Origin: a virus
Lineage: Duplodnaviria > Caudoviricetes
Length of the DNA: 64,000 nucleotides
Direction: 5' to 3' (one strand)
IMG/VR virus record: IMGVR_UViG_3300028591_000099
Coordinates: 1 to 64,000 of that record
In this document: positions 1 to 64,000 of the stretch, piece after piece
Layout: each line of letters begins with the position of its first letter
Position numbering within the stretch: the first letter of the stretch is position 1
Made by a program: the position numbers and the translations under genes
Notes under the pieces: generated by a model
What the model was told of the DNA's origin: nothing
Seen by the model: the letters and a program-made list of their open reading frames with translations, nothing else
Databases searched by the model: none

Positions 1-42
1 ATAACAAATTTTTAATAAAAAATAAAATAAAGAGCCACACAA

Positions 43-261
43 TTAGTTGAAATGGCTCTTGTCAGTTGGGTCATAGTTTTCTATATCGATATTCTCAATT
101 AAGCCCTCGATCATCTCAGCATATATTACAAGTGCGGTCTCCCGACTAATATGTGCGTCATCAGCCAGACTACATACATCCGAAAAAGCCTCAGCCGCAA
201 TTACTGCTAAGTTATTTATTAATTGCTCTTTATTTAAGAATGTCAATATCGTATTCGGCAT
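43..261 (-). CDS. hypothetical protein
   Basis: 72-aa ORF overlapping the end of 230..463. Confidence 0.5.
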   Translation of the reverse strand: MPNTILTFLNKEQLINNLAVIAAEAFSDVCSLADDAHISRETALVIYAEMIEGLIENIDIENYDPTDKSHFN

Positions 262-463
262 ATTTATCTTCTTCTATTGAAACCTCTTTTGGTTTTTTGC
301 GTTTGGACTGCTCCAATATAAAACAAGCCGGGCACATTTTAGATCCATACGCATTAACCATTACGGTCTCCATAGGTTTTTTGCAACGAGGGCATTTTGG
401 GGTTCTTTTGGTATAGTTTTGCTGTTGTTTGAATGTCTCAAAATCGACATAACCTTTCTGCAT
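230..463 (-). CDS. small zinc-ribbon protein
   Basis: CPRC..CPAC motif; AAGGAG RBS upstream. Confidence 0.6.
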   Translation of the reverse strand: MQKGYVDFETFKQQQNYTKRTPKCPRCKKPMETVMVNAYGSKMCPACFILEQSKRKKPKEVSIEEDKYAEYDIDILK

Positions 464-580
464 TATAAAATCTCCTTAATACTAATTCGTATAGTGTTAT
501 TATATCGAAAAATTTCCTAAAACGCAAATGGCAACTTATAAAAAATTATGATATAATAATAATGTATAAGGAGAAAGAAA

Positions 581-808
581 ATGAATTGGTTAAAGAAATT
601 ATTTACAGCAGACGAAACAGATGAACAAAACGAAAAAGTTGATGATTTGTTAGATCCTTTATACAAAGTTGAACAAATGATTGAACTCAATAAGAGTGAG
701 TATATTTTGGGAAAAATCTCCAAGGAGCAGTATAAGGCTATGAAAGTGTCGATTGGAGAGTTAATTGATAAATTAGAAGCCCAGGAGGCAAGCTGTGACG
801 AAGGATGA
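581..808 (+). CDS. hypothetical protein
   Basis: TATAAT and AAGGAG RBS upstream. Confidence 0.7.
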   Translation: MNWLKKLFTADETDEQNEKVDDLLDPLYKVEQMIELNKSEYILGKISKEQYKAMKVSIGELIDKLEAQEASCDEG

Positions 809-1094
809 GTATGTTAGAACGATATGTGTTGAAGGTATAATGGTAGATATCGGGATGGATGATCCTGGTCAACAGTATTTTTACGAATATGACTTGAACG
901 GAAAACACTATGAAAAAGGATGCGGTGCTTATAATTTTGATTATATCGAGACGATTTTCAATGATTTATGTCCAAGATATAGAGAGTTAAATTATAAAGA
1001 CTTTTGGGAAACCGAGCAAATGACGAAAGATGAGATTCAGGAATTATCGCAATATCGTATGCTAATAGAAGGGTATAAAAAACAGTATGTTTAA
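795..1094 (+). CDS. hypothetical protein
   Basis: GGAGG RBS, GTG start, coupled to neighbours. Confidence 0.7.
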   Translation: MTKDEYVRTICVEGIMVDIGMDDPGQQYFYEYDLNGKHYEKGCGAYNFDYIETIFNDLCPRYRELNYKDFWETEQMTKDEIQELSQYRMLIEGYKKQYV

Positions 1095-1512
1095 TAAGGG
1101 TGATAAAATTACTTTTGAGATTGAAGCTGTTAGCCCAGCTGAACATGATGATAATGTAGTCTATAAACTAAAAGGACTCCCTTTAATGTTTACAGGAGAA
1201 GCATTAAAATGTGGGGAGAAAGCTGTTAGCGTATCTGAAATTTATAATGCGGGGAAACGAAGTGCTTATGAAGATATGGTAGATATTATCATAGGACGCT
1301 GTCCGCAAGCAGAGCCAAAGCATATTGCTGAAGCTATTTTGCAATATAAGTTACCGCAGTATGAAGATGATCTTGAAAGAGGCTGGTATACAACTTGTAG
1401 CACTTGTAATACAGTTTTAGACACAAATATTGAGGATCCGAAAGAATATACGCCTCCGAATTATTGCCCAGTTTGTGGTGCGGAGATTATTGATGTAGTT
1501 AGGGGGAAATAA
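1087..1512 (+). CDS. hypothetical protein with C-terminal zinc ribbon
   Basis: CSTC...YCPVCG motif. Confidence 0.7.
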   Translation: MFNKGDKITFEIEAVSPAEHDDNVVYKLKGLPLMFTGEALKCGEKAVSVSEIYNAGKRSAYEDMVDIIIGRCPQAEPKHIAEAILQYKLPQYEDDLERGWYTTCSTCNTVLDTNIEDPKEYTPPNYCPVCGAEIIDVVRGK

Positions 1513-1706
1513 TGATTACTTTCAATATGCGGAAGTCCGATGGGACGATCGTCAAAGGGGTCGCCGCAGAAGCAGATCTTTTAACGCAAGATTTTGGATA
1601 TGATTATATGATAATGGTAGATAACGATGAGACTGGCGTTCATGATTTTATGTATGTGGGTAAAGACTTTTTTCAGAGATCCGATATCGAAATAGTTGAG
1701 GAGTAA
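1512..1706 (+). CDS. hypothetical protein
   Basis: TAATG stop/start overlap, GGGGG RBS. Confidence 0.65.
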   Translation: MITFNMRKSDGTIVKGVAAEADLLTQDFGYDYMIMVDNDETGVHDFMYVGKDFFQRSDIEIVEE

Positions 1707-1707
1707 T

Positions 1708-1986
1708 ATGTTGTTAGATAAGTGTATTGAATATCTTAAATTGAGACATGAAATAGCGGTAATGTCTAAACCAGATGCTTCTTTTAATGAGAAAGTAAAA
1801 AAAGTTAATAATTGTTGGATTGAGTTATATGCTTATAGCGATAGAGAAGATGCTGATGATATTAAAGATAATTTAGATATTTATATTGGGTTTCAAGATG
1901 AAATTGAATATGTAGAACAGTGGTATCAGATATATGCAAAACGATTAATGAAAATGATGGGGTTAATTGAAAATGGGCTGGGTTAA
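1708..1986 (+). CDS. hypothetical protein
   Basis: GAGGAG RBS before ATG 1708. Confidence 0.65.
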   Translation: MLLDKCIEYLKLRHEIAVMSKPDASFNEKVKKVNNCWIELYAYSDREDADDIKDNLDIYIGFQDEIEYVEQWYQIYAKRLMKMMGLIENGLG

Positions 1987-2134
1987 AAAAGAGGATGTGC
2001 TACAGGCTTTGGAAATCCAGCGACAAATGATGAAAGAATTAAGAATGTTTAATGCCGAGCATATATTGATACATTATGCTATTAGAGTGATAGAGGAAAT
2101 GCCGGATAAGGAGTTAAATGACGGTGAAGAATAA
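1973..2134 (+). CDS. small hypothetical protein (53 aa, MGWVKKEDVLQALE...)
   Basis: fills the gap, overlaps both neighbours; below ORF-track length cut-off. Confidence 0.5.
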   Translation: MGWVKKEDVLQALEIQRQMMKELRMFNAEHILIHYAIRVIEEMPDKELNDGEE

Positions 2135-2330
2135 GAAACGAGAGACGGTATATATAATATTAATTGCTATCGTGTTGCTGGGGCTTGATTTTTTGCTGAC
2201 GGCGGGGATACTGAGAATAATATGCTGGGCCTTTAATTGGGCATGGTCTTGGAAAATTTCAATAGGAATTTGGTGTCTTGAAATGTTCGTTTTAAGTATT
2301 TTGAGAACGATTTTTAAGGTAAATAAATAA
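2118..2330 (+). CDS. small membrane protein
   Basis: two hydrophobic segments; AAGGAG RBS. Confidence 0.65.
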   Translation: MTVKNKKRETVYIILIAIVLLGLDFLLTAGILRIICWAFNWAWSWKISIGIWCLEMFVLSILRTIFKVNK

Positions 2331-2428
2331 AAAAAGTATGCGGTGGCCGGTTATCCGATCGGAAGAACCAAAACCGCAGATTTGATATAATATAATTAGA
2401 AATAAATAAAAAAAATCCAAAAATCGTC

Positions 2429-2458
2429 TTGACGAAAAGACGGTTTTTTTGGTATAAT
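2429..2458 (+). promoter_or_regulatory. sigmaA-type promoter
   Basis: TTGACG ... TGG TATAAT. Confidence 0.7.
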
Positions 2459-2481
2459 AATAATATAGAATAATAAGACAC

Positions 2482-2578
2482 GCCAAGTGAAGTTAAACCG
2501 AGCGAAGCGAAGGTTTAACGTAACGGACTCTCTTTATGCGGAGGCCTTGGAAAGGCCGGAGACTTAAAGAGAGTTGGC
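2482..2578 (+). ncRNA. structured leader or small RNA candidate
   Basis: GCCAA/TTGGC closing stem, GTTAAACC/GGTTTAAC and ACTCTCTTTA/TAAAGAGAGT stems, GGCCT/AGGCC hairpin. Confidence 0.45.
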
Positions 2579-2602
2579 TTAAAGAAAGAAGGAGAAATAA
2601 AA

Positions 2603-2866
2603 ATGGCTGTAAGAGATGATATAACTTATTCAGTAATGACTGAAGTTCAGAGATTTAGATCTGAATTATTAACAGAAGAAGAAAAGGCACAGATTAAAAA
2701 AGATGTGACCGCATTTTGTATTATCGAAATCCGCAAATATTGTGGGGAAGATATTTTTAATATTAAAGCAAAAGAATTAGACGATAAGGGTATTAGTAAA
2801 CTCCGTCCGCAAATAGCAAAAACTTTAGTCATGCCTACTGGAGATAAAAATAATGGAAAAGCGTAG
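2603..2866 (+). CDS. hypothetical protein
   Basis: AAGGAG RBS, 87 aa. Confidence 0.65.
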   Translation: MAVRDDITYSVMTEVQRFRSELLTEEEKAQIKKDVTAFCIIEIRKYCGEDIFNIKAKELDDKGISKLRPQIAKTLVMPTGDKNNGKA

Positions 2867-3098
2867 AATAGTTCAATTCGATTCAAAAGGAAATGCACTC
2901 GCTGTGTTCGACGACGTAGACCAAGCCTCTAGCCGCACAGGAGTGCCCCGACCGCAAATCTATAGTTGTCTTAGAGGGGCGTGGGATTCTGCTTATGGAT
3001 ATAAGTTTCAATATGAGGTGACTAATGCAGAATTAAAAGCAAAAAAGAGAGAAGAAGATAAGAAAAAAGCCGCAGAAGTTTGGGATAAATGGAAGTAA
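2853..3098 (+). CDS. NUMOD1-like DNA-binding domain protein
   Basis: IVQFDSKGN..F....QA...TG....I..CL.G....AYGYKF pattern typical of NUMOD1. Confidence 0.65.
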   Translation: MEKRRIVQFDSKGNALAVFDDVDQASSRTGVPRPQIYSCLRGAWDSAYGYKFQYEVTNAELKAKKREEDKKKAAEVWDKWK

Positions 3099-3210
3099 AA
3101 AATTACATTTTGGACGAAATGTAATAAAGTATCCGCGAGATCGTTTAGGTATAAATGGAAGGAAAGGAGAAAAAATATTACATTTTTTTGGGAAAAGTAT
3201 ATATATAGAG

Positions 3211-4010
3211 TTGCCTAAAAATTTGTAATATTTTATTTAAGATATGATTGAATTACATAAGAAATATAGTGGTAAAGAATTAGCAGAATTATTATTTGAG
3301 GTATCAGCCAATACATTTAATGCTCATAAACAAGAATATTTAATTTATATGAGTGAGTTTTATGAGTGACATAATGAAGGTAAAAAATATGTTTTTACTA
3401 AACAATTAAAAGAATATGTGCCTAAGAAAAAAGGACGTAAAATTACTAAAGATCAGACTATTAAAGACTATGAAACTGCGGTTTATCAATTATTAAAAGT
3501 AGAACCTTGGAATACCGGGGCGGGTATTGCTAGGGATATTAGTTTACATAATACTTATATGATAGAAACATATAACCATAAACCTAGAACTTCTTATAAT
3601 TATATTAGACCTATTACTAAAGAAAAGTATGATATAGTCGATAAGCGTTGGAAAGCTCCTACTGGCACAGGCTATATAGATATGGCAGATGAAGAGATAA
3701 GAGAATGAAAGACACTTTTAAATGCTTGCTTTGGAAATCGTAGAGATATTTCATTTGAACAAGATCTTGCTATTCTAAAAGATGCGGGGGATATTACTGA
3801 AGAAGAATATAAAGAAAGTCTTGCGAAAGCAAATGATAATAAATATCAAGCGGCTCTTACTTTATGAGAAATGAAATATGGATATAAGCCAATAAGAGTT
3901 AATAAATATGAACTAAAAATGATTGAGTTTAAGGGAGATTCAGATAAATCGCAATAAAAAAATTACAATTTAAAAGGGGGAGTATTTTGCCTAAAAATTT
4001 GTAATATTTT
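3211..4010. repeat. 24-bp direct repeat flanking gene 3244..3957
   Basis: TTGCCTAAAAATTTGTAATATTTT at 3211-3234 and 3987-4010. Confidence 0.85.
3244..3957 (+). CDS. hypothetical protein, 237 aa, three in-frame TGA read as Trp
   Basis: single frame from ATG 3244 to TAA 3957 interrupted only by TGA (3367, 3706, 3865). Confidence 0.7.
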
Positions 4011-4044
4011 TATTAAAGAGTAGTTGGGGATATTACAAAAGTAT

Positions 4045-4108
4045 ATACTTTTTCCACATTCGATCCGTTCTTTAGAAAAAATTTTGGATTAAAATGTGGA
4101 AAAAGTAT
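4045..4108. repeat. 16-bp perfect inverted repeat containing DnaA-box-like TTTTCCACA
   Basis: ATACTTTTTCCACATT (4045-4060) / AATGTGGAAAAAGTAT (4093-4108). Confidence 0.75.
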
Positions 4109-4130
4109 CTAAAATTGGTAGGAGATTAGA

Positions 4131-4412
4131 ATGTATATAAATGATGAGATGAGGATTAATGCAGTTCTAAAAACTGCGATTGGAGTATATTTGGATTATT
4201 ATTATCCAAATATCTCTAATAAGACTTTATTGGCAGGTTATTATGAGACGATTAGGGATTATATAGACCAGAAATGTTTTGAGTTGAGTTTGGCAGAAGC
4301 GGTTCATAAAAGTAAATTGGAAAAGCGGGAAGAATTGGAGAGAGAAAAGGAAGAATTAAAAGAAAAAATTGAGAATATAAATGCGAAGTTAAAGGTGATT
4401 GAAGGGGAGTAA
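4131..4412 (+). CDS. hypothetical coiled-coil protein
   Basis: AGGAG RBS; charged C-terminal heptads. Confidence 0.7.
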   Translation: MYINDEMRINAVLKTAIGVYLDYYYPNISNKTLLAGYYETIRDYIDQKCFELSLAEAVHKSKLEKREELEREKEELKEKIENINAKLKVIEGE

Positions 4413-4846
4413 ATATTGAAAGATACTTAAAGTAATGGAAAATGGCGGGGATGGCAGGAAAATGCGGGAGTGGCTAGGCCGACCGGCCCTCGCTATATGC
4501 TATCTTAATTCAAAAAACGATTTGACGTCCCTTTTCGAATATTGAATCAAAAATCCGGGGGTTCTCCCGGGTGAAAACCGGATCGAAAAATACCGGGGAG
4601 GTATCTAGGGCAATATTCCGAGGAACGAAATGAAAATCGAATCGAAAATCCCGAAATGGACCTGCGAAAAATCGAACCAAAAACCGCTTTGAAACCCGCC
4701 CGCCGCATATATACTATTGTGGCTATTGGAGCGGTGCTTTGCGAGCCGATCGGTCCTACCTTTATTACTATTTACTTTTGGATATTATATGGTATTACTT
4801 GATATTATTAAAAAAATTTTATATAATAATAATAGAAAAGGAGATA

Positions 4847-5296
4847 ATGGATATGGCTGACTTAAAAGATAAACTATGGAAGGCTTTAGATAGCCTGCGA
4901 GACTCGCCTGAAGATCCATTGGATTTCGATCAGATCCAGAAGGCAGTGGATGAATGGAAACGTATACGCCGAGAATTAGAGTTCGAAGATGCGATTAATG
5001 CTGCGGCTGACAATATCGGTGAAGCGTTTTACTATGCTGTGTATGACTATGGAATGAAGGATGAAAAGCAGTTGGAGTTAGCACGAAATAGCGTGATGGA
5101 CTATGTGAGGGAAGCCGTTAGAAGTGCAATGAATCCAGTGCCGGTCGGCAAGCATGGTGCGGCAGGGCAGGATAAACCGGACGGAGAACCGGCCATCCGC
5201 ACTCTTAAGTATGATCCTACTATTGGACTTACTGGAGAAAAGAGCGATCTTGATTACGAAGCTATTATAAAAGAGGTCATAGGTTCATTTAAGTAA
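4847..5296 (+). CDS. hypothetical protein
   Basis: TTGATA/TATAAT promoter and AAGGAG RBS before ATG 4847. Confidence 0.7.
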   Translation: MDMADLKDKLWKALDSLRDSPEDPLDFDQIQKAVDEWKRIRRELEFEDAINAAADNIGEAFYYAVYDYGMKDEKQLELARNSVMDYVREAVRSAMNPVPVGKHGAAGQDKPDGEPAIRTLKYDPTIGLTGEKSDLDYEAIIKEVIGSFK

Positions 5297-5310
5297 AATA
5301 AGCCACGATT

Positions 5311-5408
5311 GCGGAGGCCTACGATAAAATGTTCATATGACCACTTCTGGAATTAACTAGACGGCTAATGGGTTCACTGGGTGGTTAAAATTTTAGAAGG
5401 CCTGTGCC
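5311..5408 (+). ncRNA. long imperfect rod hairpin candidate
   Basis: nested pairings AGGCCT/AGGCCT, TAAAAT/ATTTTA, TGACCAC/GTGGTTA. Confidence 0.35.
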
Positions 5409-5453
5409 TTAATTTTTGGAAATAACCCTGAAGATAAAGGGTAAATATATATT

Positions 5454-5497
5454 TGGGTATGCGGAAGCAGATAGTTTTCGTATACCCATTTTTTTTA
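5454..5497 (+). terminator. intrinsic terminator
   Basis: TGGGTATGCGGAAGC/GTTTTCGTATACCCA stem followed by T-run. Confidence 0.8.
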
Positions 5498-5973
5498 TGT
5501 GCTACTGGATTAATGAGGCTTGCGGGCCGGTCGGTTTTTATATATATACTCCCCCATTATATTATATAATATTTTATTAAAAATATCAAGTATTTGCGAA
5601 AAAAATTAGGTTTTTTTTAATATTATACCAAAATTTTATGAAAAAATCAAGAAAATATGCGGTTTTTAGCGAAAACCGGCCGGCTCCAGAGGTTTTATAT
5701 ATAAAAAAATGCCTTTTTTTAAAATTATACCAAATTTTTTAATAAAAATCAACAAAAATATGTGAAAAAGCTAATAAAATGCGGCATATGCGGCTAGAAC
5801 CGATCGGCGCGGGCCTCAGTTGGGAATAAAAATGAGGCATATGAAGATTTGCTGCCAGAGCCGGCCGGCCCGGGATTTTGGGAGAATTCCCCGGGAAATA
5901 TGGCCCGCAGTTGCCAGCAAAAAATTGCCATATGGGAGTGCCGGTCGGTAACACCGTCCGACCTCGGCGAAAA

Positions 5974-5988
5974 CGTTTTCAGAAAATT
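5974..5988. promoter_or_regulatory. CodY-box-like site
   Basis: CGTTTTCAGAAAATT, 13/15 match to AATTTTCWGAAAATT. Confidence 0.4.
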
Positions 5989-6010
5989 TTGAAAATTTTT
6001 TCAAAAAAAA

Positions 6011-6024
6011 TGTAAGCGGTTTCA
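6011..6024. promoter_or_regulatory. cre site (CcpA/LacI-family operator)
   Basis: TGTAAGCGGTTTCA fits TGWAANCGNTNWCA. Confidence 0.6.
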
Positions 6025-6042
6025 TTGTGAAAATTTTCACAA
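6025..6042. promoter_or_regulatory. Rex operator
   Basis: TTGTGAAAATTTTCACAA, perfect TTGTGAA-N4-TTCACAA. Confidence 0.7.
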
Positions 6043-6213
6043 GTGCGAGTTTTGGGAAATACCGAAAAAATGCGGGAAATAATCAATTTCTACTTGACAA
6101 ATTGGGTTAGAATGTGATATAATATTTCGGGCCTAGGCTGCCACCGACGGCCCGGCGGAAAATAGCCTGCTATCATCTCCTAAACTCCAAAAGAAAAGCA
6201 GGCTATTGATAGC

Positions 6214-6582
6214 CTACTTTCGATGAGCGGTTAGTGTCAGCGAGTAGTGAACCCCATCCGCATCAGTGAAGTCAACCACCCTTTCAGCATTGGAGATTTT
6301 AACTTCTTGTGTGAGGTCGCATTTCGCAAGGGCATCCGCTACAAAGGAGATAATACCTTGCTTTGTTGGGTTCTCTTTACGAGTGCGAGTGGTTGATTTT
6401 GGAGCCTTGCGAGTAGTCACGTTGCAAAGTTTACGCTGATTTTTTAATTGTTCTGGCGTTAAATCCCAAGGCTTTGGGAGACCCTTGTCAATGTCGAGGT
6501 CATCTTGAACCATTTTTTCAGCATCCGCACGTGAGATGTTAAATAACCGCATTTGTTTTAAGACTTCTTTTTCATCCAACAT
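6214..6582 (-). CDS. hypothetical protein, family B (paralogue of 9979..10356)
   Basis: shared QM....EA.E.V..DL.I..G and Y...LT.HR motifs; own promoter and RBS. Confidence 0.8.
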   Translation of the reverse strand: MLDEKEVLKQMRLFNISRADAEKMVQDDLDIDKGLPKPWDLTPEQLKNQRKLCNVTTRKAPKSTTRTRKENPTKQGIISFVADALAKCDLTQEVKISNAERVVDFTDADGVHYSLTLTAHRK

Positions 6583-6698
6583 TCCATAACACCCCTTTCT
6601 ACATTATTATTATAACAAAATAAAAAATAATTGTCAACGATGAGTTGCTCGCCCCCGGGGGGTTAGGGGAGGCTAACACCTCCCCTTAGGGGAAAGGG

Positions 6699-7049
6699 TC
6701 AAATCTTGGTGAACCAAGCGACCCCTTTCACCATCTCACGCGAAACGCGAATTTCCTTACGCAGTTTCGTGACAAGGGCAGTTACTTTCTGCGAATTGGC
6801 ATCAGCGAGTTCGTCAACTAAACCCTTAATGTCAGCGATACGATAGGCAACCCCATCTTCCATAGCGTTGTAAATCGCATCAGCGAGGTCAGCATTTGCA
6901 ACCTGTTTCTTGGAGGGCTTGAGCGAGCGAGAAGCGTTTTTCTTCTCTAACAGGTCGAGTTCATGGTCAATAAACTCAACGAGTTCAGGGTGGTCAGCAA
7001 CGAGGGAGCGGAGTTCGAGATAGCGGTCACGTTTAGTAATTTTTTCCAT
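6699..7049 (-). CDS. putative winged-helix DNA-binding protein, family A; ends at TGA
   Basis: KPSKKQVAN motif and SQKVTALV helix; three paralogues in the window. Confidence 0.8.
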   Translation of the reverse strand: MEKITKRDRYLELRSLVADHPELVEFIDHELDLLEKKNASRSLKPSKKQVANADLADAIYNAMEDGVAYRIADIKGLVDELADANSQKVTALVTKLRKEIRVSREMVKGVAWFTKI

Positions 7050-7366
7050 TAGGTTATCACCTTTCCTTTCTTACATACATAGTATAACATGGATTGAATT
7101 AGATGTCAAGGGGTTTCTCACAACTTTTTTTAGAAGTTTCGTGGTAGATTGGGATTTGAGCCTATCGGCTCCCCTCTCCCCTTGACGATTATAGTATAGC
7201 AAATAGGGTGTGCAAAAAACATGCCAAGCAAAAATTTGCGTCAAAAAAAAATTTTTTGTATAATAATAATGTAAGGAAAAGAAACCTTACAAAAATTCCA
7301 TTCCATTTAAACTTTTTTCTAGGAGGGGGTGCCCGGGGCGGCACCCTTTTCCTATTGAAAAAGCCT

Positions 7367-8038
7367 TCAATGTTTGAAGGCAATTTCACGAACGAGTTTT
7401 TTCTTGCGTTTATTGAGGTATCCCATAATTGCGGTTTCAATTTCGACGTCCTTTAAGCCAGTGTGAGATTCAGTAAAGTTGGGGTCTTTGAGAATGTAGC
7501 GATAGACTGTTTCAGCCTTGATTTGCGGACGCCCATTTTTTGTGAGGTAATTATTTTCCTCGCAGAATTTCACATAGTTGCGATTTTTGAGGAAGGTCTG
7601 CTTCGCCATTTTCATAATGTCGATGTATTGCGTATCTTTAGGGAAGAAATACCATTTTTTGTTAAGGAAGGAATTAGTCTTTTTTAATGCATAGTAATCG
7701 AATGAGGTATTGTAAGCCGCTACCTTTTTGATGTTGTATTTCTCCATCAAGTCAAGGATTTGCGTTCTCGCATCATCGAACGAAACGAGCGACCGCACAC
7801 CCTCGCCAATTTCTACAAAATACTGAGGGAGTTTGTCAGCGTAGTATGAAGTTTTCATACGCTTGTATTCGCCTTGGAAAATGTCCTCGACTACAAGATT
7901 TAATGTTTCATAGATATTGCCAAGTCTATCACAAACCGCAACCCCAATGTCATAGGTGAGTGCGTTACAACCATAGACCCCTTTAGAATGGTCGAAGGTT
8001 GCGGTTTCAGTGTCGATAGTCAGAATGTAATCTTTCAT
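7367..8038 (-). CDS. DEDDh 3'-5' exonuclease; ends at TGA
   Basis: IDTET, AYNTSFD, HTGLKD motifs. Confidence 0.85.
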   Translation of the reverse strand: MKDYILTIDTETATFDHSKGVYGCNALTYDIGVAVCDRLGNIYETLNLVVEDIFQGEYKRMKTSYYADKLPQYFVEIGEGVRSLVSFDDARTQILDLMEKYNIKKVAAYNTSFDYYALKKTNSFLNKKWYFFPKDTQYIDIMKMAKQTFLKNRNYVKFCEENNYLTKNGRPQIKAETVYRYILKDPNFTESHTGLKDVEIETAIMGYLNKRKKKLVREIAFKH

Positions 8039-8227
8039 AGTTATAACCTCTCTTTAACTTACAAGTATAGTATACCACTCTTGGAACAAGGTGTCAAGCG
8101 GTATTTTTAGGATTTTTGAAATAGCGTGCTAATGTGCAGAAATCGCCCCGGGAAATGTGGTAATAGCATCCTATTGAAAATTCCGCCCGCTGCGGCCAAA
8201 AGCGGGCGGCCCAAAAGAAAAGACACC

Positions 8228-8461
8228 TTAATAGGTGTCATAGCCGAGTATTTCAGCCTCGAATTCAGAATACTTATCTATGTATTTGGGGTTAGTGAAA
8301 TACATTTTAGCAATTTGTTTAGCCTCTTGGAGGGTTTCACGTTCTACGAAGAACTCTTCACCTGTTTCTTCATCATAGAATAGAAAGTCCCAATAGTGCT
8401 TCGTGGTTTCTGAATGGCACATGTTGCGTTCGTAGTTGTCTTGATAGAGTTTCTTTTCCAT
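8228..8461 (-). CDS. small acidic protein, family D
   Basis: DFLF...GEEFFVE..T..EA..IAK..F, C-terminal LGYDTY; paralogue of 8554..8748. Confidence 0.75.
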   Translation of the reverse strand: MEKKLYQDNYERNMCHSETTKHYWDFLFYDEETGEEFFVERETLQEAKQIAKMYFTNPKYIDKYSEFEAEILGYDTY

Positions 8462-8553
8462 AGGTCTTTACCTCTCCTTGCATTATTATAATAACAGAAA
8501 AGAAGTTAGTTGTCAAGAGATTTTTTCAAAAAATGTGCCCGGGCGATAGATAC

Positions 8554-8748
8554 CTAGAAGGTATCTAATCCGAGAAATTCGCCTTCTTCGGGGGTCATCT
8601 CTTCCAAGAGCCAAAGGCAACCCTCGCCATTTTCAGTTGGGAAATTTTTCTTCGCTATTTCCCAAGCCTCTCCGCGTGTTTCGCACTCAACGAGGAAATC
8701 GACCTCGCCATTATCGGATTCATAACTGAATAAGTAATCTTTTAACAT
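8554..8748 (-). CDS. small acidic protein, family D
   Basis: DYLF...GEVDFLVE..T..EA..IAK..F, C-terminal LGLDTF. Confidence 0.75.
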   Translation of the reverse strand: MLKDYLFSYESDNGEVDFLVECETRGEAWEIAKKNFPTENGEGCLWLLEEMTPEEGEFLGLDTF

Positions 8749-8791
8749 TTTAATCACCTCTCCTTACAGTATTAGTATAACAGAAAAGGGG

Positions 8792-8998
8792 CTAATCGTC
8801 AAGCCCCTCTTCAAAGAAATTGCCTTTTGTGTAATACGTTTCGATTTCTTCAATCTTTGTATCTGTGACATAATCCCATAAATCACAAGACAAAGTTTCT
8901 TCAACAGCATCTTCAAGGCTATCACCATAATACTGAGGGCAAACCTCAACTTCACATTCGAGAATGACTTTACATTTTACGACTTTTCTTTCTTCCAT
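8792..8998 (-). CDS. small acidic protein
   Basis: own promoter, AAGGAG RBS. Confidence 0.7.
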   Translation of the reverse strand: MEERKVVKCKVILECEVEVCPQYYGDSLEDAVEETLSCDLWDYVTDTKIEEIETYYTKGNFFEEGLDD

Positions 8999-9087
8999 TT
9001 TTTTTACTCCTTTTTTCTTACATTATTAGTATAACAAATAGGGGTAAGGTTGTCAATACCTAATCTAAAAAGTTTTTTCCCGGGGCG

Positions 9088-9103
9088 GTTAGGTGCACCT
9101 AAC
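9088..9103. promoter_or_regulatory. GTTAG-N6-CTAAC palindrome (DtxR/MntR-like); further copies at 6662, 9872, 9906, 10964, 11056
   Basis: recurring 16-bp inverted repeat with a variable centre. Confidence 0.5.
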
Positions 9104-9247
9104 AACCCAAGTCCGCAAACCAAAAAAGCCCCCTCACTAGGGCTCTTTTGGAAGAGAGGAAACAAGAAAAATGAATTTAGGAGGAAGAAACAAGGGCGAA
9201 AGGTGGAAACTTTAGCCCCTCTTTTTACCCCCTAAAGGGGGAGAAGG

Positions 9248-9583
9248 TTAGGCAACCTTGAACAGAGTTACCTTACCTTCCTTGACCTTGACAACAGAGC
9301 CATTGTCAACTAACTGTTTGAGCAGAGCCGAAGCCTTCTGATTGGAGGACAGACCGAGACCCTCTGCGATAGCAGTAGCAGTAGCACCTTCAGTGTTGCC
9401 GAGGAAGTCAACGATAGCACCCTTGATACCCTCGTTTTCAACCTGATTCTTGGTAGCCTTGCGAGTGCCGTTAGACTTGCGAACAGACTTTAACGCACGT
9501 TCCTTTAAGAAGGCGAAGTCATCAGCAGACAGATTAGCGAAGTCGATAGCGTTGATACGAGCAGTGATAGTCATTTTTTCCAT
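9248..9583 (-). CDS. putative winged-helix DNA-binding protein, family A
   Basis: KATKNQVEN, TATAIAEGLGLSSNQKASALLKQLVDNGSV wHTH pattern. Confidence 0.8.
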   Translation of the reverse strand: MEKMTITARINAIDFANLSADDFAFLKERALKSVRKSNGTRKATKNQVENEGIKGAIVDFLGNTEGATATAIAEGLGLSSNQKASALLKQLVDNGSVVKVKEGKVTLFKVA

Positions 9584-9934
9584 AGTTTTAACACCTCTTT
9601 CTTTTTACATTTTTATTTTAACATGGAATGTTTGGTTTGTCAAGTCTTTTTTTGATTTTTTTGAGAAGGTTGGTAGGGAACTTGACCGAGCCCCTCTTTA
9701 CCTTACATCTTAATGATAGCACCTTTTGGAAATCTTGTCAAGCATTTTTTTTAATTTTTTTGAAGATTTTTTTGAGGTGGTAGTTAGGATTTTTCCCTCC
9801 CTACATTATTTATTATACTGATTTTCGGGATAATGTCAATAGGTCTGCGTAAAAAAGTTTTAATTTTTTTTGTTAGTTAAGCCTAACAAAGTTCGCCCGG
9901 GCGGTGTTAGCAGCCGCTAACTTTCGGCCGCAAC

Positions 9935-9952
9935 TTGTGAAAGTTCTCACAT
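9935..9952. promoter_or_regulatory. Rex-like operator
   Basis: TTGTGAAAGTTCTCACAT, 2 mismatches. Confidence 0.5.
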
Positions 9953-9978
9953 TAGCAAGCAGTTTGTGAAAAAAGCCC

Positions 9979-10356
9979 CTAGGCTTTAGGGGCTCTGTGC
10001 TTGGTCAGTTTCACAGTGTAAGAATTTTCACCAACCTTGAAACTGATTTCTGCTTCATTCTTGACAGAGATTTCATACTCTGCAAGTGCGTTCTGCAATT
10101 TTTCAATGAGCATTTTCTTTTCCTCATCTACTTTACGCTCACGCTTTACATTACGTTTTTCAGCAGGTTTTCTATCGGCTTTTGTGAGATTGCGGACAAG
10201 TGCTTTCTGCTCTTTAGTTAAAGCACCAAGTTCCTTGTCGCCATTTTCAATAGCCAAGTCCCAATCTACGCTTTCCTTTGCTTCTTCATAGGTGCAACGT
10301 AAGACTTTCATTTGACGCTTGATTTCGGCTTCATACTGTGCTTGAGTGAGTTTCAT
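9979..10356 (-). CDS. hypothetical protein, family B
   Basis: paralogue of 6214..6582; GAGGTG RBS. Confidence 0.8.
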   Translation of the reverse strand: MKLTQAQYEAEIKRQMKVLRCTYEEAKESVDWDLAIENGDKELGALTKEQKALVRNLTKADRKPAEKRNVKRERKVDEEKKMLIEKLQNALAEYEISVKNEAEISFKVGENSYTVKLTKHRAPKA

Positions 10357-10430
10357 TTTCAACACCTCTCTTTCTTCTCTTATATTCTAGCAGATAGAGG
10401 GGGCTTTGTCAACCCCCTCTTTGAGGTTTT

Positions 10431-10778
10431 TTAGATTTTGGTGAACCAAGCAACACCCTTGACCATTTCTCTTGAAACTCTGATTTCTTTTCTGAGTTTG
10501 GTTACAAGAGCCGTTACTTTCTGAGAGTTTGCGTCTGCTAACTCATCCACAAGGCCTTTGATATCTGCGATTCTGTAAGCGACACCTTCTTCCATTGCGT
10601 CATAGATTTTATCTGTGAGTTCATGGTTGGCTACCTGCTTAGCAGTGGGCTTGTTAGAGCGTGAAGCGTTCTTCTTTTCAGTGAGAGCAATCTGCTTGTT
10701 GATGAATTCGATTTCTTCTTCATCTGTTAAGTGAGAGAGAATCTGCAGATACATGTCGATTTTAGTGCGTTTTTCCAT
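10431..10778 (-). CDS. putative winged-helix DNA-binding protein, family A
   Basis: last 51 aa identical to 6699..7049. Confidence 0.85.
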   Translation of the reverse strand: MEKRTKIDMYLQILSHLTDEEEIEFINKQIALTEKKNASRSNKPTAKQVANHELTDKIYDAMEEGVAYRIADIKGLVDELADANSQKVTALVTKLRKEIRVSREMVKGVAWFTKI

Positions 10779-11185
10779 AGTGATTACCACCTTACCTTTC
10801 TTACATTATTAGTATAAGCGATTTTAGAGATTTTGTCAAGCACTTTTTGAACTTTTTTTGAAGTTTTTTTTTGAGGGCTTGCGGTCTCTCCTCATCCCTT
10901 ACACTTATTATTATAATGATTTCTTAATAGAAGTCAATACCCAATTTTAAGGTTGGCGTAATTTTAGGACAACCTAATCAAAGTATAAAAAAATGCGATT
11001 TTGCTCTTGACAACTGGGGGTCGGATGTGGTATAATTTTCGGCCCGCCCTCGGTTGTTAGGGAGACCTAACAGAGCGTGCGCCCGGGGCTAAGCCGGTCG
11101 GTTTCAGCAAAAATCGCACACAATGAAAAATTATCTATTGACTTTTGGACTAAAGAGAGTATAATAATAATTGTAAGAGAGGTAA

Positions 11186-11899
11186 ATGAAAATGAACTTA
11201 ATGACTATTGATACAGAAACAACAAACTCACTTGATGACCCAATCGTCTATGATTTGGGTCTGGCAATTCATGATGAAAATGGTAATGTATTCCATACTG
11301 AAAGCCTTGTAATCGCAGAAACATTCCTCAATGAAGAATTGATGAGCGTGGCTCTGTTCGCAGATAAAATCCCAACCTATTGGAAAGACATTAAAGAGGG
11401 CAAAAGAAAGTTAGTTAAACTCTCTACTGCTAAAAGAATTGTTAAAAATCTGATTAAGCGGTATGGTATTAAAACAGTAATAGCACACAATGCGTTCTTT
11501 GATTACAAATCATTAAATACTACATTACGCTATTATTCAGGTTCAAAATACAGATACTTCTTGCCTTGGGGCGTAGAGATTTGGGATAGTCTGCGAATGG
11601 CAAAAACTGTTTTGCTGAAAGATGAAAAGTATGTGAATTGGACGATTGAAAATAACTACTTGACAGAAAAGCGGAAAAGTCCAAAGTTGACCGCAGAGGT
11701 CATCTATCGCTACATTACGAATGATGAAAGTTTCATTGAAGAGCACACAGGTTTGGCTGATGTGATGATTGAGAAAGAAATCACAAAGTATCTCTTGGCT
11801 CGCAGAGACCCCAACATGAAACGCATGCTATTTAATAAGTCCAAAAGTGAAGATACAGAGGACTTGATAGCATGGTATCTAAACTCACTCGCAGAGTGA
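11186..11899 (+). CDS. DEDDh 3'-5' exonuclease (paralogue of 7367..8038); ends at TGA
   Basis: IDTET, AHNAFFD, HTGLAD motifs; own promoter; TGA lies inside a terminator hairpin. Confidence 0.85.
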   Translation: MKMNLMTIDTETTNSLDDPIVYDLGLAIHDENGNVFHTESLVIAETFLNEELMSVALFADKIPTYWKDIKEGKRKLVKLSTAKRIVKNLIKRYGIKTVIAHNAFFDYKSLNTTLRYYSGSKYRYFLPWGVEIWDSLRMAKTVLLKDEKYVNWTIENNYLTEKRKSPKLTAEVIYRYITNDESFIEEHTGLADVMIEKEITKYLLARRDPNMKRMLFNKSKSEDTEDLIAWYLNSLAE

Positions 11900-12112
11900 G
11901 TTTTTTACACAAAAGGTGGCCCGGATTTTTGGGCAAACGCACAAAAGCAAAATAATTGCGAAAATTGCTTGACAAAATGCGGGGGATGTGCTATACGTAA
12001 AACTCGCACCGAGCGGCCCGGGCTCGGCGCGACGAAAAGTCAATAAAAAAGCCAATGGGCAAGAGAGGTAAGGGGACCCATTGACTAGGAATTGGTTATT
12101 TAGGGGTAGAAA

Positions 12113-12242
12113 GGGGGTGAGTGGGAGTCGAACCCTAATTCACTTATTCAACGTCTAGACATACGCAAGTAATCCGCGGTTCCTTGAATAGAGGTCTAGG
12201 TTGGAAGTCACTACAGCCACTTCGTGTTAGAAACTTCACCCC
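12113..12242 (-). ncRNA. tRNA/tmRNA-like structured RNA (about 130 nt)
   Basis: GGGGTGA/TCACCCC acceptor-like stem, GGG-TTCGACT-CCC T-arm, internal CAACCTAGAC/GTCTAGACGTTG stem. Confidence 0.55.
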
Positions 12243-12278
12243 ATTTTTTAGAGGGGGAGAGGGTCTCCCCCAAGAGGG

Positions 12279-12608
12279 CTAGGCAATTCGCCAAGTTGCC
12301 TTGACCTTGCCCTTACCTTCAGTCTTTACGAGACCCTCGCCATAGTGCGTGAGCAGAGCAGAGACTTTCTGATTGCTGAGGTCGAACGCTTCCTCAATGT
12401 CCTTGCAAGTGACAACACCCTTTTCAGCGATGAAGTCCTTAATCTTTGCCATCAGTTCAGCATTGGCAACCTGAACCTTTGTGGGCGTGGTTCTCTTATA
12501 GGACTTCTTATGTCCTAACAGTTCGATTTCATGGTTGCAGAAGTCAACGATTTCAGCGTCATTGGAGCAAACAGTAGCGATGCGAGCGAACATTTCTTTC
12601 TTTGTCAT
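12279..12608 (-). CDS. putative winged-helix DNA-binding protein, family A
   Basis: PTKVQVAN, SNQKVSALL motifs. Confidence 0.8.
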   Translation of the reverse strand: MTKKEMFARIATVCSNDAEIVDFCNHEIELLGHKKSYKRTTPTKVQVANAELMAKIKDFIAEKGVVTCKDIEEAFDLSNQKVSALLTHYGEGLVKTEGKGKVKATWRIA

Positions 12609-13014
12609 AGATTTAACACCTCTTTCTTTCTTTACATTTTTAGTATACCATGACTTGGTGGGTTTGTCAACCCTTTTTTGAGAGATTTTCACATTTACTT
12701 CTTCTTTGAAGTTTCAGCGTAGGCAACCTCTCTCGCCTTACATCTTCATTATAGCACTTTTTGATTTTTTGTCAAGCACTTTTTGAAGATTTTTTGTAGA
12801 TTTTTGATGAGCCTCTATGCAACACTTTTCAGTTTGCAGGTCTGTCGCCTCTCGGCTATCTCCGACTCGCTCTTGAGGCTCATCTCTCTCCCTACACTTA
12901 TTATTATACTCATTTAAGAAGTAATGTCAAGGGTTCTTTTTTAATTTTCTTTAAGTTTTTTTATTCACAAGCGGCCGCCCGGGGCAATTTACCCGGGGCA
13001 GAAAAAAGACTGCC

Positions 13015-13257
13015 TTAGCAGTCCCAATCATACCCTCCCATGTAAGGATTGTAGCCTACTTCAGACCCCCAATAATCATCATCAAACTCGAGGTCTTCAT
13101 CAGGCTGTTCCGAAGGAAGCAGTTCCCAATCCATTCGAGAATTTTTGCGAAGGTAGCCACCATAGGCTTCAAACTCATCGTGGGCAATTTCCCAAAAGAG
13201 TTCGACATTGTTTAGAGTGAAGATTTCGCCTGTAATGTTGTTTGTGAATGTATACAT
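13015..13257 (-). CDS. small acidic protein
   Basis: own promoter and RBS; C-terminal GYNPYMGGYDWDC. Confidence 0.75.
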   Translation of the reverse strand: MYTFTNNITGEIFTLNNVELFWEIAHDEFEAYGGYLRKNSRMDWELLPSEQPDEDLEFDDDYWGSEVGYNPYMGGYDWDC

Positions 13258-13343
13258 TTTACTTACCTCTCTTTACATTGTTAGTATAACATAGTAGGGG
13301 TGTCTTGTCAATAGTGATTTGAAAAAAATAAGCCATTTTTGGC

Positions 13344-13583
13344 TTATTTTCTATTTTTGTAAGAGGGGATTTCAATTAACCAATTATCTAATTTTTTGCT
13401 AATGTGAATAATGGCCTCATCTGTGTAAGTAGTTACATCTTTACAATTATAGATTTCATCTTGAGACATTGTTTCAAACTTCTCTTCGGGAACTAACAAA
13501 CAAGGGCACAAAAGCACAATTTCGCCTTTTTCAACATCAAAATCGACACCATTTGCTTCAAGAACTTTAATTAACTCATCCAT
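13344..13583 (-). CDS. hypothetical protein
   Basis: GAGGT RBS before ATG 13583; own promoter. Confidence 0.7.
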   Translation of the reverse strand: MDELIKVLEANGVDFDVEKGEIVLLCPCLLVPEEKFETMSQDEIYNCKDVTTYTDEAIIHISKKLDNWLIEIPSYKNRK

Positions 13584-13730
13584 TTTTTTAATACCTCTTT
13601 TCTTCATTATTATTATAAAATACTTTTTCAAAAAAGTCAATAGAAAATTGAAAAGTGTTTGCGGCCGGCCGGTCAACCGCCCGGGAGGGTCTAGGTAAAA
13701 CCGGTCTCAAAATCGCCCGGGCGCAAGCAC

Positions 13731-14144
13731 TCAACCCCACAAAGCAATAGGGTCAAGTGCAAGTCCATTCCAATTTTCTCTTATCTTTTGGTTGTCATCT
13801 ACGAGGATAGCATTTTTTGAGTTTTTCAAGTTTTTATTATTCCCATACTTTCTGTAAATTCGTTTTGAAATTGAAGGGAAATAAGCATCAAGCCAAGCGT
13901 TTTTCATTTTAATTACTCGCTTGCAGTATTCCGCACTCGCATTTTTCGGTGTCATTGATAGAACGATAATTTCATAGTGGTCTTTTGGAAAAACCGATTT
14001 CAATACTTCTTCAGTAGTCAGTCTTTCATCTCCACCGAACACTGTTTCATCTTCACTCTCCAGTCTTGCGAGCCAGTTTTTCTTACCATACAAGTTGAAG
14101 ATAGTTCCGTCCATGTCAAGATAAACTCTAGTCTTTTTCATCAT
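13731..14144 (-). CDS. HAD-family 5'(3')-deoxyribonucleotidase-like protein; ends at TGA
   Basis: YLDMDGT and ILVDD motifs. Confidence 0.8.
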   Translation of the reverse strand: MMKKTRVYLDMDGTIFNLYGKKNWLARLESEDETVFGGDERLTTEEVLKSVFPKDHYEIIVLSMTPKNASAEYCKRVIKMKNAWLDAYFPSISKRIYRKYGNNKNLKNSKNAILVDDNQKIRENWNGLALDPIALWG

Positions 14145-14278
14145 TCTTACCTCTCTTTACAATACTATTATATCACATCGGGGGACGGTGTCAATACCTA
14201 AATTAAAAAGTTGTATCAAAAGTTGCCCCGGGCGTATCCATTAGAGAATAAAAGCAAAAAAGAAGAAGCAGAGAGGTT

Positions 14279-14755
14279 TTACTTCTTCTTTTGGTAATGC
14301 CGTATGGAACAATTAAATCTTTGATTCCATTTTCTCATTTTGGAAGGAAACGCTTTATAATAAGCAATCGCCCATTCAGTAGCCATACTTTCACGTATTG
14401 TATCAAAATACGCAATTTGTAATTCATCTTCAGTATACTTCCTATCACGTTTTGCCAAGAGTTCGCTTACAATGTCTCGCTCTTGCTCTTCTTTTGGAAG
14501 ATATTCAAGTGTATAATGATGACCTAATTCATGCAGTATTGACATTGTGAATAGGTTGGTTTTATTAACGATAAAGTTATATTTATTTTTAAGGTATTGC
14601 TCCCAAATCGCATCTTCTTTTGGTTGCGGTGCTAGGGTATATCCGATAATACCTTCATCGTAGTAGTAGAACCCATCGAGCTCATATTGAACCTCGCAGT
14701 CTCCCTCTATGAATTTCGATATTAGTTTTGAAAGTTGGTTATATCGTCTTGCCAT
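14279..14755 (-). CDS. HExxH zinc metallopeptidase-like protein
   Basis: ILHELGHH plus downstream E..A..WA. Confidence 0.7.
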   Translation of the reverse strand: MARRYNQLSKLISKFIEGDCEVQYELDGFYYYDEGIIGYTLAPQPKEDAIWEQYLKNKYNFIVNKTNLFTMSILHELGHHYTLEYLPKEEQERDIVSELLAKRDRKYTEDELQIAYFDTIRESMATEWAIAYYKAFPSKMRKWNQRFNCSIRHYQKKK

Positions 14756-14835
14756 ATCTTACCTCACATTCTTATTATACCTCGCTTAAGGGAGGAAGTC
14801 AAGGGGCACTTTTGGAGAAGTGCCCCAGGGAGGGC

Positions 14836-15294
14836 TCAAGCGGCACGGAGAGTGAGCCTTGCATTGCGGAGAGTTCTCTCAGTTGTGATTGTCGCACCCT
14901 CGAACTTGACTTGGACTTCCTTGCCGTTGATATTGACATCACCTTGGACATAGAAGGGGATATTGTCGGCTTCCCAGTGCTGACCTGCGACCTGCTCGGT
15001 GACATATCTTTCGAAAGCGTGACCCTTGTTTTTAGCGAGGGCGTAGATTTCTGTATCTGTGCCGATATAGGTAGCACCCTTGCGGATTAACTGCTCTTTA
15101 TAGAGATTGTTGAGGCGGAGGCGGAGGGTTAATGCCCCACCGTGGGAGGTTGACTCTTTTTCAACGGTCATATAGCGTGGCATAATGTGCGGGAGTTCGA
15201 CCATATAGATACCGTGCTTGTAGACAAAGCCCATAATAGTGCTATCGGAAGCGTCCATGGTGCGGTAGTTTTTAATCATCGTGTTCTTGTTCAT
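14836..15294 (-). CDS. hypothetical protein, family F, possible PD-(D/E)XK fold; ends at TGA
   Basis: G..FE...GDV.....QVK; paralogue of 21021..21458. Confidence 0.7.
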   Translation of the reverse strand: MNKNTMIKNYRTMDASDSTIMGFVYKHGIYMVELPHIMPRYMTVEKESTSHGGALTLRLRLNNLYKEQLIRKGATYIGTDTEIYALAKNKGHAFERYVTEQVAGQHWEADNIPFYVQGDVNINGKEVQVKFEGATITTERTLRNARLTLRAA

Positions 15295-15682
15295 CTTGTA
15301 TACCTCTCTAACTGTCTTTATTATAAAGGATACACCGGAAAATGTCAAGCGTTTTCAAAAATTTTTTTATGAAAGTGTTTACATTTTTTTTGAAACAATT
15401 TTCATAATTTTTTGAAAAAATTTTCTGAAAAAATGTTTTTGGGATTTTCAAAAAATGTAAAAAATTTTCACAAAAAAAGTGCTTGACATGCGGCCGGCGA
15501 TGTGCTATAATTTTCGGGCCCTAAACGGCCTCGTAATAGCGTGCTATAGGTCCTCTAGGTCCACAGTTCCGGGCGTGCCGCGACCGTATGACACGCCCGG
15601 CTCTGTGTGTAAAAAATGTCCACGGGTCCGGGTGTGCCAAGTTCGGCTCGCCGCAACCCTTGGCGAGCCGACAAAAAAAACC

Positions 15683-15844
15683 TTACCGCATCCAGTAAGG
15701 TCTATAGTCGGTGATATCTTCAAATTCATTCCGCTCTTCTGCGGAGAATGTCCGTCTGAACCAACGTTCGCAAGCATCGTAGCTATCAGCGGAGTATTCA
15801 ACGATTTCACCAGTGTTTTTGTTTAACCAAGTCATTGTTGTCAT
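15683..15844 (-). CDS. small protein (53 aa, MTTMTWLNKNTGE...)
   Basis: promoter and AGAGAGGT RBS; not in ORF track. Confidence 0.7.
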   Translation of the reverse strand: MTTMTWLNKNTGEIVEYSADSYDACERWFRRTFSAEERNEFEDITDYRPYWMR

Positions 15845-16080
15845 TTTTTAATACCTCTCTTTACACTCTTATTATAACATAGTCCGGGCTAATGTCAATA
15901 GGTTTTCAAGATTTTTTTCGATTTTTTTTCTACCAGATAATCGAGAACTTGCGGAGTCCGCTTATTTTTTAGCTGAGTTGTTACCTTGCGGTACTCAGTG
16001 GGAGTGCGGTTTTCATTCCCTCCCCCTTACATCTTTATTATAGCACATTCGCTATTTTTGTCAATACTTTTTTTTTATTT

Positions 16081-16245
16081 TTAGTAGTCAAGTTTTTTAT
16101 ACTTGGCTTTGCGTGGGATTTCTTTTTTCTTGTCTTTGTGAAGTCCACAGCCAGTCATTCTCCAGCTTTCCGCAATCCACAAGTTGCGGACGTGCGATTT
16201 TTCGGGATGGTTGTAAACTCTAACGCCGTTTTTATCTTTCTTCAT
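16081..16245 (-). CDS. small basic protein (54 aa, ...HKDKKKEIPRKAKYKKLDY)
   Basis: promoter and AGAGAGGT RBS; not in ORF track. Confidence 0.7.
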   Translation of the reverse strand: MKKDKNGVRVYNHPEKSHVRNLWIAESWRMTGCGLHKDKKKEIPRKAKYKKLDY

Positions 16246-16320
16246 TTTTTAATACCTCTCTCTATCTGCTTTTATTCTACTCTATTTAAGTTTAGTTGTC
16301 AAGCATTTGGAGAGATTTTT

Positions 16321-16443
16321 TTAATCTCTCCAATTAGTGACAGTGAGTAATTTTCCGAACTCTTTTTCGTGAAAGCGAATTTCAGAGCGGGATAATTTGC
16401 GAGCGAGCACCTCGCCACGTTCGAATCTATAGAGTTTCATCAT
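16321..16443 (-). CDS. small protein (40 aa)
   Basis: GGAGGT RBS before ATG 16443. Confidence 0.65.
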   Translation of the reverse strand: MMKLYRFERGEVLARKLSRSEIRFHEKEFGKLLTVTNWRD

Positions 16444-16516
16444 AGGTTTTATACCTCCCTTAACTGTCTTAATTATAGCAGATGACAAGACAAAACGCAA
16501 TACCCCGGAAGTCACT

Positions 16517-16554
16517 TTGTGTGTTCGCACAATACAGTTTGTGCGTTTGTCCAA
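16517..16554. promoter_or_regulatory. tandem TTGTG-N6-CACAA sites with 22-bp period; also at 17451, 18372, 18763
   Basis: four pairs, each 14-16 bp upstream of a minus-strand -35. Confidence 0.65.
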
Positions 16555-16564
16555 TACGGGATTT

Positions 16565-16628
16565 TTGTGATTTTATTCACAATTGCGACTTGTGAAAAAA
16601 TAATTTGTGAATGTGATAATTTTCACAA
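16565..16628. promoter_or_regulatory. cluster of Rex-like operators
   Basis: TTGTGATTTTATTCACAA (16565-16582), ATGTGATAATTTTCACAA (16611-16628). Confidence 0.6.
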
Positions 16629-16653
16629 GCGAAAATCGTCAACGGAGAAGATT

Positions 16654-16776
16654 TTAACCTTCTCCATAGACTAGCCATCTGCCATCTTCTAACTGTTTCA
16701 TTCTGCGGCCGCATCCACGGTTTAAGCATTTTCTCGCTTTAGTGTAATCTGTGAAGTATCTTTTGAACATTTTCAT
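16654..16776 (-). CDS. small basic protein (40 aa)
   Basis: GAGGAGG RBS; not in ORF track. Confidence 0.6.
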   Translation of the reverse strand: MKMFKRYFTDYTKARKCLNRGCGRRMKQLEDGRWLVYGEG

Positions 16777-16843
16777 TATCTGTTCCTCCTCATCTATAGT
16801 ATAACGCATTGACCGGAAAAACACAAGAGTTTTTTATCGCTTT

Positions 16844-17137
16844 TCAGCAATAAATTAAACTCATGTCCGACCATTTCAAAATTGAAATCTGCTTGCAGTT
16901 TCTGCCGATTCTTAACGCTTCTTTTTTTGTGCGTTCTCTGTGGCTCTTGTCGATGTAGTAGACGCCGTCCGCAAACCACACGCCGCAATTTCCATTGTAA
17001 GCCTTTACTAACTCTTCTGCCTTTTGGAGCGATTTAGTTTCATAGCCTTCTGTGGCGACTTGGTAACCTGTTTTATAGTTTACTGATTTGAAGTTTTTAA
17101 GCGTTAAGCCTTCGTTGTTTTTTAAGTTTTCTAACAT
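16844..17137 (-). CDS. hypothetical protein; ends at TGA
   Basis: own promoter and RBS. Confidence 0.75.
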   Translation of the reverse strand: MLENLKNNEGLTLKNFKSVNYKTGYQVATEGYETKSLQKAEELVKAYNGNCGVWFADGVYYIDKSHRERTKKEALRIGRNCKQISILKWSDMSLIYC

Positions 17138-17210
17138 TTTCCTTACCCTCTTTATACTATTATAATAGCATGCCCGGGCGGTTTTGTCAATACCCTAAAA
17201 CAAAAAAGTT

Positions 17211-17378
17211 TTAGAATTTTTCTAAAACTTTAATGTTTGCGATTTCTAATGCACCAACCGCAATCAGCAGAGGGAAGGCGGAAAGTTCAAAATCGTGAAG
17301 AGATAACAAGCAGATACCAAGAGCAAAGGTGATAATTTCTAATGCTTTTCTAATGGAAGGGCGGAGTTTACGTTTCAT
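17211..17378 (-). CDS. small membrane protein (55 aa)
   Basis: AGAGAGGT RBS; basic N-terminus and two hydrophobic stretches. Confidence 0.65.
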   Translation of the reverse strand: MKRKLRPSIRKALEIITFALGICLLSLHDFELSAFPLLIAVGALEIANIKVLEKF

Positions 17379-17626
17379 AATTTTTTAATACCTCTCTTTA
17401 CATTATTATAATAACATTATTTATTATTTTTGTCAATAGTTTTCCCCGGTTTGTATGGTCGCACAATACATTTTAGGCAATCGCACAAATTGTAAAAAAT
17501 AGCAAAAAATCTCTTGACAAATGTGCGGCCGGTGGTGTATAATTTTTCGAACCGCCTTCGGAGTTTGTGAATATTTTAATTTTCACAAGCATGCCCGGCC
17601 GCAATAAAAAAAAAGAGCCTTTCGGC

Positions 17627-17932
17627 TCAAGCGAGGTTGTATCCTAACTTTTGGTGATTTCTCGCAAGTTCTAACACCTTTTCCAATCCTTTTAAGTTTC
17701 TTCCAAAGTATCTCTTAATTTGATTTGGTCTTGCGATTAATTTTGTTATCATCTTGTGGGTTCTTTCGTTTCTAATGATGATGATACCTGTATCGGTTAC
17801 TGTATGAAGTTCCGCACCATTCGGATGATTTCTATCGATTGTGAATGTAGCGATCTCGTTTCCCATTCCGATTTTTTTGATTAAGTCTTCTCTGTTGGCT
17901 CTGTCTTCTCTGTAGTGCTTACTCGTTGTCAT
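17627..17932 (-). CDS. hypothetical protein; ends at TGA
   Basis: TGA abuts the GAGCC-GAAA-GGCTC-T8 terminator. Confidence 0.75.
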   Translation of the reverse strand: MTTSKHYREDRANREDLIKKIGMGNEIATFTIDRNHPNGAELHTVTDTGIIIIRNERTHKMITKLIARPNQIKRYFGRNLKGLEKVLELARNHQKLGYNLA

Positions 17933-18095
17933 TTTCTTTACCTCTCTCTTTACACCTTTATTATAACAGATTGAGATTTAATGTCAATAGTTTTAGGAGA
18001 TTTTTTTACTAAAAATTTTTTTTGTAATTTTCCTCTTGACATCTTGGTCGATAGTATGCTATAATTTTTCGAACCGCCTACGGCATTAAAAAAGC

Positions 18096-18299
18096 CTACT
18101 CAGTAGGCAACAAATGTTTGACGGATTCATCAGCGAACAGAATATTTTTAAGACCAACCTCTTTCAAAAATTCTGCAAACTCTTCAAGGTCTTCTTCATT
18201 CTCAAATTCATCTTCAAAGAAATCAGAGACGAACGGAACAAGGACAACCTCTCCATCAATAACAACTTCATCAGGCAAATTAAGTTTGAACAGCAACAT
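18096..18299 (-). CDS. small acidic protein
   Basis: GAGAGGTG RBS, own promoter. Confidence 0.7.
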   Translation of the reverse strand: MLLFKLNLPDEVVIDGEVVLVPFVSDFFEDEFENEEDLEEFAEFLKEVGLKNILFADESVKHLLPTE

Positions 18300-18535
18300 T
18301 TTTTAACACCTCTCTCTTTCTGTCTTTATTATAGCAGATACAACACCGGAACGCAAGGGGTAAAATACATTTTGTGCGAACGCACAGCGAGTTTTGGGTG
18401 ATTACACAAATCGTAATTTTTTGCAAAAAATCTCTTGACAATAGCAGGCTATTACGTGTATAATTTTCGGCCGCAATCGGCGTCCTTTTTGACTTGTGAA
18501 TGTGATAATTTTCACAATCTCTCTCGTAAAAAAAC

Positions 18536-18691
18536 TCAAGCCGTAGCCAGAGTTTTTTTGATTTCAGCGATTTCTCTATCGAGGTGGTTATCTTCTTCCC
18601 AATCGGAATTGAACCAGAAGTCTTTCATCGCAAGCATGAATTTTTCGTTTTCGAGTGTTTCAAGTTTTTTAAGCATTTCAGTTCTTGTCAT
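18536..18691 (-). CDS. small protein (51 aa); ends at TGA
   Basis: AGAGAGGT RBS; TGA lies within a terminator-like hairpin; not in ORF track. Confidence 0.7.
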   Translation of the reverse strand: MTRTEMLKKLETLENEKFMLAMKDFWFNSDWEEDNHLDREIAEIKKTLATA

Positions 18692-18813
18692 TTTGTGTTA
18701 CCTCTCTCTTCACTATTATAATAACACACCCGGTTTTAGAAAGCAATACCTAAATGAGTGATTTGTGCGAACGCACAAAGTAGTTTGTGTAATCGCACAA
18801 TGATAGTCTGCTA

Positions 18814-18863
18814 TTAGCACTCCTGCTAGGCGAGTGCTAGCAGTCGGACACTGTGAGTGCTAA
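18814..18863. promoter_or_regulatory. two overlapping CIRCE elements (HrcA operator)
   Basis: TTAGCACTC-N9-GAGTGCTAG (18814-18840) and CTAGCAGTC-N9-GAGTGCTAA (18837-18863). Confidence 0.8.
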
Positions 18864-20357
18864 CAGCAATTCAGGAAAAACAGAAAGTTGACCTATTTTG
18901 TCGAATTTGGCTGCCCAGATTGCGATGGCTACAGTATAGGTAAAAACGTGCCGCCACACCCGGCGCCGGCACGCCAAATCATTTCAAAAATAAAAATAAA
19001 ATAAAACGAAATCATTTTGAAACTGGAAACAAAATCAAAAATCAATGAAAAAAAGACATTTAAATCAAAAAGGCGGTATTCTTATTTTTATTATTTAAGT
19101 TAAAGAAAAATGAACCTTAAAACTCACATTTAATAATAGAAATCTCATTAAAATTATTGATTCCAGAAGATACAGAAAGATAGTTTTAGAAAAAACCTTA
19201 AATAAAAGATGAAAATAGAGCGAATTAAAAAAAATACCTCCTAATTTCGGGAGGGTTCTTGCCCAAACGAAATGCCGCTTGAAAAATGAAATGAGTATTA
19301 CCTTTTTGATTTTATTCCAAGAGGGCATTCGTAAAGACGAGATGTAAAAGAGGGAACAAAGATAACCGGATGAGGGTAAATTGATTTGAAATAACCGGGG
19401 AGGAGATGCGGCAAGGCGTTAAACCGGTCGGAAACACCTGCGGCCGCAAACTCTCATTTCACTACTGGAATAGTATTATTATTCACTCTACAGGCACTCT
19501 TAGTTAAAAGCATTAAAAATTTTATTTTTCAAAGTATTTTTTTAATACGACTTGTATTTTTTATCACACTATCATTTTCAAATAGTATTTATTTCATTCT
19601 ATTTCTAATAGTGAAATTGAAAAAATAGAGCAAAGAAGAGGTTTTTGAAAATAAAGTAAAAAATAGAATAAAATAATTTGTATCTTAAAGGAACGAATGT
19701 AGTTCTCTTTTGGAAAAACCGGGGTCTCTCCTGGTCGGTATCTGGCCTTAGAAAACAGCGAAATAAAATGTAGTTTTAATTTTAGAATTATTAAGAATAT
19801 CCTTAACTAAAAAAGGAAATAAAAAAGAAATCTATTTTATTATTTTGAATTAGAAAAAGTTTTGTATGAAATAAGTAATTAACACCAAAACAAAAAATAC
19901 TATAATTTAAATTATACGGGGTAGGTAGGTGAGGCTATGTTGAACTTTGTGGCTTTGCTAATTAAAACCAAAAGTCCAGATGGAACTGAATAGAAGATGA
20001 AATAGAAAAATAGCACATGAATGGTCTAGATTTTTAACTTAGAAAATCATAGTATGTTTTGAATAGTTGCCTGGATAATACGCTGTTCGGCATCTGTTGA
20101 TTGCGGCAACGCTAGGAATAGTCGTGCCTCTAGGCGTGCCTATGAAAGTTGCTAGAAGTATAGAGGCATGCGTGAGGTCGCCCGCAGGTTAATTGCCTTT
20201 TGGATTGCTGGGTTTGGTGAGTGCGGCTTTTGGGGGTTTTTGGGATGTGGTATTGCCGAGTTGCTGGTGCGAAGTTGCCATAAATTGTTTGCTTATGGGT
20301 GCCCTCTGGGAAGGAGGGCCGAGGACGAAGGCCATATAAGAAAGAGCCTTTCGGCTC

Positions 20358-20768
20358 TTAGATCTCGATTGAGGCTCCTTTTGTTTCAAGGAAGATTGCC
20401 TTATGACCTGCTTTTATCCAAGGTTTGATGTTCTTCATATCATCATCAATCAGTGTGCCTGTCTTTGTCTTCATGTAGTCTACCTTCTTGCCGTTGCCTA
20501 CGATGATGATGATGTGTCGGCGATTGATTTCTGGAAGATACTTTGCTAACCAAGTCAGTTTCCCATTTTTAGCGTCGTTATTGGCTGCTTTAGATAAGAT
20601 GTATACGTTCTGCTTGTTAGCGATCAGTGCCTTTATGGTTGCGATGTTCTCAGTGAATGGCTCAAGGTTGGCAATCCATGTTTCGCTAAGAGCATTTGCT
20701 CTGTTGTATGGTTCTTTATGGAAGTTAGCGATAACGCCGTCCATGTCTACATAGTATGTTTTACGCAT
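20358..20768 (-). CDS. HAD-family 5'(3')-deoxyribonucleotidase-like protein (paralogue of 13731..14144)
   Basis: YVDMDGV and LIDD motifs. Confidence 0.8.
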   Translation of the reverse strand: MRKTYYVDMDGVIANFHKEPYNRANALSETWIANLEPFTENIATIKALIANKQNVYILSKAANNDAKNGKLTWLAKYLPEINRRHIIIIVGNGKKVDYMKTKTGTLIDDDMKNIKPWIKAGHKAIFLETKGASIEI

Positions 20769-20811
20769 TGTGTGTTCCTCTCTCTCTTTACCTTATAGGT
20801 TGCCTACGTCA

Positions 20812-20982
20812 TCAATGTAAGACGATGACGTAGGACTTTGTTGTGTTGTCGTAGTGCATGTAAGAGTTTTTGGACTGTTCGCTATAGACATTCCAATACA
20901 TCCAGCACAGATAGCGATAACTTTTAGCAGTCTTTGTGATTGTTGTGTTGTTTCTTTCATCGATAACTCTATATTCTAACAT
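20812..20982 (-). CDS. small protein (56 aa); ends in TGA TGA
   Basis: GAGAGG RBS; tandem TGA; not in ORF track. Confidence 0.6.
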   Translation of the reverse strand: MLEYRVIDERNNTTITKTAKSYRYLCWMYWNVYSEQSKNSYMHYDNTTKSYVIVLH

Positions 20983-21020
20983 TTTTTTATCCTCTCTTTC
21001 CTTTTCTCTATGTTTTGCCT

Positions 21021-21458
21021 TTACTTTGAGGCTTTAAGCAGACTTGCTAGTGAACAGATTGTCGCATTCTCTCTCTTTACTTCAATGCGTTGACCGTTTG
21101 CGACAATGTCGCAGCCCTTATACCATGGCGTTGTGTTTCTCTTCCACTCTTTGCCCGTCAATCTTTCCAGTAAGTAACGCTCTATTTGTTCGCCTTTGTT
21201 ATACTGGCATTTTGTAAAGATTTCTTCAGTTTTGCCGATACATTCAGCCCTTAATGCAAGTTTACGCTTTTGATTGACTGTTAACGACATACGGATTTTT
21301 TGGTATCCCTTACTGTCTTTTTCCATTAAGCACCATGACGGCTTAATTGCGTTCAATGTAGCAATGTATTCATAACCATTTAATGTAAATGATAACATAA
21401 CGATATCATGGCAACTTTTTGTGTTATATACTTTTAAGTATTTGTTAACGCTTTTCAT
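21021..21458 (-). CDS. hypothetical protein, family F, possible PD-(D/E)XK fold
   Basis: GEQIE...CDI.....EVK; paralogue of 14836..15294. Confidence 0.7.
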   Translation of the reverse strand: MKSVNKYLKVYNTKSCHDIVMLSFTLNGYEYIATLNAIKPSWCLMEKDSKGYQKIRMSLTVNQKRKLALRAECIGKTEEIFTKCQYNKGEQIERYLLERLTGKEWKRNTTPWYKGCDIVANGQRIEVKRENATICSLASLLKASK

Positions 21459-21618
21459 GTTTCTATATTTCCTTTCCTTATCTGAGCCCATTGTAGCAAA
21501 TAGAAAAAAATACGTCAAGAAAAACTTTTATTTTTTTTTCGTGTTTTGTTAGTTGGCACTTTTTTCGCACAAGGCGGGGTGGCGGGGGCCTACATTACAC
21601 GGCCCACCAACGAAAGCA

Positions 21619-21675
21619 TGAAAACGCTTACATACGGGGGTGTAAAAAAGGATAAAAAAAATGTAAACGCTTACA
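21619..21675. promoter_or_regulatory. two cre sites (CcpA)
   Basis: TGAAAACGCTTACA (21619-21632), TGTAAACGCTTACA (21662-21675). Confidence 0.7.
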
Positions 21676-21781
21676 TCCGAAAAGCCCTCCCCACCCCTCC
21701 CGCTAAAACCTTTTTCTAATCGATCCCCTCGATCTCTTACCCCCCCTACCTATTTACGGGAAACCACCGAAAAAGGGGACC

Positions 21782-22036
21782 CTAATCCCCCATTTTAGTT
21801 AATATATGCCAGAAATGTCCCAAACTATCGCTTAGGGTTTTCAAATACCCCTCATTAGGTCCAATCACTGCTCCATCCTCAGCCAATCTGACCGATAACG
21901 TCTGCTCCGCAAAATCATTAGCCTCTGCGACCCAAACCAATAGATGCCCCCTTCTGTCAAAAGCCGCATCTAAAATATGCACCGCCCGCACTTTATAACT
22001 AGTCTGTTCCGTAAAATCATAACACTTAATCTTCAT
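21782..22036 (-). CDS. hypothetical protein
   Basis: coupled to 22026..22664. Confidence 0.65.
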   Translation of the reverse strand: MKIKCYDFTEQTSYKVRAVHILDAAFDRRGHLLVWVAEANDFAEQTLSVRLAEDGAVIGPNEGYLKTLSDSLGHFWHILTKMGD

Positions 22037-22664
22037 TACTCTGTGCCTCCCAAGCCTTTATCACATTACTTACTAAGCCACATCTCTCTAGTTCATCACA
22101 CTCATCTAAATTAATAAAAATTGCGTCGTCCTTAACTTTGTCCTCAAGCCAGCTGCCACCGATCACCGTATCTGCTCGCGCAATCGCCCAGTCAATATCA
22201 CTTTGCACTCCTGGACAAATTACTGCCCAACCACTCTTTAACAATACCTTACAAATCTCGGTATCCCAACAAAGTGCGACCCCCGGGGTAGTATTTAAGG
22301 AATTTAGATAAACATTTACTCCAACTGCCATAGGAGTATTATAATACTGACTCCCATTAACGGCCTTAATCGGCTTTATTATACCTTCCGCTTCTTGTGC
22401 TAACCAAATAGCATCTGAATCAATATCAATAAGTAATTGCTGAAAAGCCCCTTTATTTTCCTCATATTCTTCTACTGGAATTTGATAACTGTCAACATAG
22501 CATCCAACAAATTTACAATCATCAATAATCTTCTTTACTTCTGGATGCTCTCCAATAGAGATAATAGTTAATGAAGGACGTTTGCGCTTGGCCGCTTTGA
22601 CGATCGGTTGAACCTGGCCGCGCAATTCCTCTAACCAATTTTTACAAAAGTTTTTAATCTGCAT
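22026..22664 (-). CDS. degenerate FolD-like (methylene-THF dehydrogenase/cyclohydrolase fold) protein
   Basis: RPSLTIISIGEHP, ARADTVIG, VKDDAIFINL echo FolD motifs; shortened. Confidence 0.5.
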   Translation of the reverse strand: MQIKNFCKNWLEELRGQVQPIVKAAKRKRPSLTIISIGEHPEVKKIIDDCKFVGCYVDSYQIPVEEYEENKGAFQQLLIDIDSDAIWLAQEAEGIIKPIKAVNGSQYYNTPMAVGVNVYLNSLNTTPGVALCWDTEICKVLLKSGWAVICPGVQSDIDWAIARADTVIGGSWLEDKVKDDAIFINLDECDELERCGLVSNVIKAWEAQSNED

Positions 22665-22809
22665 CTATCCTTACCACCTCAAGTTTCATATTTTCTTCAT
22701 CATAATATTCATGAAACAATGCTCTAATTAAAATTAAAGCTGTATTTATATCCATAACTTCAGCAATTACAGTATTATTCCAAATAATTTGATATTTATT
22801 TTCGACCAT
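22654..22809 (-). CDS. small protein (51 aa)
   Basis: GGAGG RBS; overlaps the start of 22026..22664. Confidence 0.55.
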   Translation of the reverse strand: MVENKYQIIWNNTVIAEVMDINTALILIRALFHEYYDEENMKLEVVRIDAD

Positions 22810-22852
22810 TCTATTATCCTCCATTATTATTATACCAAAAATTTTGAAAATT

Positions 22853-22881
22853 TGACAAGTGCTGAAAAAATCTGGTATAAT
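22853..22881 (+). promoter_or_regulatory. sigmaA promoter
   Basis: TTGACA-17-TATAAT with extended TG. Confidence 0.8.
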
Positions 22882-22921
22882 AGAGTAGTATAAAGAAGAG
22901 AAACTCGGGAGGAATGATTCA

Positions 22922-23992
22922 GTGATAAAATTAGATTATACTCTGAATACTCCAGAAGAACGACTTGAGTTAGTTAATAAGATTTTAGAAGAAAATCCTA
23001 ATCCAGAACCCAGATATTTAGAAATCTTAGCAGACTATATAGTCTTCTGTATGGAGAAAGAAGAAAAAAAAGAAAAAAAGATTCTTACCGAAAATCGCTT
23101 AACAACAATTAATAAGAGAGAAATCTCTTATGAAGGCTTAGTCTCTCAGTTTGAAAATGGAGAAGATGGCGTATATAATATAACAAATGAAGATAAGTAT
23201 GTAATATTCCAACCAAAGATATCAATAACTAAAAAAGACAGAGAAGAAATCCCAGAATTAGCTCAGACTGATGCGGCAATAGCATTTTGAAGCGATACAT
23301 TAAAAAAGGTAAGTGGTAAAGATGCGTTTATTGCGAAAAAGGCTCTCATTGAGGCACGTAAAGACCAGTATGTTATTAAGCAATGCCGGAAGCCTCCAGT
23401 GCAAGCAATGCATCCAGTAAGATATGATTATCATATTGAACTACCAGAAAATGTATATATCGGAGAGGATGAAAACCCAATAGCTGAAGGCGTTACGCTA
23501 TTAAATCCAAAAATATGCTCTACTATATTATGTAATTACTCAAAATTAAAACAAAATAGTTGAGACCAATTTAATGGAGACACTTATTATTTAATGATAG
23601 ATTTTGATAGAGTAAGTAGCAAAGCATTAGAGCCTTATCCAATATATGAAAAAATAGTTGAAGCAAAAATTGATGGAAAACAAAATGTTGAAATACAACA
23701 AATTTTAGAAGAAGAATTTGGTGTTAAACATAGTTTAGAATATATTTCATCATTATGACGTAAAAAAATCCCTAATTTAATTGCGTCGGTCGCTGAAGAT
23801 GAGTGATTAGACTGGTATTATTTGAATATTGAAAAAGGTAAATATAAACGTTGCAGCAGATGCGGTCAAATAAAATTGGCTCATAATAAATATTTTAGCA
23901 AGAATAAAACTAGCAAAGATCATTTTTATAGTATATGTAAAGAATGTCGTAATAAAAAAGTACCTATCCCTGGGGCAAAAGAGCATAATTAA
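22922..23992 (+). CDS. 356-aa protein with HTH-like segment and C-terminal zinc finger; possible late-gene regulator (4 TGA=Trp)
   Basis: one frame across TGA 23288, 23561, 23756, 23804; CSRC..CKEC motif. Confidence 0.7.
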
Positions 23993-24030
23993 GAAATACT
24001 CTGGGGTAAAATATATAAAGGAGGTACTAT

Positions 24031-25260
24031 ATGGATATAAATATTGGAAATAATTTAATATATTGCGAAAAATGCCATAAAACATTAAAACGAGGAGAAT
24101 TTTATCAAACAAATAATTTAGACAAATATCCAAATGGTATCGTGCCTATTTGTAAAAAATGTCTAACAATGCATGTTGATAATTGAGACCCAAGCACATT
24201 TTTATGGATTTTGCAAGAAATTGATGTCCCATATATTCCAGAAGAGTGGGATAAACTACTTGCGTCATATGGGTCTGATAGACGTAAAGTAACAGGAATG
24301 ACTATTTTAGGTAGATACCTATCTAAAATGAAATTGAAGCAGTTTAAAGATTGGCGATGGAAAGACACTGAATATTTACAAGAATTAGATCATAAGAAAG
24401 TGCGCGAGGCGCTTGAGGCGAGCGGAGCTACCGCTCAGGAAATCGATCAAGCTATTCGGGAAAGAAGTTTCTTAATTCCAGAAGGGGAATTAACTGAACC
24501 TGAACATGCGGCCGGCGGTGCTGAGGAACAATGAACCCAGATGTCATTCTCAGATAATAGCGAGAGTGCAGAAGATTTGGGATTAAGTGACGAAGATATT
24601 ACTTATTTAAAATTGAAATGGGGCCCAGCATATAAACCATCCGAATGGGTATGACTTGAGCAATATTATAACGATTTTATGGACTCTTATGATATTCAAA
24701 GCGCTGGACATAAAGACACATTAAAAAAATTGGCTAAAACGTCGCTCAAATTAGACCAATTGATTGATTTGGGAGATGTTGATGGTGCCCAAAAAACGCA
24801 AAAAATGTATGATAGCTTAATGAAGAGTGGTAAGTTTACTGCCGCTCAGAATAAAGCTGAAAATGGTGATGTGGTTGACTCGATTGCAGAGCTCGTTATG
24901 ATCTGCGAAAAGGACGGGTTTATACCACGTTATTATGTCGATAAACCGCAAGACAAAGTAGATCGAGTTTTACAAGATTTACAAGAATATACTCACTCAT
25001 TAATTACTGAAGAAACCAATATCGGCAACTTAATCGAGAATGCGGTTAAGCAAATTGAAGAAGATAAGGTTCGTGAAGCAGAAAATGAGTCAGATGCAGC
25101 CAGTGATGAAGACATTTTAGAAGAAGCACTATTCTCAAATGATGTAAATTATATCTCAGATGGTGAATTTAGTGAATTTAATGATTTTGAAGAAGATCTT
25201 GAGCAGCAAGACCAGCAATTTATAGAAGGTTTGAATGAATTTATGGAGGAAAAGAAGTAA
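24031..25260 (+). CDS. 409-aa zinc-finger protein, probable terminase small subunit by position (3 TGA=Trp)
   Basis: CEKC..CKKC; frame joins ORFs 24211 and 24679; directly upstream of terL. Confidence 0.6.
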
Positions 25261-25261
25261 T

Positions 25262-27046
25262 ATGGCACTCCAAGATTTATTACAAATCCAAAAAGACCGA
25301 AGAAAAATCGGTATATCGGATGAGCGATTAGAAGCAATTAAACCAGCAGTGCGTCAGTATATTGCCTACTGGAGAGAATATCCAGATATGTTTGTAGATT
25401 TTTTACAAACAGGACGAGATGGAAAGATACCAGAGAATGGATTGCGGTTCTACTTTTATCAAAGAGTGTTCTTAAGAGCCGCAATGAGATATAAGTATGT
25501 CTATATGGTGTTCCCACGTGCTTATTCAAAATCATTTTTATCAATTTTAGTATTAATGTGCCGCTGTGTGCTATATCCAAGAGCAAAGTTATTTGTAACT
25601 TCTGGTGGTAAAGAACAAGCAGCCGGTATTGTTAAGGAAAAAGTTAATGAAATATGCACATTAGTCCCAGCTTTTGATAGGGAATTGGATCGTAGACCTG
25701 GTAAAACTAGAGAAGGTAAGGACTATGTATGTTATATGTTTAAGAATGGCTCATTTTTCGATAATATTGCGGCCAGTGAAAAATCAAGAGGTAAACGTAG
25801 ACATGGCGGGCTCGTAGAAGAGTGCGTTGGCGTTGATGGTGAGATCCTATCCCAGGTTATTATCCCTACCATGAACGTCTCAAGACTTTGCATGGACGGG
25901 ACTACGCAGAATGATGAGACCTTGAATAAATCGCAGATCTATGTCACGACCGCAGGCTACAAGAATACATATGCGTATGACCGTTTAATCCAGTTCTTAG
26001 TATGAATGGTCACTGAGCCAGAAAAGGCCATTATCATGGGCGGCACATACCGTATTCCAGTATTAGCAAAGTTATTGGATAAGAACTTTATTCAAGACTT
26101 AAAACGAGATGGCACATTTAATGAAGCATCATTCCAAAGAGAATATGAATCTGTATGGAGTGGAACTTCAGCAGATGCGTTCTTTAATGGAGATGCATTT
26201 GATAGAAATAGATCACTCCAGAAGCCAGAATATGAATATTCTGGGAGATCTAGTATGCAGAGTTACTATATACTTTCTATGGACGTGGCACGTCATAGTT
26301 CAGGTAAAGATGGGTGTGACAGTGTTATTACTGTATTTAAAGTAACTCCACAAAATTATGGAGATGTTTCAATTAAATCTTTAGTGAATTTATATTCATT
26401 AGAAAATATGCATTTTGAAGACCAAGCTATTTGAGTAAAACGATTGTTTTATAAATATAAAGCTAGAAGAGTCGTAATTGATGCGAATGGTCTTGGCACT
26501 GGATTAATTGATTTTATGGTAAAGCCACAAACTGATCCATTAACTGGTGAAGAGTATCCAGACTTTGGTGTAATTGGAGGAACAACTCCAGATATTGAAC
26601 AAGATTATAAAAAGTTTAGAACTGAACGAACAGAACAAGACGCAATGTATCTAATGAAGGCAAATGCTCCGATTAATACTGAAGCACACTCCAATGTCCA
26701 AACGCAGTTAATATCTGGTAAAATAAAGTTCTTAATAGATGAACGTGTTGCTAAAAATAAATTATTAGGAACATCTAAAGGTAAACAAATGACCCCCGAA
26801 GAAAGGGCAGAATATTTAAAACCGTATACTCTAACTTCCATATTAAAAGAGGAGATGTTAAACCTTCGCGAAGAAAATGAAGGTGTTAATATTATCTTAA
26901 AACAGGCTAATCGTGGTATAAAAAAGGATAAATTCTCAGCCTTTGAATATGGATTATACTATATAAAACAAGAAGAAGATAGTAAGAAAAAGAAAAAGAA
27001 AAGATTTAATGCCGCTGATTGAAAATTTAGTTCGCATATAGGATAG
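25262..27046 (+). CDS. terL: terminase large subunit, 594 aa (3 TGA=Trp)
   Basis: PRAYSKS Walker A-like, RGKR..LVEE Walker B-like, YVTTAG, RNase H-like SMDVA/IDANG/KKDKFSA; TGA at 26003, 26432, 27020. Confidence 0.9.
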
Positions 27047-27055
27047 GAGGAAGTT

Positions 27056-27415
27056 ATGAGGGCTAGTAGAGGAGAAATTAAAATTGAAGAAATCTTGACT
27101 GCGGCCGGGCTTAACTTCAAGGAGGAACTATCGTTCGAAGGATTGAATAGTTCGAACGGGAGACCATTGCGATTTGACTTTGCTGTATTTGATGATGATG
27201 GCAATTTAGATTTTTTAATTGAATATCAAGGTCGTCAGCATTATGAAGCAAGTGGTAAGTTCGGTGGTAAAAAAGGATTTTATCAACAACAATACAACGA
27301 TGCGAAAAAACGTAGATTTTGTCAGTTACATGATATAAAATTAATTGAAATACCATATACTGATGAAAATCTGATTAGTTATGACTATATAATTGAAAAA
27401 GCATATGGCAAATAA
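27056..27415 (+). CDS. DUF559/Vsr-like endonuclease
   Basis: LRFDFAV..IEYQGRQH..D..K..C....IKLIEIPY. Confidence 0.75.
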   Translation: MRASRGEIKIEEILTAAGLNFKEELSFEGLNSSNGRPLRFDFAVFDDDGNLDFLIEYQGRQHYEASGKFGGKKGFYQQQYNDAKKRRFCQLHDIKLIEIPYTDENLISYDYIIEKAYGK

Positions 27416-27427
27416 GGAGGTGGAACT

Positions 27428-29032
27428 TTGGAGAATAAAGATAGACAAGATGCCATTAGAGAAAAAGGTTTCTCAATGGCTGGAAATTCTACCACTGAGT
27501 ATGGGAAGATTAAAGTCGGAGTAAAAACTTTAGAAGATGCCATTTTAAACTTAGGTGCCTATAGACGAATTGATATTGGATGCGGTCGGTATTTTGATAA
27601 ACACGATATTCTAAAAGCTATCGCGACAAGAGATTACCGATTGATTAGAGCAATTTCAGACTTTTTTTATAGAACTAATGGTATTTATCAAAGAATTTGT
27701 AATTATTATGCTACAATGTATAGATGGGATTGGTATACTGTGCCAGCTATTTATGATGAAAAAATTTATGAAAATGATAAAAAAAGTTTAGCAGTTATTA
27801 ATGATTTTTTTAAAACATTGGATTATTTAGATAATACTCATATTAAAAAATTATGTGGTGATATTGCTTTAAAAGTCATCAAATATGGTGTTTGTTATGG
27901 CTATATTATCGAAGGAGAAAATGGAATATTATTCCAAGAGCTACCCGCTGAATATTGCCGTTCTAGATACTTTATAAATAATATGCCAGCTATTGAATTC
28001 AATATGGCATATTTTGATGAAAGATTCCATGATGTAAACTATAGGATGAAAGTTTTAAAGATGTTCCCTAAAGACTTTCAACGAGGATATTTATTATATA
28101 AAGAGCGTAAGCTTGAACCAGATTTCATCGGTGATATAGGTTGTTGGTATTTATTGGATCCGACTTATGCTGTAAAATTTTCATTGAATGGAGCCGGAGA
28201 GTTACCATTATTTATTAACGTAATACCTGATTTAATTAATTTAGATGCTGCACAGGACCTCGATCGCCGCAAGCAGATGCAGGACTTGTTGAAAATTATT
28301 GTTCAAAAACTTCCAATAGATAAGAACGGCGATTTAATCTTCGATGTTGATGAAGCTAGAGATATTCATAACAATACAGTTGCGATGTTACAGCATGCTA
28401 TTGGAACCGATGTTATTACTACATTTGCGGACGTCGATTCTATCGAACTATCTGATACGCGAGACAATGATAGTGATGATCTCGAACGTGTAGAGCGAAC
28501 AGTCTACAATACCGCAGGTGTATCAAAAGGGTTATTTAATTCTGAAAGTAATTTAGCGTTAGCTAGTTCTATCTTAGAAGATGAAGGTGTAATGCGTGAT
28601 TTAAAGTTGCAATTCGAAATTTTATTTGATACAATAATTCAGAGAAGAGTGAAGAATAAAAAGAAATATAACTTTAGATTTTATATATTAGATACAACGC
28701 AATATAACTATAAAGAATTATCTAGAATGTATAAAGAAGAAATGCAAATTGGTTATGGTAAAATGTTCGCACAAATTGCATTAGGACATTCTCAAAACTC
28801 AATATTAAATACTGCTTACTTTGAAAATGATATTTTAGGATTAAGTGAAGTTATGATTCCGCCTATGATGTCATCTACTATTGGTAGTGAAGATATTCAA
28901 GCTTTGGGCAAACGTAATAAATCTGGCAATGGGAATAGTCAAAATAATACAGAGGAAAATAGTGTAGGTCGTCCGGCAAAAGATGAAACAGAGCTGAGCG
29001 ATAAAACTATTGCGAACAAGGAATCAATGTAG
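27428..29032 (+). CDS. portal protein
   Basis: 534 aa, position after terL, C-terminal GRP motif. Confidence 0.75.
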   Translation: MENKDRQDAIREKGFSMAGNSTTEYGKIKVGVKTLEDAILNLGAYRRIDIGCGRYFDKHDILKAIATRDYRLIRAISDFFYRTNGIYQRICNYYATMYRWDWYTVPAIYDEKIYENDKKSLAVINDFFKTLDYLDNTHIKKLCGDIALKVIKYGVCYGYIIEGENGILFQELPAEYCRSRYFINNMPAIEFNMAYFDERFHDVNYRMKVLKMFPKDFQRGYLLYKERKLEPDFIGDIGCWYLLDPTYAVKFSLNGAGELPLFINVIPDLINLDAAQDLDRRKQMQDLLKIIVQKLPIDKNGDLIFDVDEARDIHNNTVAMLQHAIGTDVITTFADVDSIELSDTRDNDSDDLERVERTVYNTAGVSKGLFNSESNLALASSILEDEGVMRDLKLQFEILFDTIIQRRVKNKKKYNFRFYILDTTQYNYKELSRMYKEEMQIGYGKMFAQIALGHSQNSILNTAYFENDILGLSEVMIPPMMSSTIGSEDIQALGKRNKSGNGNSQNNTEENSVGRPAKDETELSDKTIANKESM

Positions 29033-29042
29033 GAGGGACCAC

Positions 29043-30293
29043 ATGGAACATACAAGTATAAAAGTTGAATCTCCTATTGAAATTGTTGATATGGTTCCTC
29101 TAAATCCATTAATTTCTAAAGTCCAAATTAAGGTATGCTATGTCGGAGATGAGCCAAATCGTAACGGCAGTGTAATTACAAAAGCTGTTGCTATGGATAT
29201 GGCAAAATCTCTGCCAGGCTGCCCTATTGTTGGATTTTATAATGAAACTAAAGGGGATTTTGAGGCCCATAATCAAATTATTGATGTATCAAACGGCGAA
29301 TGGCGTTTTAAGGATACAACTCAAGCCTATGGCTTTGTTGACTTAAACGCCAAGGTTTGATTCCAAAAGTTTTTAGATGATGGAGTTGAGCATGAATATC
29401 TAATGACAGAAGGATATTTATGAACAGAACAATGACCAGAAGCAAAAAGAGTTCTTGAAAAGGGTAATAACCAATCTATGGAACTCTATGAACCAACATT
29501 AAAAGGTTTTTGGTCAGAAGGAGATAATGGAGAACCAAGTTTCTTTATTATCAATGAAGCAATAATCTCTAAACTTTGTATTTTAGGAGAAGATGTTGAG
29601 CCTTGCTTCGAAGGCGCGCAAATCACCAGAGTGCAATTTTCATTTGAACCAGATTTCCAGAAACGCTTATTTAGTATGATGGAACAGGTCAAAGAGATTA
29701 CTCAAGAAGGAGGGACAGATTCTGTGGAAGACGAAAAGAAATTAGAAGAAGAAGTTGAAGAAGAAGTCGAAAACTTAGAAGAAGAAAAAGAATCAGAAGA
29801 GGCTCCCGAAGAAGTTCCTGCTGAAGAGGCAGAACCGGAAGAAGAGGAGGCTCCTGAGGAAGAGCCTGAAGAAGAAGTTCAGGACGAAAGCGTTAAATAT
29901 AATCTTGACGAAATTCAAGAATATATAGAACTTAAGTCTGCTTATGAAAATTTACAGACAGAGTTCGCTGCAATGAAAGCTGACTATGATGAGCTGGTAG
30001 AATTCAAAAAGGTTGCTGATCGTAAAGAAAAGCAAAAGATGATTGACAGTTTCTATATGCTCGCAGACGAAGACAAGAAAGACGTTATCGAAAATATTGA
30101 TAGCTATTCTGTTGATGATATCGAAGCTAAGCTTTCTGTAATTTGTGTTCGTAACAGAGTAAGTTTTAATCTTGATGAAGAAGAGGAACAGAAAGAAACT
30201 AAGACTGTTTTCAGTTTAGAAGAAGATGATATTGGTGATACTGTTCCAGCATGGATTAAAGCTGCTATGGCTACGAAGAAAGAAATGGAATAA
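29043..30293 (+). CDS. prohead protease/scaffold, 416 aa (3 TGA=Trp)
   Basis: NRNGS, PIVG, GYL(W)T, QSMEL, LCILG..VEPCF motifs; acidic scaffold tail. Confidence 0.8.
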
Positions 30294-30312
30294 TAGAGGA
30301 GGATGACAATAA

Positions 30313-31038
30313 ATGGCTAGAACAAGATTAAGTGAAAAGGCCACATATGTCGCTCGTGGTTACGGTCAGGTCGAACCAAACCATCTTTCAGCTCAGAAGA
30401 CTGGTCAGATCTATGCTCAGTTACCAGCTGCTGCTGATATTAAGATTTTAGAAAATGGTCAGTTCGCAACATATAACTATGCTGCTGCTGATGGTGGTGC
30501 AGTTGACTTTGAAGGTGCCGGCGAATGGATGATGGTCTTCAATGAAGTCAAAGTTTACCGTGATTTTGAACAAGATTGCGATTTCGCAATGAAGAAAGAA
30601 GATTATATCGCTCGTGTTTACAGCCCAATCGATGGAACAAAGGCATTAACTGAATGGCAGGCTCGTTTCTATGGTGAATTAGATGCTGATGGTAAACCAA
30701 ATCCAGAACGTGTTGCTAAATCTGCTTCTCCATATGAAGTTGATTCTACAGATGATCCGTTCAAGGTTGTTGAACCATACAAAGCACCAAAATTAATGCC
30801 AGAAGGAACAAGAATGGTTCCAAGATTATTCAAGATTAATATTGGCGATATTTGGACAACAAATACAATTAAAGCTGAACCAGGCAGCCTTGAAGTTGGT
30901 ATGACATTAACTCCAGATGCTGATGGTTACCTTAAAGTCGGTGAAGGTGCTGATGCTTTACACCCAACAATGCAGGTTGTTAAGGTTTACACAATGCCTG
31001 ATATGCAGCCAGGTGTAAAAGTTATGCGTATTAAATAA
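30313..31038 (+). CDS. capsid-associated/decoration protein
   Basis: lies between scaffold and capsid; strong codon bias. Confidence 0.6.
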   Translation: MARTRLSEKATYVARGYGQVEPNHLSAQKTGQIYAQLPAAADIKILENGQFATYNYAAADGGAVDFEGAGEWMMVFNEVKVYRDFEQDCDFAMKKEDYIARVYSPIDGTKALTEWQARFYGELDADGKPNPERVAKSASPYEVDSTDDPFKVVEPYKAPKLMPEGTRMVPRLFKINIGDIWTTNTIKAEPGSLEVGMTLTPDADGYLKVGEGADALHPTMQVVKVYTMPDMQPGVKVMRIK

Positions 31039-31057
31039 TAGAAAGGGGTAAAGGAAA

Positions 31058-32182
31058 ATGTTAGATAAGAAAAATTTTGTCGCATTAGCGAAAACTGTTG
31101 CTAAAGCTAATCCTTCTGCTCCTTCCGCTTATAGCTTTAATGGACAGAACTTTAGCTATGAAGAATTAAATGAAACTCTTCGTAAAGAGTTCAGAGAAAT
31201 TGCTGGTACTTACCAGTTATATCGTGAAAACAAAAACTTAGTATTCTCTATCATTGAAGAAACATTAACAGATGTTCTTCCACAGAGAGTTATTCAGAAC
31301 TATGGTCAGTTCGCAGAAGTAAAGACATTTGCTCAGGGCGACAAGCCAATGTTCAGAAGAAAAATTGATGGCACTAATCGTGCTAAACAGTTCATCACAA
31401 GAGTTGGTCTTGCTGGTAACTATGAAGTCTTCAAGCTCGGTAGAGCATCTGAAAGCTTCGAAGTTCCGACAAGTGCTATCGGCGGAGCTGCTCAGATTGG
31501 ATTCGAAGAATTCTTAGATGGTCGTGCAGATTTCGCAGAATTAGTCAATATCGTCATGGAAGGTATGGATGACCTCGTTTATGAAGAAATTGGCAAGGCT
31601 CTTGAAGGTGCTGTTAGCCAGCTCCCAGCTATGAACCGTGTCGTTGCCAATGGTTTCGATGCTGCTTCATTTGATGAATTAGTTCGTTTAGCTGAAAGCT
31701 ATGGTAATGTTACTATCTACTGCACTAACGAATTTGCTGTTAAGATGATCCCTCAGGAAGCTTGGAGATACACTGAAGCTATGAAGGATGAACTCTACAG
31801 AACAGGTCGTTTAAGTGGCTACAGAGATAAGAACGTTGTTATCTTACCAAACGCATACAAAGATGTTGTTGCAGGTAAGGAAAAAGTTATTGATCCTTCA
31901 TTCTGCTGGATCATCCCATCTGGTGCTGATATGAAACCAGTTAAGGTTGCTTTTGAAGGCGATACATTAGTTGATGAAAGAGCTAACCGTGACTGGAGCC
32001 GTGAAATCCAGGTTTATAAGAAAGTTGGCGTTATCTGCATGATGAATAATGCAATTTGCGTCTACAAAGATACTTCCTTATCTAAGGAAGGTGCGTTCCA
32101 GTTAGCTGATACAGTTAAGAACGTTGTTGTTGTCGAAGAGCCTGCAGAAGGCGAAGGCGGCGCAGAAGGATCGGGAAATTAA
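31058..32182 (+). CDS. major capsid protein
   Basis: 374 aa, gene order, strong codon bias. Confidence 0.8.
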   Translation: MLDKKNFVALAKTVAKANPSAPSAYSFNGQNFSYEELNETLRKEFREIAGTYQLYRENKNLVFSIIEETLTDVLPQRVIQNYGQFAEVKTFAQGDKPMFRRKIDGTNRAKQFITRVGLAGNYEVFKLGRASESFEVPTSAIGGAAQIGFEEFLDGRADFAELVNIVMEGMDDLVYEEIGKALEGAVSQLPAMNRVVANGFDAASFDELVRLAESYGNVTIYCTNEFAVKMIPQEAWRYTEAMKDELYRTGRLSGYRDKNVVILPNAYKDVVAGKEKVIDPSFCWIIPSGADMKPVKVAFEGDTLVDERANRDWSREIQVYKKVGVICMMNNAICVYKDTSLSKEGAFQLADTVKNVVVVEEPAEGEGGAEGSGN

Positions 32183-32586
32183 CGGTAACAGTTAGTAAGT
32201 TGACCACTCTTCCATCTTGGGATGCTCATTACACAGATATGCAAACCAACAATGGGGCTGTTACAGTAGAACAAAGTGGTGACGAAGTTTCAATTAAAGG
32301 TAGTTTAGCTTCATTAGTATCATTCGCATCCAGTAATCCAGCTCAAGGAGAGCATAAATGGATCGGATTAGATATTAATACAGGTTTAGACTCAATCGTC
32401 GGTGCTACTTGGAATGGTAGTGCATTAGAGCAAGCCGATGAAGATGAAGCGACTGGTTTAGGTTTAGCTAAAGGTCACATTGTCTTCTGGGCTAAGGCTG
32501 AAGCATTAGCAGAAGCTGCGAGAACCATTGCAATCGGAGCAGAAGACGAAGTCGTTAACTTAAAGGTTGCTTTTGTTGAAGCATAA
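32173..32586 (+). CDS. capsid C-terminal extension reached by -1 frameshift at G GGA AAT
   Basis: slippery heptamer 32173-32179 just before the capsid stop; -1 frame open to TAA 32586; no RBS for TTG 32200. Confidence 0.7.
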   Translation, partial: GKLTVTVSKLTTLPSWDAHYTDMQTNNGAVTVEQSGDEVSIKGSLASLVSFASSNPAQGEHKWIGLDINTGLDSIVGATWNGSALEQADEDEATGLGLAKGHIVFWAKAEALAEAARTIAIGAEDEVVNLKVAFVEA

Positions 32587-32606
32587 AAACTTAATATATA
32601 AGGAAA

Positions 32607-32645
32607 AAGGGGAGCTAGGGGTAAATCCCCTCTCCCCTTATTTTC
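32607..32645 (+). terminator. intrinsic terminator
   Basis: AAGGGGAG..AGGGG/CCCCT.CTCCCCTT hairpin then T-rich tail. Confidence 0.7.
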
Positions 32646-32673
32646 ATTAATAGGAGAAAAAGGAGATAATAAT

Positions 32674-33222
32674 ATGGCAGATTATGTAACTGTTGAAAAT
32701 AGAAGTGCTGGAAAAATTGTTTATTCAATTCCAGATAGACATATTCGTAAAGAGCTTGCACCGAGACAGACTATTAGAGTGCCAAAAGAAGAAATCGAAG
32801 CACTTGCTTATTCTGCAGGCGGACTTGACTTAATCAGAAACCACCTCTTGGTAAAAGACGAACAGATTTTGGATGAATTAAACGTCCATAGAGAACCTGA
32901 ATATTATATGAATGCTGATAATGTCGCAAATTTAATTAAAAATGGAACTTTAGATGAATTTTTAGATGCTTTAGACTTCGCACCAGAAGGTGTTATTGAT
33001 ATGATTAAAGATTTAAGCGTTCAGATTCCATTAAATGATTTTTCAAAAAGAAATGCTCTTAAAGAAAAAACTGGATTTGATGTAGATGCGGCTATCGCTC
33101 ATGATAGAGAAAATAAGGCTGCGGAAGGCGATGAACCGGTCGAGGCAGCTGCACCGAAAGTGCGTAGAGTCCAGGCTAATCCAGCAAGAAGAACTTCTGG
33201 CACAAAAATTATTAAAAAATAG
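32674..33222 (+). CDS. head-region hypothetical protein
   Basis: AAGGAG RBS; gene order. Confidence 0.75.
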   Translation: MADYVTVENRSAGKIVYSIPDRHIRKELAPRQTIRVPKEEIEALAYSAGGLDLIRNHLLVKDEQILDELNVHREPEYYMNADNVANLIKNGTLDEFLDALDFAPEGVIDMIKDLSVQIPLNDFSKRNALKEKTGFDVDAAIAHDRENKAAEGDEPVEAAAPKVRRVQANPARRTSGTKIIKK

Positions 33223-33246
33223 TAAATAAGAAAGGAGAGTTATACA

Positions 33247-33927
33247 ATGGGAACTCAATTCACCGATGTATATAACCGCTTTCTTGGTAAAATTACAGAC
33301 GACATGTACATGGAGTTAACTCCAGAGGACACAATGAGGGACCTACGGTCCCTTTTAATTGATGCGATTCCTGGTTTTGAATTTCCACGAAAAATTCTTG
33401 ATGATTACACAATAGAGACTCTTGTTGTTAGAGAAGACAAAGTTGAGGAAGGGGATTTAGTAATTGGAGTCGTATGAAATACTCCGGATGGTCCAGAAGA
33501 TGAAGAAATCTGTGATGTATATGTCGAAAGGTCGTATTTTGAGGCAGATTTGACCAGTGAGGAAATCAATATTCTAGCATTATTAATGATGTGCGGGTGA
33601 CTACAGAGACAAGTCACTTCTATTGAGAATACTCGCATGAAATATAGTGGGTCTGATTTTAAAATGACCTCTCAAGCTAACCATCTTGCCAAATTATTAA
33701 ATTTATTAGGTGAATGCCAAAGACAATCTTTTCATATGCAGAGATTGTATAAACGCAGATATACCAATTCAAAAGGGTATATTAAATCAAATTGGACTCC
33801 ATCACTTGGTTATGGGGTAAATTATAACATCGCTGGTTATTCTGCAGCAGATACTGAAAGTTCATCAAAATCAATTACTATAAATGAGAATGATGAGGTT
33901 GTTTATGACGGCGGAGATGCTCACTAA
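33247..33927 (+). CDS. putative head-tail adaptor, 226 aa (2 TGA=Trp)
   Basis: frame joins ORFs 33247 and 33637 across TGA 33475, 33598. Confidence 0.65.
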
Positions 33928-34213
33928 TTTAGAATTTTCTGATGTTGTGATAAAAGCTGATGTTAATAGATTAACCAACCAATTATGGAAATTAATTCCA
34001 ATGAGAGAAAATAATGAAAATTGAATTGAGCAATTAAATACAGTGTTAATTGAAGTTGCGGGATTAGGCGAAATTATTAAAGTAGATGAAAAATATTTAA
34101 TACTTTTAAGTAAATTAGAAGGATTAAAAAAAGTTGATACTGAATTCGTAACTTATAGAAAAACTGTATTTGAATCTATATCATTATTGCGAGAGGTGTT
34201 TTATGCCGCATAG
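33917..34213 (+). CDS. hypothetical protein, 98 aa (1 TGA=Trp), missed by ORF track
   Basis: overlaps both neighbours; single TGA at 34022. Confidence 0.65.
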
Positions 34214-35192
34214 CACAGACCGTTCGCAAATCACTGGAATAAATTTAATGGCAAATAGAATAAACTGGCATGGCGGTCAGCCGCAGCAAGACAGAATGAT
34301 AAGAGATAAACGATGGAGCTTAGATCATGCTACAAAATACTCTTATCAAGCAGCGAAAATCAGACATACTGATTCTATAGATAAAGAAGAGGCTCCAGCT
34401 CTTATTAATCCAGATAAAACAAAATTTAATTATGACGATAAAATTGTCTCTGTTGGTTTTGAATATCGTTATAATCCTGGAGATGTATTTGATTGAATAA
34501 ACACTGATACAAAATGGATCATTTATACTAGAGATTATACTGAACTGGCTTATTTTAAAGGGCAGATTAGAAAGTGTAATTATACAGTAACGTGGCTAGA
34601 TGAAGAGGGCAATGAACACACTCAGCATTTGGCTGTGCGTGGTCCAGTAGAAACAAAAATTAATTATATTCAAAAAAATGGAATTAGTGTTGATACCCCA
34701 AACCACTCACTAAATATCTATATGACAAAGACTCCAGAAGCAATGAAGTATTTTGATCGTTATACTAAATTCTATTTAGGCGGAATTACAGAATATGATA
34801 AAGATACTTGCTGAAGAGTTGAGGCAATGGATGCGGTTAGTACTGATGGTTTAATTCAGATTAACGCGGTTGAGTATTATGCGAATGAAACTAGAGATGA
34901 CCTTGACAGGTCTTTAGTGGATGCGCTGGTGCTTAAACCGGTCGATCCAAACGCCGGTCATGAAGAAGCAGAGCCAATCAAGGGTGAAACATTCATTAAA
35001 CCGAAAATTGAATATAAGTATTTTTATAGAGGAAAAGAAAACTCTACTTGGAGCGTTGATAAAAAAGTTCCAGTTCAACTTACAGTCGAAGATAAGAAAG
35101 TCACACTTAAGTGAATGTCTGGTTATAGTGGGCAATTTACATTAAAGTATGGTTCATCTGAAAAGACTATAGTTGTAGAGTCTTTATTCTAA
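34203..35192 (+). CDS. putative head-closure/neck protein, 329 aa (3 TGA=Trp)
   Basis: joins ORFs 34170, 34629, 34827. Confidence 0.65.
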
Positions 35193-35209
35193 GGAGAAAA
35201 GGGAGTATT

Positions 35210-35794
35210 ATGATAATAAAGAATTATACGATACCACATTCATCGTTTATGTCGGTTGATAAAGACTTGGCAATTATAACGGATTGAATGCTGAAGAATA
35301 AGAATCTATGCAAGATTCTCTATTATACAGATCGGGACGCACTTGACCGACCGGCTTTAACACCGGCGCAAGCAGCAGATTTAATTGGTAAACAGATTAA
35401 AATTGTGCCAAAGATTTATATTGATAGAAGTGTGTTAGCATACGTTATTATTTCAATGGATAATTTTACACCAAGTGCAAATCCGCAGTTCAGAGATAAT
35501 GTAGTAACATTTGATATTGTATGTCACTTTGATCAATGACAATTAAAAGATTATCAATTACGTCCTTATAGAATTGCGGCTGAAATTGATTCAATGTTTG
35601 ATAATCAGCATTTAACCGGTATTGGAGAACTTCATTTTATGGGAGCCAGTCAAATTGTATTAAATGATGAGTTTGCTGGATTAACTCTAATGTATGAAGC
35701 AATCCATGGTGGTGAAGATAAGAAGAATACTCCAAACCCAGCTGACCAAGAGAAAATGGAAGCGGACTTTGATGAATTATTTAATGGCAAGTAA
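35210..35794 (+). CDS. putative tail completion protein, 194 aa (2 TGA=Trp)
   Basis: joins ORFs 35288 and 35594. Confidence 0.6.
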
Positions 35795-36513
35795 TGAAAG
35801 ACTTAGATCTCGCGTTATTTACTGGCGTAGATATACCTGTTCCTAATTATGAAATTGTAATTCATCAACCTACGTTAAAAGAAATCTCTATGGTAGGCGA
35901 GCGGCAGTTTTTATCTGGGATACAATTCTTTTGTATAGATAAAGAACAGTTAGAGGGCGAAAGAGATTTATCAAATACAACCAATTTTCAGATATTTATG
36001 ACAATGATGACTGAAAAGGAGGCTAAAGAGCAGAAAGAATCTGTTATAGATGCATTATCTTTAGTATTCCCAAATACTAAAGTAATGACAACTCCAAGGT
36101 CATTATTGTTAAATTATAATGGAACAAACATTATAATAGATGAAGGAAATTTCGAAGATTTTCAAACAATCTTACGGCAAGTTTTTTGTTTAAAGAAAAA
36201 AGTAGATGATTTTAATCCAGCAAATGCACAGGCAAAGAAAATCGCAGATAAGATTAAAGCGGGTCGTGCCAAAGTGGCTAAACTAAAGGGTGAAGATGTT
36301 GGCAGTATATATGCCAAGTATTTATCTGTATTAGCTGTTGGATTACATCTACCAATAAAAGATTTAATATCTTGTACAATATATCAAATAAACGATCTTT
36401 TGGAAAGATTTGGTCTTTGAACAAATTGAGATATCGACATTCGGTCAAGACTTGCTGGGGCTAAGGCCGATGGCAAGCCTGAAGATTGGATGCGAAATAT
36501 CCATAAAGATTAA
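35794..36513 (+). CDS. tail-region protein, 239 aa (2 TGA=Trp)
   Basis: read-through at 36418 and 36427 reaches TAA just before the next RBS. Confidence 0.7.
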
Positions 36514-36536
36514 AAAAAGAAGGAGGAAAGAAGCCC

Positions 36537-37616
36537 ATGAAATATGGTGTTCGTGACGTCGTTGACGTTGTATTAAGAGCTAAGGGTACAATGGATCTTG
36601 GTAACAAGCGTTTTTACAAAAATGAACCTGTATTATATTTCGATACGCTTACCACTTCAACATTAGAAGGTGCTTCTACTACTGTTTATGCTAATGGTGG
36701 TAAAGGTAATGCTCGTTTAATGGCATGGGAAGGTGAACGTACAGTTACTTTCACAATGGAAGATGCCTTAATTTCACCAGAAAGTTTATCTGTTTTAACT
36801 GGTGCTGGTTTAATTGAAGCTTCTGAAGATGCTCCTGTTTATCAGCATATCGTTGAAACAACTGACGCATTCAGTTTTGCGAATAGTGAATTAACTGTTT
36901 ATGTTGATAAAGAGCCATTATTACCGAAACCAGATGCTGAAGGCAACTTAGTTGAAAATGAGAACTATGCTTGCGTTATGTTCACAAAAGATGGTGAAAT
37001 TATCTCTGAACCATACATTGTCGATCAGAATAGCGGAGCTGAAGGTAAAGCCGCAATTGAAGCTGAAGCAGAAGGTGAATTTGCTGGTAAGTTTAAATTA
37101 GTTGTTAATAGTCATGATTGTAACTTTGGTGAAGATGATTGCCATCCAACTAGAGACCAGTATTTAGCTCAACATCTTGAAGATGATTATAAGTTAGCTA
37201 ATGGTGTTTTAGTTGATTATTATCATCCAGTTAGAGAAGGTGCTAAACAGATTGAAATCGATGCTGAAAAGTTCGCTGGTTCTTATTACTTAGAGGGTTC
37301 TACATTATGGAGAGATACAAATGGTGTTGACCACCCAGCTGAATTCATTATTCCTAACTGCAAGATTCAGTCTGCATTTACATTCACTATGGCTGCTACT
37401 GGTGATCCATCTACATTCACATTCACAATGGATGCATTCCCAGATTACACAAGATTTGATAAGACTCATAAAGTATTTGCGGCTATCCAGATTATGGAAA
37501 GTGCTACAACTGCTTCTGATGCTAATAATGACCTCCATCGTGGCCGCACTTGGGCTGGTGGAAAGAGTTATGCCGGTGGTGCAGAAGGTCCAGCAGCTGA
37601 TAACCACGACAACTAG
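36537..37616 (+). CDS. major tail (tube) protein
   Basis: strong codon bias; C-terminal FTFTMAATGDPSTFTFTMD beta pattern; gene order. Confidence 0.7.
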   Translation: MKYGVRDVVDVVLRAKGTMDLGNKRFYKNEPVLYFDTLTTSTLEGASTTVYANGGKGNARLMAWEGERTVTFTMEDALISPESLSVLTGAGLIEASEDAPVYQHIVETTDAFSFANSELTVYVDKEPLLPKPDAEGNLVENENYACVMFTKDGEIISEPYIVDQNSGAEGKAAIEAEAEGEFAGKFKLVVNSHDCNFGEDDCHPTRDQYLAQHLEDDYKLANGVLVDYYHPVREGAKQIEIDAEKFAGSYYLEGSTLWRDTNGVDHPAEFIIPNCKIQSAFTFTMAATGDPSTFTFTMDAFPDYTRFDKTHKVFAAIQIMESATTASDANNDLHRGRTWAGGKSYAGGAEGPAADNHDN

Positions 37617-37630
37617 TGGAGGTAAAGCCT

Positions 37631-37819
37631 ATGTTTTCTCGCTCTAGTAAAAGAAGAAAGGTTGCTAAACCAGCAACTGTTACCATTGTAAAACCTGAGC
37701 AGAAAGTTAGTATAGTGAAGCCTGCATTAGATTTATCTAAAGCTAAAATTACTATTATAAAACCAGAACCAGGTTTAAAAATTATGGTTGAAGAAGAAAT
37801 TGAAGGAGAGGGCGAATAA
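37631..37819 (+). CDS. small protein with repeated TIVKP/SIVKP/TIIKP motif
   Basis: GGAGG RBS before ATG 37631. Confidence 0.55.
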   Translation: MFSRSSKRRKVAKPATVTIVKPEQKVSIVKPALDLSKAKITIIKPEPGLKIMVEEEIEGEGE

Positions 37820-37835
37820 CCCTCTCCTTTTTTTT
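37804..37835 (+). terminator. intrinsic terminator
   Basis: AGGAGAGGG/CCCTCTCCT stem plus T-run. Confidence 0.8.
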
Positions 37836-37859
37836 AGTTTTAGGAAGGTGGTGGAATAG

Positions 37860-39254
37860 ATGATAGTAAAAACATATAGATTAAAACCTTTTCAAGAAAA
37901 TTTAATACATGGTGGTCAATTTTATGATTCCAAATATTTACAATTAAATTTTTTAAATCCTGTTGATGATGAATTAAGTCAAATGGATATTGCTATTGCT
38001 CAATTAAATGAAGCACACCGATTCTTAAAAACGCAAATTCAAAAGAATGTCACAGATCGTTTAAATCAAGATTTGATGTTACAAACTTTTATTAATGAAT
38101 ATAATTCCGAAGATAATATTGTTAATGAAATTTGAGAACGAATTGAAAATCTTTATAATACTGGAGTTGAAGTACAAAAAAAGGCGACAAAAACTATTTT
38201 AAAAGAGCAAAGTAGAATATGTGAAGATTTACTTCGTCAATATGCTTATATTTTAAATTTAATTGAAAAAAGTGCTCAAGATAAAGATAATATAATTCAT
38301 AGTAATATTTTATTAACAAGATTAAATAGTTTTAAAGAACAATTTGAAGAATTTGAGTCTAGTTTATTAAATAATCCAGAAACAGCTTTAAAAAAATTAG
38401 TTGGTAAAAATGGATATTTAAATCAATTATATTTATATGACAGAATGCTTAAAGGTTATATATTAGAAGAAGATGTCGTAAATAAAAGTAAAAATTTTAT
38501 TTTTTCTGATTTAAAAATTGCAGAACAGCAACCTTTTATTAGTTTAGGAACTGGAACGTTGTTTGTTGAGGGAAAAATGGCCTCAGTCGACACGTTACTT
38601 TTTAAAAGAAGCCAACTTAATGAAAAAATAATGATTTCTTTCAAAAAAGTCCCTCCTGGAGAAGAAAGCAAAAATTATCAACTTATTACAATGTCATTAG
38701 GACAATTTATTGAAACAATGGAAAAAGAGCGTGGTGTTTGAAATTTTTTTATAGATCAATCTAATTACGATATTTTATGTAAACAGTCAATTGCAGCCAT
38801 TCAAGCAAAAGCTTCGCGTCCAAAAGCTAGTATTAAATTTAAATCAAAAACTGATTGATCAACTTTTTCTAATAAATTTGCAGGTATTGAAACAAAAGTT
38901 CTATATGAAATGTATAGATTATATCATTTGTCAGTAGAGTTACCAAAAGGGGGAAAGGATAAAGATAATCATCCTATATATGATGGGAAATCTTGATATA
39001 AACAAAAAACTACTCAATATGCAGTTTTAGCCAATAAAGCATTGGCAAGAAATTTTCAATTTATTGTTGGAGATAATGTTAATTTTATTTTAACAAATGA
39101 ACGAGGTCTAGAAACTGCTGGAGAGTTTATTTTACGGAAAATTAGAGATGGATGATTTTTTAGATGGCAAAATAATTATGCTTATAAAACTTTAGATATT
39201 TCACGTTTACTTGATTTAAAGTATGAAATTAGACTATCTCTTCAACATGAATAA
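37860..39254 (+). CDS. AT-rich hypothetical protein, 464 aa (5 TGA=Trp)
   Basis: continuous frame with only TGA interruptions. Confidence 0.7.
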
Positions 39255-39296
39255 AAAATTTTTGTTATAATATAAGAGAAAAAGGAGGGTTTACTT

Positions 39297-39827
39297 ATGC
39301 CAAAGGCAAAACCAACATATGCAAAATTAAAATTAACCTCTGAAGTAACTCCAAAAGAGTTCACTTGGGGAGACCAGGTTATTGAGGTTAAGCAATATAT
39401 TTCAATTCAAGATAAATTACAATTAATCTCTGAAGTTGTTAATGCGGCGGCCGATGAAAATCGCTTCGCAAACTGGGGTAAACTTCATATGTATCTGGAC
39501 TTAAAGATTATTGAATACTACACTAATCTCGCAATTACTGACAAGCAGAAAGAAAATGCCGTTAAAATGTATGATGAGATTACTGCTTCTGGATTCAAAA
39601 AGCAATTAAGTGAAAATATGGCAGATACTGAATTAACTAAGTTATATTCAATGTTAGTTGATACAGTTGATGGTATTTATGAATATCAGAACTCTGCTTA
39701 TGGTATTTTAGATTCATTAAATACAGATTATAGTAATTTAAACTTTGATATTGAAAAACTTACTAAAGAAATTGGCAATAAAGAAAACGTCCAATTCTTA
39801 GACCAAGTATTAACCAAACTTGGTTAA
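39297..39827 (+). CDS. putative tail assembly chaperone
   Basis: position directly before the tape measure gene. Confidence 0.5.
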   Translation: MPKAKPTYAKLKLTSEVTPKEFTWGDQVIEVKQYISIQDKLQLISEVVNAAADENRFANWGKLHMYLDLKIIEYYTNLAITDKQKENAVKMYDEITASGFKKQLSENMADTELTKLYSMLVDTVDGIYEYQNSAYGILDSLNTDYSNLNFDIEKLTKEIGNKENVQFLDQVLTKLG

Positions 39828-39872
39828 TCGACTCTGCTATTTTTTAAAGTATTAAAGAAGAATAGACATATT

Positions 39873-39914
39873 AATGCCCTATGAGGATTAAGTTCTTCAT
39901 AGGGCATTTTTTTT
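39873..39914 (+). terminator. intrinsic terminator-like hairpin
   Basis: AATGCCCTATGAGGA/TCTTCATAGGGCATT stem plus T-run. Confidence 0.75.
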
Positions 39915-39941
39915 ATATACGGAGAGAAAGGAGCAGAAAAT

Positions 39942-42900
39942 ATGGCTAAACAGTTAAATGTTGATTTAAGGTTTAATGCGGATACTTCGCAAGCCAAAAG
40001 AGAGATTCAGCAACTACAGCAGTCGTTGGATAAATTAATGACTAATAGCGTGAAGAATACTCCTTTGCAGGATTTTTCTAAAGGCATGATCGAAGCTCAA
40101 CAATCTGCGATGAAACTACAATCTGTTCTAGAAAAAGCAGTAAATGTAGATACTGGTAGATTAGATTTAGTCAAATTTGATCAACAATTAAGAGATTCTG
40201 GATTAACTTTAGACAAATTAGGGTCTCAATTATCTTCATTAGGACCAGACGGCCAACAGGCTTTTCTGCAATTAGCTAATAGTATAGTTACCGCTCAGAA
40301 GCCAATGCGAGAAACTAACAAATTATTAGATGGCATGTGGACTGCATTAAAGAATACAGCTAGATGGCAATTATCTAGTAGTATTTTACATGGATTTATG
40401 GGTGCTTTACAAGGAGCATATGGCTATGCTCAAGATTTAAATGAATCTTTAACTAATATCGCTATTGTTACTGGTCGGTCTGTAGATCAAATGCGAGATT
40501 TTGCTACTCAGGCGAATAAGGCAGCCCAGGCTTTAAGTACGACTACAACGGCATATACAGATGCGGCATTAATTTATTATCAGCAAGGTTTAAGTGATGA
40601 AGAGGTCAAAGCAAGAACTGATGTCACTATTCAAATGGCGAATGTTACTGGCGAATCAGCAGAACATGTATCTAGTTATATGACTGCGATTTGGAATAAC
40701 TTCGCAAAAGGTGGAGAAGATTTAGCTTTATTCGCGGACAAGATTACTGCTCTTGGTGCAGCAACCGCTTCTAGTTCAGAAGAAATCGCGAACGGTATGC
40801 AACAGTTCGCTGCAATCGCAGATACGGTTGGATTAAGTTATGATTATGCGGCAACTGCATTAGCAACTGTTGTAGCACAAACTCGTCAATCAGAATCTAC
40901 TGTTGGTAATAGTTTTAGAACAATTTTCTCAAGATTAGAGGGTTTAAAACTTGGCGAAACATTGGAAGATGGTACTGATTTAAATAAATACTCTAAAGCA
41001 TTAGAGACTATCGGAGTTAGTATTAAAGACCAAAATGGTGAGTTAAAAGATATGGATACCATTTTGGATGAAATTGGTTCAAAATGAGAAACATTAGGTA
41101 GAGATACTCAAATTGCATTAGCTCAAACTGTTGGTGGCGTAAGGCAATATGCTAATTTAATTGCTTTATTTGATCATTGAGATACATTCCAAAAAAACTT
41201 AGCAATTACTCAAGGGGCAGAAGGCACTCTTCAAGAGCAAGCTGATATTTATGCTGAGAGTTGAGAAGCAGCTCAAAAAAGAGTTAAGGCTGCTTGAGAA
41301 TCTATTTATCAAGACTTAATTAGCGATAAATTTTTTACAACTATCTTAAATGGTTTAGCGGATGTGCTAAAAGGTGTCGATGCTTTAATCAAGGGAATTG
41401 GCGGTTTACCTGGAGTATTAGCTGCAACTAGTGCTGCAGTAACAAAGCTTTTTGGTCCTAAATTACAAGAAAGTTTGAAAACTTTTCAAAATAATTTAAA
41501 TACTACTTTTTATGGGGATGAAATTGCGGCTCAAATAGCAAAAGAAGCAAAAGAAGCTGCATTAAAATTAAAAGGGGATAAACTTGAAGATCAAGCCCAA
41601 AATACAATTATAGATAATCAAATTCTTCAAATAGATTTAAATGAAGAACTTAGAAAAAAGCGACTTGAATTAAAAGATAGTGAAATAGAATATTATCAAG
41701 CTTTATTAAAAACTACTGAAGAATTAGCTAAACAAAGTTCTTTGGCAACCGAAGCGAATATTAAAGCTGGTGATAAATTAAAAGAAGCACAAGGAAATTT
41801 TGATTTTAGTATATATACTTCTGATAAAAATTTTTCTTCTAAAAAAGAACAAATGTATAGTGATTTTTTTTCTGGAAGGAATTCACTTGGTCAAAAATTT
41901 TATCAAGAAGCAATATCAGCAGAAGATGAAGCATTAGTTGGTGTATTGACAAAAAAATATGAAAAATTATGGTTAAATGTAGGAAAAACTAAAGAAGAAT
42001 TTGCAAATTTAGTAAGAGCTATACGAGAAAAACATTTAGCTGAGCGAGCAGATTCTGAGGCCAATGCTAAAAATTTAATTGTTTCTAAAGCTGTAGAAAT
42101 GTCTATAAAGGGGCAAAAGGATGCAGCACAATCACTTCTTACAGTAACAAAAGAAGCTATTGAGAGCAAAAAAGCTGAAATTGAGGCTAATAAAGGTGAT
42201 GAAGAAACTATTAAAAGGCTTACCAAAGAATTAAACAATTTAAAACAAATACAAGATAATTTAGAGCATGATCCAAAAGGCAGCTTATCAAAAGAATTAC
42301 AACAAGAATTTGATAAAAGAATGAAGGAACAGCCCGAATTCGAGCAGATAGGTTTTAATTTTAATACAAAAAAAATAGTAGAAGGAGCTCAAGCGGTTTC
42401 TCAATTAACAACAGGAATTGTTTCATTAACTTCTGCCTTCAAAGTATTCGGAGATGAAAGTTTAACTGCGGGCGAAGCAATAACCCAATTTTTTACTGGT
42501 ATTTTAGTTGCAATTCCAGCAATAATAAGTGGATTGCAAAGTTTAACCACTGCTTTATTAGGTGCGGAAGCAGCTTCATTAGGACTGGGTAAAGCTTTAT
42601 TAGTATCGTTAACAACAAAAATTATACCTTTTTTAGCGGCTTTGGCTACAAATCCTATTACTTGAGTTGTTGGGGCAATAGCTGCAATATCTTGATTTTC
42701 AAAAACTAGTAAAAGAGAATTAGAACAAGCTCGAAAAGAAGCTGAAGAAACGCAAAAAAAATTTGAAGAACTTAAACAAAATTATGAAGGTGTTAAATCT
42801 GCTTTAGAACAACACCAAGAAGCTAAAACTGCATTAGAAAAATTAAAAAAGGGAACTTTAGAGTGAGATGAAGCTGTACAAAAACTTAATTCTGATGTTA

Positions 42901-45900
42901 TAGATTTAATAGAGAAATATCCGGATTTAGCTAAATATGTTGATAGTACTGGAGATTATTTGTCTATTTCTCAAGAAGGAATGGAACAATACTTAAAATA
43001 TAAACGACAAGAAGCTTTTGAAGGAGAGAACGGTCAACTCGCAGTATATAGTGCTAATCGAAATACAAATAATAAAGATAGAGAAGATAAATTATCTTCT
43101 TTAGGCACAAATTTAGCAAAAAATGCCCCTTTAAATGATCAACAAATAGCAGCTATTATTCAGGCTTTTGATAAAAATAGTAAAGCTTGAGAAAATAGAA
43201 ATACTTTACGCGAATTGATGGAATCAACAGAAGAGTTGATACCTTTATTTAATAGTCTCGGTGAAGATGCAATTAATGGTTTAATTAATGATATTTACAA
43301 TAATCGAGATAAAATACAAGAGTATATTGCTTCTGATCATTCTTCTGCTGACGATATCCTACGAAAAAATATAATTTCTCAAGGTTTAGGAATTTATTAT
43401 GATGGTTTAACAGATAATACTCCATTTAAGCAACAAGTTGATCAAATTATTATTGATAGAGTTAGTGAAATTTGGGATGGTAGTAAAGATACTTTTAAAA
43501 AAGCTTTAGATACTGCTGTGGCTGAATTTAGAGATAATCCAAATGCAATTATTAGTCAAGCAAAAGCTAATGCTCCAAGTGAATCTCTTGAACATCATGT
43601 TCCATTAAATGTAAATGCAGATGATCTTAGTAATTATAAAGGCCAAACTGAAGATTTGATGCAAGAAATTGAAGAAATGGCCGACTTTATTCAAGATAAT
43701 GTTAATAAAGGTGTATTAAAAGAATTAGATAAACATTTAATAGATTGCCGTTCAGAAACAGAAAAATTTGCATATAGCGTAATTAGATTTGATGATGCTC
43801 TTCAAGATATGACTGAAAACTATGATGATTGAATGGACGCTTTGGAAAGTGGTGCCATTAAAAGTCAAGTAGAAACAATGCAAGAGCTTAGAAAAACTTA
43901 CGGCAACTTTTTAGATATGGATGGCAGTAAGTTATCTGCAGAATTTTTAAGCAATGCTGAAAATTTAGAAAAAATGAAAATGGCTGCTTCTGGAACTGGA
44001 GAAGAAGCAGAAAAAGCTTATAATGAATTAGAAAGATTGGCTGCTGAAGATTTATTCATTCATGTTTATTTCCCAAATAGCCCAGAACTCCAAGCTCAAG
44101 CAATGAGTGTTTATGATGATTTACAATCTTATTTTGATAATAATCAAATAAGAATTGGAGGATTCTTTGTTGAAGGAGACCTTCAAAGTGGTATAGCTGC
44201 TATTGACAGTTTAAACAAAGTAATAAATGAAACTGCTAAATCTGCAGAAGAAGCTGAACAAATCTTAATGGATGCTTATGGAGTGGATGCTGAAGTAGAA
44301 GAAATTCATGTAAAAGAAGAAGATAAAGATAGATATTTAAATGCTATAGCCGATGTAACATATCAATCTGTGCCTACTGCACAGGCTGTTGGTGTTGGTG
44401 CTGGATTACTGGGTGGTGCTGCAAGTTTAGTTGGAGGAGGAATGACTCAAGTTCCATCGATTAAATATACTTTAGATCCAGCTGAAGATACCACAAACCA
44501 TGAAGGTACTGTACCAGTATTCCGAATTAAAAACGCCCATAGAGCTAGTGGTGGAGGAGTGAAGTTTAAGCATTCTAATTATGGCGGCGGTGGAGCTGGT
44601 AAAAAATCTGGTGGTGGAGGTGGTTCCAAAACACCAAAACGCACTACCCAAAAGCCAAAAGAGCATATTAAAAATGTAGCTGAAAAAGATCGTTATCATA
44701 ATATAAAAGAAAAAATCGAAGACCTCAATACTGAAATGGAGCGTCTCAATAAAAATGAAGATAGAGCCTATGGTAAAGATCGTGTTAAATACATGGATCA
44801 AATGACCGATAAGATTGAGGATCAAATCGGTTTAACTAAAGAATATATTAAAGAAATTGAGGCTTATGCTAAAACTGATAAGAAAGCATTAGAGCAATCT
44901 TTAAAAGAAATTGGCATGAGCCAACGAGAAATAGCGAATCAGTTTGGGCCAGACGGTGTACTTAAAGACTACGAAGGTCTTTTGGATAAAATCCAGAAAA
45001 AATTTGATGCGACTGCGACAGCATCTTATAATAGTGCTATTGATGCTTACAATAGAGCAGTAGACGCATTTAATAATGGACCACAAGATGATGCTGCTAA
45101 AGAAAGTTTTGATAAAGCCAAAGAAACTTTAGACGCGGCAAAAGAAACCTACGATAAACAAAAAGAACAATACGAACAGCAACTCAAGAATTTAAAACAA
45201 TATGAAGATACAATTAATCTCTGACAAGAAAAGAACCAAGAGCTAATCGATCAGTTAAATGACTTATATGATAAAATGCTTGAAATTGCTTCATATAAAG
45301 TTGAATTAAGTCTTGATGTAAGTGCTGATGACAAAAAGTTCTTAGAATGGATTTATCAACATTTAGGAGATGAAGCAGATAGAGCTGCTGATAGAGTTGC
45401 TAATTTAGGCAAACAAATGAAGACTACCCAGAATGAAATCGCAACTTATTCTAAAGGCATTAGTGATTTATTCGCAATGCACGGAATTGATGTTGATTTA
45501 AATAATGGTAATCTTAATAGGGCACAACTTGCTTCAAATCTTGAGAAGTTTATTGAAGATATGAGGAAAAATGGCAGTGAAGCAGATATGCAGACTGTCA
45601 TTGAAAAGTTTTCTGAATATAGAGATGGTCTAATGGACTCTTATGATACATTAAGAGATCTAAGTAATGAAGTTACTGAGAATGTAGTTAATGCATTTGA
45701 CGAATGGAATGAAAAACTTGAAAAGAACTTAGACTTAATGGATCACTATGACACTGTAATTGATAGCTATAAAGCAATTGCGGATTTACTGGGTCAAGAC
45801 CAATTAGGATTAACTGATACCCAATTAGCGATTTATGAAGATGCTAAACTTCATAACCAGCAAAATGCGGCGGCCGCTTCAAAGGATGCCTACGACGCGA

Positions 45901-47627
45901 TTATCAAGCAACGTATTGAGGCAGAGCAAGCACTCGCACAAGCATCTAGTGAAGAAGAACGCAATCGTTGACAAGAAATCTTAGATCATATCCTTGAAAC
46001 AGAGAAAGAGGCCGAAGAAGAATATCTCAAACGTTGAGAAGATGCTTTAAGACAAGCAGAAGAAAACTTCCAGGCTTCACTAGAACGTAATGAAAAAGCA
46101 TATAAAAAATCATTAGGAGCTGGCACTGGAACATTAGATATGCTCCAAGAGCAACTTGAAATGCAGAAAGAACTTGATAACTTATATTTAGATGATTATG
46201 AAAAATATAAGAAATTAGGTGATTTAACTGCTAATATAAATAAATCATTAGCGAATAATCCTAATATCAAGATTCAGAATAAGATGAAAGACTTGCTTGA
46301 TGATGTCAATGCGAAAATGGCGGATGGTGCCCAAATCTCCGAAGGAGAGGCGACCATCTTAGAAAAACGCTTGATGTTGTTACAGGCCGAAGACCAGTTA
46401 ATGGCAGCTCGCAACGCCAAGTCCGCAGTCAGAATGACAAGAGATAATGAAGGAAACTTCAGTTATACTTATACAGCAGACGCAGATAAAATCCAAGACG
46501 CTCAACAAAACTATGCTGATAAGTTCTATGAACTTCTGGATTATGAACGTCAATATGCTGATGATACTCAAGCAGGAATGTTGCAATCATGACAAGATTT
46601 CTTAAGCAAGAGAAACGACATATTAGATGATGATATGTTAAGTGATGCTGAAAGAAATAAGGCTTTAGAAAAGCTCAAAGGTGATTATGCTGATATCGTC
46701 AATTATTATGCTGATGAACTGGCTATGGTTACCGGCGAAATGGATAGATTGAAAACTGATGACTGGAAGGATATGGAACAGTTCTTAGGTAGATTACTAG
46801 CTGGACCAGATGATTTCCAAACTGACTTAAGTCAAACAGTTTTAGGTCAAATCGCCAATGGAGAATGAACCGCTCCAGAAGAGTTAGTTGAATCTTGGAC
46901 GAATGCGGCTAATACAATGTATGATGCTGATAGTGCGGCCAGACAGAAGTGGATTGAGTCCAATGAAGAAACCAATAGACGAGTTGATACAACTACAGCA
47001 GAGTTTGCGGCTAATTATGAAAAGAATTATAATAAAGTGGCTGCGGCCTCCGATGCTGCTGCGGAATCAGCCGAGAATATGGCACAAGCAATGGGCCCGG
47101 CTATGGAAGCGGTTACCGACGCCGCAAAAGCATTTGACGATCAATTCGGGACATATATGGATAATGTAGTTCAGAATATTGAACGAGTAGTTGATGCTAT
47201 TAATAATATGAAAGAAGCATTAGCCGGAGTTGATCCAGCCTTCTACGAACAAATTTTAGATAGTTCAACATCTCCAAGGTCTACTTCTGGATTAAATCCA
47301 GTTAGTGGTGCTACCGGTATGTATACTGGTGCATGAGGTGCTGGTGGAAAACTGGCTATTCTGCACGAAAAAGAATTAGTATTAAATAAAGATGATACTG
47401 CTAATTTATTACAAGCAGTTGACTTTATTAGAAACATGCCTGCGTTCCAGGGAGCAAACTTAGGTAGTGGCATTAATTATAACTCACTTGCGGCAGTCGG
47501 CTCTACCGGTCTACAACAGCAAGTTCATATTGATGCATCATTCCCGAACGTGCAATCACATAATGAGATTGAACTAGCATTAAATAATTTAATTAACTCA
47601 GCTAGTCAATATGTCAATAGAAAATAA
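39942..47627 (+). CDS. tape measure protein, 2561 aa (about 15 TGA=Trp)
   Basis: ten ORF-track fragments share one frame; TP901-type tape-measure segment (ATASSSEEIA..MQQ, VGNSFRTIFSRL). Confidence 0.85.
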
Positions 47628-47631
47628 TTTT

Positions 47632-47667
47632 TAGGGGAGACCACTTTTGTCTCCCCTATTTTTTTTT
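47632..47667 (+). terminator. intrinsic terminator
   Basis: TAGGGGAGAC/GTCTCCCCTA stem plus T-run. Confidence 0.85.
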
Positions 47668-47741
47668 GGCCAATTAAAGATAAGAAAATAGGTTAGATTT
47701 TTTAATAATAAAAGAGATAAGAGAAAAAGGAGGTAGGATAT

Positions 47742-50700
47742 ATGGCAAATACAGATGCTAATAAGGTTAATGATTTTGAAGAGATTTTAAACCGAGCTAT
47801 GGAAATCCACGCTCAAAACGCAATTCAAGGTCTACCTTTTAACAAAACTGAATTAGCAGAAATTGTTGATATAACAAACCATGACTCTGGCAGATACGTA
47901 GTCTGAAATGGTTCAACAAGATATGAAGCAATTTCAGAGAATACCGCTTATAAAATGGGTATGAAAGTTTATGTCAATATCCCAAATAATGATTTTACAG
48001 GGCAGAAAACCATTATAGGTCAATACAGACAGGATGGTGAGACTGCTGTCTTTTATAAATCACCACTTGAAATGTATGAACCTTTAAGTGCGGACTTAAT
48101 AAAAGATACTACTTATAGTCCTAGTGAGAATCCGACCGGTGAATACGAGTTATTAATGAACCGTAAAATCGCGGGTGATGTCACAAGCGAGCAGGGGCCG
48201 CAAACCCTAACTATATTTGAGGCTTCTGGATTACAAAGTAGCCCTTATAATGGTTATAAATATATGGGAATATCTGCTGACTTTAAGTCTTTATTAGGAG
48301 GATTTAGCCCAACTACTGGAGATTATGGATTACGTGTTGTTGTAAAGTATCTCCAAGAGAACGAAGTCACAGATGACACACAAATAAAAGAAAAGATATT
48401 TACATTATCAGCAGTAAAGGATATGTTTGGTGATGTATATAATTTCAAAACATATTTCCCACAAGAAGCCTTATATAATGTTGAAGATTTAATAATAGAC
48501 TCGGTTAAAGTCGAGTTTTATCAAGATGGTAATTTTCTAAATACTGAAGGTAATCTTATTACCTATGATACTACTGGAATAATTGGGAAAGTTCCCAATA
48601 ATATCTTTATGAAAAATCTATCTATTGTATTCGGTAATGACCCAATTAGCGACAATGATAGAGTTAAAATATATCCTTTAAATGGAACAACTTATGATAG
48701 TGCACAAAAAGAATCTCTTAATTTAAAGGCAATTAAACTACAGTGAACCCATTTAAACCCTGATACAAATGAATATGAAGTCCTTGAAACTTCTTCAGCA
48801 GCAAGAAAAATCTCGGATTTAGATCCTTATACAATACATTGATATAGAGATTCAATATATGAGACAAGTGATTATATTGATGTAGTAAGTGCGGAAACAG
48901 ACGCAGCGAAGAAATCTGAGTTATATGACGCAATTGTCGCAGACTTGGAAAGAGAAACTCCAGAAGAAAGCATGGATACTTATGCTAGATTTGTTTCAAC
49001 TTTTAAACTTAGAGCTGGAATGCACTATGGAATTGGACCTCAAGCTGGCGTTGATATTAAAGGCGGCACATATGTTATTACTGCCGAAGGTATTGCATAT
49101 GCGAAGCGTCAAGTAGAAAATGCCTTGAGGACAGCTGAAGCACAAAAGACTAAGGCCGCAGATGATTTAGCTGGTCCATTTTGAACTGCGATAACTGAAA
49201 GTAAAGATACGTGAGAAATTAAAGATTTTTTACCAGATCTAAAACGCAGTTTATCTAAAGTCAAAGTAGTTATTACTTATGGAGCAGGTGATAATTTAGT
49301 TCAAGTTGAATCTAATGAACTTCAGTTTAATAATTTAAGAGAAGTATTAGATGATGATAAATCTAATCGAATGAGTATTACCTTTAAAGATGGAACAAAT
49401 GGTGATTATCCTATTTATAATAGCACTGATGGTAAGCTATTAAGTCGATTAGAGGTCAAAGACCGCATCTTAGAAGCAGATTTATTGGATAGCAGAGGAA
49501 AATCTTGTCTTAATGGTAATGAAATTATTATATGGCAATTACCAAAAATTGGATCAATGATTCAATTTGTTTCTCCAGCTTTGACTGCAAATAATGGAGT
49601 CAAATTATTAGAAAATGATGAAATATTTAGTCAATATCCGAAGGATATTCAATATAATGATAGATACTATTTCATCAAAAGAGAGGCTGTCAATACTGAA
49701 GGAAATTCAGTATCAAAAATTCAAACATATAGAATCGCAGAATACTTTAATAAAGGTAATACTAACAATACGGTGTTTTGCTATATAATAAAAAATAATG
49801 AAATATTTAAGCAGTCAGTCACAATGACATTTAACCAACACGGCACGAGTGGGACTGACTATACATTCACTCTTGGATTAGGTCCAAAAGTGACTGCGGA
49901 TTGAGAAGTTGTTGGGCCTGCGGACACAGCCTTAACAATTGGCGAAGCAACTAGCGATAATCGTGCTATTTATAATGAAATAGTATTTGATTTATTTAAT
50001 TCAAAGAACGAAAAAATTGAATTGACACCACAGCAAAAAAATGCTATAATAAAAAAGTGGATGGCGGTAGATGTTACTGGTGGAGGTTATTATTTAACTA
50101 CACAGGCATCAAAAAATAATCTACAATTTATTACACAAGAAGATGAAAACGAGAATAGTGTTAGAGTAGCCGTAAGAGCTCCTCTTACAAATGCGGAAGG
50201 GAATAGAAATGGAACATATAGTTTCAATAATATTACATTTCAAGCCGAAATAAAAGATGTGATAGAAGAACTTGGCAATGAAGTAAATTTCGTTCAGTTA
50301 ATGCCACTACATGTCAGAGCCGCAAATACTCATTGGGTATTAAACGGTTCAGATTATGTCGTATATGATGATAAAGGTGCCAATCCGCAATACTATAATG
50401 ATAAATATGAGTTAATTGACCCAACAAAAGAGTCAACAGATGAAGGCTACAAATTAGAGCAATATTTTTGAATTAGATCAAACAATACTGCAAATGATGA
50501 GGCCGGTCAGTATATCCCACATTTTTCAAGTGAAGATAAACATAGCGGTAAGTTAGTGCCGCCGCCATTATTCGTAAGTGATGTTGGAGCCACATGAGTA
50601 GAATGTAGTCAAAATGATCACACAGATTCAGCCAATGGCATTTACTATAATTGGCAATATACATTCCCCTTAATCATTATTCAGAATAAGTATGGAGTGC

Positions 50701-51998
50701 CTGCTTTAAATAAATGAAATGGGGATTTATTAGTAGATGCTGCTGGTAATAAAATCTTGACCGCAATGGTAGGGGCCGGTCACAAAGATGCAGAAAATAC
50801 ATTTACTGGTGTAGTAATGGGTGATGTAGAACATCAAGACCCATATCAAGGAAACGCTCTTAAAAAGTCTACTGGATTATTTGGATACAAAGAAGGCAGT
50901 CAAACTTTTGGATTTGATACAGATGGAACCGCGTTCTTAGGTAAATCTGGCAATGGGCGTATTTATGTTGATGGCAATACTGGTAAAATTACTAGTGCTG
51001 CTAGAGAGGCTTATGATATTAACCGTGCTTTATATAATAAGACAGGAGACAGCCAATATAATGATACTGACCCAAGAGGCACCGAGATTAATTTAAAAGA
51101 AAATTATATCCAAATTGATGGTATTGGTAATAAGGCTCAAATTCAAATGTCTGTTGATGGTAGTAGTAAACCATATTTTAGAGTTCAAAGCACCGCAGGA
51201 CATAAAATGTTTGAGGTAAATAATACCAATTATTATTTACAAACAGATGATTATGTAAACGACGAAGGGACTGAAACTGGAAAAGGTCTTAAAATTGACT
51301 TAAAGAATGGGACTTTTGATAGTAAAGGACCATTAACTATAAATGGTGCTTCTGGTTCTCAAATACATTTTGGCGGAAATACAAAATATCTTGAATTAGG
51401 ATATAATGGCACAAATGCCTATTTAACTTCTACAGATAAATTAAGTTTGAGTGCTGGAACATTAGGAGCAAATTCTAGTTTTTACTTATCTAATACAAAT
51501 GGTAGTGGCACTGTAGCTCAAACGCAACGCACAGATTGAAGGTTAACTTTAGGCGAAAATTTTGGTGTGACTCAAAATGGAGCATTATATGCTAAGGCAG
51601 GCAAGATTGGCGATGTAGAAATTATTGGAGGTAATTTAAGAGTACAAAAATTATGAATTGGGGATACTCCTTATACTCCAACTGATATTGAGTTTGTAAC
51701 TGGCATAACGGTAAGTGCTACACACGGCACAGTATCTAATACAGTCACCTATATTAAACCAACAATACTATATGATGATAACTTATTAACAGAAAATACA
51801 AAATGTTATTTGGATGCTAGTGGAAATTTACACTGAGAACCAGCAAAACTTACTGTAACAAGATGAAGTACTGAAACTGCAACCGCAACCACATATGCGG
51901 ATGTTGTTAAGTCTATAACTGTTTCTTATACAACAAAAAAAGGCCGCGTATTAGGAAATTGAGATGGCGAAGGCGGTTCTTATACATGAAGTCGATAA
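47742..51998 (+). CDS. tail/baseplate hub or spike protein, 1418 aa (many TGA=Trp)
   Basis: joins ORFs 47955, 48945, 49371, 50022, 50757; Gly/Asn/Thr-rich beta C-terminus. Confidence 0.7.
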
Positions 51999-52007
51999 GG
52001 AGATTTT

Positions 52008-52283
52008 ATGAACGGATTAATGAAGCAATTTGAACAAAACTTATATGATCTTATTAATAACAGCCAATTACAAATAGGAGAGGCTTATTATATTTTAAAA
52101 TGTGCTTTATTAGATTTAGAAAAACTTTATAATCAAAGCATTGAAGATGATTTATCTAAAACTAATGAAAATACTCGGCAAGAAACTATTCAAGTTTCTA
52201 ATATAGAAGACCAGCATTTAGACTTAGTTGGAGAAGAAGTAAGAGAACATATAAAAGGAGAAAAGGGAGAATTTTATGAGTAA
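52008..52283 (+). CDS. hypothetical protein
   Basis: AAGGAG RBS. Confidence 0.7.
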   Translation: MNGLMKQFEQNLYDLINNSQLQIGEAYYILKCALLDLEKLYNQSIEDDLSKTNENTRQETIQVSNIEDQHLDLVGEEVREHIKGEKGEFYE

Positions 52284-52479
52284 TAATACACAGATGCTTC
52301 AGAGTATTTTAGAAGCACTTATGACAATTAATACAAAAGGCAATGATACCATTACAATGGCGAATTGTCTTCAAGCTTTGCAGCAAACACTTCAAGGTGT
52401 TGCTGAATTAGAACAAAGAATTGCGGCTCCAGCTGAACCGGCCGGTTATAGCGAGCCCGCAACCGCAATAGAAGAGTAA
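52276..52479 (+). CDS. hypothetical protein
   Basis: GGGAG RBS, coupled to previous gene. Confidence 0.7.
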   Translation: MSNNTQMLQSILEALMTINTKGNDTITMANCLQALQQTLQGVAELEQRIAAPAEPAGYSEPATAIEE

Positions 52480-52493
52480 AGGAGAGAACAAGT

Positions 52494-54386
52494 ATGGCAA
52501 AATTATATCCTCCATATATAGAAGGAACTTTGCCAGCATTCTGTTTAGAAAATGGGGGTGGCACAATAGTCATCCCCTTTGCCTTAAATAAGGCAGTCAG
52601 TAAAAGTGAAATTGGCGGAATAAAAGCAAAAATTAAAACAGTTCAACAAGATATCTTATTAGGAGATATTGCTTGTAATCTTGATTTAGATAAATATCAA
52701 GCAACAATTAAGGTTGAAGATGGAGAGATACCAGTAGAAACGGGATCTCCCATACCAGTAGATATCGGGCAGTTTTATAAAATACAATTAGCCTTTATTG
52801 ATGAATCAACAAAAGAAATTGGATATTATTCTACTGTTGGTGTAACAAAATGCACTTCAAAACCCAAAGTTTATATCGCTAAGAGAGACAAAGAAGGGCA
52901 TTTAGTTCCATTAGAAGCCAATGGTGTTAGTAATAATACCAATGAATATGTAGGGGTATTCGAACAGGGTGAAGGCGGAGATGTTACTGAAAAGGTATAT
53001 TCAAGAAGATTTATAATAACAGATTTGGCAGGTAATGAGATTGTCAATACTGGAGATGTTCTACATAATGTAGAGAATAATCCAGACTCATACTGGTCTT
53101 ATGATATTTTAAAGTTTAATAGAGATTTTGAGTTTGGAAGAATATATAAAATAAAATATGAAGTTACAACTAATAATAACTTAGTAGATGAAAATGGAGA
53201 AAAAATAGCATCGCAGTGATATTTATTAACCCAACAGAAATCATTAAGTATGGAACTTCAAGGTAGTTTAGAAGTAGACTTAAACTATGATGAGGGTTAT
53301 ATTGATGTCAGCATTGAAGGTGCGTTAAAAAATGTGGTTCTTAATTATAAAGATGCTAAAGGCCAAGAGCAGACAGAAACCATTGATTATATTACCCCAA
53401 CTAATTTATATAATAAATTACAAGGATATAAAGAAAAAGGGTATACTGATTTATCTCAAACCAATGATGGTGAAGAGATTGCGGCCGGGGCATTTTTGCT
53501 GTCAAGGGAAGATAGCCTTAATCCAGGTATCTGGGAAGAATTAACCAGATTCGCATTAAGTTATGAATCCCCGAGTAAAACGGTATTTAGAGATTTCACA
53601 ATCGAGCAAGGTAAAACTTATGTATATTCCATTCAGCAATATAATGATAATGGAATATACTCCGACCGCAAAAAGAGTAAAGAAATTTATGCTGACTTTG
53701 AAGATATGTTCTTATTTGATGGGGAAAGGCAATTAAAATTACGTTTTAATCCGCAAGTAAGTAGCCTTAAAACGCAATTAGCAGAAACTAGAACTGACAC
53801 TATTGGAAGTAAATATCCATTCTTCTTTAGAAATGCGAGAGTTGGGTATAAAACATTCCCAATATCTGGTTTAATATCTATGGAGTCGGATAACGCTCAA
53901 TTTTTTACAACTTTTAAGAGTATCTTAAAAGAAAGTTGGGATAAAGAACGTCACGATTCTAAAAAAGATAAAAAAGAAAATCCAGATGTATATTCGCATA
54001 TTTGATTGAAAAATAAAAACTATACATCTGAAAGATTATTTAAATTACAAGTATTAGATTGATTTAACGATGGTAAAGTTAAATTATTTAAATCTCCAGG
54101 AGAAGGCAACTATTTAGTTCGACTTATGGATACCTCATTAAGTCCAGAGAACGCACTGGGTCGTATGTTACATAATGTAAGTTCTACTGCGTATGAGTGT
54201 GCTGAGTGTAGTTATGAAAATAAGATTGCGTATAAAATTATTAGAGATATTGATACTGATGAAATTATTGATGAATCTTATGCTACTAACTGGAGAGAAG
54301 AATCTATTGGTAATAAGATACAGAGTATAAGCGATTATAATGCTTATATTATTAGTGAAATAGAGAAGAGGAAAGGAGGAGCATAA
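52494..54386 (+). CDS. baseplate/distal tail protein, 630 aa (3 TGA=Trp)
   Basis: joins ORFs 52494, 53250, 54126. Confidence 0.7.
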
Positions 54387-55858
54387 TGAATATAACAGAT
54401 GAATTAGTGAATGATTTTCCTAATGCTCCATATACCGAACAAGATATTCGAGATTATATGGAAAGACATCCAGATATATTCCAATGGTTTTTTCAGGAAC
54501 CGGGAGGAGACCATTCTGAAAACTTAATTCAATCAGATTTAAGCAATACATTCGTTACAATCCTCCGATTAACTGACCTTATCCCAGGCACAATGTTTAG
54601 AATTGTATTTAATGCTAATGGAGAATATAATCAAGATAATGAAGCAGATTATGAAGATATAATGATTGGTGCTACTGGGAATTATTATGCTGATGAATTG
54701 AGACCTATTTATGGGGTTTATCTAATGAGAGGTCCAAATAACACATCGGATTTCCCAATCTCAACTTCTGGTGCTATTAATTATCAGTATAGGGCACCAA
54801 CAAGAACTGAGTTTAATTCAATAGTAGGAACTGCGGCAAGTGTTGGTGAATATAGTCAATTTGTGGGTGATGTTGAAGATTTAGTTGAAAGTTTACAATC
54901 TAAACGGAATGAAGTTACCACAATATGTATGTCTCGTTATTTCAAACGTCCAGTTGAATATTTGTTTTATGGTGCTGGGGAGATAACTGATTTTCCAGAA
55001 GAAGCCTATACTGAAGGTTATACTGATGGATATAAGGCTTTAAAATCTGAATATGATGGAAAATTATACTGAGACTGAAACTTTTATTCAATAAATAATG
55101 ATGATGATATTTTTACAGAAGAAGAACATTGGCAATATTCACCATTCTCAATCTATGTGTTAAAAGATTCGAGAGTTGGAGAGCAAGATATTCGAGAACA
55201 TTTGTTCCATACCTTTGTAGAAAAAGGGTATAGTAATGAAGAATCTCTACACAGAGTAGACCATATGTTTGAGAAATACTATATTGACAGATATTTAATG
55301 GCACAAACTCCAGAAGAATTATTAACGCAATATCTCGTTGTATATAATCGTATTAATCAAGGGCAGGAAGTAGAAGACCTTGAGGCTTGGGAGGCGAATC
55401 CATTATATGTATTCGACCCTTGGTATAAAAACGGCAAGATTCTTCAAGTTGGGAAAGAATATAATTATAATCCAGCCATAATTTATAATGGTGAAGAAAT
55501 TGATTTAAGAGAAATCCAAAGATATGATTTAGACAATCTTGAACCAACAGAAACTAAAATTCAAGTTGGTAATGGAGTCTATGGAGATATATTTTATCAT
55601 AATATTGAAACATTCTATACTTTTGAAGATTTAGAAGGCGATTTAAAAGAAGCAAGAGATGCTTATAATACGAAATTGACCGAATTACGAAATAAAAAGT
55701 GGCCTAATTGACCTGATACTAAAGATGATGAGGAAACAGAAGATCCATCTAGACAAGAATTAGATGATTTAGAAGATCTACGTATAAAGTATTGCGAATT
55801 ATTAGAAACCGCAATTACAGAGTGGAAATCCAGAGAAACGGATTTAGAGTTAGAGTAA
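54386..55858 (+). CDS. tail-region protein, 490 aa (3 TGA=Trp)
   Basis: joins ORFs 54386 and 55157. Confidence 0.7.
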
Positions 55859-55871
55859 AAGGAGGTAATTT

Positions 55872-58283
55872 ATGAAAGAAAAGGACCCAATGTTGGATGA
55901 AGAGTTTCTAAAAGAACTTGATTTATATCCGCATAAGTTTACTTGAGCTAAAATTATCGCCTTAAACTGAGAAGAATATCCAATGCAGGAAATTACTGGC
56001 AGAATAACCAGTGGAAGTATAAATGTGGACGGTGCTTCTGCCGTCCGCAGAACCTGCAGTTTATCTCTGGTCGCAAATGATGTAGATATTAACAACTTCT
56101 ATTGGAGTTTAAATACTAAGTTTAGAGTAGAAGTGGGCTTAGAGAATTGAATAAATCCAGACTATCCCGATATTATATGGTTTAATCAGGGCATGTTTAT
56201 TATATCGTCATTTAATTGCTCTGTTGGAGTTAATAATTATTCGATAAGCATTAGTGGAAAAGATAAAATGGTATTATTAAATGGAGACGTTGGTGGTGTA
56301 ATTCCAGCCTCTTGGGATTTTGGGACTGAAGATGAAACACTTGAAGATGGAACCATCCAAAATAATTTAATACCAATTAAAGACATTATATTACAAGGCG
56401 TGCATGAGTTCGCACAAGAGCCGTGGCAAAATATAATTGTAAATGATTTAGATGATTATGGAATTGAATTATTGGAATATATTGGTGATAATCCTTTATA
56501 TTATATTATTACCGAAGATGGCGGCGATAATGATTCAAGAGAAGTTTATCAAATGACTATATATGGTGATGATGTAAAATGTCAAGTGAGAAAAGATACT
56601 TGAGATGCAGCCCTCAATAAAAGAATAAAGAATGAAGAAGATTGAGGTAGTGAAGTTCCTATTAGTCAAATGGCAGAAGGAACAACCGGTCAACTTTGTT
56701 ACGAGGGGCTTATGGAGCAATTAGATCCAACTGGTGCAGTGACTGAAAGTGAAAACTATATGCCTGCCGTTGTTAAAATCAGTGGAGATGATGAAGAGAG
56801 CCGATACAGAATAGCGAGGATATCTAAAGAAGATGGAACTCATATTTGTGGTTATCGGATTTGTGATATTGTATATCCTTATGATTTGATATTAAGTCCA
56901 GGTGAGACTATAACCGCTATGCTGGATAAATTAGTCCAAATGCTCGGTAATTTTGAGTATTTTTATGATGTAGATGGACGATTTGTATTCCAAAAGAAAA
57001 GAACTTATTTAGATGTAAGTTATAATAATATCATTAACGAACATACTATAAATGATACAGTATGAGCCAATAGTGGAGAATATAGTTCTAAATATTCATA
57101 TACTTTTGATGATAATATTTTAGTATCATCTGTTTCTAATGCCCCCAATTTAAGTAACTTAAAAAACGATTATTCGTTATGGGGGAGTAGGAAACAAGGT
57201 GACATTGAAGTCCCAATTCATATGCGATATGCTATTGACCACAGACCGGTTTATTACAAAACTTGGGATGGTGTAGAGTATGCGGTTGGCGATAACGTTA
57301 CGCGACTAGATCCAGAATCGGAAGTGCAGATTGTTGATTGAAGAGAGATTATTTATCGAATGGCGAATGATTATCGACGTCATTATAGAGATGATGATTT
57401 TCTAATAAAAATACGTGATAATAATAAATATAATGGTTATGACTCTTATTATCCAAAAGGATATACCGGTTATGAGAAATACTATATTGACTTTGAAATG
57501 AACTTAAGTCAAGGCGTTGTTGCATATTGGAGAGAACTTTATAATCCAGACGCAAAAGGGAAAACAGTTATTTATCAACCAGATGGTAGTTTTATAGAGA
57601 ATACTGGAGCGGACTGGGCTGAAGGCACCGCATATGCGGAAGGTGACTTGGTAGAATACCAGGGTAATGTGTATAGATCAATCGAGGATGATAACACAAC
57701 AGAACCGACGGCCGCAGATTCAAAATGACTTGTTTCTCTTGGAGATTTTAGTTATAATAGTGATGGATGAAATAATGACATCTTAAAGAACCCGGAAATG
57801 TTAAATTTCTGATTTGATTTTTTAGATACTACGGGCGAATTAAATAAATATAGTGTCTCTAATATCGGGCAAAGGTCGAAAGCAGTTAATGACGACAAAA
57901 TAAAAGCCATATATTTTAGAGAAACTCCTAATGTAATATTTGAGACTGAAAAGGATAATGTCGACCAAAGTAAATGAAGAAAACCAGGATACGCACATAT
58001 TAAAATACCGGCAAGTTTTAATGATCTATTTGCTATTAGTAGTCGAGGTAAGAATGCGATGGATGTAGTAGAAGAATATCTATATACTTATACTTATCCA
58101 GCAAGTGCGATGACATTAAATGTAGTCCCAATATATTATTTAACACCGAACACTTTAATTTATATAAACGATAAAGAAACTGGTGCTATTGGAGAATATA
58201 TTATGCAAAAGTTCTCAATACAGTTAGGTCTAAATGCTCAAATGAGTATAAATGCGATCGAAACTGCTAAGAGGATTTATTAA
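55872..58283 (+). CDS. baseplate/tail protein, 803 aa, with inserted CBM5/12-like carbohydrate-binding module
   Basis: joins ORFs 56193, 56670, 57360, 58059; WAEGTAYAEGDLVEYQGNVY motif. Confidence 0.7.
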
Positions 58284-58299
58284 GGAGGAATTGGAGAAA

Positions 58300-58635
58300 A
58301 TGGCTAAAAACTTAAAACAATTTCGTTGATACAGCGATGAAGATTCAAAGAACTCTCCAGAAAATATCTCTAAAATACAATATGAAAATGGAACTGCTTT
58401 TAAAGATGTATATCCTATATCGCAGTTAGGTATTCAGGCCTTACCTGGTACTCAGTTTTATTTAAATGGTAGTGTAAAGCCACTTGTAATTGGAGTATCC
58501 GGTATTTTTGATTTAGATATAAAAAATGGAGCCAGAGTAACTGGTTTAAGTTTTAGTAAACAATCATTAGAGGCTATCGCTAATAACCCAACGAGTTATT
58601 TAATTGTAGATATATTATATGGAGAGGAGGACTAA
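58300..58635 (+). CDS. small tail-region protein, 111 aa (1 TGA=Trp), missed by ORF track
   Basis: RBS; fills the gap exactly. Confidence 0.7.
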
Positions 58636-58641
58636 GGACAT

Positions 58642-61600
58642 ATGGGATTTTATGGAAATATAACTAATGTTAATAAATCTACTTTCCAATTTGATAAGAC
58701 ATATTATACCGCAAGGGATATGATGGAGAATGCTGCGACTGATGGAGTTTTTGTTGGTCGTTACGTTTTAGTCGATTATGATGAAGCTCCTAGCCCAGAA
58801 GCGTTATGAGATGTTTTCAAGAATGAGGCAGAAGGCAATAAAATATCAACTGTTCATCCAGGATACAGAAGAACTATTAAAGTAAATAATTCAGAATATT
58901 ATGATGGTATAACCGATGAAGGATTTATCATTTATAAAAGTTTTGATGCTTGAGAGGAAGGAACTTCATACTCAAAGGGGGATGTAGTCTCTTATGAGGG
59001 AGTATCTTATCGTTCAATCGCAGATGATAATACGACAACTCCTGGATCGAATGAAACTAGTTGAGTTCGCTATCAAGATTTCGGATTCTATCCAGGAAAA
59101 CCTGTAATAAATGATGGCGAAACTTTAGATCAATTATATTCGAAAGAAGTGCTATCTAATTTAAATGGTAATTTTATTTTAGATTTAGGCTATACTTTAG
59201 AACATTATGAAACTATTACCACTGAAGAAGGAACTGAAGAGTTAAAACTCAAAGTTGAAGATTTTGTCATTAAAGGCGTAGAACCAGAATTATGGCAAAT
59301 TTTAGTCGATGGAGAAGAAGTAAAATTACTTAAATTAAATACTGTTGAAAGTTTAAGTAAATATAGAGAATTGTCTGCGGGCATTGAAATAACAAATAAT
59401 TATGCTTCTAACTATATTGTAGACCAGACTTATTTCGCAGAAAAAAGTGGTGGTCAGGGCTTAGGCAGAGGTTATGACTCAACTGTTTGGCAAAAAGTTA
59501 TAAAAGAGGGCAAGGCCACTTATGTAATGATTGCTGAATTGAACTCAGTAGTGCCTACATTTGATATTGCTCCTATTGCTCCTGGTAAAAATGGAGTAGT
59601 AATTCCACCTCAGTGGAGCCCAGAGACTTCTAATTTATATTATAAATTGCTAATGCAGCCATCTTGAAGTTTCGAAGTACAGAGTGATGTCGATTATAAA
59701 GATACCCATGAAGATAATTCTGAAATAGATACAGATATTCCTGATAAGGCTATTTGGTGGAACGACGCTGGTTTCAATAAGTTTATTCCATCTTATTTTG
59801 ATAAGAAAAATGAGATTTTGGTTGAACCTACTGGAATAAGCGGAGTTGAATATAGTGATACAAAAGGACCAGCAGAAGATACTTATGAATTAAGTATTAT
59901 GCTACCTCAAATTGGTAATACTATATCTCAAATCTGGGATATCATTTATGGTGAACCTCATCTTAAAGACACGGCTGGTCGTATATTATTGGGTGGAGAA
60001 AACTCAGATTTAGCCGCAACAGAAGAAACTCCATTAAGAAATACTCATTTAGAGTGGAATTCAAGCCAGGGTGAACGTATGCTAAGGGCGAGAGATGAAA
60101 ATGATGACCCATATAACGGTTATAATCCAAAAGCCTTAAATACTTTAGCTGGCACTCTTAATTCAGTTCATGATTTAATGGGTATGATTATTGTTGAAAA
60201 AGACAATATCCAAGAAGTTGACGCAGATACTTTAGATAGCAATAATATTTATTATGATGCAACAAGCAATAAATATTATTTCAAAGATAGAAAATATTTA
60301 TTCAGTGATAATGAAGAAGATTTCAAAATTACTGATATGGTTGAAAGACCAAATAAATTATACAGAGCAAAATCATTTGATTTTATTGCTGATAATAAAA
60401 CCGGAGAAATAGATACCGCAAATAATTATTATCTTGTTTTAAATAATGAAGAGATTTCTGAAGATTGTGTTTATGGTGACGTAAAACCGAGTGCACCAAA
60501 CCCAGAATTAACTCAAGAAAATTATAACCCAGAATCTGAAAATCCAGATGAATGAGTATGAACTTGAGATTCCACTCGAAGAAGATACAGTAGAAAATTA
60601 GATGCTTTAGCTCAAACTGATGGGGGATACTATCATTTAACTAATATCGAAAAGGTGAAAGATCAGAATACTCCAGAAGAAGCCCGCCCGCATTTTTACA
60701 AAGCAAATAAGTATTATTTAGGTATAAAATCTTTTGCGACAGGTGCGGATAAAACGGCTTGGGAAAATGAGTTAAATAATAAAACTGGCTTAGAAGCAAT
60801 TGATTTTGATTCTATTACTTTATGTAAAACGGATAGTTTTGAAGCCGCTAAAAAAGATGCTAGGATTTTAGTCTCAGGGCCTACTGAAGGTAGCTGAATT
60901 GAAAATCCTTTAATTGGATATCGGGTTTTAATTGGTATTGAAGTTGACCCAAGACACTCAACTTATGATTTAATTGATGAAAATTTAACTAGAGAACCAA
61001 TAGGAACCACTTCGGCTCCTGGACTTGAAGTTGATGGAACTTATATTAAAAAAATAGATGATATTTATGTTTATGAGTTTGCTGGAATTACAGAAACACT
61101 CCAAAACTGTGAAGAGTCTATTGTGTCTATCCCTGATGCGGGAAACCCTGAAGAAACTATCACAAAAACATATGTTAGATATTTAGGTTGTAAATATAAA
61201 AATACTGCTGAAGATACTGATAACGAATTGCGAACATTGAATAGTTGAAAACAGTATGCATTAGAAAACAGCATTGATCCTAGCGACTTAAAATTAGTAT
61301 TAGAACAAAAACTTGTTCCAGAATTGGTAAAACCGGCTTACTCATTAGCGAATGTAACTATAATTGATAATTTGGAAGATTTTAATAAAGATGGATATGT
61401 CGATTATTATTATACAGATGATCCGGAAAATCCAACATATTATAGAAAATTAAGTTATGAGGCTGCTGAAGAAGGCACAGGACAGGGCGAAGCGGATTGG
61501 TATACATTAACTCCTTCAAATGCTTTTATCTACTATGTATTAAAAGATGAATATTATGAAGAGGACGAAGATGGCAACTGGCTTAGAGTTATTGCGACTG

Positions 61601-63813
61601 ACCAAAATAAATTAGCTGGCTATGAAGATATTAGTCAATTTAGAAAAGTAAAATGAGAGTCTAAACATATATTTATTCCAAATGTTTACTATAAAAAAGT
61701 TAATGGAGAATATGTCTTAGCAGAAACCTTCGAAGAAGGTGTAGATTATTACAGATATCCAGGCAAGTTTGTCGTAGAAGATGAAAATGACATATTTGCG
61801 GAAGGCGCTGAATGGAATCCAGAAGTGCCAGAACATGATGACGTTGATTTACAATATAAAGGATTTGAATGAACCTTAACTGAATTGCCAGGATTCTCAG
61901 AACAGATTAATACAATGCATGGATTAATCTTAAAAGTTAATAAGATGTTACTTGAAGGCGATATGATTACTCGTGACCGCCAAACAGTACAAGGTTGTAT
62001 TAATACATTAAATGATATTATTGATAAGTTCGATCAACTGAAACCTGCGGAAGTCGTTATGGTAGATGCATATGGACGAGTTCATAGCGGCGATTGAGAC
62101 AGTAAGCAAAAATCAAATACTGCGGTAGGTGCGGCACCAGCCATTCCGACCGGAGAACCTGCGGCCGCAGATAATAATCGTTGAATTAAATTAACAACTA
62201 CTGCTGGAGAGGCTCCAGACTTTAAGCCTCATATTAAATTAGAACATACCTTTAAAGCTGGAACAGACAATCCAATTACCACTAACTTAAATATAGATAA
62301 TGTTCCTTCTGAAAACAGTAGCGATAAATTGGTATTATATACTCCTATATTAGATAATATGGGCCACGTAGTTGCTAAGCAAGAAGATACAGTTACTCTA
62401 CCTTATGGATTTAAGACTGTAAGTATTGGTGTTGAGAATAATGGTATTGCTAATTTGGCACATGCGGCAGGCGATCTTGTAGCAGAAAACACTCAGGATA
62501 CTATAAATGTTAATTCTGGAAACAAATGGATTAAATTAGCGGCTACCGCAGATAGTGATTCAGTTGCTATTGGACACTTGGTTCAATCTATTGATACACA
62601 GCCAGCATTCGCAAGCGATATTAATGGTAATGGTGATACAATTACAGTTCAAGATATTACCCATGATGAGGCGGGTCATATTAGAAAGAATAAGGCTCAC
62701 ACCTATACACTGCCTTACGGATTCAAAACTATCACTGGTAATGGCGGAAGTTTAGTTGCACGCAGCACCCAAGATACTGTCGCATTGAGCGGAGATGATT
62801 GGATTCGAGTCACAGCGTCCGGTGATGGAATAAAATTTGAACATCGTGAACCGATTACTGTTGAACCAAAGCAAATAGGCGTATTAGTTCCTCATTTTGG
62901 AGAGACATTTGATATTACAGGTTGAAGTTTTGATGATAAGGGGCATAAAACTGGAATTGAGACTTATTCTGTAACTATTCCTAAAGGTAGTTTAAGTGTC
63001 AGTGAAGGAATTGACAATGCTAAAGTTATTACATCATTATCATTAGATAGTCGTATTGGAGCATTAACCGCAACTAATAAAAATATAGGCGATTTACGAC
63101 TTATAGGTTACAATTTGAGTAATAATGGTAGCAGTGAAGGTGCGATATTAGAAAGTGATACAATTAATACAGCGATCGCCAGATTAGAGTATAGAATGAA
63201 TAAGGTTAAAAATGACCTTATTGGAAATGTCGGAGATGCCGCTACTGTTAATACATTATATGGTATTAAAACATGAGTTTTAGAGCAATTAGGCACTATT
63301 GAAACTTCTGGTAATTTCTGAGGAGTCCAAGTGAGCGGTGTAGATGCAACTGCTGATATCCCTGTTACGGCTACGTCTACTAATGATCCTCAATTAATTT
63401 CTTTGCCTGATACTAAAATTGTTACATATGGAGTCGCTGACTATGAATTAGTTGAAAGAAATGGTATTCGTAGTATAAAAGTAAATCAAGCTGGAACGTA
63501 TAAAGTACAAGGTAACATTGGTATTAGATGTGTTAATTATAAAGCGGCTTACTTCAGAGTTGGTATAGTAAAAATAAATAGTGCTGGCACCGTTGCCTCT
63601 ATTACATCTACAACAGAAGCAATAGAAAATTCAGCTGATAATGTATCAATAGCTGGAGTATTTGCGATTGGTGCTAGAATACTTTCTCTAAATGCTGGAG
63701 ATGTTATTGCTTTAGGTGCATCTAGAGCGGGGGCTACCACAGGAGATGGCTCTGATTTAAGAGTAGCTTACGATGGTAATACTGCATTATTTGTAGAGCG
63801 AGTAGATAATTAA
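58642..63813 (+). CDS. large tail fibre/receptor-binding protein, 1723 aa, with CBM5/12-like module
   Basis: seven ORF-track fragments share one frame; D..GH...TLPYGFKT repeats. Confidence 0.7.
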
Positions 63814-63822
63814 AATAAAAAT

Positions 63823-63852
63823 TAAGAGGGAGTATAAAAACTCCCTCTTTTT
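63823..63852 (+). terminator. intrinsic terminator
   Basis: AAGAGGGAGT/ACTCCCTCTT stem plus T-run. Confidence 0.8.
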
Positions 63853-63927
63853 ACTTTGTAAGGACAAACTAAATTAAAGAATAAAAACAAAATTACAAAT
63901 AAAATAGTAAAGGAGGTCGTAGAAGAA

Positions 63928-64000
63928 ATGGCAGTAAATTATGTCAAATTTATGCGAGGCTCACAAGCTTTATATAATAGTTTACAAACAAAAGACCAAG
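63928..64000 (+). CDS. start of next gene (truncated by window end)
   Basis: AAGGAGG RBS, MAVNYVKFMRG... Confidence 0.6.
   Translation, partial: MAVNYVKFMRGSQALYNSLQTKDQ

Follow-up and report, generated by a model that had tools for sequence, protein, structure and literature searches.

Host-type repressor operators and lineage-specific palindromes in the early region of a ruminant-gut phage

The early-gene region of the phage represented by IMG/VR record IMGVR_UViG_3300028591_000099, a 161-kb genome from the ruminant gut, is made up of ∼28 self-promoted cassettes, and the spacers between these cassettes carry short, conserved palindromes. The stretch of DNA analyzed here, referred to as the window, comprises positions 1 to 64,000 of that record. 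In each cassette, the palindromes occupy the sole free DNA, which is flanked by the terminator on one side and the UP element on the other. A sequence-only reading of the window had listed matches to the operators of several unrelated Firmicutes regulators, and every listed sequence was found at the position given for it. The palindromes can be viewed as a small vocabulary of two kinds (Table 1). The putative host-type operators include the Rex box TTGTGAA-W4-TTCACAA, CIRCE, and pairs of LacI/CcpA-type cre sites. The lineage-specific sites are the GTTAG-N6-CTAAC/CCCGGG composite, the TTGTGAA-N10-TTCACAA element that follows orphan promoters, and the TTGTG-N6-CACAA pairs that precede promoters with a weak -35 element.

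Table 1. Palindromes and associated features of the early region (window coordinates)
Positions	Strand	Feature	Context
5968..5981		cre-like palindrome CGAAAACGTTTTCA, 1 mismatch	43 bp before next cre
6011..6024		Perfect cre TGTAAGCGGTTTCA	Directly abuts Rex box 6025
6025..6042		Perfect Rex-type box TTGTGAA-AATT-TTCACAA	Center ∼-96.5 of plus-strand orphan promoter 6094
6094..6123	+	Orphan promoter TTGACA-N18-TATAAT	Family members also at 11007, 15483, 17514, 18036, 18435
6662..6677		GTTAG-N6-CTAAC box beside CCCGGG	L174: arms unchanged, spacer changed
9088..9103		GTTAG-N6-CTAAC box beside CCCGGG	
9248..9583	-	Winged-helix early protein, candidate binder of lineage-specific palindromes	Paralogue at 12279-12608
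9872..9921		Full composite: GTTAG box, 7 nt, GCCCGGGCG, 2 nt, GTTAG box	Period 34 bp
9935..9952		Rex-like box, exact TGTGA-N6-TCACA, 2 mismatches to 18-mer	Center ∼-138.5 of minus-strand promoter 9839
11056..11071		GTTAG-N6-CTAAC box	Leader after plus-strand promoter 11007
15370..15383		cre-like site, decayed, 1 mismatch	Within inverted, diverged copy (15369-15425) of 5969-6025 block
15397..15477		A/T-rich block, CodY-like matches (2-3 mismatches)	Upstream of orphan promoter 15483
16517..16554		Paired TTGTG-N6-CACAA-type boxes	Upstream of weak -35 promoter
16565..16582		Rex-like box, 1 mismatch	
16605..16628		24-bp element TTGTGAA-N10-TTCACAA	Contains 16611 Rex-like site
17565..17588		TTGTGAA-N10-TTCACAA	Center ∼+26.5 of orphan promoter 17514
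18494..18517		TTGTGAA-N10-TTCACAA	Center ∼+34.5 of orphan promoter 18435; contains 18500 Rex-like site
18814..18863		Two overlapping CIRCE-like palindromes	Head of minus-strand array, ∼-122 and ∼-145 of first cassette's -10
21619..21675		Two perfect cre, 43 bp apart	Far border of array; centers ∼-142 and ∼-185 of minus-strand promoter 21518

The sequence-only reading had proposed a comparison with shuffled background and with related phages. Motif counts were compared with those in shuffled sequence of the region and in the remaining 145 kb of the genome. TGTGA-N6-TCACA (5 observed versus 0.013 expected from shuffling), GTTAG-N6-CTAAC (5 versus 0.003), and strict cre (3 versus 0.06) were all enriched beyond chance and confined to the early region, with 0 copies of each in the other 145 kb. 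The same families ranked at the top when all k-N-k palindromes were counted without bias. In a look-elsewhere control with 18 Firmicutes operator consensi, enrichment was limited to Rex/TGTGA-N6-TCACA, cre, and CIRCE. Substitutions were counted in two close relatives, L173 and L174, which are 92-98% identical to this phage. None was found in 182 positions of host-type arms (p = 6e-4) or in 116 positions of lineage-type arms (0/298 for all arms pooled, p = 5e-6); motif spacers and other intergenic DNA were each substituted at ∼4% of positions (7/184 and 373/9252, respectively). Rex-type boxes and CIRCE also recur in other relatives (see below). It is highly improbable that the matches arose by chance from scanning A/T-rich DNA against many consensi. 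Such an origin would suit the CodY-like boxes, with their 2-3 mismatches and their restriction to A/T tracts, but for the Rex-type, cre, CIRCE, and GTTAG classes it is refuted by the 3-5 sites observed where shuffling predicts 0.003-0.06, by their confinement to the early region, and by their unsubstituted arms. These data support the view that three of the site classes (Rex box, CIRCE, and cre) correspond to operators of host repressors and are maintained by purifying selection.

All five Rex-type sites of the window (6025, 9935, 16565, 16611, and 18500) are exact TGTGA-N6-TCACA sequences, located where the sequence-only reading had put them and matching the consensus, although only the 6025 box is perfect; the other four have 1-2 mismatches, with two each to TTGTGAA-N4-TTCACAA at 16611 and 18500. 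The TGTGA-N6-TCACA pattern is also compatible with Crp/Fnr-type regulators. An identical 16-mer of the 6025 box is found at the corresponding border of G001, a further relative whose portal protein is 78% identical, and the 9935 box is unchanged in L173 and L174. The 18500 site is the only Rex-type site of the window downstream of a promoter (+37.5); in relatives, such sites are found at +27 to +95 and also at -64 to -156. G001 carries 15 TGTGA-N6-TCACA sites; 12 are perfect Rex boxes, and these, like its two perfect CIRCE, are confined to the early region. In L056, there are ∼30 Rex-type boxes within 12.5 kb, including six in tandem and 18 perfect ones (both flavors counted), with box centers at +27, +60, and +93. 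In 32 of the 35 perfect Rex-type boxes from four phages, the center is all A/T, as in the operator consensus TTGTGAAW4TTCACAA of Gram-positive bacteria (PMC2883068). L056 employs the TTGTTAA flavor, seen in putative Rex sites predicted in the clostridial-class anaerobe Thermoanaerobacterium saccharolyticum (PMC5886521). Only 7 stretches of IMG/VR were found to carry perfect Rex boxes in tandem, and 6 of them either have proteins in common with this phage or belong to its identified relatives; their rarity outside this phage group could point to a lineage-specific protein rather than to general exploitation of the host.

CIRCE is the HrcA operator of groESL and dnaK and is normally located between a sigma-A promoter and the chaperone operon. 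The tandem CIRCE reported for the window is indeed a CIRCE-like pair, albeit an imperfect one: when tested against TTAGCACTC-N9-GAGTGCTAA, the two copies, which overlap by 4 nt, show one mismatch (18814) and two mismatches (18837). In L173, their arms are unchanged, with a single change in the N9 spacer. The syntenic CIRCE sites of G001 and L131 are perfect, and perfect copies are present in G001 (two copies), L131, L056 (one copy), L091, and L113; L091 has three of them plus one degenerate copy, ∼49 bp apart. One CIRCE of G001 lies 7 bp downstream of the end of a TTGACA-N17-TAGAAT promoter, which is the classical operator position; the other CIRCE-bearing loci of the 19 scanned yielded one weak promoter match, 28 bp upstream. 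Neither the promoter list nor sequence inspection revealed a strong promoter beside the CIRCE pair of the window, and no chaperone gene was found near it. These imperfect copies have lost the adjacent promoter that is present in G001. The LexA Cheo box, CGAAC-N4-GTTCG, is represented by nine perfect copies in L056 and by none in this phage (G0), G001, or G002.

The cre sites proved to be as previously listed: perfect matches to TGWAANCGNTNWCA (14 bp, central CG) at 6011, 21619, and 21662, and one mismatch at 15370. With up to one mismatch allowed, the 161 kb contain 11 sites, 7 of them within the first 23 kb, mostly in the early region. The 5968 cre-like site, overlapped by the CodY-like box at 5974, differs in L174 solely at an N position; the 6011 site is unchanged in L174 and the 21619/21662 pair is unchanged in L173. 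The cre sites are not conserved in G001 and G002; the cre-like plus Rex composite of 6011-6042 recurs in G001 (12998-13029), but with loss of the central CG. The two cre pairs have the same 43-bp spacing, one at each border of the array, which suggests cooperative binding. CcpA is expected to repress from sites over or just downstream of the promoter and to activate from sites just upstream of it; the cre centers, at ∼-113 and ∼-156 and at ∼-142 and ∼-185 in promoter coordinates, are not in such positions.

Of two further labels of the sequence-only reading, CodY is weakly matched and DtxR/MntR is not supported. The CodY-like sites have at best two mismatches to AATTTTCWGAAAATT (5974 and 15419), with none at one or fewer; the two sites at up to two mismatches (0.2-0.4 expected) owe their enrichment to two A/T-rich blocks, which also contain all the looser matches. 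GTTAG-N6-CTAAC does occur five times (6662, 9088, 9872, 9906, and 11056), along with one TTAG-N6-CTAA (10964). However, its spacing differs from that of the DtxR/MntR operator, which we take to be a ∼19-bp consensus such as TTAGGTTAGCCTAACCTAA, and the DtxR and MntR consensi gave no matches even with one mismatch allowed. Judging from its layout (box, CCGG core, box, 34-bp period), the site is part of a lineage-specific composite, with 20-21 copies each in L006 and L007; these two relatives together have ∼34 composites of the same layout and period as at 9872..9921.

The TTGTGAA-N10-TTCACAA variant, previously noted at 17565, has two further copies, at 16605 and 18494. The 18494 module is conserved in G001 (8274) and G002 (137104), and the element is found at +27 to +35 of orphan promoters in this phage, G001, and L131, and likewise behind an orphan promoter in G002. 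Additional TTGTG-N6-CACAA pairs are located at 17451-17488, 18372-18410, and 18763-18800; 2 of 80 arm positions of the TTGTG-N6-CACAA pairs are substituted in L173, and no such pairs were found in G001. Both elements are phage-specific. The phage encodes several winged-helix proteins. The product of 9248..9583 gives weak matches to HTH_20 and MarR_2, and its AlphaFold model (pLDDT 86) gives generic matches to MarR/ArsR-type folds and does not stand out as similar to Rex, HrcA, or LexA. Genes for Rex, HrcA, or LacI were not found in the phage.

The multi-regulator panel is therefore retained for the Rex box, CIRCE, and cre, which match host operators; the CodY match is weak, and the DtxR/MntR label is unsupported. 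In relatives, Rex-type boxes and CIRCE are far more numerous or perfect and, because G001 and L056 carry far denser versions, the panel is supported as a trait of the lineage. The phage probably uses these palindromes to sense host regulators or to sequester them. The favored explanation, with a probability of about 0.38, is that host repressors gate early transcription through the host-type sites. Since genes for Rex, HrcA, or LacI were not found in the phage, such sites would recruit the redox (Rex), heat-shock (HrcA), and sugar (CcpA-type) repressors of the host. The redox, proteostasis, and carbon state of the host would then modulate transcription of the early region, most strongly at orphan promoters in antisense orientation and at the array-head promoter, and repressor titration upon DNA replication would be a side effect. 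The small winged-helix proteins of the phage would most likely bind the lineage-specific sites. Both the identity of the binders and the effect of binding are inferred here from sequence. The operator-like geometry seen in G001, L056, L131, and G002 was counted in favor of gating.

Gating is tentatively preferred over two other readings. The sequence-only reading had leaned toward a decoy, in which host-type operators without a local target drain host repressors as the DNA replicates, de-repressing their regulons without any phage protein. This appears somewhat less likely than gating, although copy numbers in relatives go far beyond the needs of one promoter (the tandem arrays of L056, the CIRCE copies of L091, the 15 sites of G001) and vary widely (1-5 in the window, 12-15 in G001), and although the matched regulators are all global repressors whose regulons would help the phage. 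Titration of transcription factors by synthetic decoy arrays is documented (PMC7826281); however, literature searches gave no natural phage example. Most window sites are off promoter cores, and no Rex N4, CIRCE, or cre site overlaps the core of a strong promoter (centers at -96 to -185), which had been taken to favor a decoy. The compact cassette layout imposes the same placement, and some copies in relatives occupy classical operator positions, such as the G001 CIRCE 7 bp after the -10 element and the L056 boxes at ∼+27 to +95. Moreover, perfect host-type sites are few in the window and, by our reasoning, Rex would already be mostly off the DNA in an actively fermenting anaerobe. A decoy would involve two low-abundance repressors, HrcA and Rex, together with a CcpA-type protein and, for relatives, LexA, all drained by hundreds to thousands of sites, and would de-repress the chaperone, fermentation, and SOS regulons.

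Less likely still, small winged-helix early proteins of diverged specificity might bind all the palindromes, including the Rex-like ones, with the host likeness due to coincidence or mimicry. Several such proteins are encoded, tandem Rex-type arrays in IMG/VR are almost confined to this phage group, and the best-conserved TTGTGAA element has the N10 spacing, unfit for Rex. The Rex-type boxes of L056 share their scaffold (box, CCGG, box, 33-35 bp period) with the phage-specific GTTAG boxes of L006, L007, and the window, a hint of a diverging phage-encoded binder. However, long host consensi (the 18-base CIRCE, the 14-base Rex box with a W4 center, the Cheo box, and cre) are matched exactly and independently three or four times, which is very unlikely by chance, the modeled fold does not resemble Rex, HrcA, or LexA in particular, and we know of no binders of CIRCE and the Cheo box other than HrcA and LexA, respectively. 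That the palindromes are RNA or DNA hairpins (for processing, stability, or termination) or recombination scaffolds that shuffle cassettes, rather than protein operators, is improbable. Conserved arms with free spacers, a TTGTGAA stem with a 4- or 10-nt loop, and location at cassette junctions, where relatives differ by insertion or deletion of whole cassettes, would fit this idea. It leaves the exact identity with host operators unexplained, however, no compensatory changes were seen, the TTGTTAA-AAAA-TTAACAA stem is by our estimate too weak to be useful, and an Rfam search found nothing.

In comparison with known systems, the CIRCE copies share the 9-N9-9 inverted repeat of the groESL and dnaK operators and, in G001, the position directly after a sigma-A-type promoter, but they are tandem or overlapping with no chaperone gene behind them and, in the window, no adjacent promoter. 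GIL01 and similar phages, which are temperate or plasmid-like, reportedly use host LexA boxes, so that a host repressor operator is found in phage control regions, as with the Cheo boxes of L056; there, however, the LexA site is said to overlap the lytic promoter, and the window contains no Cheo box. With the Rex operators of Gram-positive bacteria, the phage shares the very same 18-bp inverted repeat, A/T center included, in one perfect copy here. The bacterial operators precede fermentation genes and are bound by Rex, which NADH releases, whereas the phage copies are mostly off promoters, and the most conserved phage form is the TTGTGAA-N10 variant, whose spacing Rex should not fit. Synthetic decoy arrays likewise consist of repeated operators that have no target gene and can titrate a regulator (PMC7826281), but they are engineered, and a natural phage counterpart was absent from the literature searched. 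The precedent for host regulators gating virulent phages comes from phi29 and Nf, Firmicutes-type phages of Bacillus with boxes for a host global regulator, Spo0A, in the early control region (PMC2731898). In those phages, the state of the host decides phage transcription through a single regulator whose binding is proven; the gating proposed here would work likewise, through several host-type operators in many copies, mostly off promoter cores, with binding predicted from sequence.

Every operator-like site that the sequence-only reading had listed for the early region (∼5.9 to 21.7 kb of the window) was found at its position. Throughout the 161-kb genome, the Rex-type TGTGA-N6-TCACA and the palindrome GTTAG-N6-CTAAC occur five times each and the strict cre site (CcpA/LacI type) three times, all of them exclusively in this region and all above the expectation from dinucleotide-shuffled controls (0.013, 0.003, and 0.06 copies, respectively). 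When all k-N-k palindromes were counted without prior choice of motif, the same three came out on top, joined by TTGTG-N6-CACAA and TTGTGAA-N10-TTCACAA, each present three times in the region and nowhere else in the genome. As a look-elsewhere control, 18 Firmicutes consensi were scanned, and only Rex/TGTGA-N6-TCACA, cre, and CIRCE (the HrcA operator) stood out. Of the labels proposed earlier, DtxR/MntR had no match even at one mismatch, and CodY matches required two or three mismatches and all fell within two A/T-rich blocks.

A metagenome scan yielded two close relatives, L173 (96 to 98% identical, spanning window positions 8468 to 21769) and L174 (92 to 96% identical, 4479 to 16472). In comparison with these, no substitution was seen at 182 specified-base positions of Rex-type, cre, and CIRCE sites (P = 6e-4), nor at 116 positions in the arms of the GTTAG and N10 elements, which gives 0 of 298 for all arms pooled (P = 5e-6). 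Substitutions reach 4% both in the motif spacers (7/184) and in intergenic DNA elsewhere (373/9252), and the few within-site changes fall on N positions. Constraint is looser on the TTGTG-N6 arms (2/80). The relatives also differ from the window by whole cassettes: L173 lacks one gene together with its promoter, both relatives carry a ∼545-bp segment in place of ∼40 bp, and L174 has ∼690 bp in place of ∼300 bp. This looks like cassette turnover at conserved junctions.

The record is 160,981 bp long, and the window, its first 64 kb, encodes portal, tape measure, and virion proteins. GC skew is absent over 5.9 to 21.7 kb, where ∼28 small minus-strand genes are found, nearly all with their own near-consensus TTGACA-N16-18-TATAAT promoter; a promoter scan found 88 promoter-like sites versus 39 expected. 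Most of the plus-strand orphan promoters point into the 3′ ends of minus-strand genes. G001 and G002, two relatives found through the portal protein (see below), retain the module, in which the promoter is accompanied by a hairpin or GTTAG box and an N10 element. The gene-free stretch, possibly an origin or the end of the genome, starts with a hairpin (loop CCACACCCG) that recurs in G001 and the further locus L131, with a compensatory stem change; at the matching place, G001 carries a tract of low-complexity repeats. Neither tRNAs nor Rfam families were detected in the window, and megablast of the region against deposited phages gave no match. Farther along the genome, two xanthine/uracil-permease-family genes adjoin genes for an AAA_24 ATPase and, at ∼120.4 kb, a 115-aa TrmB/MarR-type winged-helix protein; nucleobase permeases are unusual phage cargo.

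Coordinates of features in the phage genome and in related contigs
Feature	Position	Strand	Remarks
Seven orphan promoters, TTGACA-N18-TATAAT-TTTCG	window 6094, 11007, 11969, 15483, 17514, 18036, 18435	+	TTTCG and a G+C-rich hairpin after each
Paralogous early genes	window 6699-7049 / 10431-10790		
Paralogous winged-helix genes	window 9248-9583 / 12279-12608		two or three stacked strong promoters ∼100 bp apart before each
tRNA-like element	window 12100-12240	-	T-arm (GGGTTCGACTCCC) and pairing ends; no call by ARAGORN or Rfam
Gene-free stretch	window 18900-20350		∼1.4 kb; A/T-rich low-complexity part, then G+C-rich part
GTTAG composite	window 9872-9921		34-bp period, GCCCGGGCG in the middle
CCCGGG sites	window 4566-22282		all 18 of the 161-kb genome, within its first 22.3 kb; 16 inside the early array
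Cre pairs	window 5968/6011, 21619/21662		spacing exactly 43 bp each; at the two array borders
Cre+Rex composite	window 6011-6042		G001 counterpart at 12998-13029
Cre-like site	window 15370		part of an inverted and decayed duplicate of the left block
Whole-cassette differences	window 13328-13635, 16264-16306, 12670-12973		L173 and L174 versus the window
Permease, winged-helix, and ATPase genes	G000 (this phage) 117846-123522 (locus L172 847-6523)		permeases of 451 and 430 aa
CIRCE cluster	L091 5380-5550		interleaved with GTTAGA-N4-TCTAAC boxes
CIRCE cluster	L113 7037-7190		two CIRCE in tandem, three TGAAACGTTTCA palindromes

Part of this repertoire appears to belong to the phage lineage itself. 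GTTAG-N6-CTAAC, present in 20 or 21 copies in each of the loci L006 and L007, is, judged by its sequence, not a host operator. In both loci it is always part of a fixed composite placed between a terminator and the promoter that follows (box, 7 nt, CCGGCG, 5 nt, box), and the window has the same arrangement once, with GCCCGGGCG as its core. The composite also accounts for the CCCGGG motifs next to the other GTTAG boxes; many CCCGGG sites adjoin such boxes, as cores of the element. In the window, G001, and L131, TTGTGAA-N10-TTCACAA lies 27 to 35 bp past an orphan promoter start, and in G002 it likewise follows such a promoter; its N10 spacing does not fit a Rex dimer. Natural candidates for binding such lineage-specific sites are the several small winged-helix proteins encoded by the phage. 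The model of an early one (pLDDT 86) shows a generic likeness to MarR/ArsR-type repressors. Sequence and fold searches with this protein and the 115-aa wHTH gave only generic MarR/ArsR/TrmB likeness and nothing that ties them to Rex, HrcA, or LexA.

The Rex-type and CIRCE sites recur in the wider relatives, which include G001 (176 kb, 78% identical) and G002 (178 kb). The early region of G001 holds 20 GTTAG boxes, two perfect CIRCE, and all 15 of its TGTGA-N6-TCACA sites, 12 of them perfect TTGTGAA-N4-TTCACAA. Its array opens with a TTGACA-N17-TAGAAT promoter that stops 7 bp short of a CIRCE, after which come four Rex boxes, GTTAG boxes, the second CIRCE, and another Rex box; the imperfect tandem CIRCE of the window is syntenic with this array head and has lost the promoter. 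Among 19 loci scanned, a promoter before CIRCE is strong only in G001 and weaker in L075 (28 bp upstream), which rules out such an arrangement as a general rule. An IMG/VR scan found perfect CIRCE in >113 contigs, at least a dozen of which, including L131, L056, L091, and L113, have early genes in common with this phage. L091 has three perfect copies ∼49 bp apart and a degenerate one; it and L113 are other large rumen phage contigs. The densest operator array observed, in L056 (IMGVR_UViG_3300033463_001124), has ∼30 Rex-type boxes of TTGTGAA and TTGTTAA flavors within 12.5 kb, in tandem at a 33- to 35-bp period and set apart by CCGG-containing linkers, along with nine perfect Gram-positive LexA Cheo boxes and one CIRCE. 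The center is all A/T in 32 of 35 perfect Rex-type boxes, matching the published Rex consensus TTGTGAAW4TTCACAA (PMC2883068), and TTGTTAA-type sequences are putative Rex sites in the clostridial-class anaerobe Thermoanaerobacterium saccharolyticum (PMC5886521). Two perfect Rex boxes within 10 to 40 bp were found in only seven IMG/VR stretches, six of which are identified relatives of this phage or have proteins in common with it.

Cre sites are less widely shared. With up to one mismatch, 11 are found in the whole 161 kb; strict sites are missing from G001 and represented once, outside the array, in G002. The G001 counterpart of the cre+Rex composite has lost the central CG, and the exact 32-mer had no match in the IMG/VR scan.

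The best-supported reading of these sites is that they would be host-type operators: in a single phage lineage, under selection, and without a cognate phage regulator, three or four independent matches to long consensi occur together. No Rex, HrcA, or LacI domains are encoded by this phage, G001, or G002. Matches to PF06971 (the Rex N-terminal domain) and HTH_Crp_2 were all below the cutoff and fell on apparently one conserved small wHTH, which in this phage is the 115-aa protein and has the HTH_Crp_2 match only. Attempts to assign a host through the portal protein led to misbinned contigs in metagenome-assembled genomes named Bacillota (two contigs), Clostridia, and Treponema, which was too ambiguous. 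Chance matches are hardly credible given the enrichment and the unchanged arms. A role of the palindromes in nucleic acid structure is improbable; the comparison of G-U with A-C changes in degenerate GTTAG boxes, which bears on RNA pairing, was uninformative.

Gating of phage transcription by host repressors is the leading explanation, at a probability of roughly 0.4; it draws on the classical operator positions in relatives and on the phi29/Spo0A precedent (PMC2731898). Doubtful, and next in rank, is a multispecific operator sponge, in which the replicating early-region DNA of these ruminant-gut phages would drain HrcA, Rex, a CcpA-type protein and, in relatives, LexA, so that chaperone, fermentation, and SOS regulons would be switched on to the benefit of the phage, a takeover requiring no protein. 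It is supported by the tandem arrays, by a copy number that varies, and by the nature of the matched proteins, each of them a global repressor. The sequence-only reading had also counted the off-promoter placement in its favor; site centers in the window do lie at -96 to -185, but the compact terminator-spacer-UP-promoter layout forces such placement, which therefore does not discriminate. Phage-encoded binders are an unlikely source of the pattern; what favors them is that Rex-type and GTTAG boxes stand on one and the same CCGG scaffold and that no other form is as well conserved as N10.

If the sites bind host proteins, they would show how uncultured gut phages sense or reprogram the physiology of their hosts with no genes devoted to the task. 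The analysis tells likely host-type sites apart from look-alike phage-specific palindromes, and operator flavors (Rex boxes with TTGTGAA or TTGTTAA, Cheo boxes) could serve as a sequence-based hint of host identity. The literature searches gave no relevant paper on CIRCE in phages or on phage decoy arrays, nor any account of a large virulent-type phage lineage whose early region conserves a set of operators for several host repressors. Use of a single host regulator by phages is known for LexA. It is also known for Spo0A, in phi29 (PMC2731898). Those cases each involve one host regulator, whereas the panel predicted here combines operators of heat-shock, redox, and carbon control, to which the relatives add those of the SOS response.

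Follow-up and report, generated by a model that had tools for sequence, protein, structure and literature searches.

An SPbeta-like phage genome probably written three ways for TGA, with a candidate suppressor-tRNA switch split by a predicted group I intron

The block-wise recoding of phage late genes is already published (Borges 2021/22; Pfennig 2022; Yutin 2021). With the TGA-to-Trp gut phages of Firmicutes from the Jade, Sapphire and Agate clades (Borges et al., bioRxiv 10.1101/2021.08.26.457843, later Nat Microbiol 2022), the phage analysed here shares structural and lysis genes that contain in-frame TGA, replication genes that fit the standard code, an early-block GIY-YIG homing endonuclease that is itself recoded, a phage-encoded suppressor tRNA, low GC, an animal-gut origin and a genome in the ~150-200 kb range. 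Suppressors were found in only 35% of the TGA-recoded genomes (bioRxiv 10.1101/2021.08.26.457843). Unlike in those phages, the suppressor tRNA is here predicted to be split by a group I intron, the RF1 or TrpRS operon of two Jade genomes is missing, and a dense early array keeps true TGA stops, whereas Borges et al. stress TGA-stop depletion.

The block-wise codes described with Mgcod (Pfennig, Lomsadze and Borodovsky; bioRxiv 10.1101/2022.06.29.495998) are similar in that a change of code coincides with a change of coding strand, that a single code is used in the late genes, and that early/replication genes read alike under both codes (here at 103-138 kb), a "dual-coded" pattern already published there; unlike in those genomes, a third class is found here, an early block that is not dual-coded. 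Late-gene recoding and suppressor tRNAs are also known from crAss-like phages that reassign TAG or TGA (Yutin et al. 2021, PMC7886860; Peters et al. 2022, PMC9523058), which possess many introns and include genomes without a detectable suppressor. The present phage differs from these in being an SPbeta-like siphovirus and not a member of the Crassvirales, with a presumed host in the Bacillota and not the Bacteroidota, and in having its predicted intron in the suppressor tRNA, whereas crAss-like introns were reported in protein-coding genes (PMC7886860). The virion module resembles that of Bacillus phage SPbeta, with the YonG, YonD, YonB, YomW, YomV and YomU families, and the portal has relatives in SPbeta-like, Sundance, EF1 and phAss-1 phages; unlike SPbeta and related large siphoviruses, to which its proteins are only 25-35% identical, this phage has recoded late genes, 23-24 tRNAs and a tmRNA, and no integrase gene was found in its genome.

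The window, i.e. the whole 64-kb stretch of DNA that was analysed, represents the first (left) 40% of an apparently closed phage genome of ~160.9 kb, the contig ends of which overlap by 100 bases with one mismatch; genome coordinates continue the numbering of the window past 64,000. The phage, from the gut or rumen of a ruminant or other animal, is an SPbeta-like siphophage and probably virulent. Its genome is composed of an early array (~5.3-22.9 kb), a late block on the + strand (22.9-101.6 kb) and a replication and nucleotide-metabolism block on the - strand (103-138 kb). The late block comprises genes for the regulator, DNA packaging, head accessory proteins, tail, fibres and lysis. We consider it very probable that this genome is written three ways for TGA, which would be a stop in the early array, avoided in the replication block and Trp in the late block, under a suppressor-tRNA switch in a standard-code Bacillota host. 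When coding density was compared between the late and replication blocks, a big gain under code 4 was seen only in the late block, where the coverage by ORFs of at least 100 aa rises from 0.65 (code 11) to 0.96 (code 4), compared with 0.83 to 0.87 in the replication block. The three-way pattern may partly follow from base composition, because GC3 is ~0.42 in the early genes and 0.23 in the rest, and low GC itself depletes TGA stops. GC and GC3 jump sharply at 5.3 and 22.9 kb, as could be produced by an assembly chimera in which a code-11 early array was joined in silico to a code-4 phage; this is highly improbable, as argued by the self-closure of the contig and by the same junction in two independent relatives from other samples, in both of which - strand early genes with TGA stops adjoin the recoded sigma-like gene and the terminase.

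Under code 11 the + strand genes between 22.9 and 63.8 kb are broken into fragments. Reading TGA as W joins these into long ORFs, among them ones of 2561, 1418, 803 and 1723 aa, in agreement with the original observation of continuous frames broken only by TGA. Features of the late block discussed here are:

25235-27046, + strand: large terminase, 603 aa, 3 in-frame TGA
27428-29032, + strand: portal protein, free of TGA
28983-30293, + strand: YonD-like head protein, 436 aa, 4 TGA (a protease only by its original label)
31058-32182, + strand: YonB-like major capsid protein, TGA-free here and in two relatives
36537-37616, + strand: YomU-like tail tube, free of TGA
39942-47627, + strand: giant late ORF, 2561 aa, 15 in-frame TGA (tape measure only by its original label)
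47742-51998, + strand: tail or baseplate protein, 1418 aa, 15 in-frame TGA
55872-58283, + strand: fibre or baseplate protein, 803 aa, 11 TGA, carrying the module with TGG 57615
58642-63813, + strand: fibre protein, 1723 aa, 16 TGA, carrying the module with TGA 58951
63928-64000, + strand: 5' end of the following late gene, also recoded (genome 63928-64803); from here the late block continues to genome 101.6 kb

About half of the Trp codons of the late block are TGA, and TGA and TGG together reach 11.9 per 1000 codons; the replication block, by comparison, has 10.2 TGG per 1000. At orthologous codons in two relatives, TGA is paired with TGG 36 times and with TGA 20 times, while F or Y codons make up most of the remainder, with one T and one Q. 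Two TGA columns of the terminase hold W in 112 and 115 of 120 homologues, and the third holds R, K or W; the four columns of the sigma-like gene, also with 120 homologues, read W in 119, W in 120, W74/Y43 and Y81/F21/W13. Alignment of TGA with Gly, which would have spoken for another sense, occurs neither among the orthologous codons nor in the homologue columns. The two internal cues first noticed were recovered as well: TGG 57615 aligns with TGA 58951 in a repeated module of 47 aa (51% identity, E 1.8e-10), and the motif GYL-TGA-T is present at 29421, inside the YonD-like head gene. This evidence supports the sense first proposed for TGA in the late block, Trp.

The early array has a different character. 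Its features are:

5300-22900, mostly - strand: early cassette array of ~31 small genes, every one with a SigA-type promoter of its own; stops 9 TGA, 15 TAA and 7 TAG
6699-7049, - strand: early gene, 116 aa, stop TGA
10431-10790, - strand: its paralogue, 119 aa, stop TAA
7367-8038, - strand: DnaQ-like exonuclease, 223 aa (phrog_20187), TGA within terminator hairpin 7381-7363
11186-11899, + strand: paralogous DnaQ-like exonuclease, 237 aa, TGA (11897) within terminator hairpin 11887-11901
13731-14144, - strand: 5'(3')-deoxyribonucleotidase-like, 137 aa, stop TGA; orthologue in relative L004, paralogue at 20358-20768
14836-15348, - strand: early gene, 170 aa, stop TGA; the paralogue 21021-21518 stops at TAA
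16844-17137, - strand: early gene, 97 aa, stop TGA; the next gene's promoter, RBS and start come after it
17627-17932, - strand: early gene, 101 aa, stop TGA at the foot of terminator 17628-17615
18536-18691, - strand: small early ORF, 51 aa, stop TGA, the weakest gene call of the nine
20812-20982, - strand: small early gene, 56 aa, ending in TGA TGA

All nine TGA ends originally listed (6699, 7367, 11897, 13731, 14836, 16844, 17627, 18536 and 20812) are in frame, including the tandem TGA TGA at 20812, and terminator hairpins overlap the TGA at 7367, 17627 and 11897, in keeping with the three TGA said to lie in or against such hairpins. The exact alignment of an early TGA with the TAA of the paralogue at 10431 also held, both proteins ending on the same final residue: the last 51 aa of 6699-7049 and 10431-10790 are identical while 38 codons differ, and the pair is under extreme purifying selection. 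Homologues running past an early TGA were looked for with 11186-11899: its 120 best homologues measure 210-243 aa, and not one of them covers the 49-aa read-through tail. The L004 orthologue of 13731-14144 (62% identity) stops at TGA on the same residue, with similarity collapsing beyond it, and the paralogue 20358-20768 has a TAA end and a similar length; the orthologue of 16844-17137 in the relative L003 (70% identity) likewise stops at TGA on the same residue. When the early genes of the relatives are called with code 4, TGA is found only in 3' tails, and code 4 applied to the present array gives 9/31 genes spurious tails or fuses them with neighbours. TGA ends occur in 9/31 early genes and in 0/33 TGA-free replication genes (Fisher p 7e-4). 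The predicted role of TGA as a true stop in the early cassettes is thus supported by a TAA-ending paralogue, orthologues with the same TGA, homologue lengths and overlapping terminators. SigA promoters crowd this region: of those near the consensus, 37 out of 69 in the whole genome fall within 5-23 kb, and of the perfect TTGACA-N16-18-TATAAT type the array has 16 out of 21 (including the + strand one at 22852). Because of this density its genes are taken to be immediate-early, their timing being deduced from the promoters.

The early TGA stops may be a passive by-product, an alternative which we hold to be quite possible, if tentative, and under which the recoding would still be real. The array would consist of small accessory genes, foreign in composition or host-tuned, recently exchanged among standard-code phages, and would simply keep the stop usage of 40-48% GC DNA; read-through tails being short and harmless, selection would neither keep nor remove the TGA stops. 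This is favoured by the GC3 of the early genes (0.41-0.46 vs 0.23 elsewhere), by 29% TGA stops being ordinary at such composition, by the fast gene turnover of the array between relatives (few orthologues in L003 and L004), by post-TGA tails that are unconserved and either short or run into terminators or promoters, by the lack of a significant GC3 difference between TGA-ending and other early genes (p 0.17), and by the report that low GC alone depletes TGA stops in relatives of recoded phages (bioRxiv 10.1101/2021.08.26.457843). Against it stand the unchanged position of the TGA stop between orthologues no more than 62-70% identical, the TGA stop kept in the strongly constrained paralogue pair, and the early-type promoter on the suppressor operon, which leaves early TGA stops exposed to read-through unless the tRNA is delayed.

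Among the replication genes, 33/35 hold no TGA, against 109 TGG; as called, this block avoids TGA in either role, sense or stop, and reads alike under both codes. Avoidance extends to the major capsid, portal, scaffold-like and tube genes (16 TGG, 0 TGA; p 4e-6), a pattern kept in the relatives. Both observations bear on whether the host itself uses code 4 (TGA as Trp, no RF2), in which case the early TGAs would be read as Trp through to the next TAA or TAG. A host lacking RF2 would most easily accommodate heavy TGA use such as the 16 TGA of one fibre gene, and no phage factor acting against RF2 was found in the genome. We nevertheless judge a code-4 host very unlikely: the early TGAs are ends in homologues, paralogues and orthologues, with a terminator, promoter or RBS beyond; phages of recoded hosts reportedly have in-frame TGA in about 90% of their genes (bioRxiv 10.1101/2021.08.26.457843), while here TGA is absent from most replication genes and avoided by the most abundant virion proteins; the phage has its own tRNA(UCA); and prfB is encoded in the MAGs holding relatives. 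These are Bacillota/Clostridia MAGs, although the bin of a phage contig gives only weak evidence of its host. The code-11 host originally proposed, here a standard-code Bacillota, is therefore supported only indirectly, by the conserved TGA stops, the TGA-free replication, capsid, portal and tube genes, and prfB in the MAGs of the relatives.

No suppressor tRNA had been recognised in the window, correctly so, as the window holds no tRNA. The proposed search of the rest of the genome gave a tRNA(UCA) but no release-factor or TrpRS gene:

genome 100,994-101,023, + strand: perfect SigA-type promoter, upstream of ORF76, the Hsp20-like gene and the suppressor tRNA
genome 101,237-101,611, + strand: Hsp20-like gene, between promoter and suppressor tRNA
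genome 101,637-101,911 (locus L002, 1138-1412), + strand: tRNA-Trp-like suppressor gene with anticodon UCA, interrupted 3' of U34 by a predicted group I intron of 201 nt

Group I introns of subgroup IC3 are known from bacterial tRNA anticodon loops in cyanobacterial and plastid tRNA-Leu(UAA) and in Azoarcus tRNA-Ile; they are small (~180-250 nt) and without an ORF, and that of tRNA-Leu(UAA) follows U34. The intron predicted here is likewise small, without an ORF and located in the anticodon loop, after U34 as in tRNA-Leu(UAA); the last base is U in the 5' exon and G in the intron, and the conserved P3, P7 and P8 core is present together with R and S boxes and peripheral hairpins capped by GNRA loops, but the intron sits, unlike those introns, in a phage opal-suppressor tRNA. 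ARAGORN with the intron option gives a tRNA(UCA) with A1-U72 and G73, and a strong bidirectional terminator lies 3' of it. Its alignment to Rfam RF00028 spans the whole model, R and S boxes included, and scores 34.9 bits (E 2.4e-7), under the gathering threshold of 50; a P1 helix and guide sequence that would place a U-G pair at the splice site could not be assigned. The tRNA(UCA) directly follows the hsp20 gene in 14/14 relatives, of which 3 are intronless and 11 have an intron at the same site, and compensatory changes affect 26/66 predicted pairs. Standard tRNA scans miss the suppressor because the intron splits it, and a suppressor hidden in this way makes a clean case of published recoding more interesting. 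The presence of a tRNA(UCA) in the phage's own genome supports the phage-driven code switch first proposed.

The first recoded gene points to how such a switch might act:

22852-22881, + strand: perfect extended -10 SigA-type promoter before the first recoded gene, conserved in L003 and L004
22922-23992, + strand: sigma-factor-like putative late regulator, 356 aa, 4 in-frame TGA, C-terminal Zn-ribbon

The product of 22922-23992 matches phrog_5767 (E 7.5e-47) and, in structure comparison, a sigma region 4-like HTH at a middling Z of 6-7; Pfam, NCBIfam and PDB sequence searches gave no match, and we regard it as a putative sigma-like late regulator. Host SigA promoters would drive the early array, with its host-like codon usage and plain code 11, and the suppressor tRNA, which bears Trp identity elements, would be transcribed from its own SigA promoter, its precursor having first to shed the intron that splits the anticodon. 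Host TrpRS would presumably charge the tRNA(UCA), which would then compete with host RF2. The sigma-like regulator would be transcribed by the host polymerase, but its translation would be impossible until the suppressor works; because of this, the code switch is probably upstream of late transcription, with the regulator's role deduced from its similarities. The proposed gating of virion assembly is too simple, since the most abundant head and tube proteins are encoded without TGA; a gate acting via the genes that are recoded, those of the sigma-like regulator, terminase, protease, tail and fibres, is more likely. With as many as 16 TGA in a single gene, suppression would have to be very efficient.

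The virus record comprises 160,981 bases, of which the window represents bases 1-64,000, and its numbering is continued here over the whole genome. The two ends of the record share a 100-base sequence with a single mismatch, and the genome is therefore considered closed at approximately 160.9 kb. A domain search of the genome revealed no integrase and no serine or tyrosine recombinase. Portal relatives at 25-35% identity are found among large Bacillota siphoviruses (SPbeta-like phages, Sundance, Enterococcus EF1, Lactococcus 949-like phages and phAss-1), and the SPbeta families YonG, YonD, YonB, YomW, YomV and YomU were found in virion genes of close relatives. The relatives come from ruminant-gut assemblies and are frequently binned with MAGs of Bacillota or Clostridia. 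This one molecule displays all three uses of TGA (true stop, complete avoidance and Trp), and it represents a very clean natural example of their coexistence.

Regions and features of the phage genome (genome coordinates)
About 5.3-22.9 kb: early array, with nine genes ending at TGA
22.9-101.6 kb, + strand: late block, with TGA meaning Trp
22,922-23,992, + strand: probable sigma-like gene, the first late gene of this strand
Promoter at 100,994 (perfect SigA-type): operon composed of ORF76, an Hsp20-like gene and, in last position, tRNA(UCA); preceded by a terminator and ending in a strong bidirectional terminator
103-138 kb, - strand: replication block
124,576-125,547, - strand (1576-2547 on the genome piece L024): GIY-YIG homing endonuclease with five in-frame TGAs, an exception within the replication block

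As originally predicted, code 11 splits the late genes from 22.9 kb onward, and with TGA read as Trp they form uninterrupted ORFs, the longest of 2561 aa. The fraction of the late block occupied by ORFs of at least 100 aa rises from 0.65 with code 11 to 0.96 with code 4. The 25,119 codons of this block include 161 in-frame TGA, distributed over 35 of the 52 late genes, and 138 TGG, which together amount to 11.9 per 1000 codons, compared with 10.2 TGG per 1000 codons in the TGA-free replication block. When window codons were compared with those of L003 and L004, two relatives from other samples (protein identity 61-93%), the partner of TGA was TGA in 20 cases, TGG in 18, TTT or TAT in 6 and another codon in 2; in 18 further cases TGG of the window stood opposite TGA. 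Among 120 homologues of the terminase, W occupies the first two TGA columns listed in 112 and 115 of the sequences, and the remaining column varies between R, K and W; for the four TGA columns of the sigma-like gene, 120 homologues display W119, W120, W74 with Y43, and Y81 with F21 and W13. The two internal examples of Trp proposed from the sequence, namely the CBM-like modules that align TGG at 57615 with TGA at 58951 and the GYL-TGA-T motif of the putative protease, proved correct. No column points to Gly, a residue named beforehand as one that would speak against the reading, and TGA as Gly, Cys or Sec was rejected on the basis of the homologue and orthologue alignments. Ten late proteins gave no useful Pfam matches. 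For the conserved late genes, the alignments place in-frame TGAs at Trp positions of their homologues. The presence of two codes in one phage genome, with the late genes recoded, is already published for gut phages (bioRxiv 10.1101/2021.08.26.457843; PMC7886860; bioRxiv 10.1101/2022.06.29.495998); the original prediction had likewise called late-biased recoding known in some gut phage lineages.

The opposite use of TGA was predicted for nine early genes (6699, 7367, 11897, 13731, 14836, 16844, 17627, 18536 and 20812), and all nine terminate at an in-frame TGA, one of them with the tandem TGA TGA. The gene at 6699-7049 and its paralogue at 10431-10790 share their last 51 residues and the same end point, with TGA as the stop of the former and TAA of the latter. 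Approximately 38 codons differ within this identical C-terminal stretch, which suggests either that purifying selection on the protein is very strong or that one copy came from a source with another codon usage; one copy encodes its four Arg residues by CGT/CGC and the other by AGA, and the N-terminal halves of the two paralogues are unlike. Orthologues of 13731 in L004 (62% identity) and of 16844 in L003 (70% identity) reach the last residue and are then followed by TGA, directly after which the DNA alignment collapses in both pairs; downstream of the 16844 TGA are located a promoter, an RBS and the start of the next gene. When the exonuclease encoded at 11186-11899 was read through to 286 aa, none of its 120 best homologues, which are 210-243 aa long and cover at most 82% of the read-through form, entered the tail. 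Terminator hairpins overlap the TGA at 7367, 17627 and 11897, as had been noticed from the sequence. The stop codons of the 31 early genes comprise 9 TGA, 15 TAA and 7 TAG, and the 9 TGA stops compare with none among the 33 TGA-free replication genes (p = 7e-4). Public code-4 gene calls for the early genes of relatives contain TGAs solely in their 3' tails, for instance a call of 232 aa with nine TGAs beyond residue 149. On these comparisons the early array truly stops at TGA; the early block depends on code 11 and is not just code-neutral, which is one of the additions made by this genome.

Complete avoidance of TGA characterizes the replication block, where 33 of 35 genes lack any TGA and have only TAA or TAG as stop codons. 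Besides the GIY-YIG endonuclease, the block includes a second TGA-bearing gene, with four TGAs, for which no PHROG family match was found. A recoded GIY-YIG endonuclease located in the early block follows the same pattern in Agate phages (Borges et al., bioRxiv 10.1101/2021.08.26.457843), and the replication block at 103-138 kb corresponds to the "dual-coded" early block described by Pfennig et al. (bioRxiv 10.1101/2022.06.29.495998). Recoding is limited to structural, lysis and late genes and to selfish endonucleases, with the replication genes kept free of TGA.

The window contains no tRNA; the original prediction had recognised no suppressor tRNA in it. Over the whole genome ARAGORN identified a tmRNA and 22 tRNAs, including Trp(CCA), at 138-148 kb, to which Rfam adds up to two more, and no plain, unsplit tRNA(UCA) was found in the genome. 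The search of the remaining genome for tRNA(UCA), which had been proposed as a check, gave a match at 101,637-101,911 when ARAGORN was run with its intron option, with an insert of 201 nt located after U34. The joined exons form a tRNA of 74 nt with an A1-U72 pair, G73 and an encoded CCA. According to the rules for the TrpRS of E. coli and B. subtilis, tRNA-Trp identity is determined by the discriminator G73, the A1-U72 pair and the anticodon N-C-A; the suppressor thus carries bacterial tRNA-Trp identity elements. Because the genome possesses neither a release factor nor a TrpRS (no PF00472 release-factor domain and no PF00579 class Ib synthetase were found in it), the tRNA is presumed to be charged by the TrpRS of the host and to compete with the host RF2.

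Other tRNA(UCA) calls and one idea on the origin of the suppressor were rejected. Low-score tRNA(UCA) calls obtained with ARAGORN at 80% stringency, such as c141768-141858 in the tRNA array, have poor stems and 26% GC, and a recent copy of the phage tRNA-Trp(CCA) is contradicted by the two sequences being barely alignable. The tRNA region itself (139.5-148.1 kb) includes a tRNA-Ile(UAU)-like gene and a further tRNA at 143,007-143,077 that is found by Rfam and missed by ARAGORN, and the tmRNA (101 bits) is located at 138,397-138,751 on the - strand.

The insert matches the Rfam group I intron model RF00028 over its full length (model positions 1-253) with 34.9 bits (E = 2.4e-7 in a 451-base search), which is under the gathering score of 50. 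Fourteen related loci were retrieved via the neighbouring hsp20-like gene, and all 14 carry tRNA(UCA) at the same place, three without an insert and 11 with an insert that always occupies the same site and measures about 200-320 nt. In all copies the boundaries read ...CTT / intron ...G / CAA..., the sole boundary that yields a tRNA, with a 5' exon ending in U and an insert ending in G. The R and S boxes are present in the intron and co-vary (GACTA/TAGTC versus GAGTA/TACTC), and RNAalifold predicted 66 pairs from nine copies, 26 of them with compensatory changes, so that covariation backs the predicted helices of a group I catalytic core. Inspection by hand gave no convincing assignment of the guide sequence and of a P1 helix with a U-G pair at the splice site. 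The core motif was found in 20 IMG/VR contigs and is located inside tRNA(UCA) in every parsable one. Larger versions of the intron occur in the related loci L018 (2879-3273) and L020 (2877-3271), each 322 nt long, of which some 116 nt are inserted after P6; the largest, of 620 nt, is located at about 11223-11914 of locus L037 and may hold a homing-endonuclease ORF.

Since the predicted ribozyme splits the anticodon, the suppressor escapes default tRNA scans, and scans of recoded phages need to be run with intron detection on. Many recoded phages lack a detectable suppressor (Borges et al., bioRxiv 10.1101/2021.08.26.457843; Yutin et al., PMC7886860), and no paper describing an intron-split suppressor tRNA was found in the literature searched. 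Suppressors of this type could explain part of the approximately 65% of TGA-recoded phage genomes for which none was found. A suppressor tRNA whose anticodon is, by these structural criteria, split by a group I intron is a further addition made by this genome.

A PHROG search placed the product of the first late gene (22,922-23,992) in the "sigma factor" family phrog_5767 (E = 7.5e-47), and no Pfam, NCBIfam or PDB sequence match was found. The AlphaFold model of this protein (pLDDT 75.5) displays a C-terminal Zn-ribbon; Foldseek gave no PDB match at E <= 0.001, and VIA-align returned many sigma region 4 domains (Z 5.6-6.5, residues ~215-295) as well as HTH domains, all of them middling matches. 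The protein is probably sigma-like. Four TGAs lie in the gene, which is preceded by a perfect SigA promoter with an extended -10 element; the same promoter is combined with two or three TGAs in L003 and L004. No late-promoter motif shared by the late genes was found, a k-mer search of 21 late intergenic regions having yielded RBS and terminator words only. A putative late regulator that is transcribed by the host polymerase yet untranslatable before the switch represents another addition made by this genome.

The original prediction that recoding gates virion assembly stands in part. The genes for the major capsid, portal, scaffold-like and tube proteins contain 16 TGG and no TGA (p = 4e-6). 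Recoding therefore imposes no direct block on the bulk structural proteins, and the genes that it blocks are those for the regulator, the terminase, the protease-like protein, tail, fibre and lysis. The TGA-free set spans 27428-33222 and 36537-37616, includes two small head genes and has recoded neighbours. In both relatives the capsid and scaffold-like genes are likewise TGA-free, and the portal gene carries at most one TGA (one, in one relative). Such TGA-free genes for abundant virion proteins suggest that TGA is decoded less efficiently than TGG and that suppression is costly, which fits a host with RF2 still active.

Titles of the MAGs in which relatives are binned contradict each other (Treponema, Bacteroidales, Methanobrevibacter, Bacillota and Clostridia) and give only a weak hint of host identity. 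A host that itself uses code 4 would read TGA as Trp throughout, in its own genes and in every block of the phage; we consider it highly improbable, given the conserved early TGA stops, the replication genes without TGA, the tRNA(UCA) encoded by the phage, the avoidance of TGA in abundant virion proteins, and the prfB encoded in two MAGs that hold relatives. The same observations argue indirectly for a host using the standard code.

The early array is further set apart by its promoters and composition. Between 5.3 and 23 kb, 91 promoter-like sites are found versus 39 expected, and 16 of the 21 perfect TTGACA-N16-18-TATAAT sites of the genome are located there, many with an extended -10 element. 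This SigA promoter array (5300-23000) is exceptionally dense, nearly every small gene having its own promoter and several their own terminator. The GC3 of the early genes (0.41-0.46) differs from that of the late and replication genes (0.23 in both), which indicates that the array is either tuned to the host tRNA pool or exchanged with standard-code genomes. This compositional difference alone could account for TGA stops being common in the early array and rare elsewhere, and we therefore take seriously the possibility, competing with that of a designed partition, that they are a passive by-product; between TGA-ending and other early genes GC3 shows no significant difference (p = 0.17).

Late-gene stop recoding is an accepted phenomenon. 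The phage might run a timer based on the translational code, whose first step would be catalysed by RNA, a scheme that we judge unlikely. From consensus SigA promoters, host RNA polymerase would simultaneously produce three transcripts: that of the early array, whose TGA stops belong to true code 11; the mRNA of the sigma-like late regulator, unreadable owing to its 2-4 TGAs; and the suppressor tRNA precursor, useless until the group I intron leaves the anticodon. The appearance of the regulator, terminase, tail and lysis proteins would then be timed by splicing and by the accumulation of the tRNA in competition with host RF2, and so would the onset of the extension of TGA-terminated early and host proteins, which the original prediction had also foreseen. 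Timing, splicing, charging and read-through effects are all inferred here.

Gene calling with a single code errs in either direction: code 11 breaks the late genes, and under code 4 fusions or extensions affect 9 of the 31 early genes. The error is visible in the public gene calls of two relatives, the deposited calls of L003 and L004 having TGA as Trp over the whole contig, with early genes extended or fused beyond the TGA at which they truly stop.

A small + strand block to the left of the early array includes a 237-aa ORF (3244-3957) with three in-frame TGAs and no family match, which is putatively a recoded gene. A tail-fibre-like gene with one in-frame TGA (145,016-146,293, - strand; 7517-8794 on the genome piece L001) is surrounded by tRNA genes and lies well away from the virion module. 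Beside the tRNA array, a GOLLD-like large RNA (146,684-147,116, - strand; 9185-9617 on L001) matches the full Rfam model RF02032 with 79.5 bits (E = 1.5e-19), under the gathering score of 150.

Follow-up and report, generated by a model that had tools for sequence, protein, structure and literature searches.

The 3′ untranslated region (UTR) of an early gene in a sheep-rumen phage contains a 129-nt element that combines an acceptor stem and a T hairpin in tRNA geometry but has no anticodon arm. The explanation that we prefer, with a probability of roughly 45%, is that this element, derived from a tRNA, acts as a signal to RNase P and RNase Z, which would shape the mRNA's 3′ end much as they do at t-elements. 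Equally tentatively, we regard it as a remodelled tRNA gene that has lost its decoding parts and kept the acceptor/T-arm 'top half', as read by RNase P, RNase Z and the CCA-adding enzyme.

The DNA analysed here (the window) comprises the first 64 kb of a phage genome of 160,981 bp that is 93% complete. This genome came from metagenome runs of the sheep gut and is matched more weakly in gut runs from bovine and goat hosts, and its phage identity is borne out by portal and terminase genes. On the minus strand, the early region (1 to 22 kb) follows the standard code, and the plus-strand late genes are open only with TGA read as sense. The early gene in question belongs to a family (family A) with five paralogues in the genome. 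The features of the locus, in the order of the early transcript, are as follows.

12642 to 12775, minus strand: two sigma-70-type promoters, TTGACA-16-TATAAT and TTGACA-17-TATACT, upstream of the family-A gene.
12279 to 12608, minus strand: family-A early gene of 110 aa, winged-helix-like, with orthologues that are all 108-110 aa; its 3′ UTR carries the element.
12253 to 12271, minus strand: GC-rich hairpin GGGGGAGA-CCC-UCUCCCCC, 7 nt past the stop codon and 10 nt ahead of the element, with no U tract after it.
12114 to 12242, minus strand: anticodon-less element of 129 nt, putatively tRNA-derived, as judged from sequence, fold and homologous slot elements.
12236 to 12242, minus strand: 5′ acceptor strand GGGGUGA, pairing 7/7 with 12114-12120 and preceded by U at position -1 (12243).
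12204 to 12223, minus strand: small hairpin GAAGU...ACUUC, from the fold; absent from L023-type relatives.
12149 to 12203, minus strand: long central hairpin CAACCUAGAC...GUCUAGACGUUG, from the fold; an insertion relative to the 59-nt form of close relatives.
12121 to 12137, minus strand: T arm UAGGG / UUCGACU / CCCAC, with the inner three pairs only; the outer two positions are U-C and A-A.
12114 to 12120, minus strand: 3′ acceptor strand UCACCCC, from sequence, fold and pair counts.
12113, minus strand: discriminator-like C, from the sequence.
12041 to 12086, minus strand: intrinsic terminator, a CAAUGGG...CCCAUUG stem followed by UUUUUU, 27 nt past the element.
12004 to 12032, minus strand: second terminator, downstream of the first.
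11186 to 11899, plus strand: convergent DEDD-type exonuclease gene, which closes the slot, with the same synteny in relatives.

The transcript thus runs from the stop codon through 7 nt, the GC-rich hairpin, UCUAAAAAAU, the element and an A-rich spacer to the terminator. The element starts 37 nt past the stop codon and places a tRNA-like fold at an mRNA boundary, which is the position characteristic of the t-element class. This succession of hairpin, element and terminator is a conserved arrangement. No promoter was found between the family-A gene and the element; from this layout, the element would be transcribed from the two promoters of that gene as part of its 3′ UTR. In the sheep-rumen metatranscriptome X3, assembled contigs cover 12311-12764 (the family-A gene) and 11819-12031 and none covers 12032-12310, which bears neither way, as contigs cannot show transcript ends.

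Two observations concern the paralogues of these genes. The exonuclease gene at 11186-11899 (plus strand) has a paralogue at 7376-8038 (minus strand) with 39% identity, and each of the two lies beside a family-A gene. The family-A paralogue at 9320-9604 (minus strand) is followed by a 3′ UTR (9100-9320) that opens with a CCCCC/GGGGG hairpin and then AAAAAGAGGGGCUAAAGUUUCC, similar to the way in which the element starts with hairpin-AAAAAAUGGGGUGAAGUUUCU. No T arm comes after it, and the region may be a further-decayed copy.

The structure that the original prediction had described from the letters of the window held up in every part. Pairing of GGGGTGA with TCACCCC is complete (7/7, 12242-12236 with 12120-12114), and the canonical T loop on a 3-bp stem is present as GGG-TTCGACT-CCC at 12135-12123. 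The AC that follows, directly before the 3′ acceptor strand, lies in the place of positions 64-65 of a 5-bp T stem and is unpaired opposite TA, leaving three of five T-stem pairs beneath a canonical UUCGACU loop. The 3′ strand of this T arm, CCCAC, is that of the tRNA-Lys(CUU) which occupies the slot of relatives. RNAfold pairs G9-U10 with the AC (12121-12122) and so arrives at 12 stacked pairs (7+2+3), and the 12-bp stack is reached only in this way. A long CAACCTAGAC/GTCTAGACGTTG stem in the middle, also proposed at the outset, was reproduced by the fold at 12203-12149. The small hairpin competes with a D-arm-like UUUC/GAAG pairing, and the fold energy of the element as a whole, which has a core of 98 nt, is ordinary (z = -1.16). 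At the 3′ end, a C is followed by TTTCTACC (C-UUU), confirming that no CCA is encoded. An anticodon-type 7-nt loop is absent from both the sequence and the folds, with the motif UUCAA located inside a stem, and the view of the element as a tRNA mimic without an anticodon arm was right. A distal 3′ partner for the acceptor strand, CUACCCC (12103-12109), appeared in a longer-context fold and was rejected, as L038, L041 and L042 have lost this complement and keep the proximal one.

Programs that search for tRNAs and known RNA families pass over the element. ARAGORN made no call on it by default, with introns allowed or at the 80% threshold, and Rfam gave no match at gathering scores or at E<=10 (RF00005, RF00023 and YrlA). 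No paralogue was detected by blastn-short and nhmmer in the whole phage genome or in the loci, and blastn of 11000-14000 against INPHARED phages gave no match. In IMG/VR, we found neither the exact 22-mer of T arm plus acceptor strand, nor a match to the exonuclease protein, nor a G55-type pattern with a CACCCCC acceptor. The 22-nt string occurs once in the window and in 0 of 100 shuffles. A strict scan, demanding a 7-bp acceptor stem, a 5-bp T stem and the T-loop motif, returned from the phage's own genome only real tRNAs and two AT-rich chance matches. A chance origin of the element is excluded by its context, since the orthologous slots of relatives contain either true tRNAs or further modules with an acceptor stem and a T arm.

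This slot, consisting of an orthologue of the family-A gene and the convergent exonuclease gene, was recovered from many rumen assemblies by protein searches and contig look-ups. Its content switches sharply between close relatives, being a true tRNA-Lys(CUU), another anticodon-less element or nothing. The long form is nearly unchanged in at least seven assemblies: L032 is identical to the window, L033-35, L037 and L040 carry three substitutions, all in the core, and L036 has one further substitution that breaks a pair of the long hairpin. The other anticodon-less elements measure 50-83 nt and share a GGGG(G)UG acceptor stem; they occur in L023-type loci, L025, L044, L045, L047 and L081. A 59-nt form with a perfect T arm (CUGAG/UGCAACU/CUCAG) is found in L023 and in a further eight loci, with 90-100% protein identity to L023 and 94% to the protein of the window. 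L025 has a 50-nt form with the acceptor GGGGGUG/CACCUCC and A73, where G3:U70 together with A73 makes up the alanine identity set, and the forms in L044, L045 and L047 measure 72, 54 and 75 nt, respectively. The element at L081:222-304 is an 83-nt four-armed structure with a 6-bp anticodon stem and a long unpaired variable region, which ARAGORN calls tRNA-Ala(tgc), yet position 33 is C and G3:U70 is absent. It may stand midway between a tRNA and the minihelices. In L026-28 and L003, the slot is taken by a canonical tRNA-Lys(CUU) with CCA. Finally, L043, with 90% protein identity, retains the upstream hairpin and the terminator (1530-1600) with the element precisely missing, and the element is therefore dispensable. 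Close relatives thus provide a clean natural series of true tRNA, four-armed oddity, minihelix and nothing.

Downstream of more distant family-A genes, the slot holds tRNA-Lys(UUU or CUU), tRNA-Gln or further anticodon-less modules. The latter (L060, L072:1640-1709, L058:2524-2566, L088:541-599, L073 and L083) are 43-69 nt long, have unrelated acceptor sequences and lie 11-54 nt past the family-A stop codons. Two of them are above threshold for the Rfam tRNA model, L088 with 44.6 bits and L072 with 37.4 bits. In 142 distinct slots downstream of family-A genes, the strict scan yielded 19 matches, compared with 0.06 in shuffles.

To what extent selection has acted on these elements can be read from pair counts, made in Python for the seven lineages of the GGGG(G)UG group in an alignment anchored on the element ends. 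The acceptor and T-stem cells are paired in 79 of 84 cases (94%), with the neighbouring protein going down to 58% identity, and in controls with slid 3′ partners 44-64 of 84 were paired. Compensatory changes are present at A5-A7 and T1-T4, with two to four pair types each. Covariation among homologues, which the original prediction had named as a check, therefore exists at the level of the family. In L045, one acceptor pair is traded for a sixth T-stem pair (6+6 bp), so that the 12 stacked pairs are kept. Four lineages carry G at T-loop position 55 (UGCRACU), a base compatible with the T-loop motif though not with a working tRNA. The cores, by contrast, span 19-98 nt, resemble one another no more than they do shuffles and have no common motif. 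As the stems are conserved and the middles behave like shuffles, only the part needed by the tRNA-end enzymes has been kept.

Outside the stems, none of the tRNA-like slot elements encodes CCA, and the discriminator base is C, A or U, differing even between identical elements. In 25 of 26 slots, the tRNA or mimic is preceded by a stable hairpin that lacks a U tract and whose end lies 2-10 nt upstream; these hairpins are unrelated in sequence (mean z -3.3). The base at position -1 is U in 17 of the 26 related slots. The window copy shows each of the features by which we define the minihelix family, namely the slot, GGGG(G)UG pairing, a T arm before the 3′ strand, U(-1) and no CCA, and deviates in a single respect, the two unpaired outer positions of its T stem. 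It is the weakest, degraded member of the family, and the 3-4 substitutions within the long-form clade are too few to show constraint on this copy. The near-identity of the short forms of L023 and L038 was discarded as a sign of selection: the identical tract extends to synonymous sites of the gene, and it therefore reflects a recombination tract and not selection on the element.

These data bear directly on the main rival explanation, which we consider possible though doubtful, namely that the element is a decaying relic. A tRNA gene of the slot, tRNA-Ala-like or tRNA-Lys-like, would have lost its function and now drift in the window phage with no role. The incomplete T stem of the window copy, its large lineage-specific insertion and the missing CCA agree with this, as does the silence of ARAGORN and Rfam. 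The central hairpin is not conserved among near-identical variants either, being broken in L036 and folded differently in L033; the element is gone from L043, and L081 looks like an intermediate on the way from a tRNA. However, neutral decay would not yield stems that are 94% paired with compensatory changes next to randomised middles. Furthermore, the 7-bp acceptor stem of the window copy is perfect, and the long form persists almost without change.

The retention of the 12-bp acceptor/T stack, the T loop and the upstream hairpin, with the decoding parts gone, therefore favours a t-element-like module. For RNase P, RNase Z and the CCA-adding enzyme, an acceptor/T-arm minihelix suffices as substrate, and RNase Z of B. 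subtilis acts on CCA-less precursors. The layout of the locus, with the acceptor stem and T hairpin in tRNA geometry and a terminator after the element, is supportive as well. We envisage that host RNase P would cut at U(-1)/G1, near 12243/12242, and that RNase Z would cut past the discriminator, near 12113, which it can do because no CCA is encoded. The freed mRNA would then be trimmed by 3′ exonucleases up to the GC-rich hairpin at 12271-12253, which would protect it, and a small tRNA-shaped by-product would be set free. Recognition by RNase P, which the original prediction had raised in the form of a decoy, is in our view plausible for a processing site and not for a decoy.

The t-elements of plant mitochondria are cut at their ends by RNase P and RNase Z, and exonucleases trim the transcript to the final mRNA end (PMC1920247); the freed t-elements can receive C/A additions (PMC1920247, Forner et al. 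2007). Like the phage element, t-elements lie beside mRNAs and have a tRNA-like structure that does not decode, with a T arm that is conserved and an acceptor-like stem, and canonical tRNAs take the equivalent positions there, as tRNA-Lys does in the phage slot. They differ in that they belong to an organelle and not to an early phage transcript and share no sequence homology with the phage element, for which cleavage is a proposal. The phage element, in addition, has its own stabiliser hairpin on the upstream side and an intrinsic terminator on the downstream side. Full-text literature searches found no description of minihelix or anticodon-less tRNA-like RNAs in phages.

The T4 RNAs C and D have tRNA-like ends that are processed by RNase P. 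They are likewise small phage-encoded RNAs linked to tRNA genes, but they lie inside a tRNA cluster, unlike the window element, which is located in an mRNA 3′ UTR 126 kb from the tRNA array. In the literature, these RNAs, also called species 1 and 2, are small, linked to tRNA genes and of unknown role (PMC3014915). Compared with a canonical phage tRNA (RF00005), the link is the slot of relatives, which holds tRNA-Lys, tRNA-Gln or the odd tRNA-Ala-like gene. The window element itself differs by its 98-nt core and by the absence of CCA and of a 5-bp anticodon stem with a 7-nt loop.

ARAGORN placed 22 tRNAs and a tmRNA at 138-148 kb of the phage genome. The tmRNA (genome 138397-138751, minus strand, outside the window) has the acceptor GGGGGUG/CACCUCC and A73, the same as the 50-nt slot element of L025, and a tag peptide predicted by ARAGORN as ANFVKNIIAKVKNFFAPSYQVTFAC. 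The tRNA-like domain of tmRNA resembles the window element in having an acceptor stem and a T arm without an anticodon arm. The idea that the element is a tmRNA mimic acting as a decoy for SmpB is nevertheless not supported: the element has G3-C70 in place of G3:U70, has C73 and lacks the GGAUUCGAC motif, a GGAC ahead of the T arm, and CCA, it does not match RF00023 at E<=10, and no SmpB gene is present in the phage genome. As a positive control, RF00023 detects true 60-67-nt mini-tmRNAs on other phage contigs with 53-69 bits.

These mini-tmRNAs deserve mention in their own right. At least 81 viral contigs in IMG/VR carry RNAs that no tRNA finder calls, most of which are tag-less 'mini-tmRNAs' of 60-67 nt. 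They are built of GGGGGUG, a GG..UCGAC motif, a short hairpin, GGACG, a T arm and CACCUCC-ACCA, with G3:U70, A73 and an encoded CCA, and they contain no tag reading frame and no pseudoknots. Examples are L147:2015-2081, L124:6437-6500, L130:298-363 (minus strand), L119:7487-7553, L125:3162-3228 and L131:234-300. Six of eight that were checked reached the above scores with the Rfam tmRNA model, in alignments that delete about 310 positions from the centre of the model; a seventh scored 40.3 bits, below the 47-bit cut-off. At 1-2.5 kb from mini-tmRNAs, there are matches to the twister-P1 ribozyme at 40-54 bits, below the gathering score of 67 bits, and to RAGATH-24, one of them with 49.9 bits and thus above the 45.3-bit cut-off (L125:1401-1458, L147:1077-1134 and L119:5029-5100 for the two models).

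A relationship to YrlA, the second known RNA invoked in the original prediction, was likewise not borne out. YrlA is a tRNA-mimicking non-coding RNA that is also found in phages (PMC4201824, Chen et al. 2014), and in M. smegmatis it is cut by RNase P and receives CCA (PMC4201824). It has a Ro60-binding stem, an adjacent Ro60 gene and an internal tRNA-like domain, unlike the window element, whose acceptor stem is formed by its own RNA ends. Rfam gave no YrlA match, and no TROVE (Ro60) domain was found in the phage genome, with control genomes positive.

An alternative that we consider unlikely is a trans-acting decoy or carrier. Here the released minihelix would receive CCA from the host and bind a reader of the top half; EF-Tu, a synthetase or a tRNA-directed defence nuclease or toxin would be examples, and the variable middle would serve as specificity module. 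The quick turnover of forms and their presence or absence in close relatives are typical of counter-defence loci, the element belongs to an early gene with strong promoters, and L025 carries the alanine identity set. Moreover, passages in PMC10264068, PMC11464382 and PMC11555353 describe phage tRNAs, notably tRNA-Lys, as countering tRNA-cleaving defences. On the other hand, the discriminator varies even among identical elements, G3:U70 occurs in one lineage only, the middles have no common motif, and the phage genome contains none of the partner genes, be it SmpB, Ro60, a CCA-adding enzyme, an RNA ligase or RtcB. For the more specific proposal of a decoy for anticodon nucleases, the element offers no anticodon-like 7-nt loop, and RNA-repair genes of any kind are missing from the phage genome, which speaks against it. 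We judge it similarly improbable, and if anything slightly more so, that the elements form a family of early trans-acting 'top-half tRNA' RNAs, cut and CCA-added, that titrate a host acceptor/T-arm reader, for example a defence nuclease or toxin, with the hypervariable middle engaged in an arms race; in that case, the alanine-identity copy of L025 would hint that some are even charged.

A weak match of the early ORF at 13731-14144 to a PNKP phosphatase had suggested a tRNA-repair context, which was rejected: PHROGs identifies a deoxyribonucleotidase, and there is no RNA ligase or RtcB. This ORF and the adjacent one at 13344-13676 (both minus strand) form one frame of 270 aa only when two TGA codons are read as sense (window 13344-14156), and the product resembles a HAD phosphatase or 5′-3′ deoxyribonucleotidase. 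The region 13344-14156 (minus strand) may therefore be a TGA-containing gene within the 'standard-code' early region.

That the element is a working odd tRNA, or that it takes part in the recoding of TGA to Trp in the late genes, is very improbable; the original prediction had offered a link to the code switch as one possibility. The late genes do read TGA as sense, ARAGORN found no tRNA(UCA) without introns, and the acceptor GGGGUG resembles the AGGGGUG of the suppressor tRNA. With introns allowed, however, ARAGORN identified an intron-split tRNA(UCA) at genome 101637-101911, with the acceptor stem AGGGGUG/CACCCCU and an encoded CCA, which is the sole UGA-reading tRNA. CCA is in fact encoded in this suppressor tRNA, in all 22 phage tRNAs and in the tmRNA, but not in the element. 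The element also lacks a decoding loop, its UUCAA being buried in a stem, and its closest relatives have unrelated middles or, like L043, no element at all. A false lead is thereby removed: the element is not the missing piece of TGA-to-Trp recoding.

Hardly more credible is that the element is a piece of a host tRNA or tmRNA gene, retained as an attP-type site for integration. The 3′ end of such a gene is often found at the attP of phages, and the L025 element shares the acceptor stem of the phage's own tmRNA. Yet the element has both acceptor strands although attP can do without them, neither a tyrosine integrase nor a serine recombinase is encoded in the 93%-complete genome, and the slot is a 3′ UTR between convergent genes.

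Several observations also count against the processing signal that we prefer. The window copy is a poor member of its family, its fold energy is ordinary, and L043 does without the element. In addition, the terminator 27 nt downstream would on its own provide a protected 3′ end, so that the benefit of cutting is less evident. If the processing signal is nonetheless real, host enzymes that mature tRNA ends would take part in the maturation of phage mRNA, and many 'intergenic' stretches passed over by tRNA finders would be functional. The slot series, for its part, shows which parts of a tRNA remain under selection after decoding has been lost.
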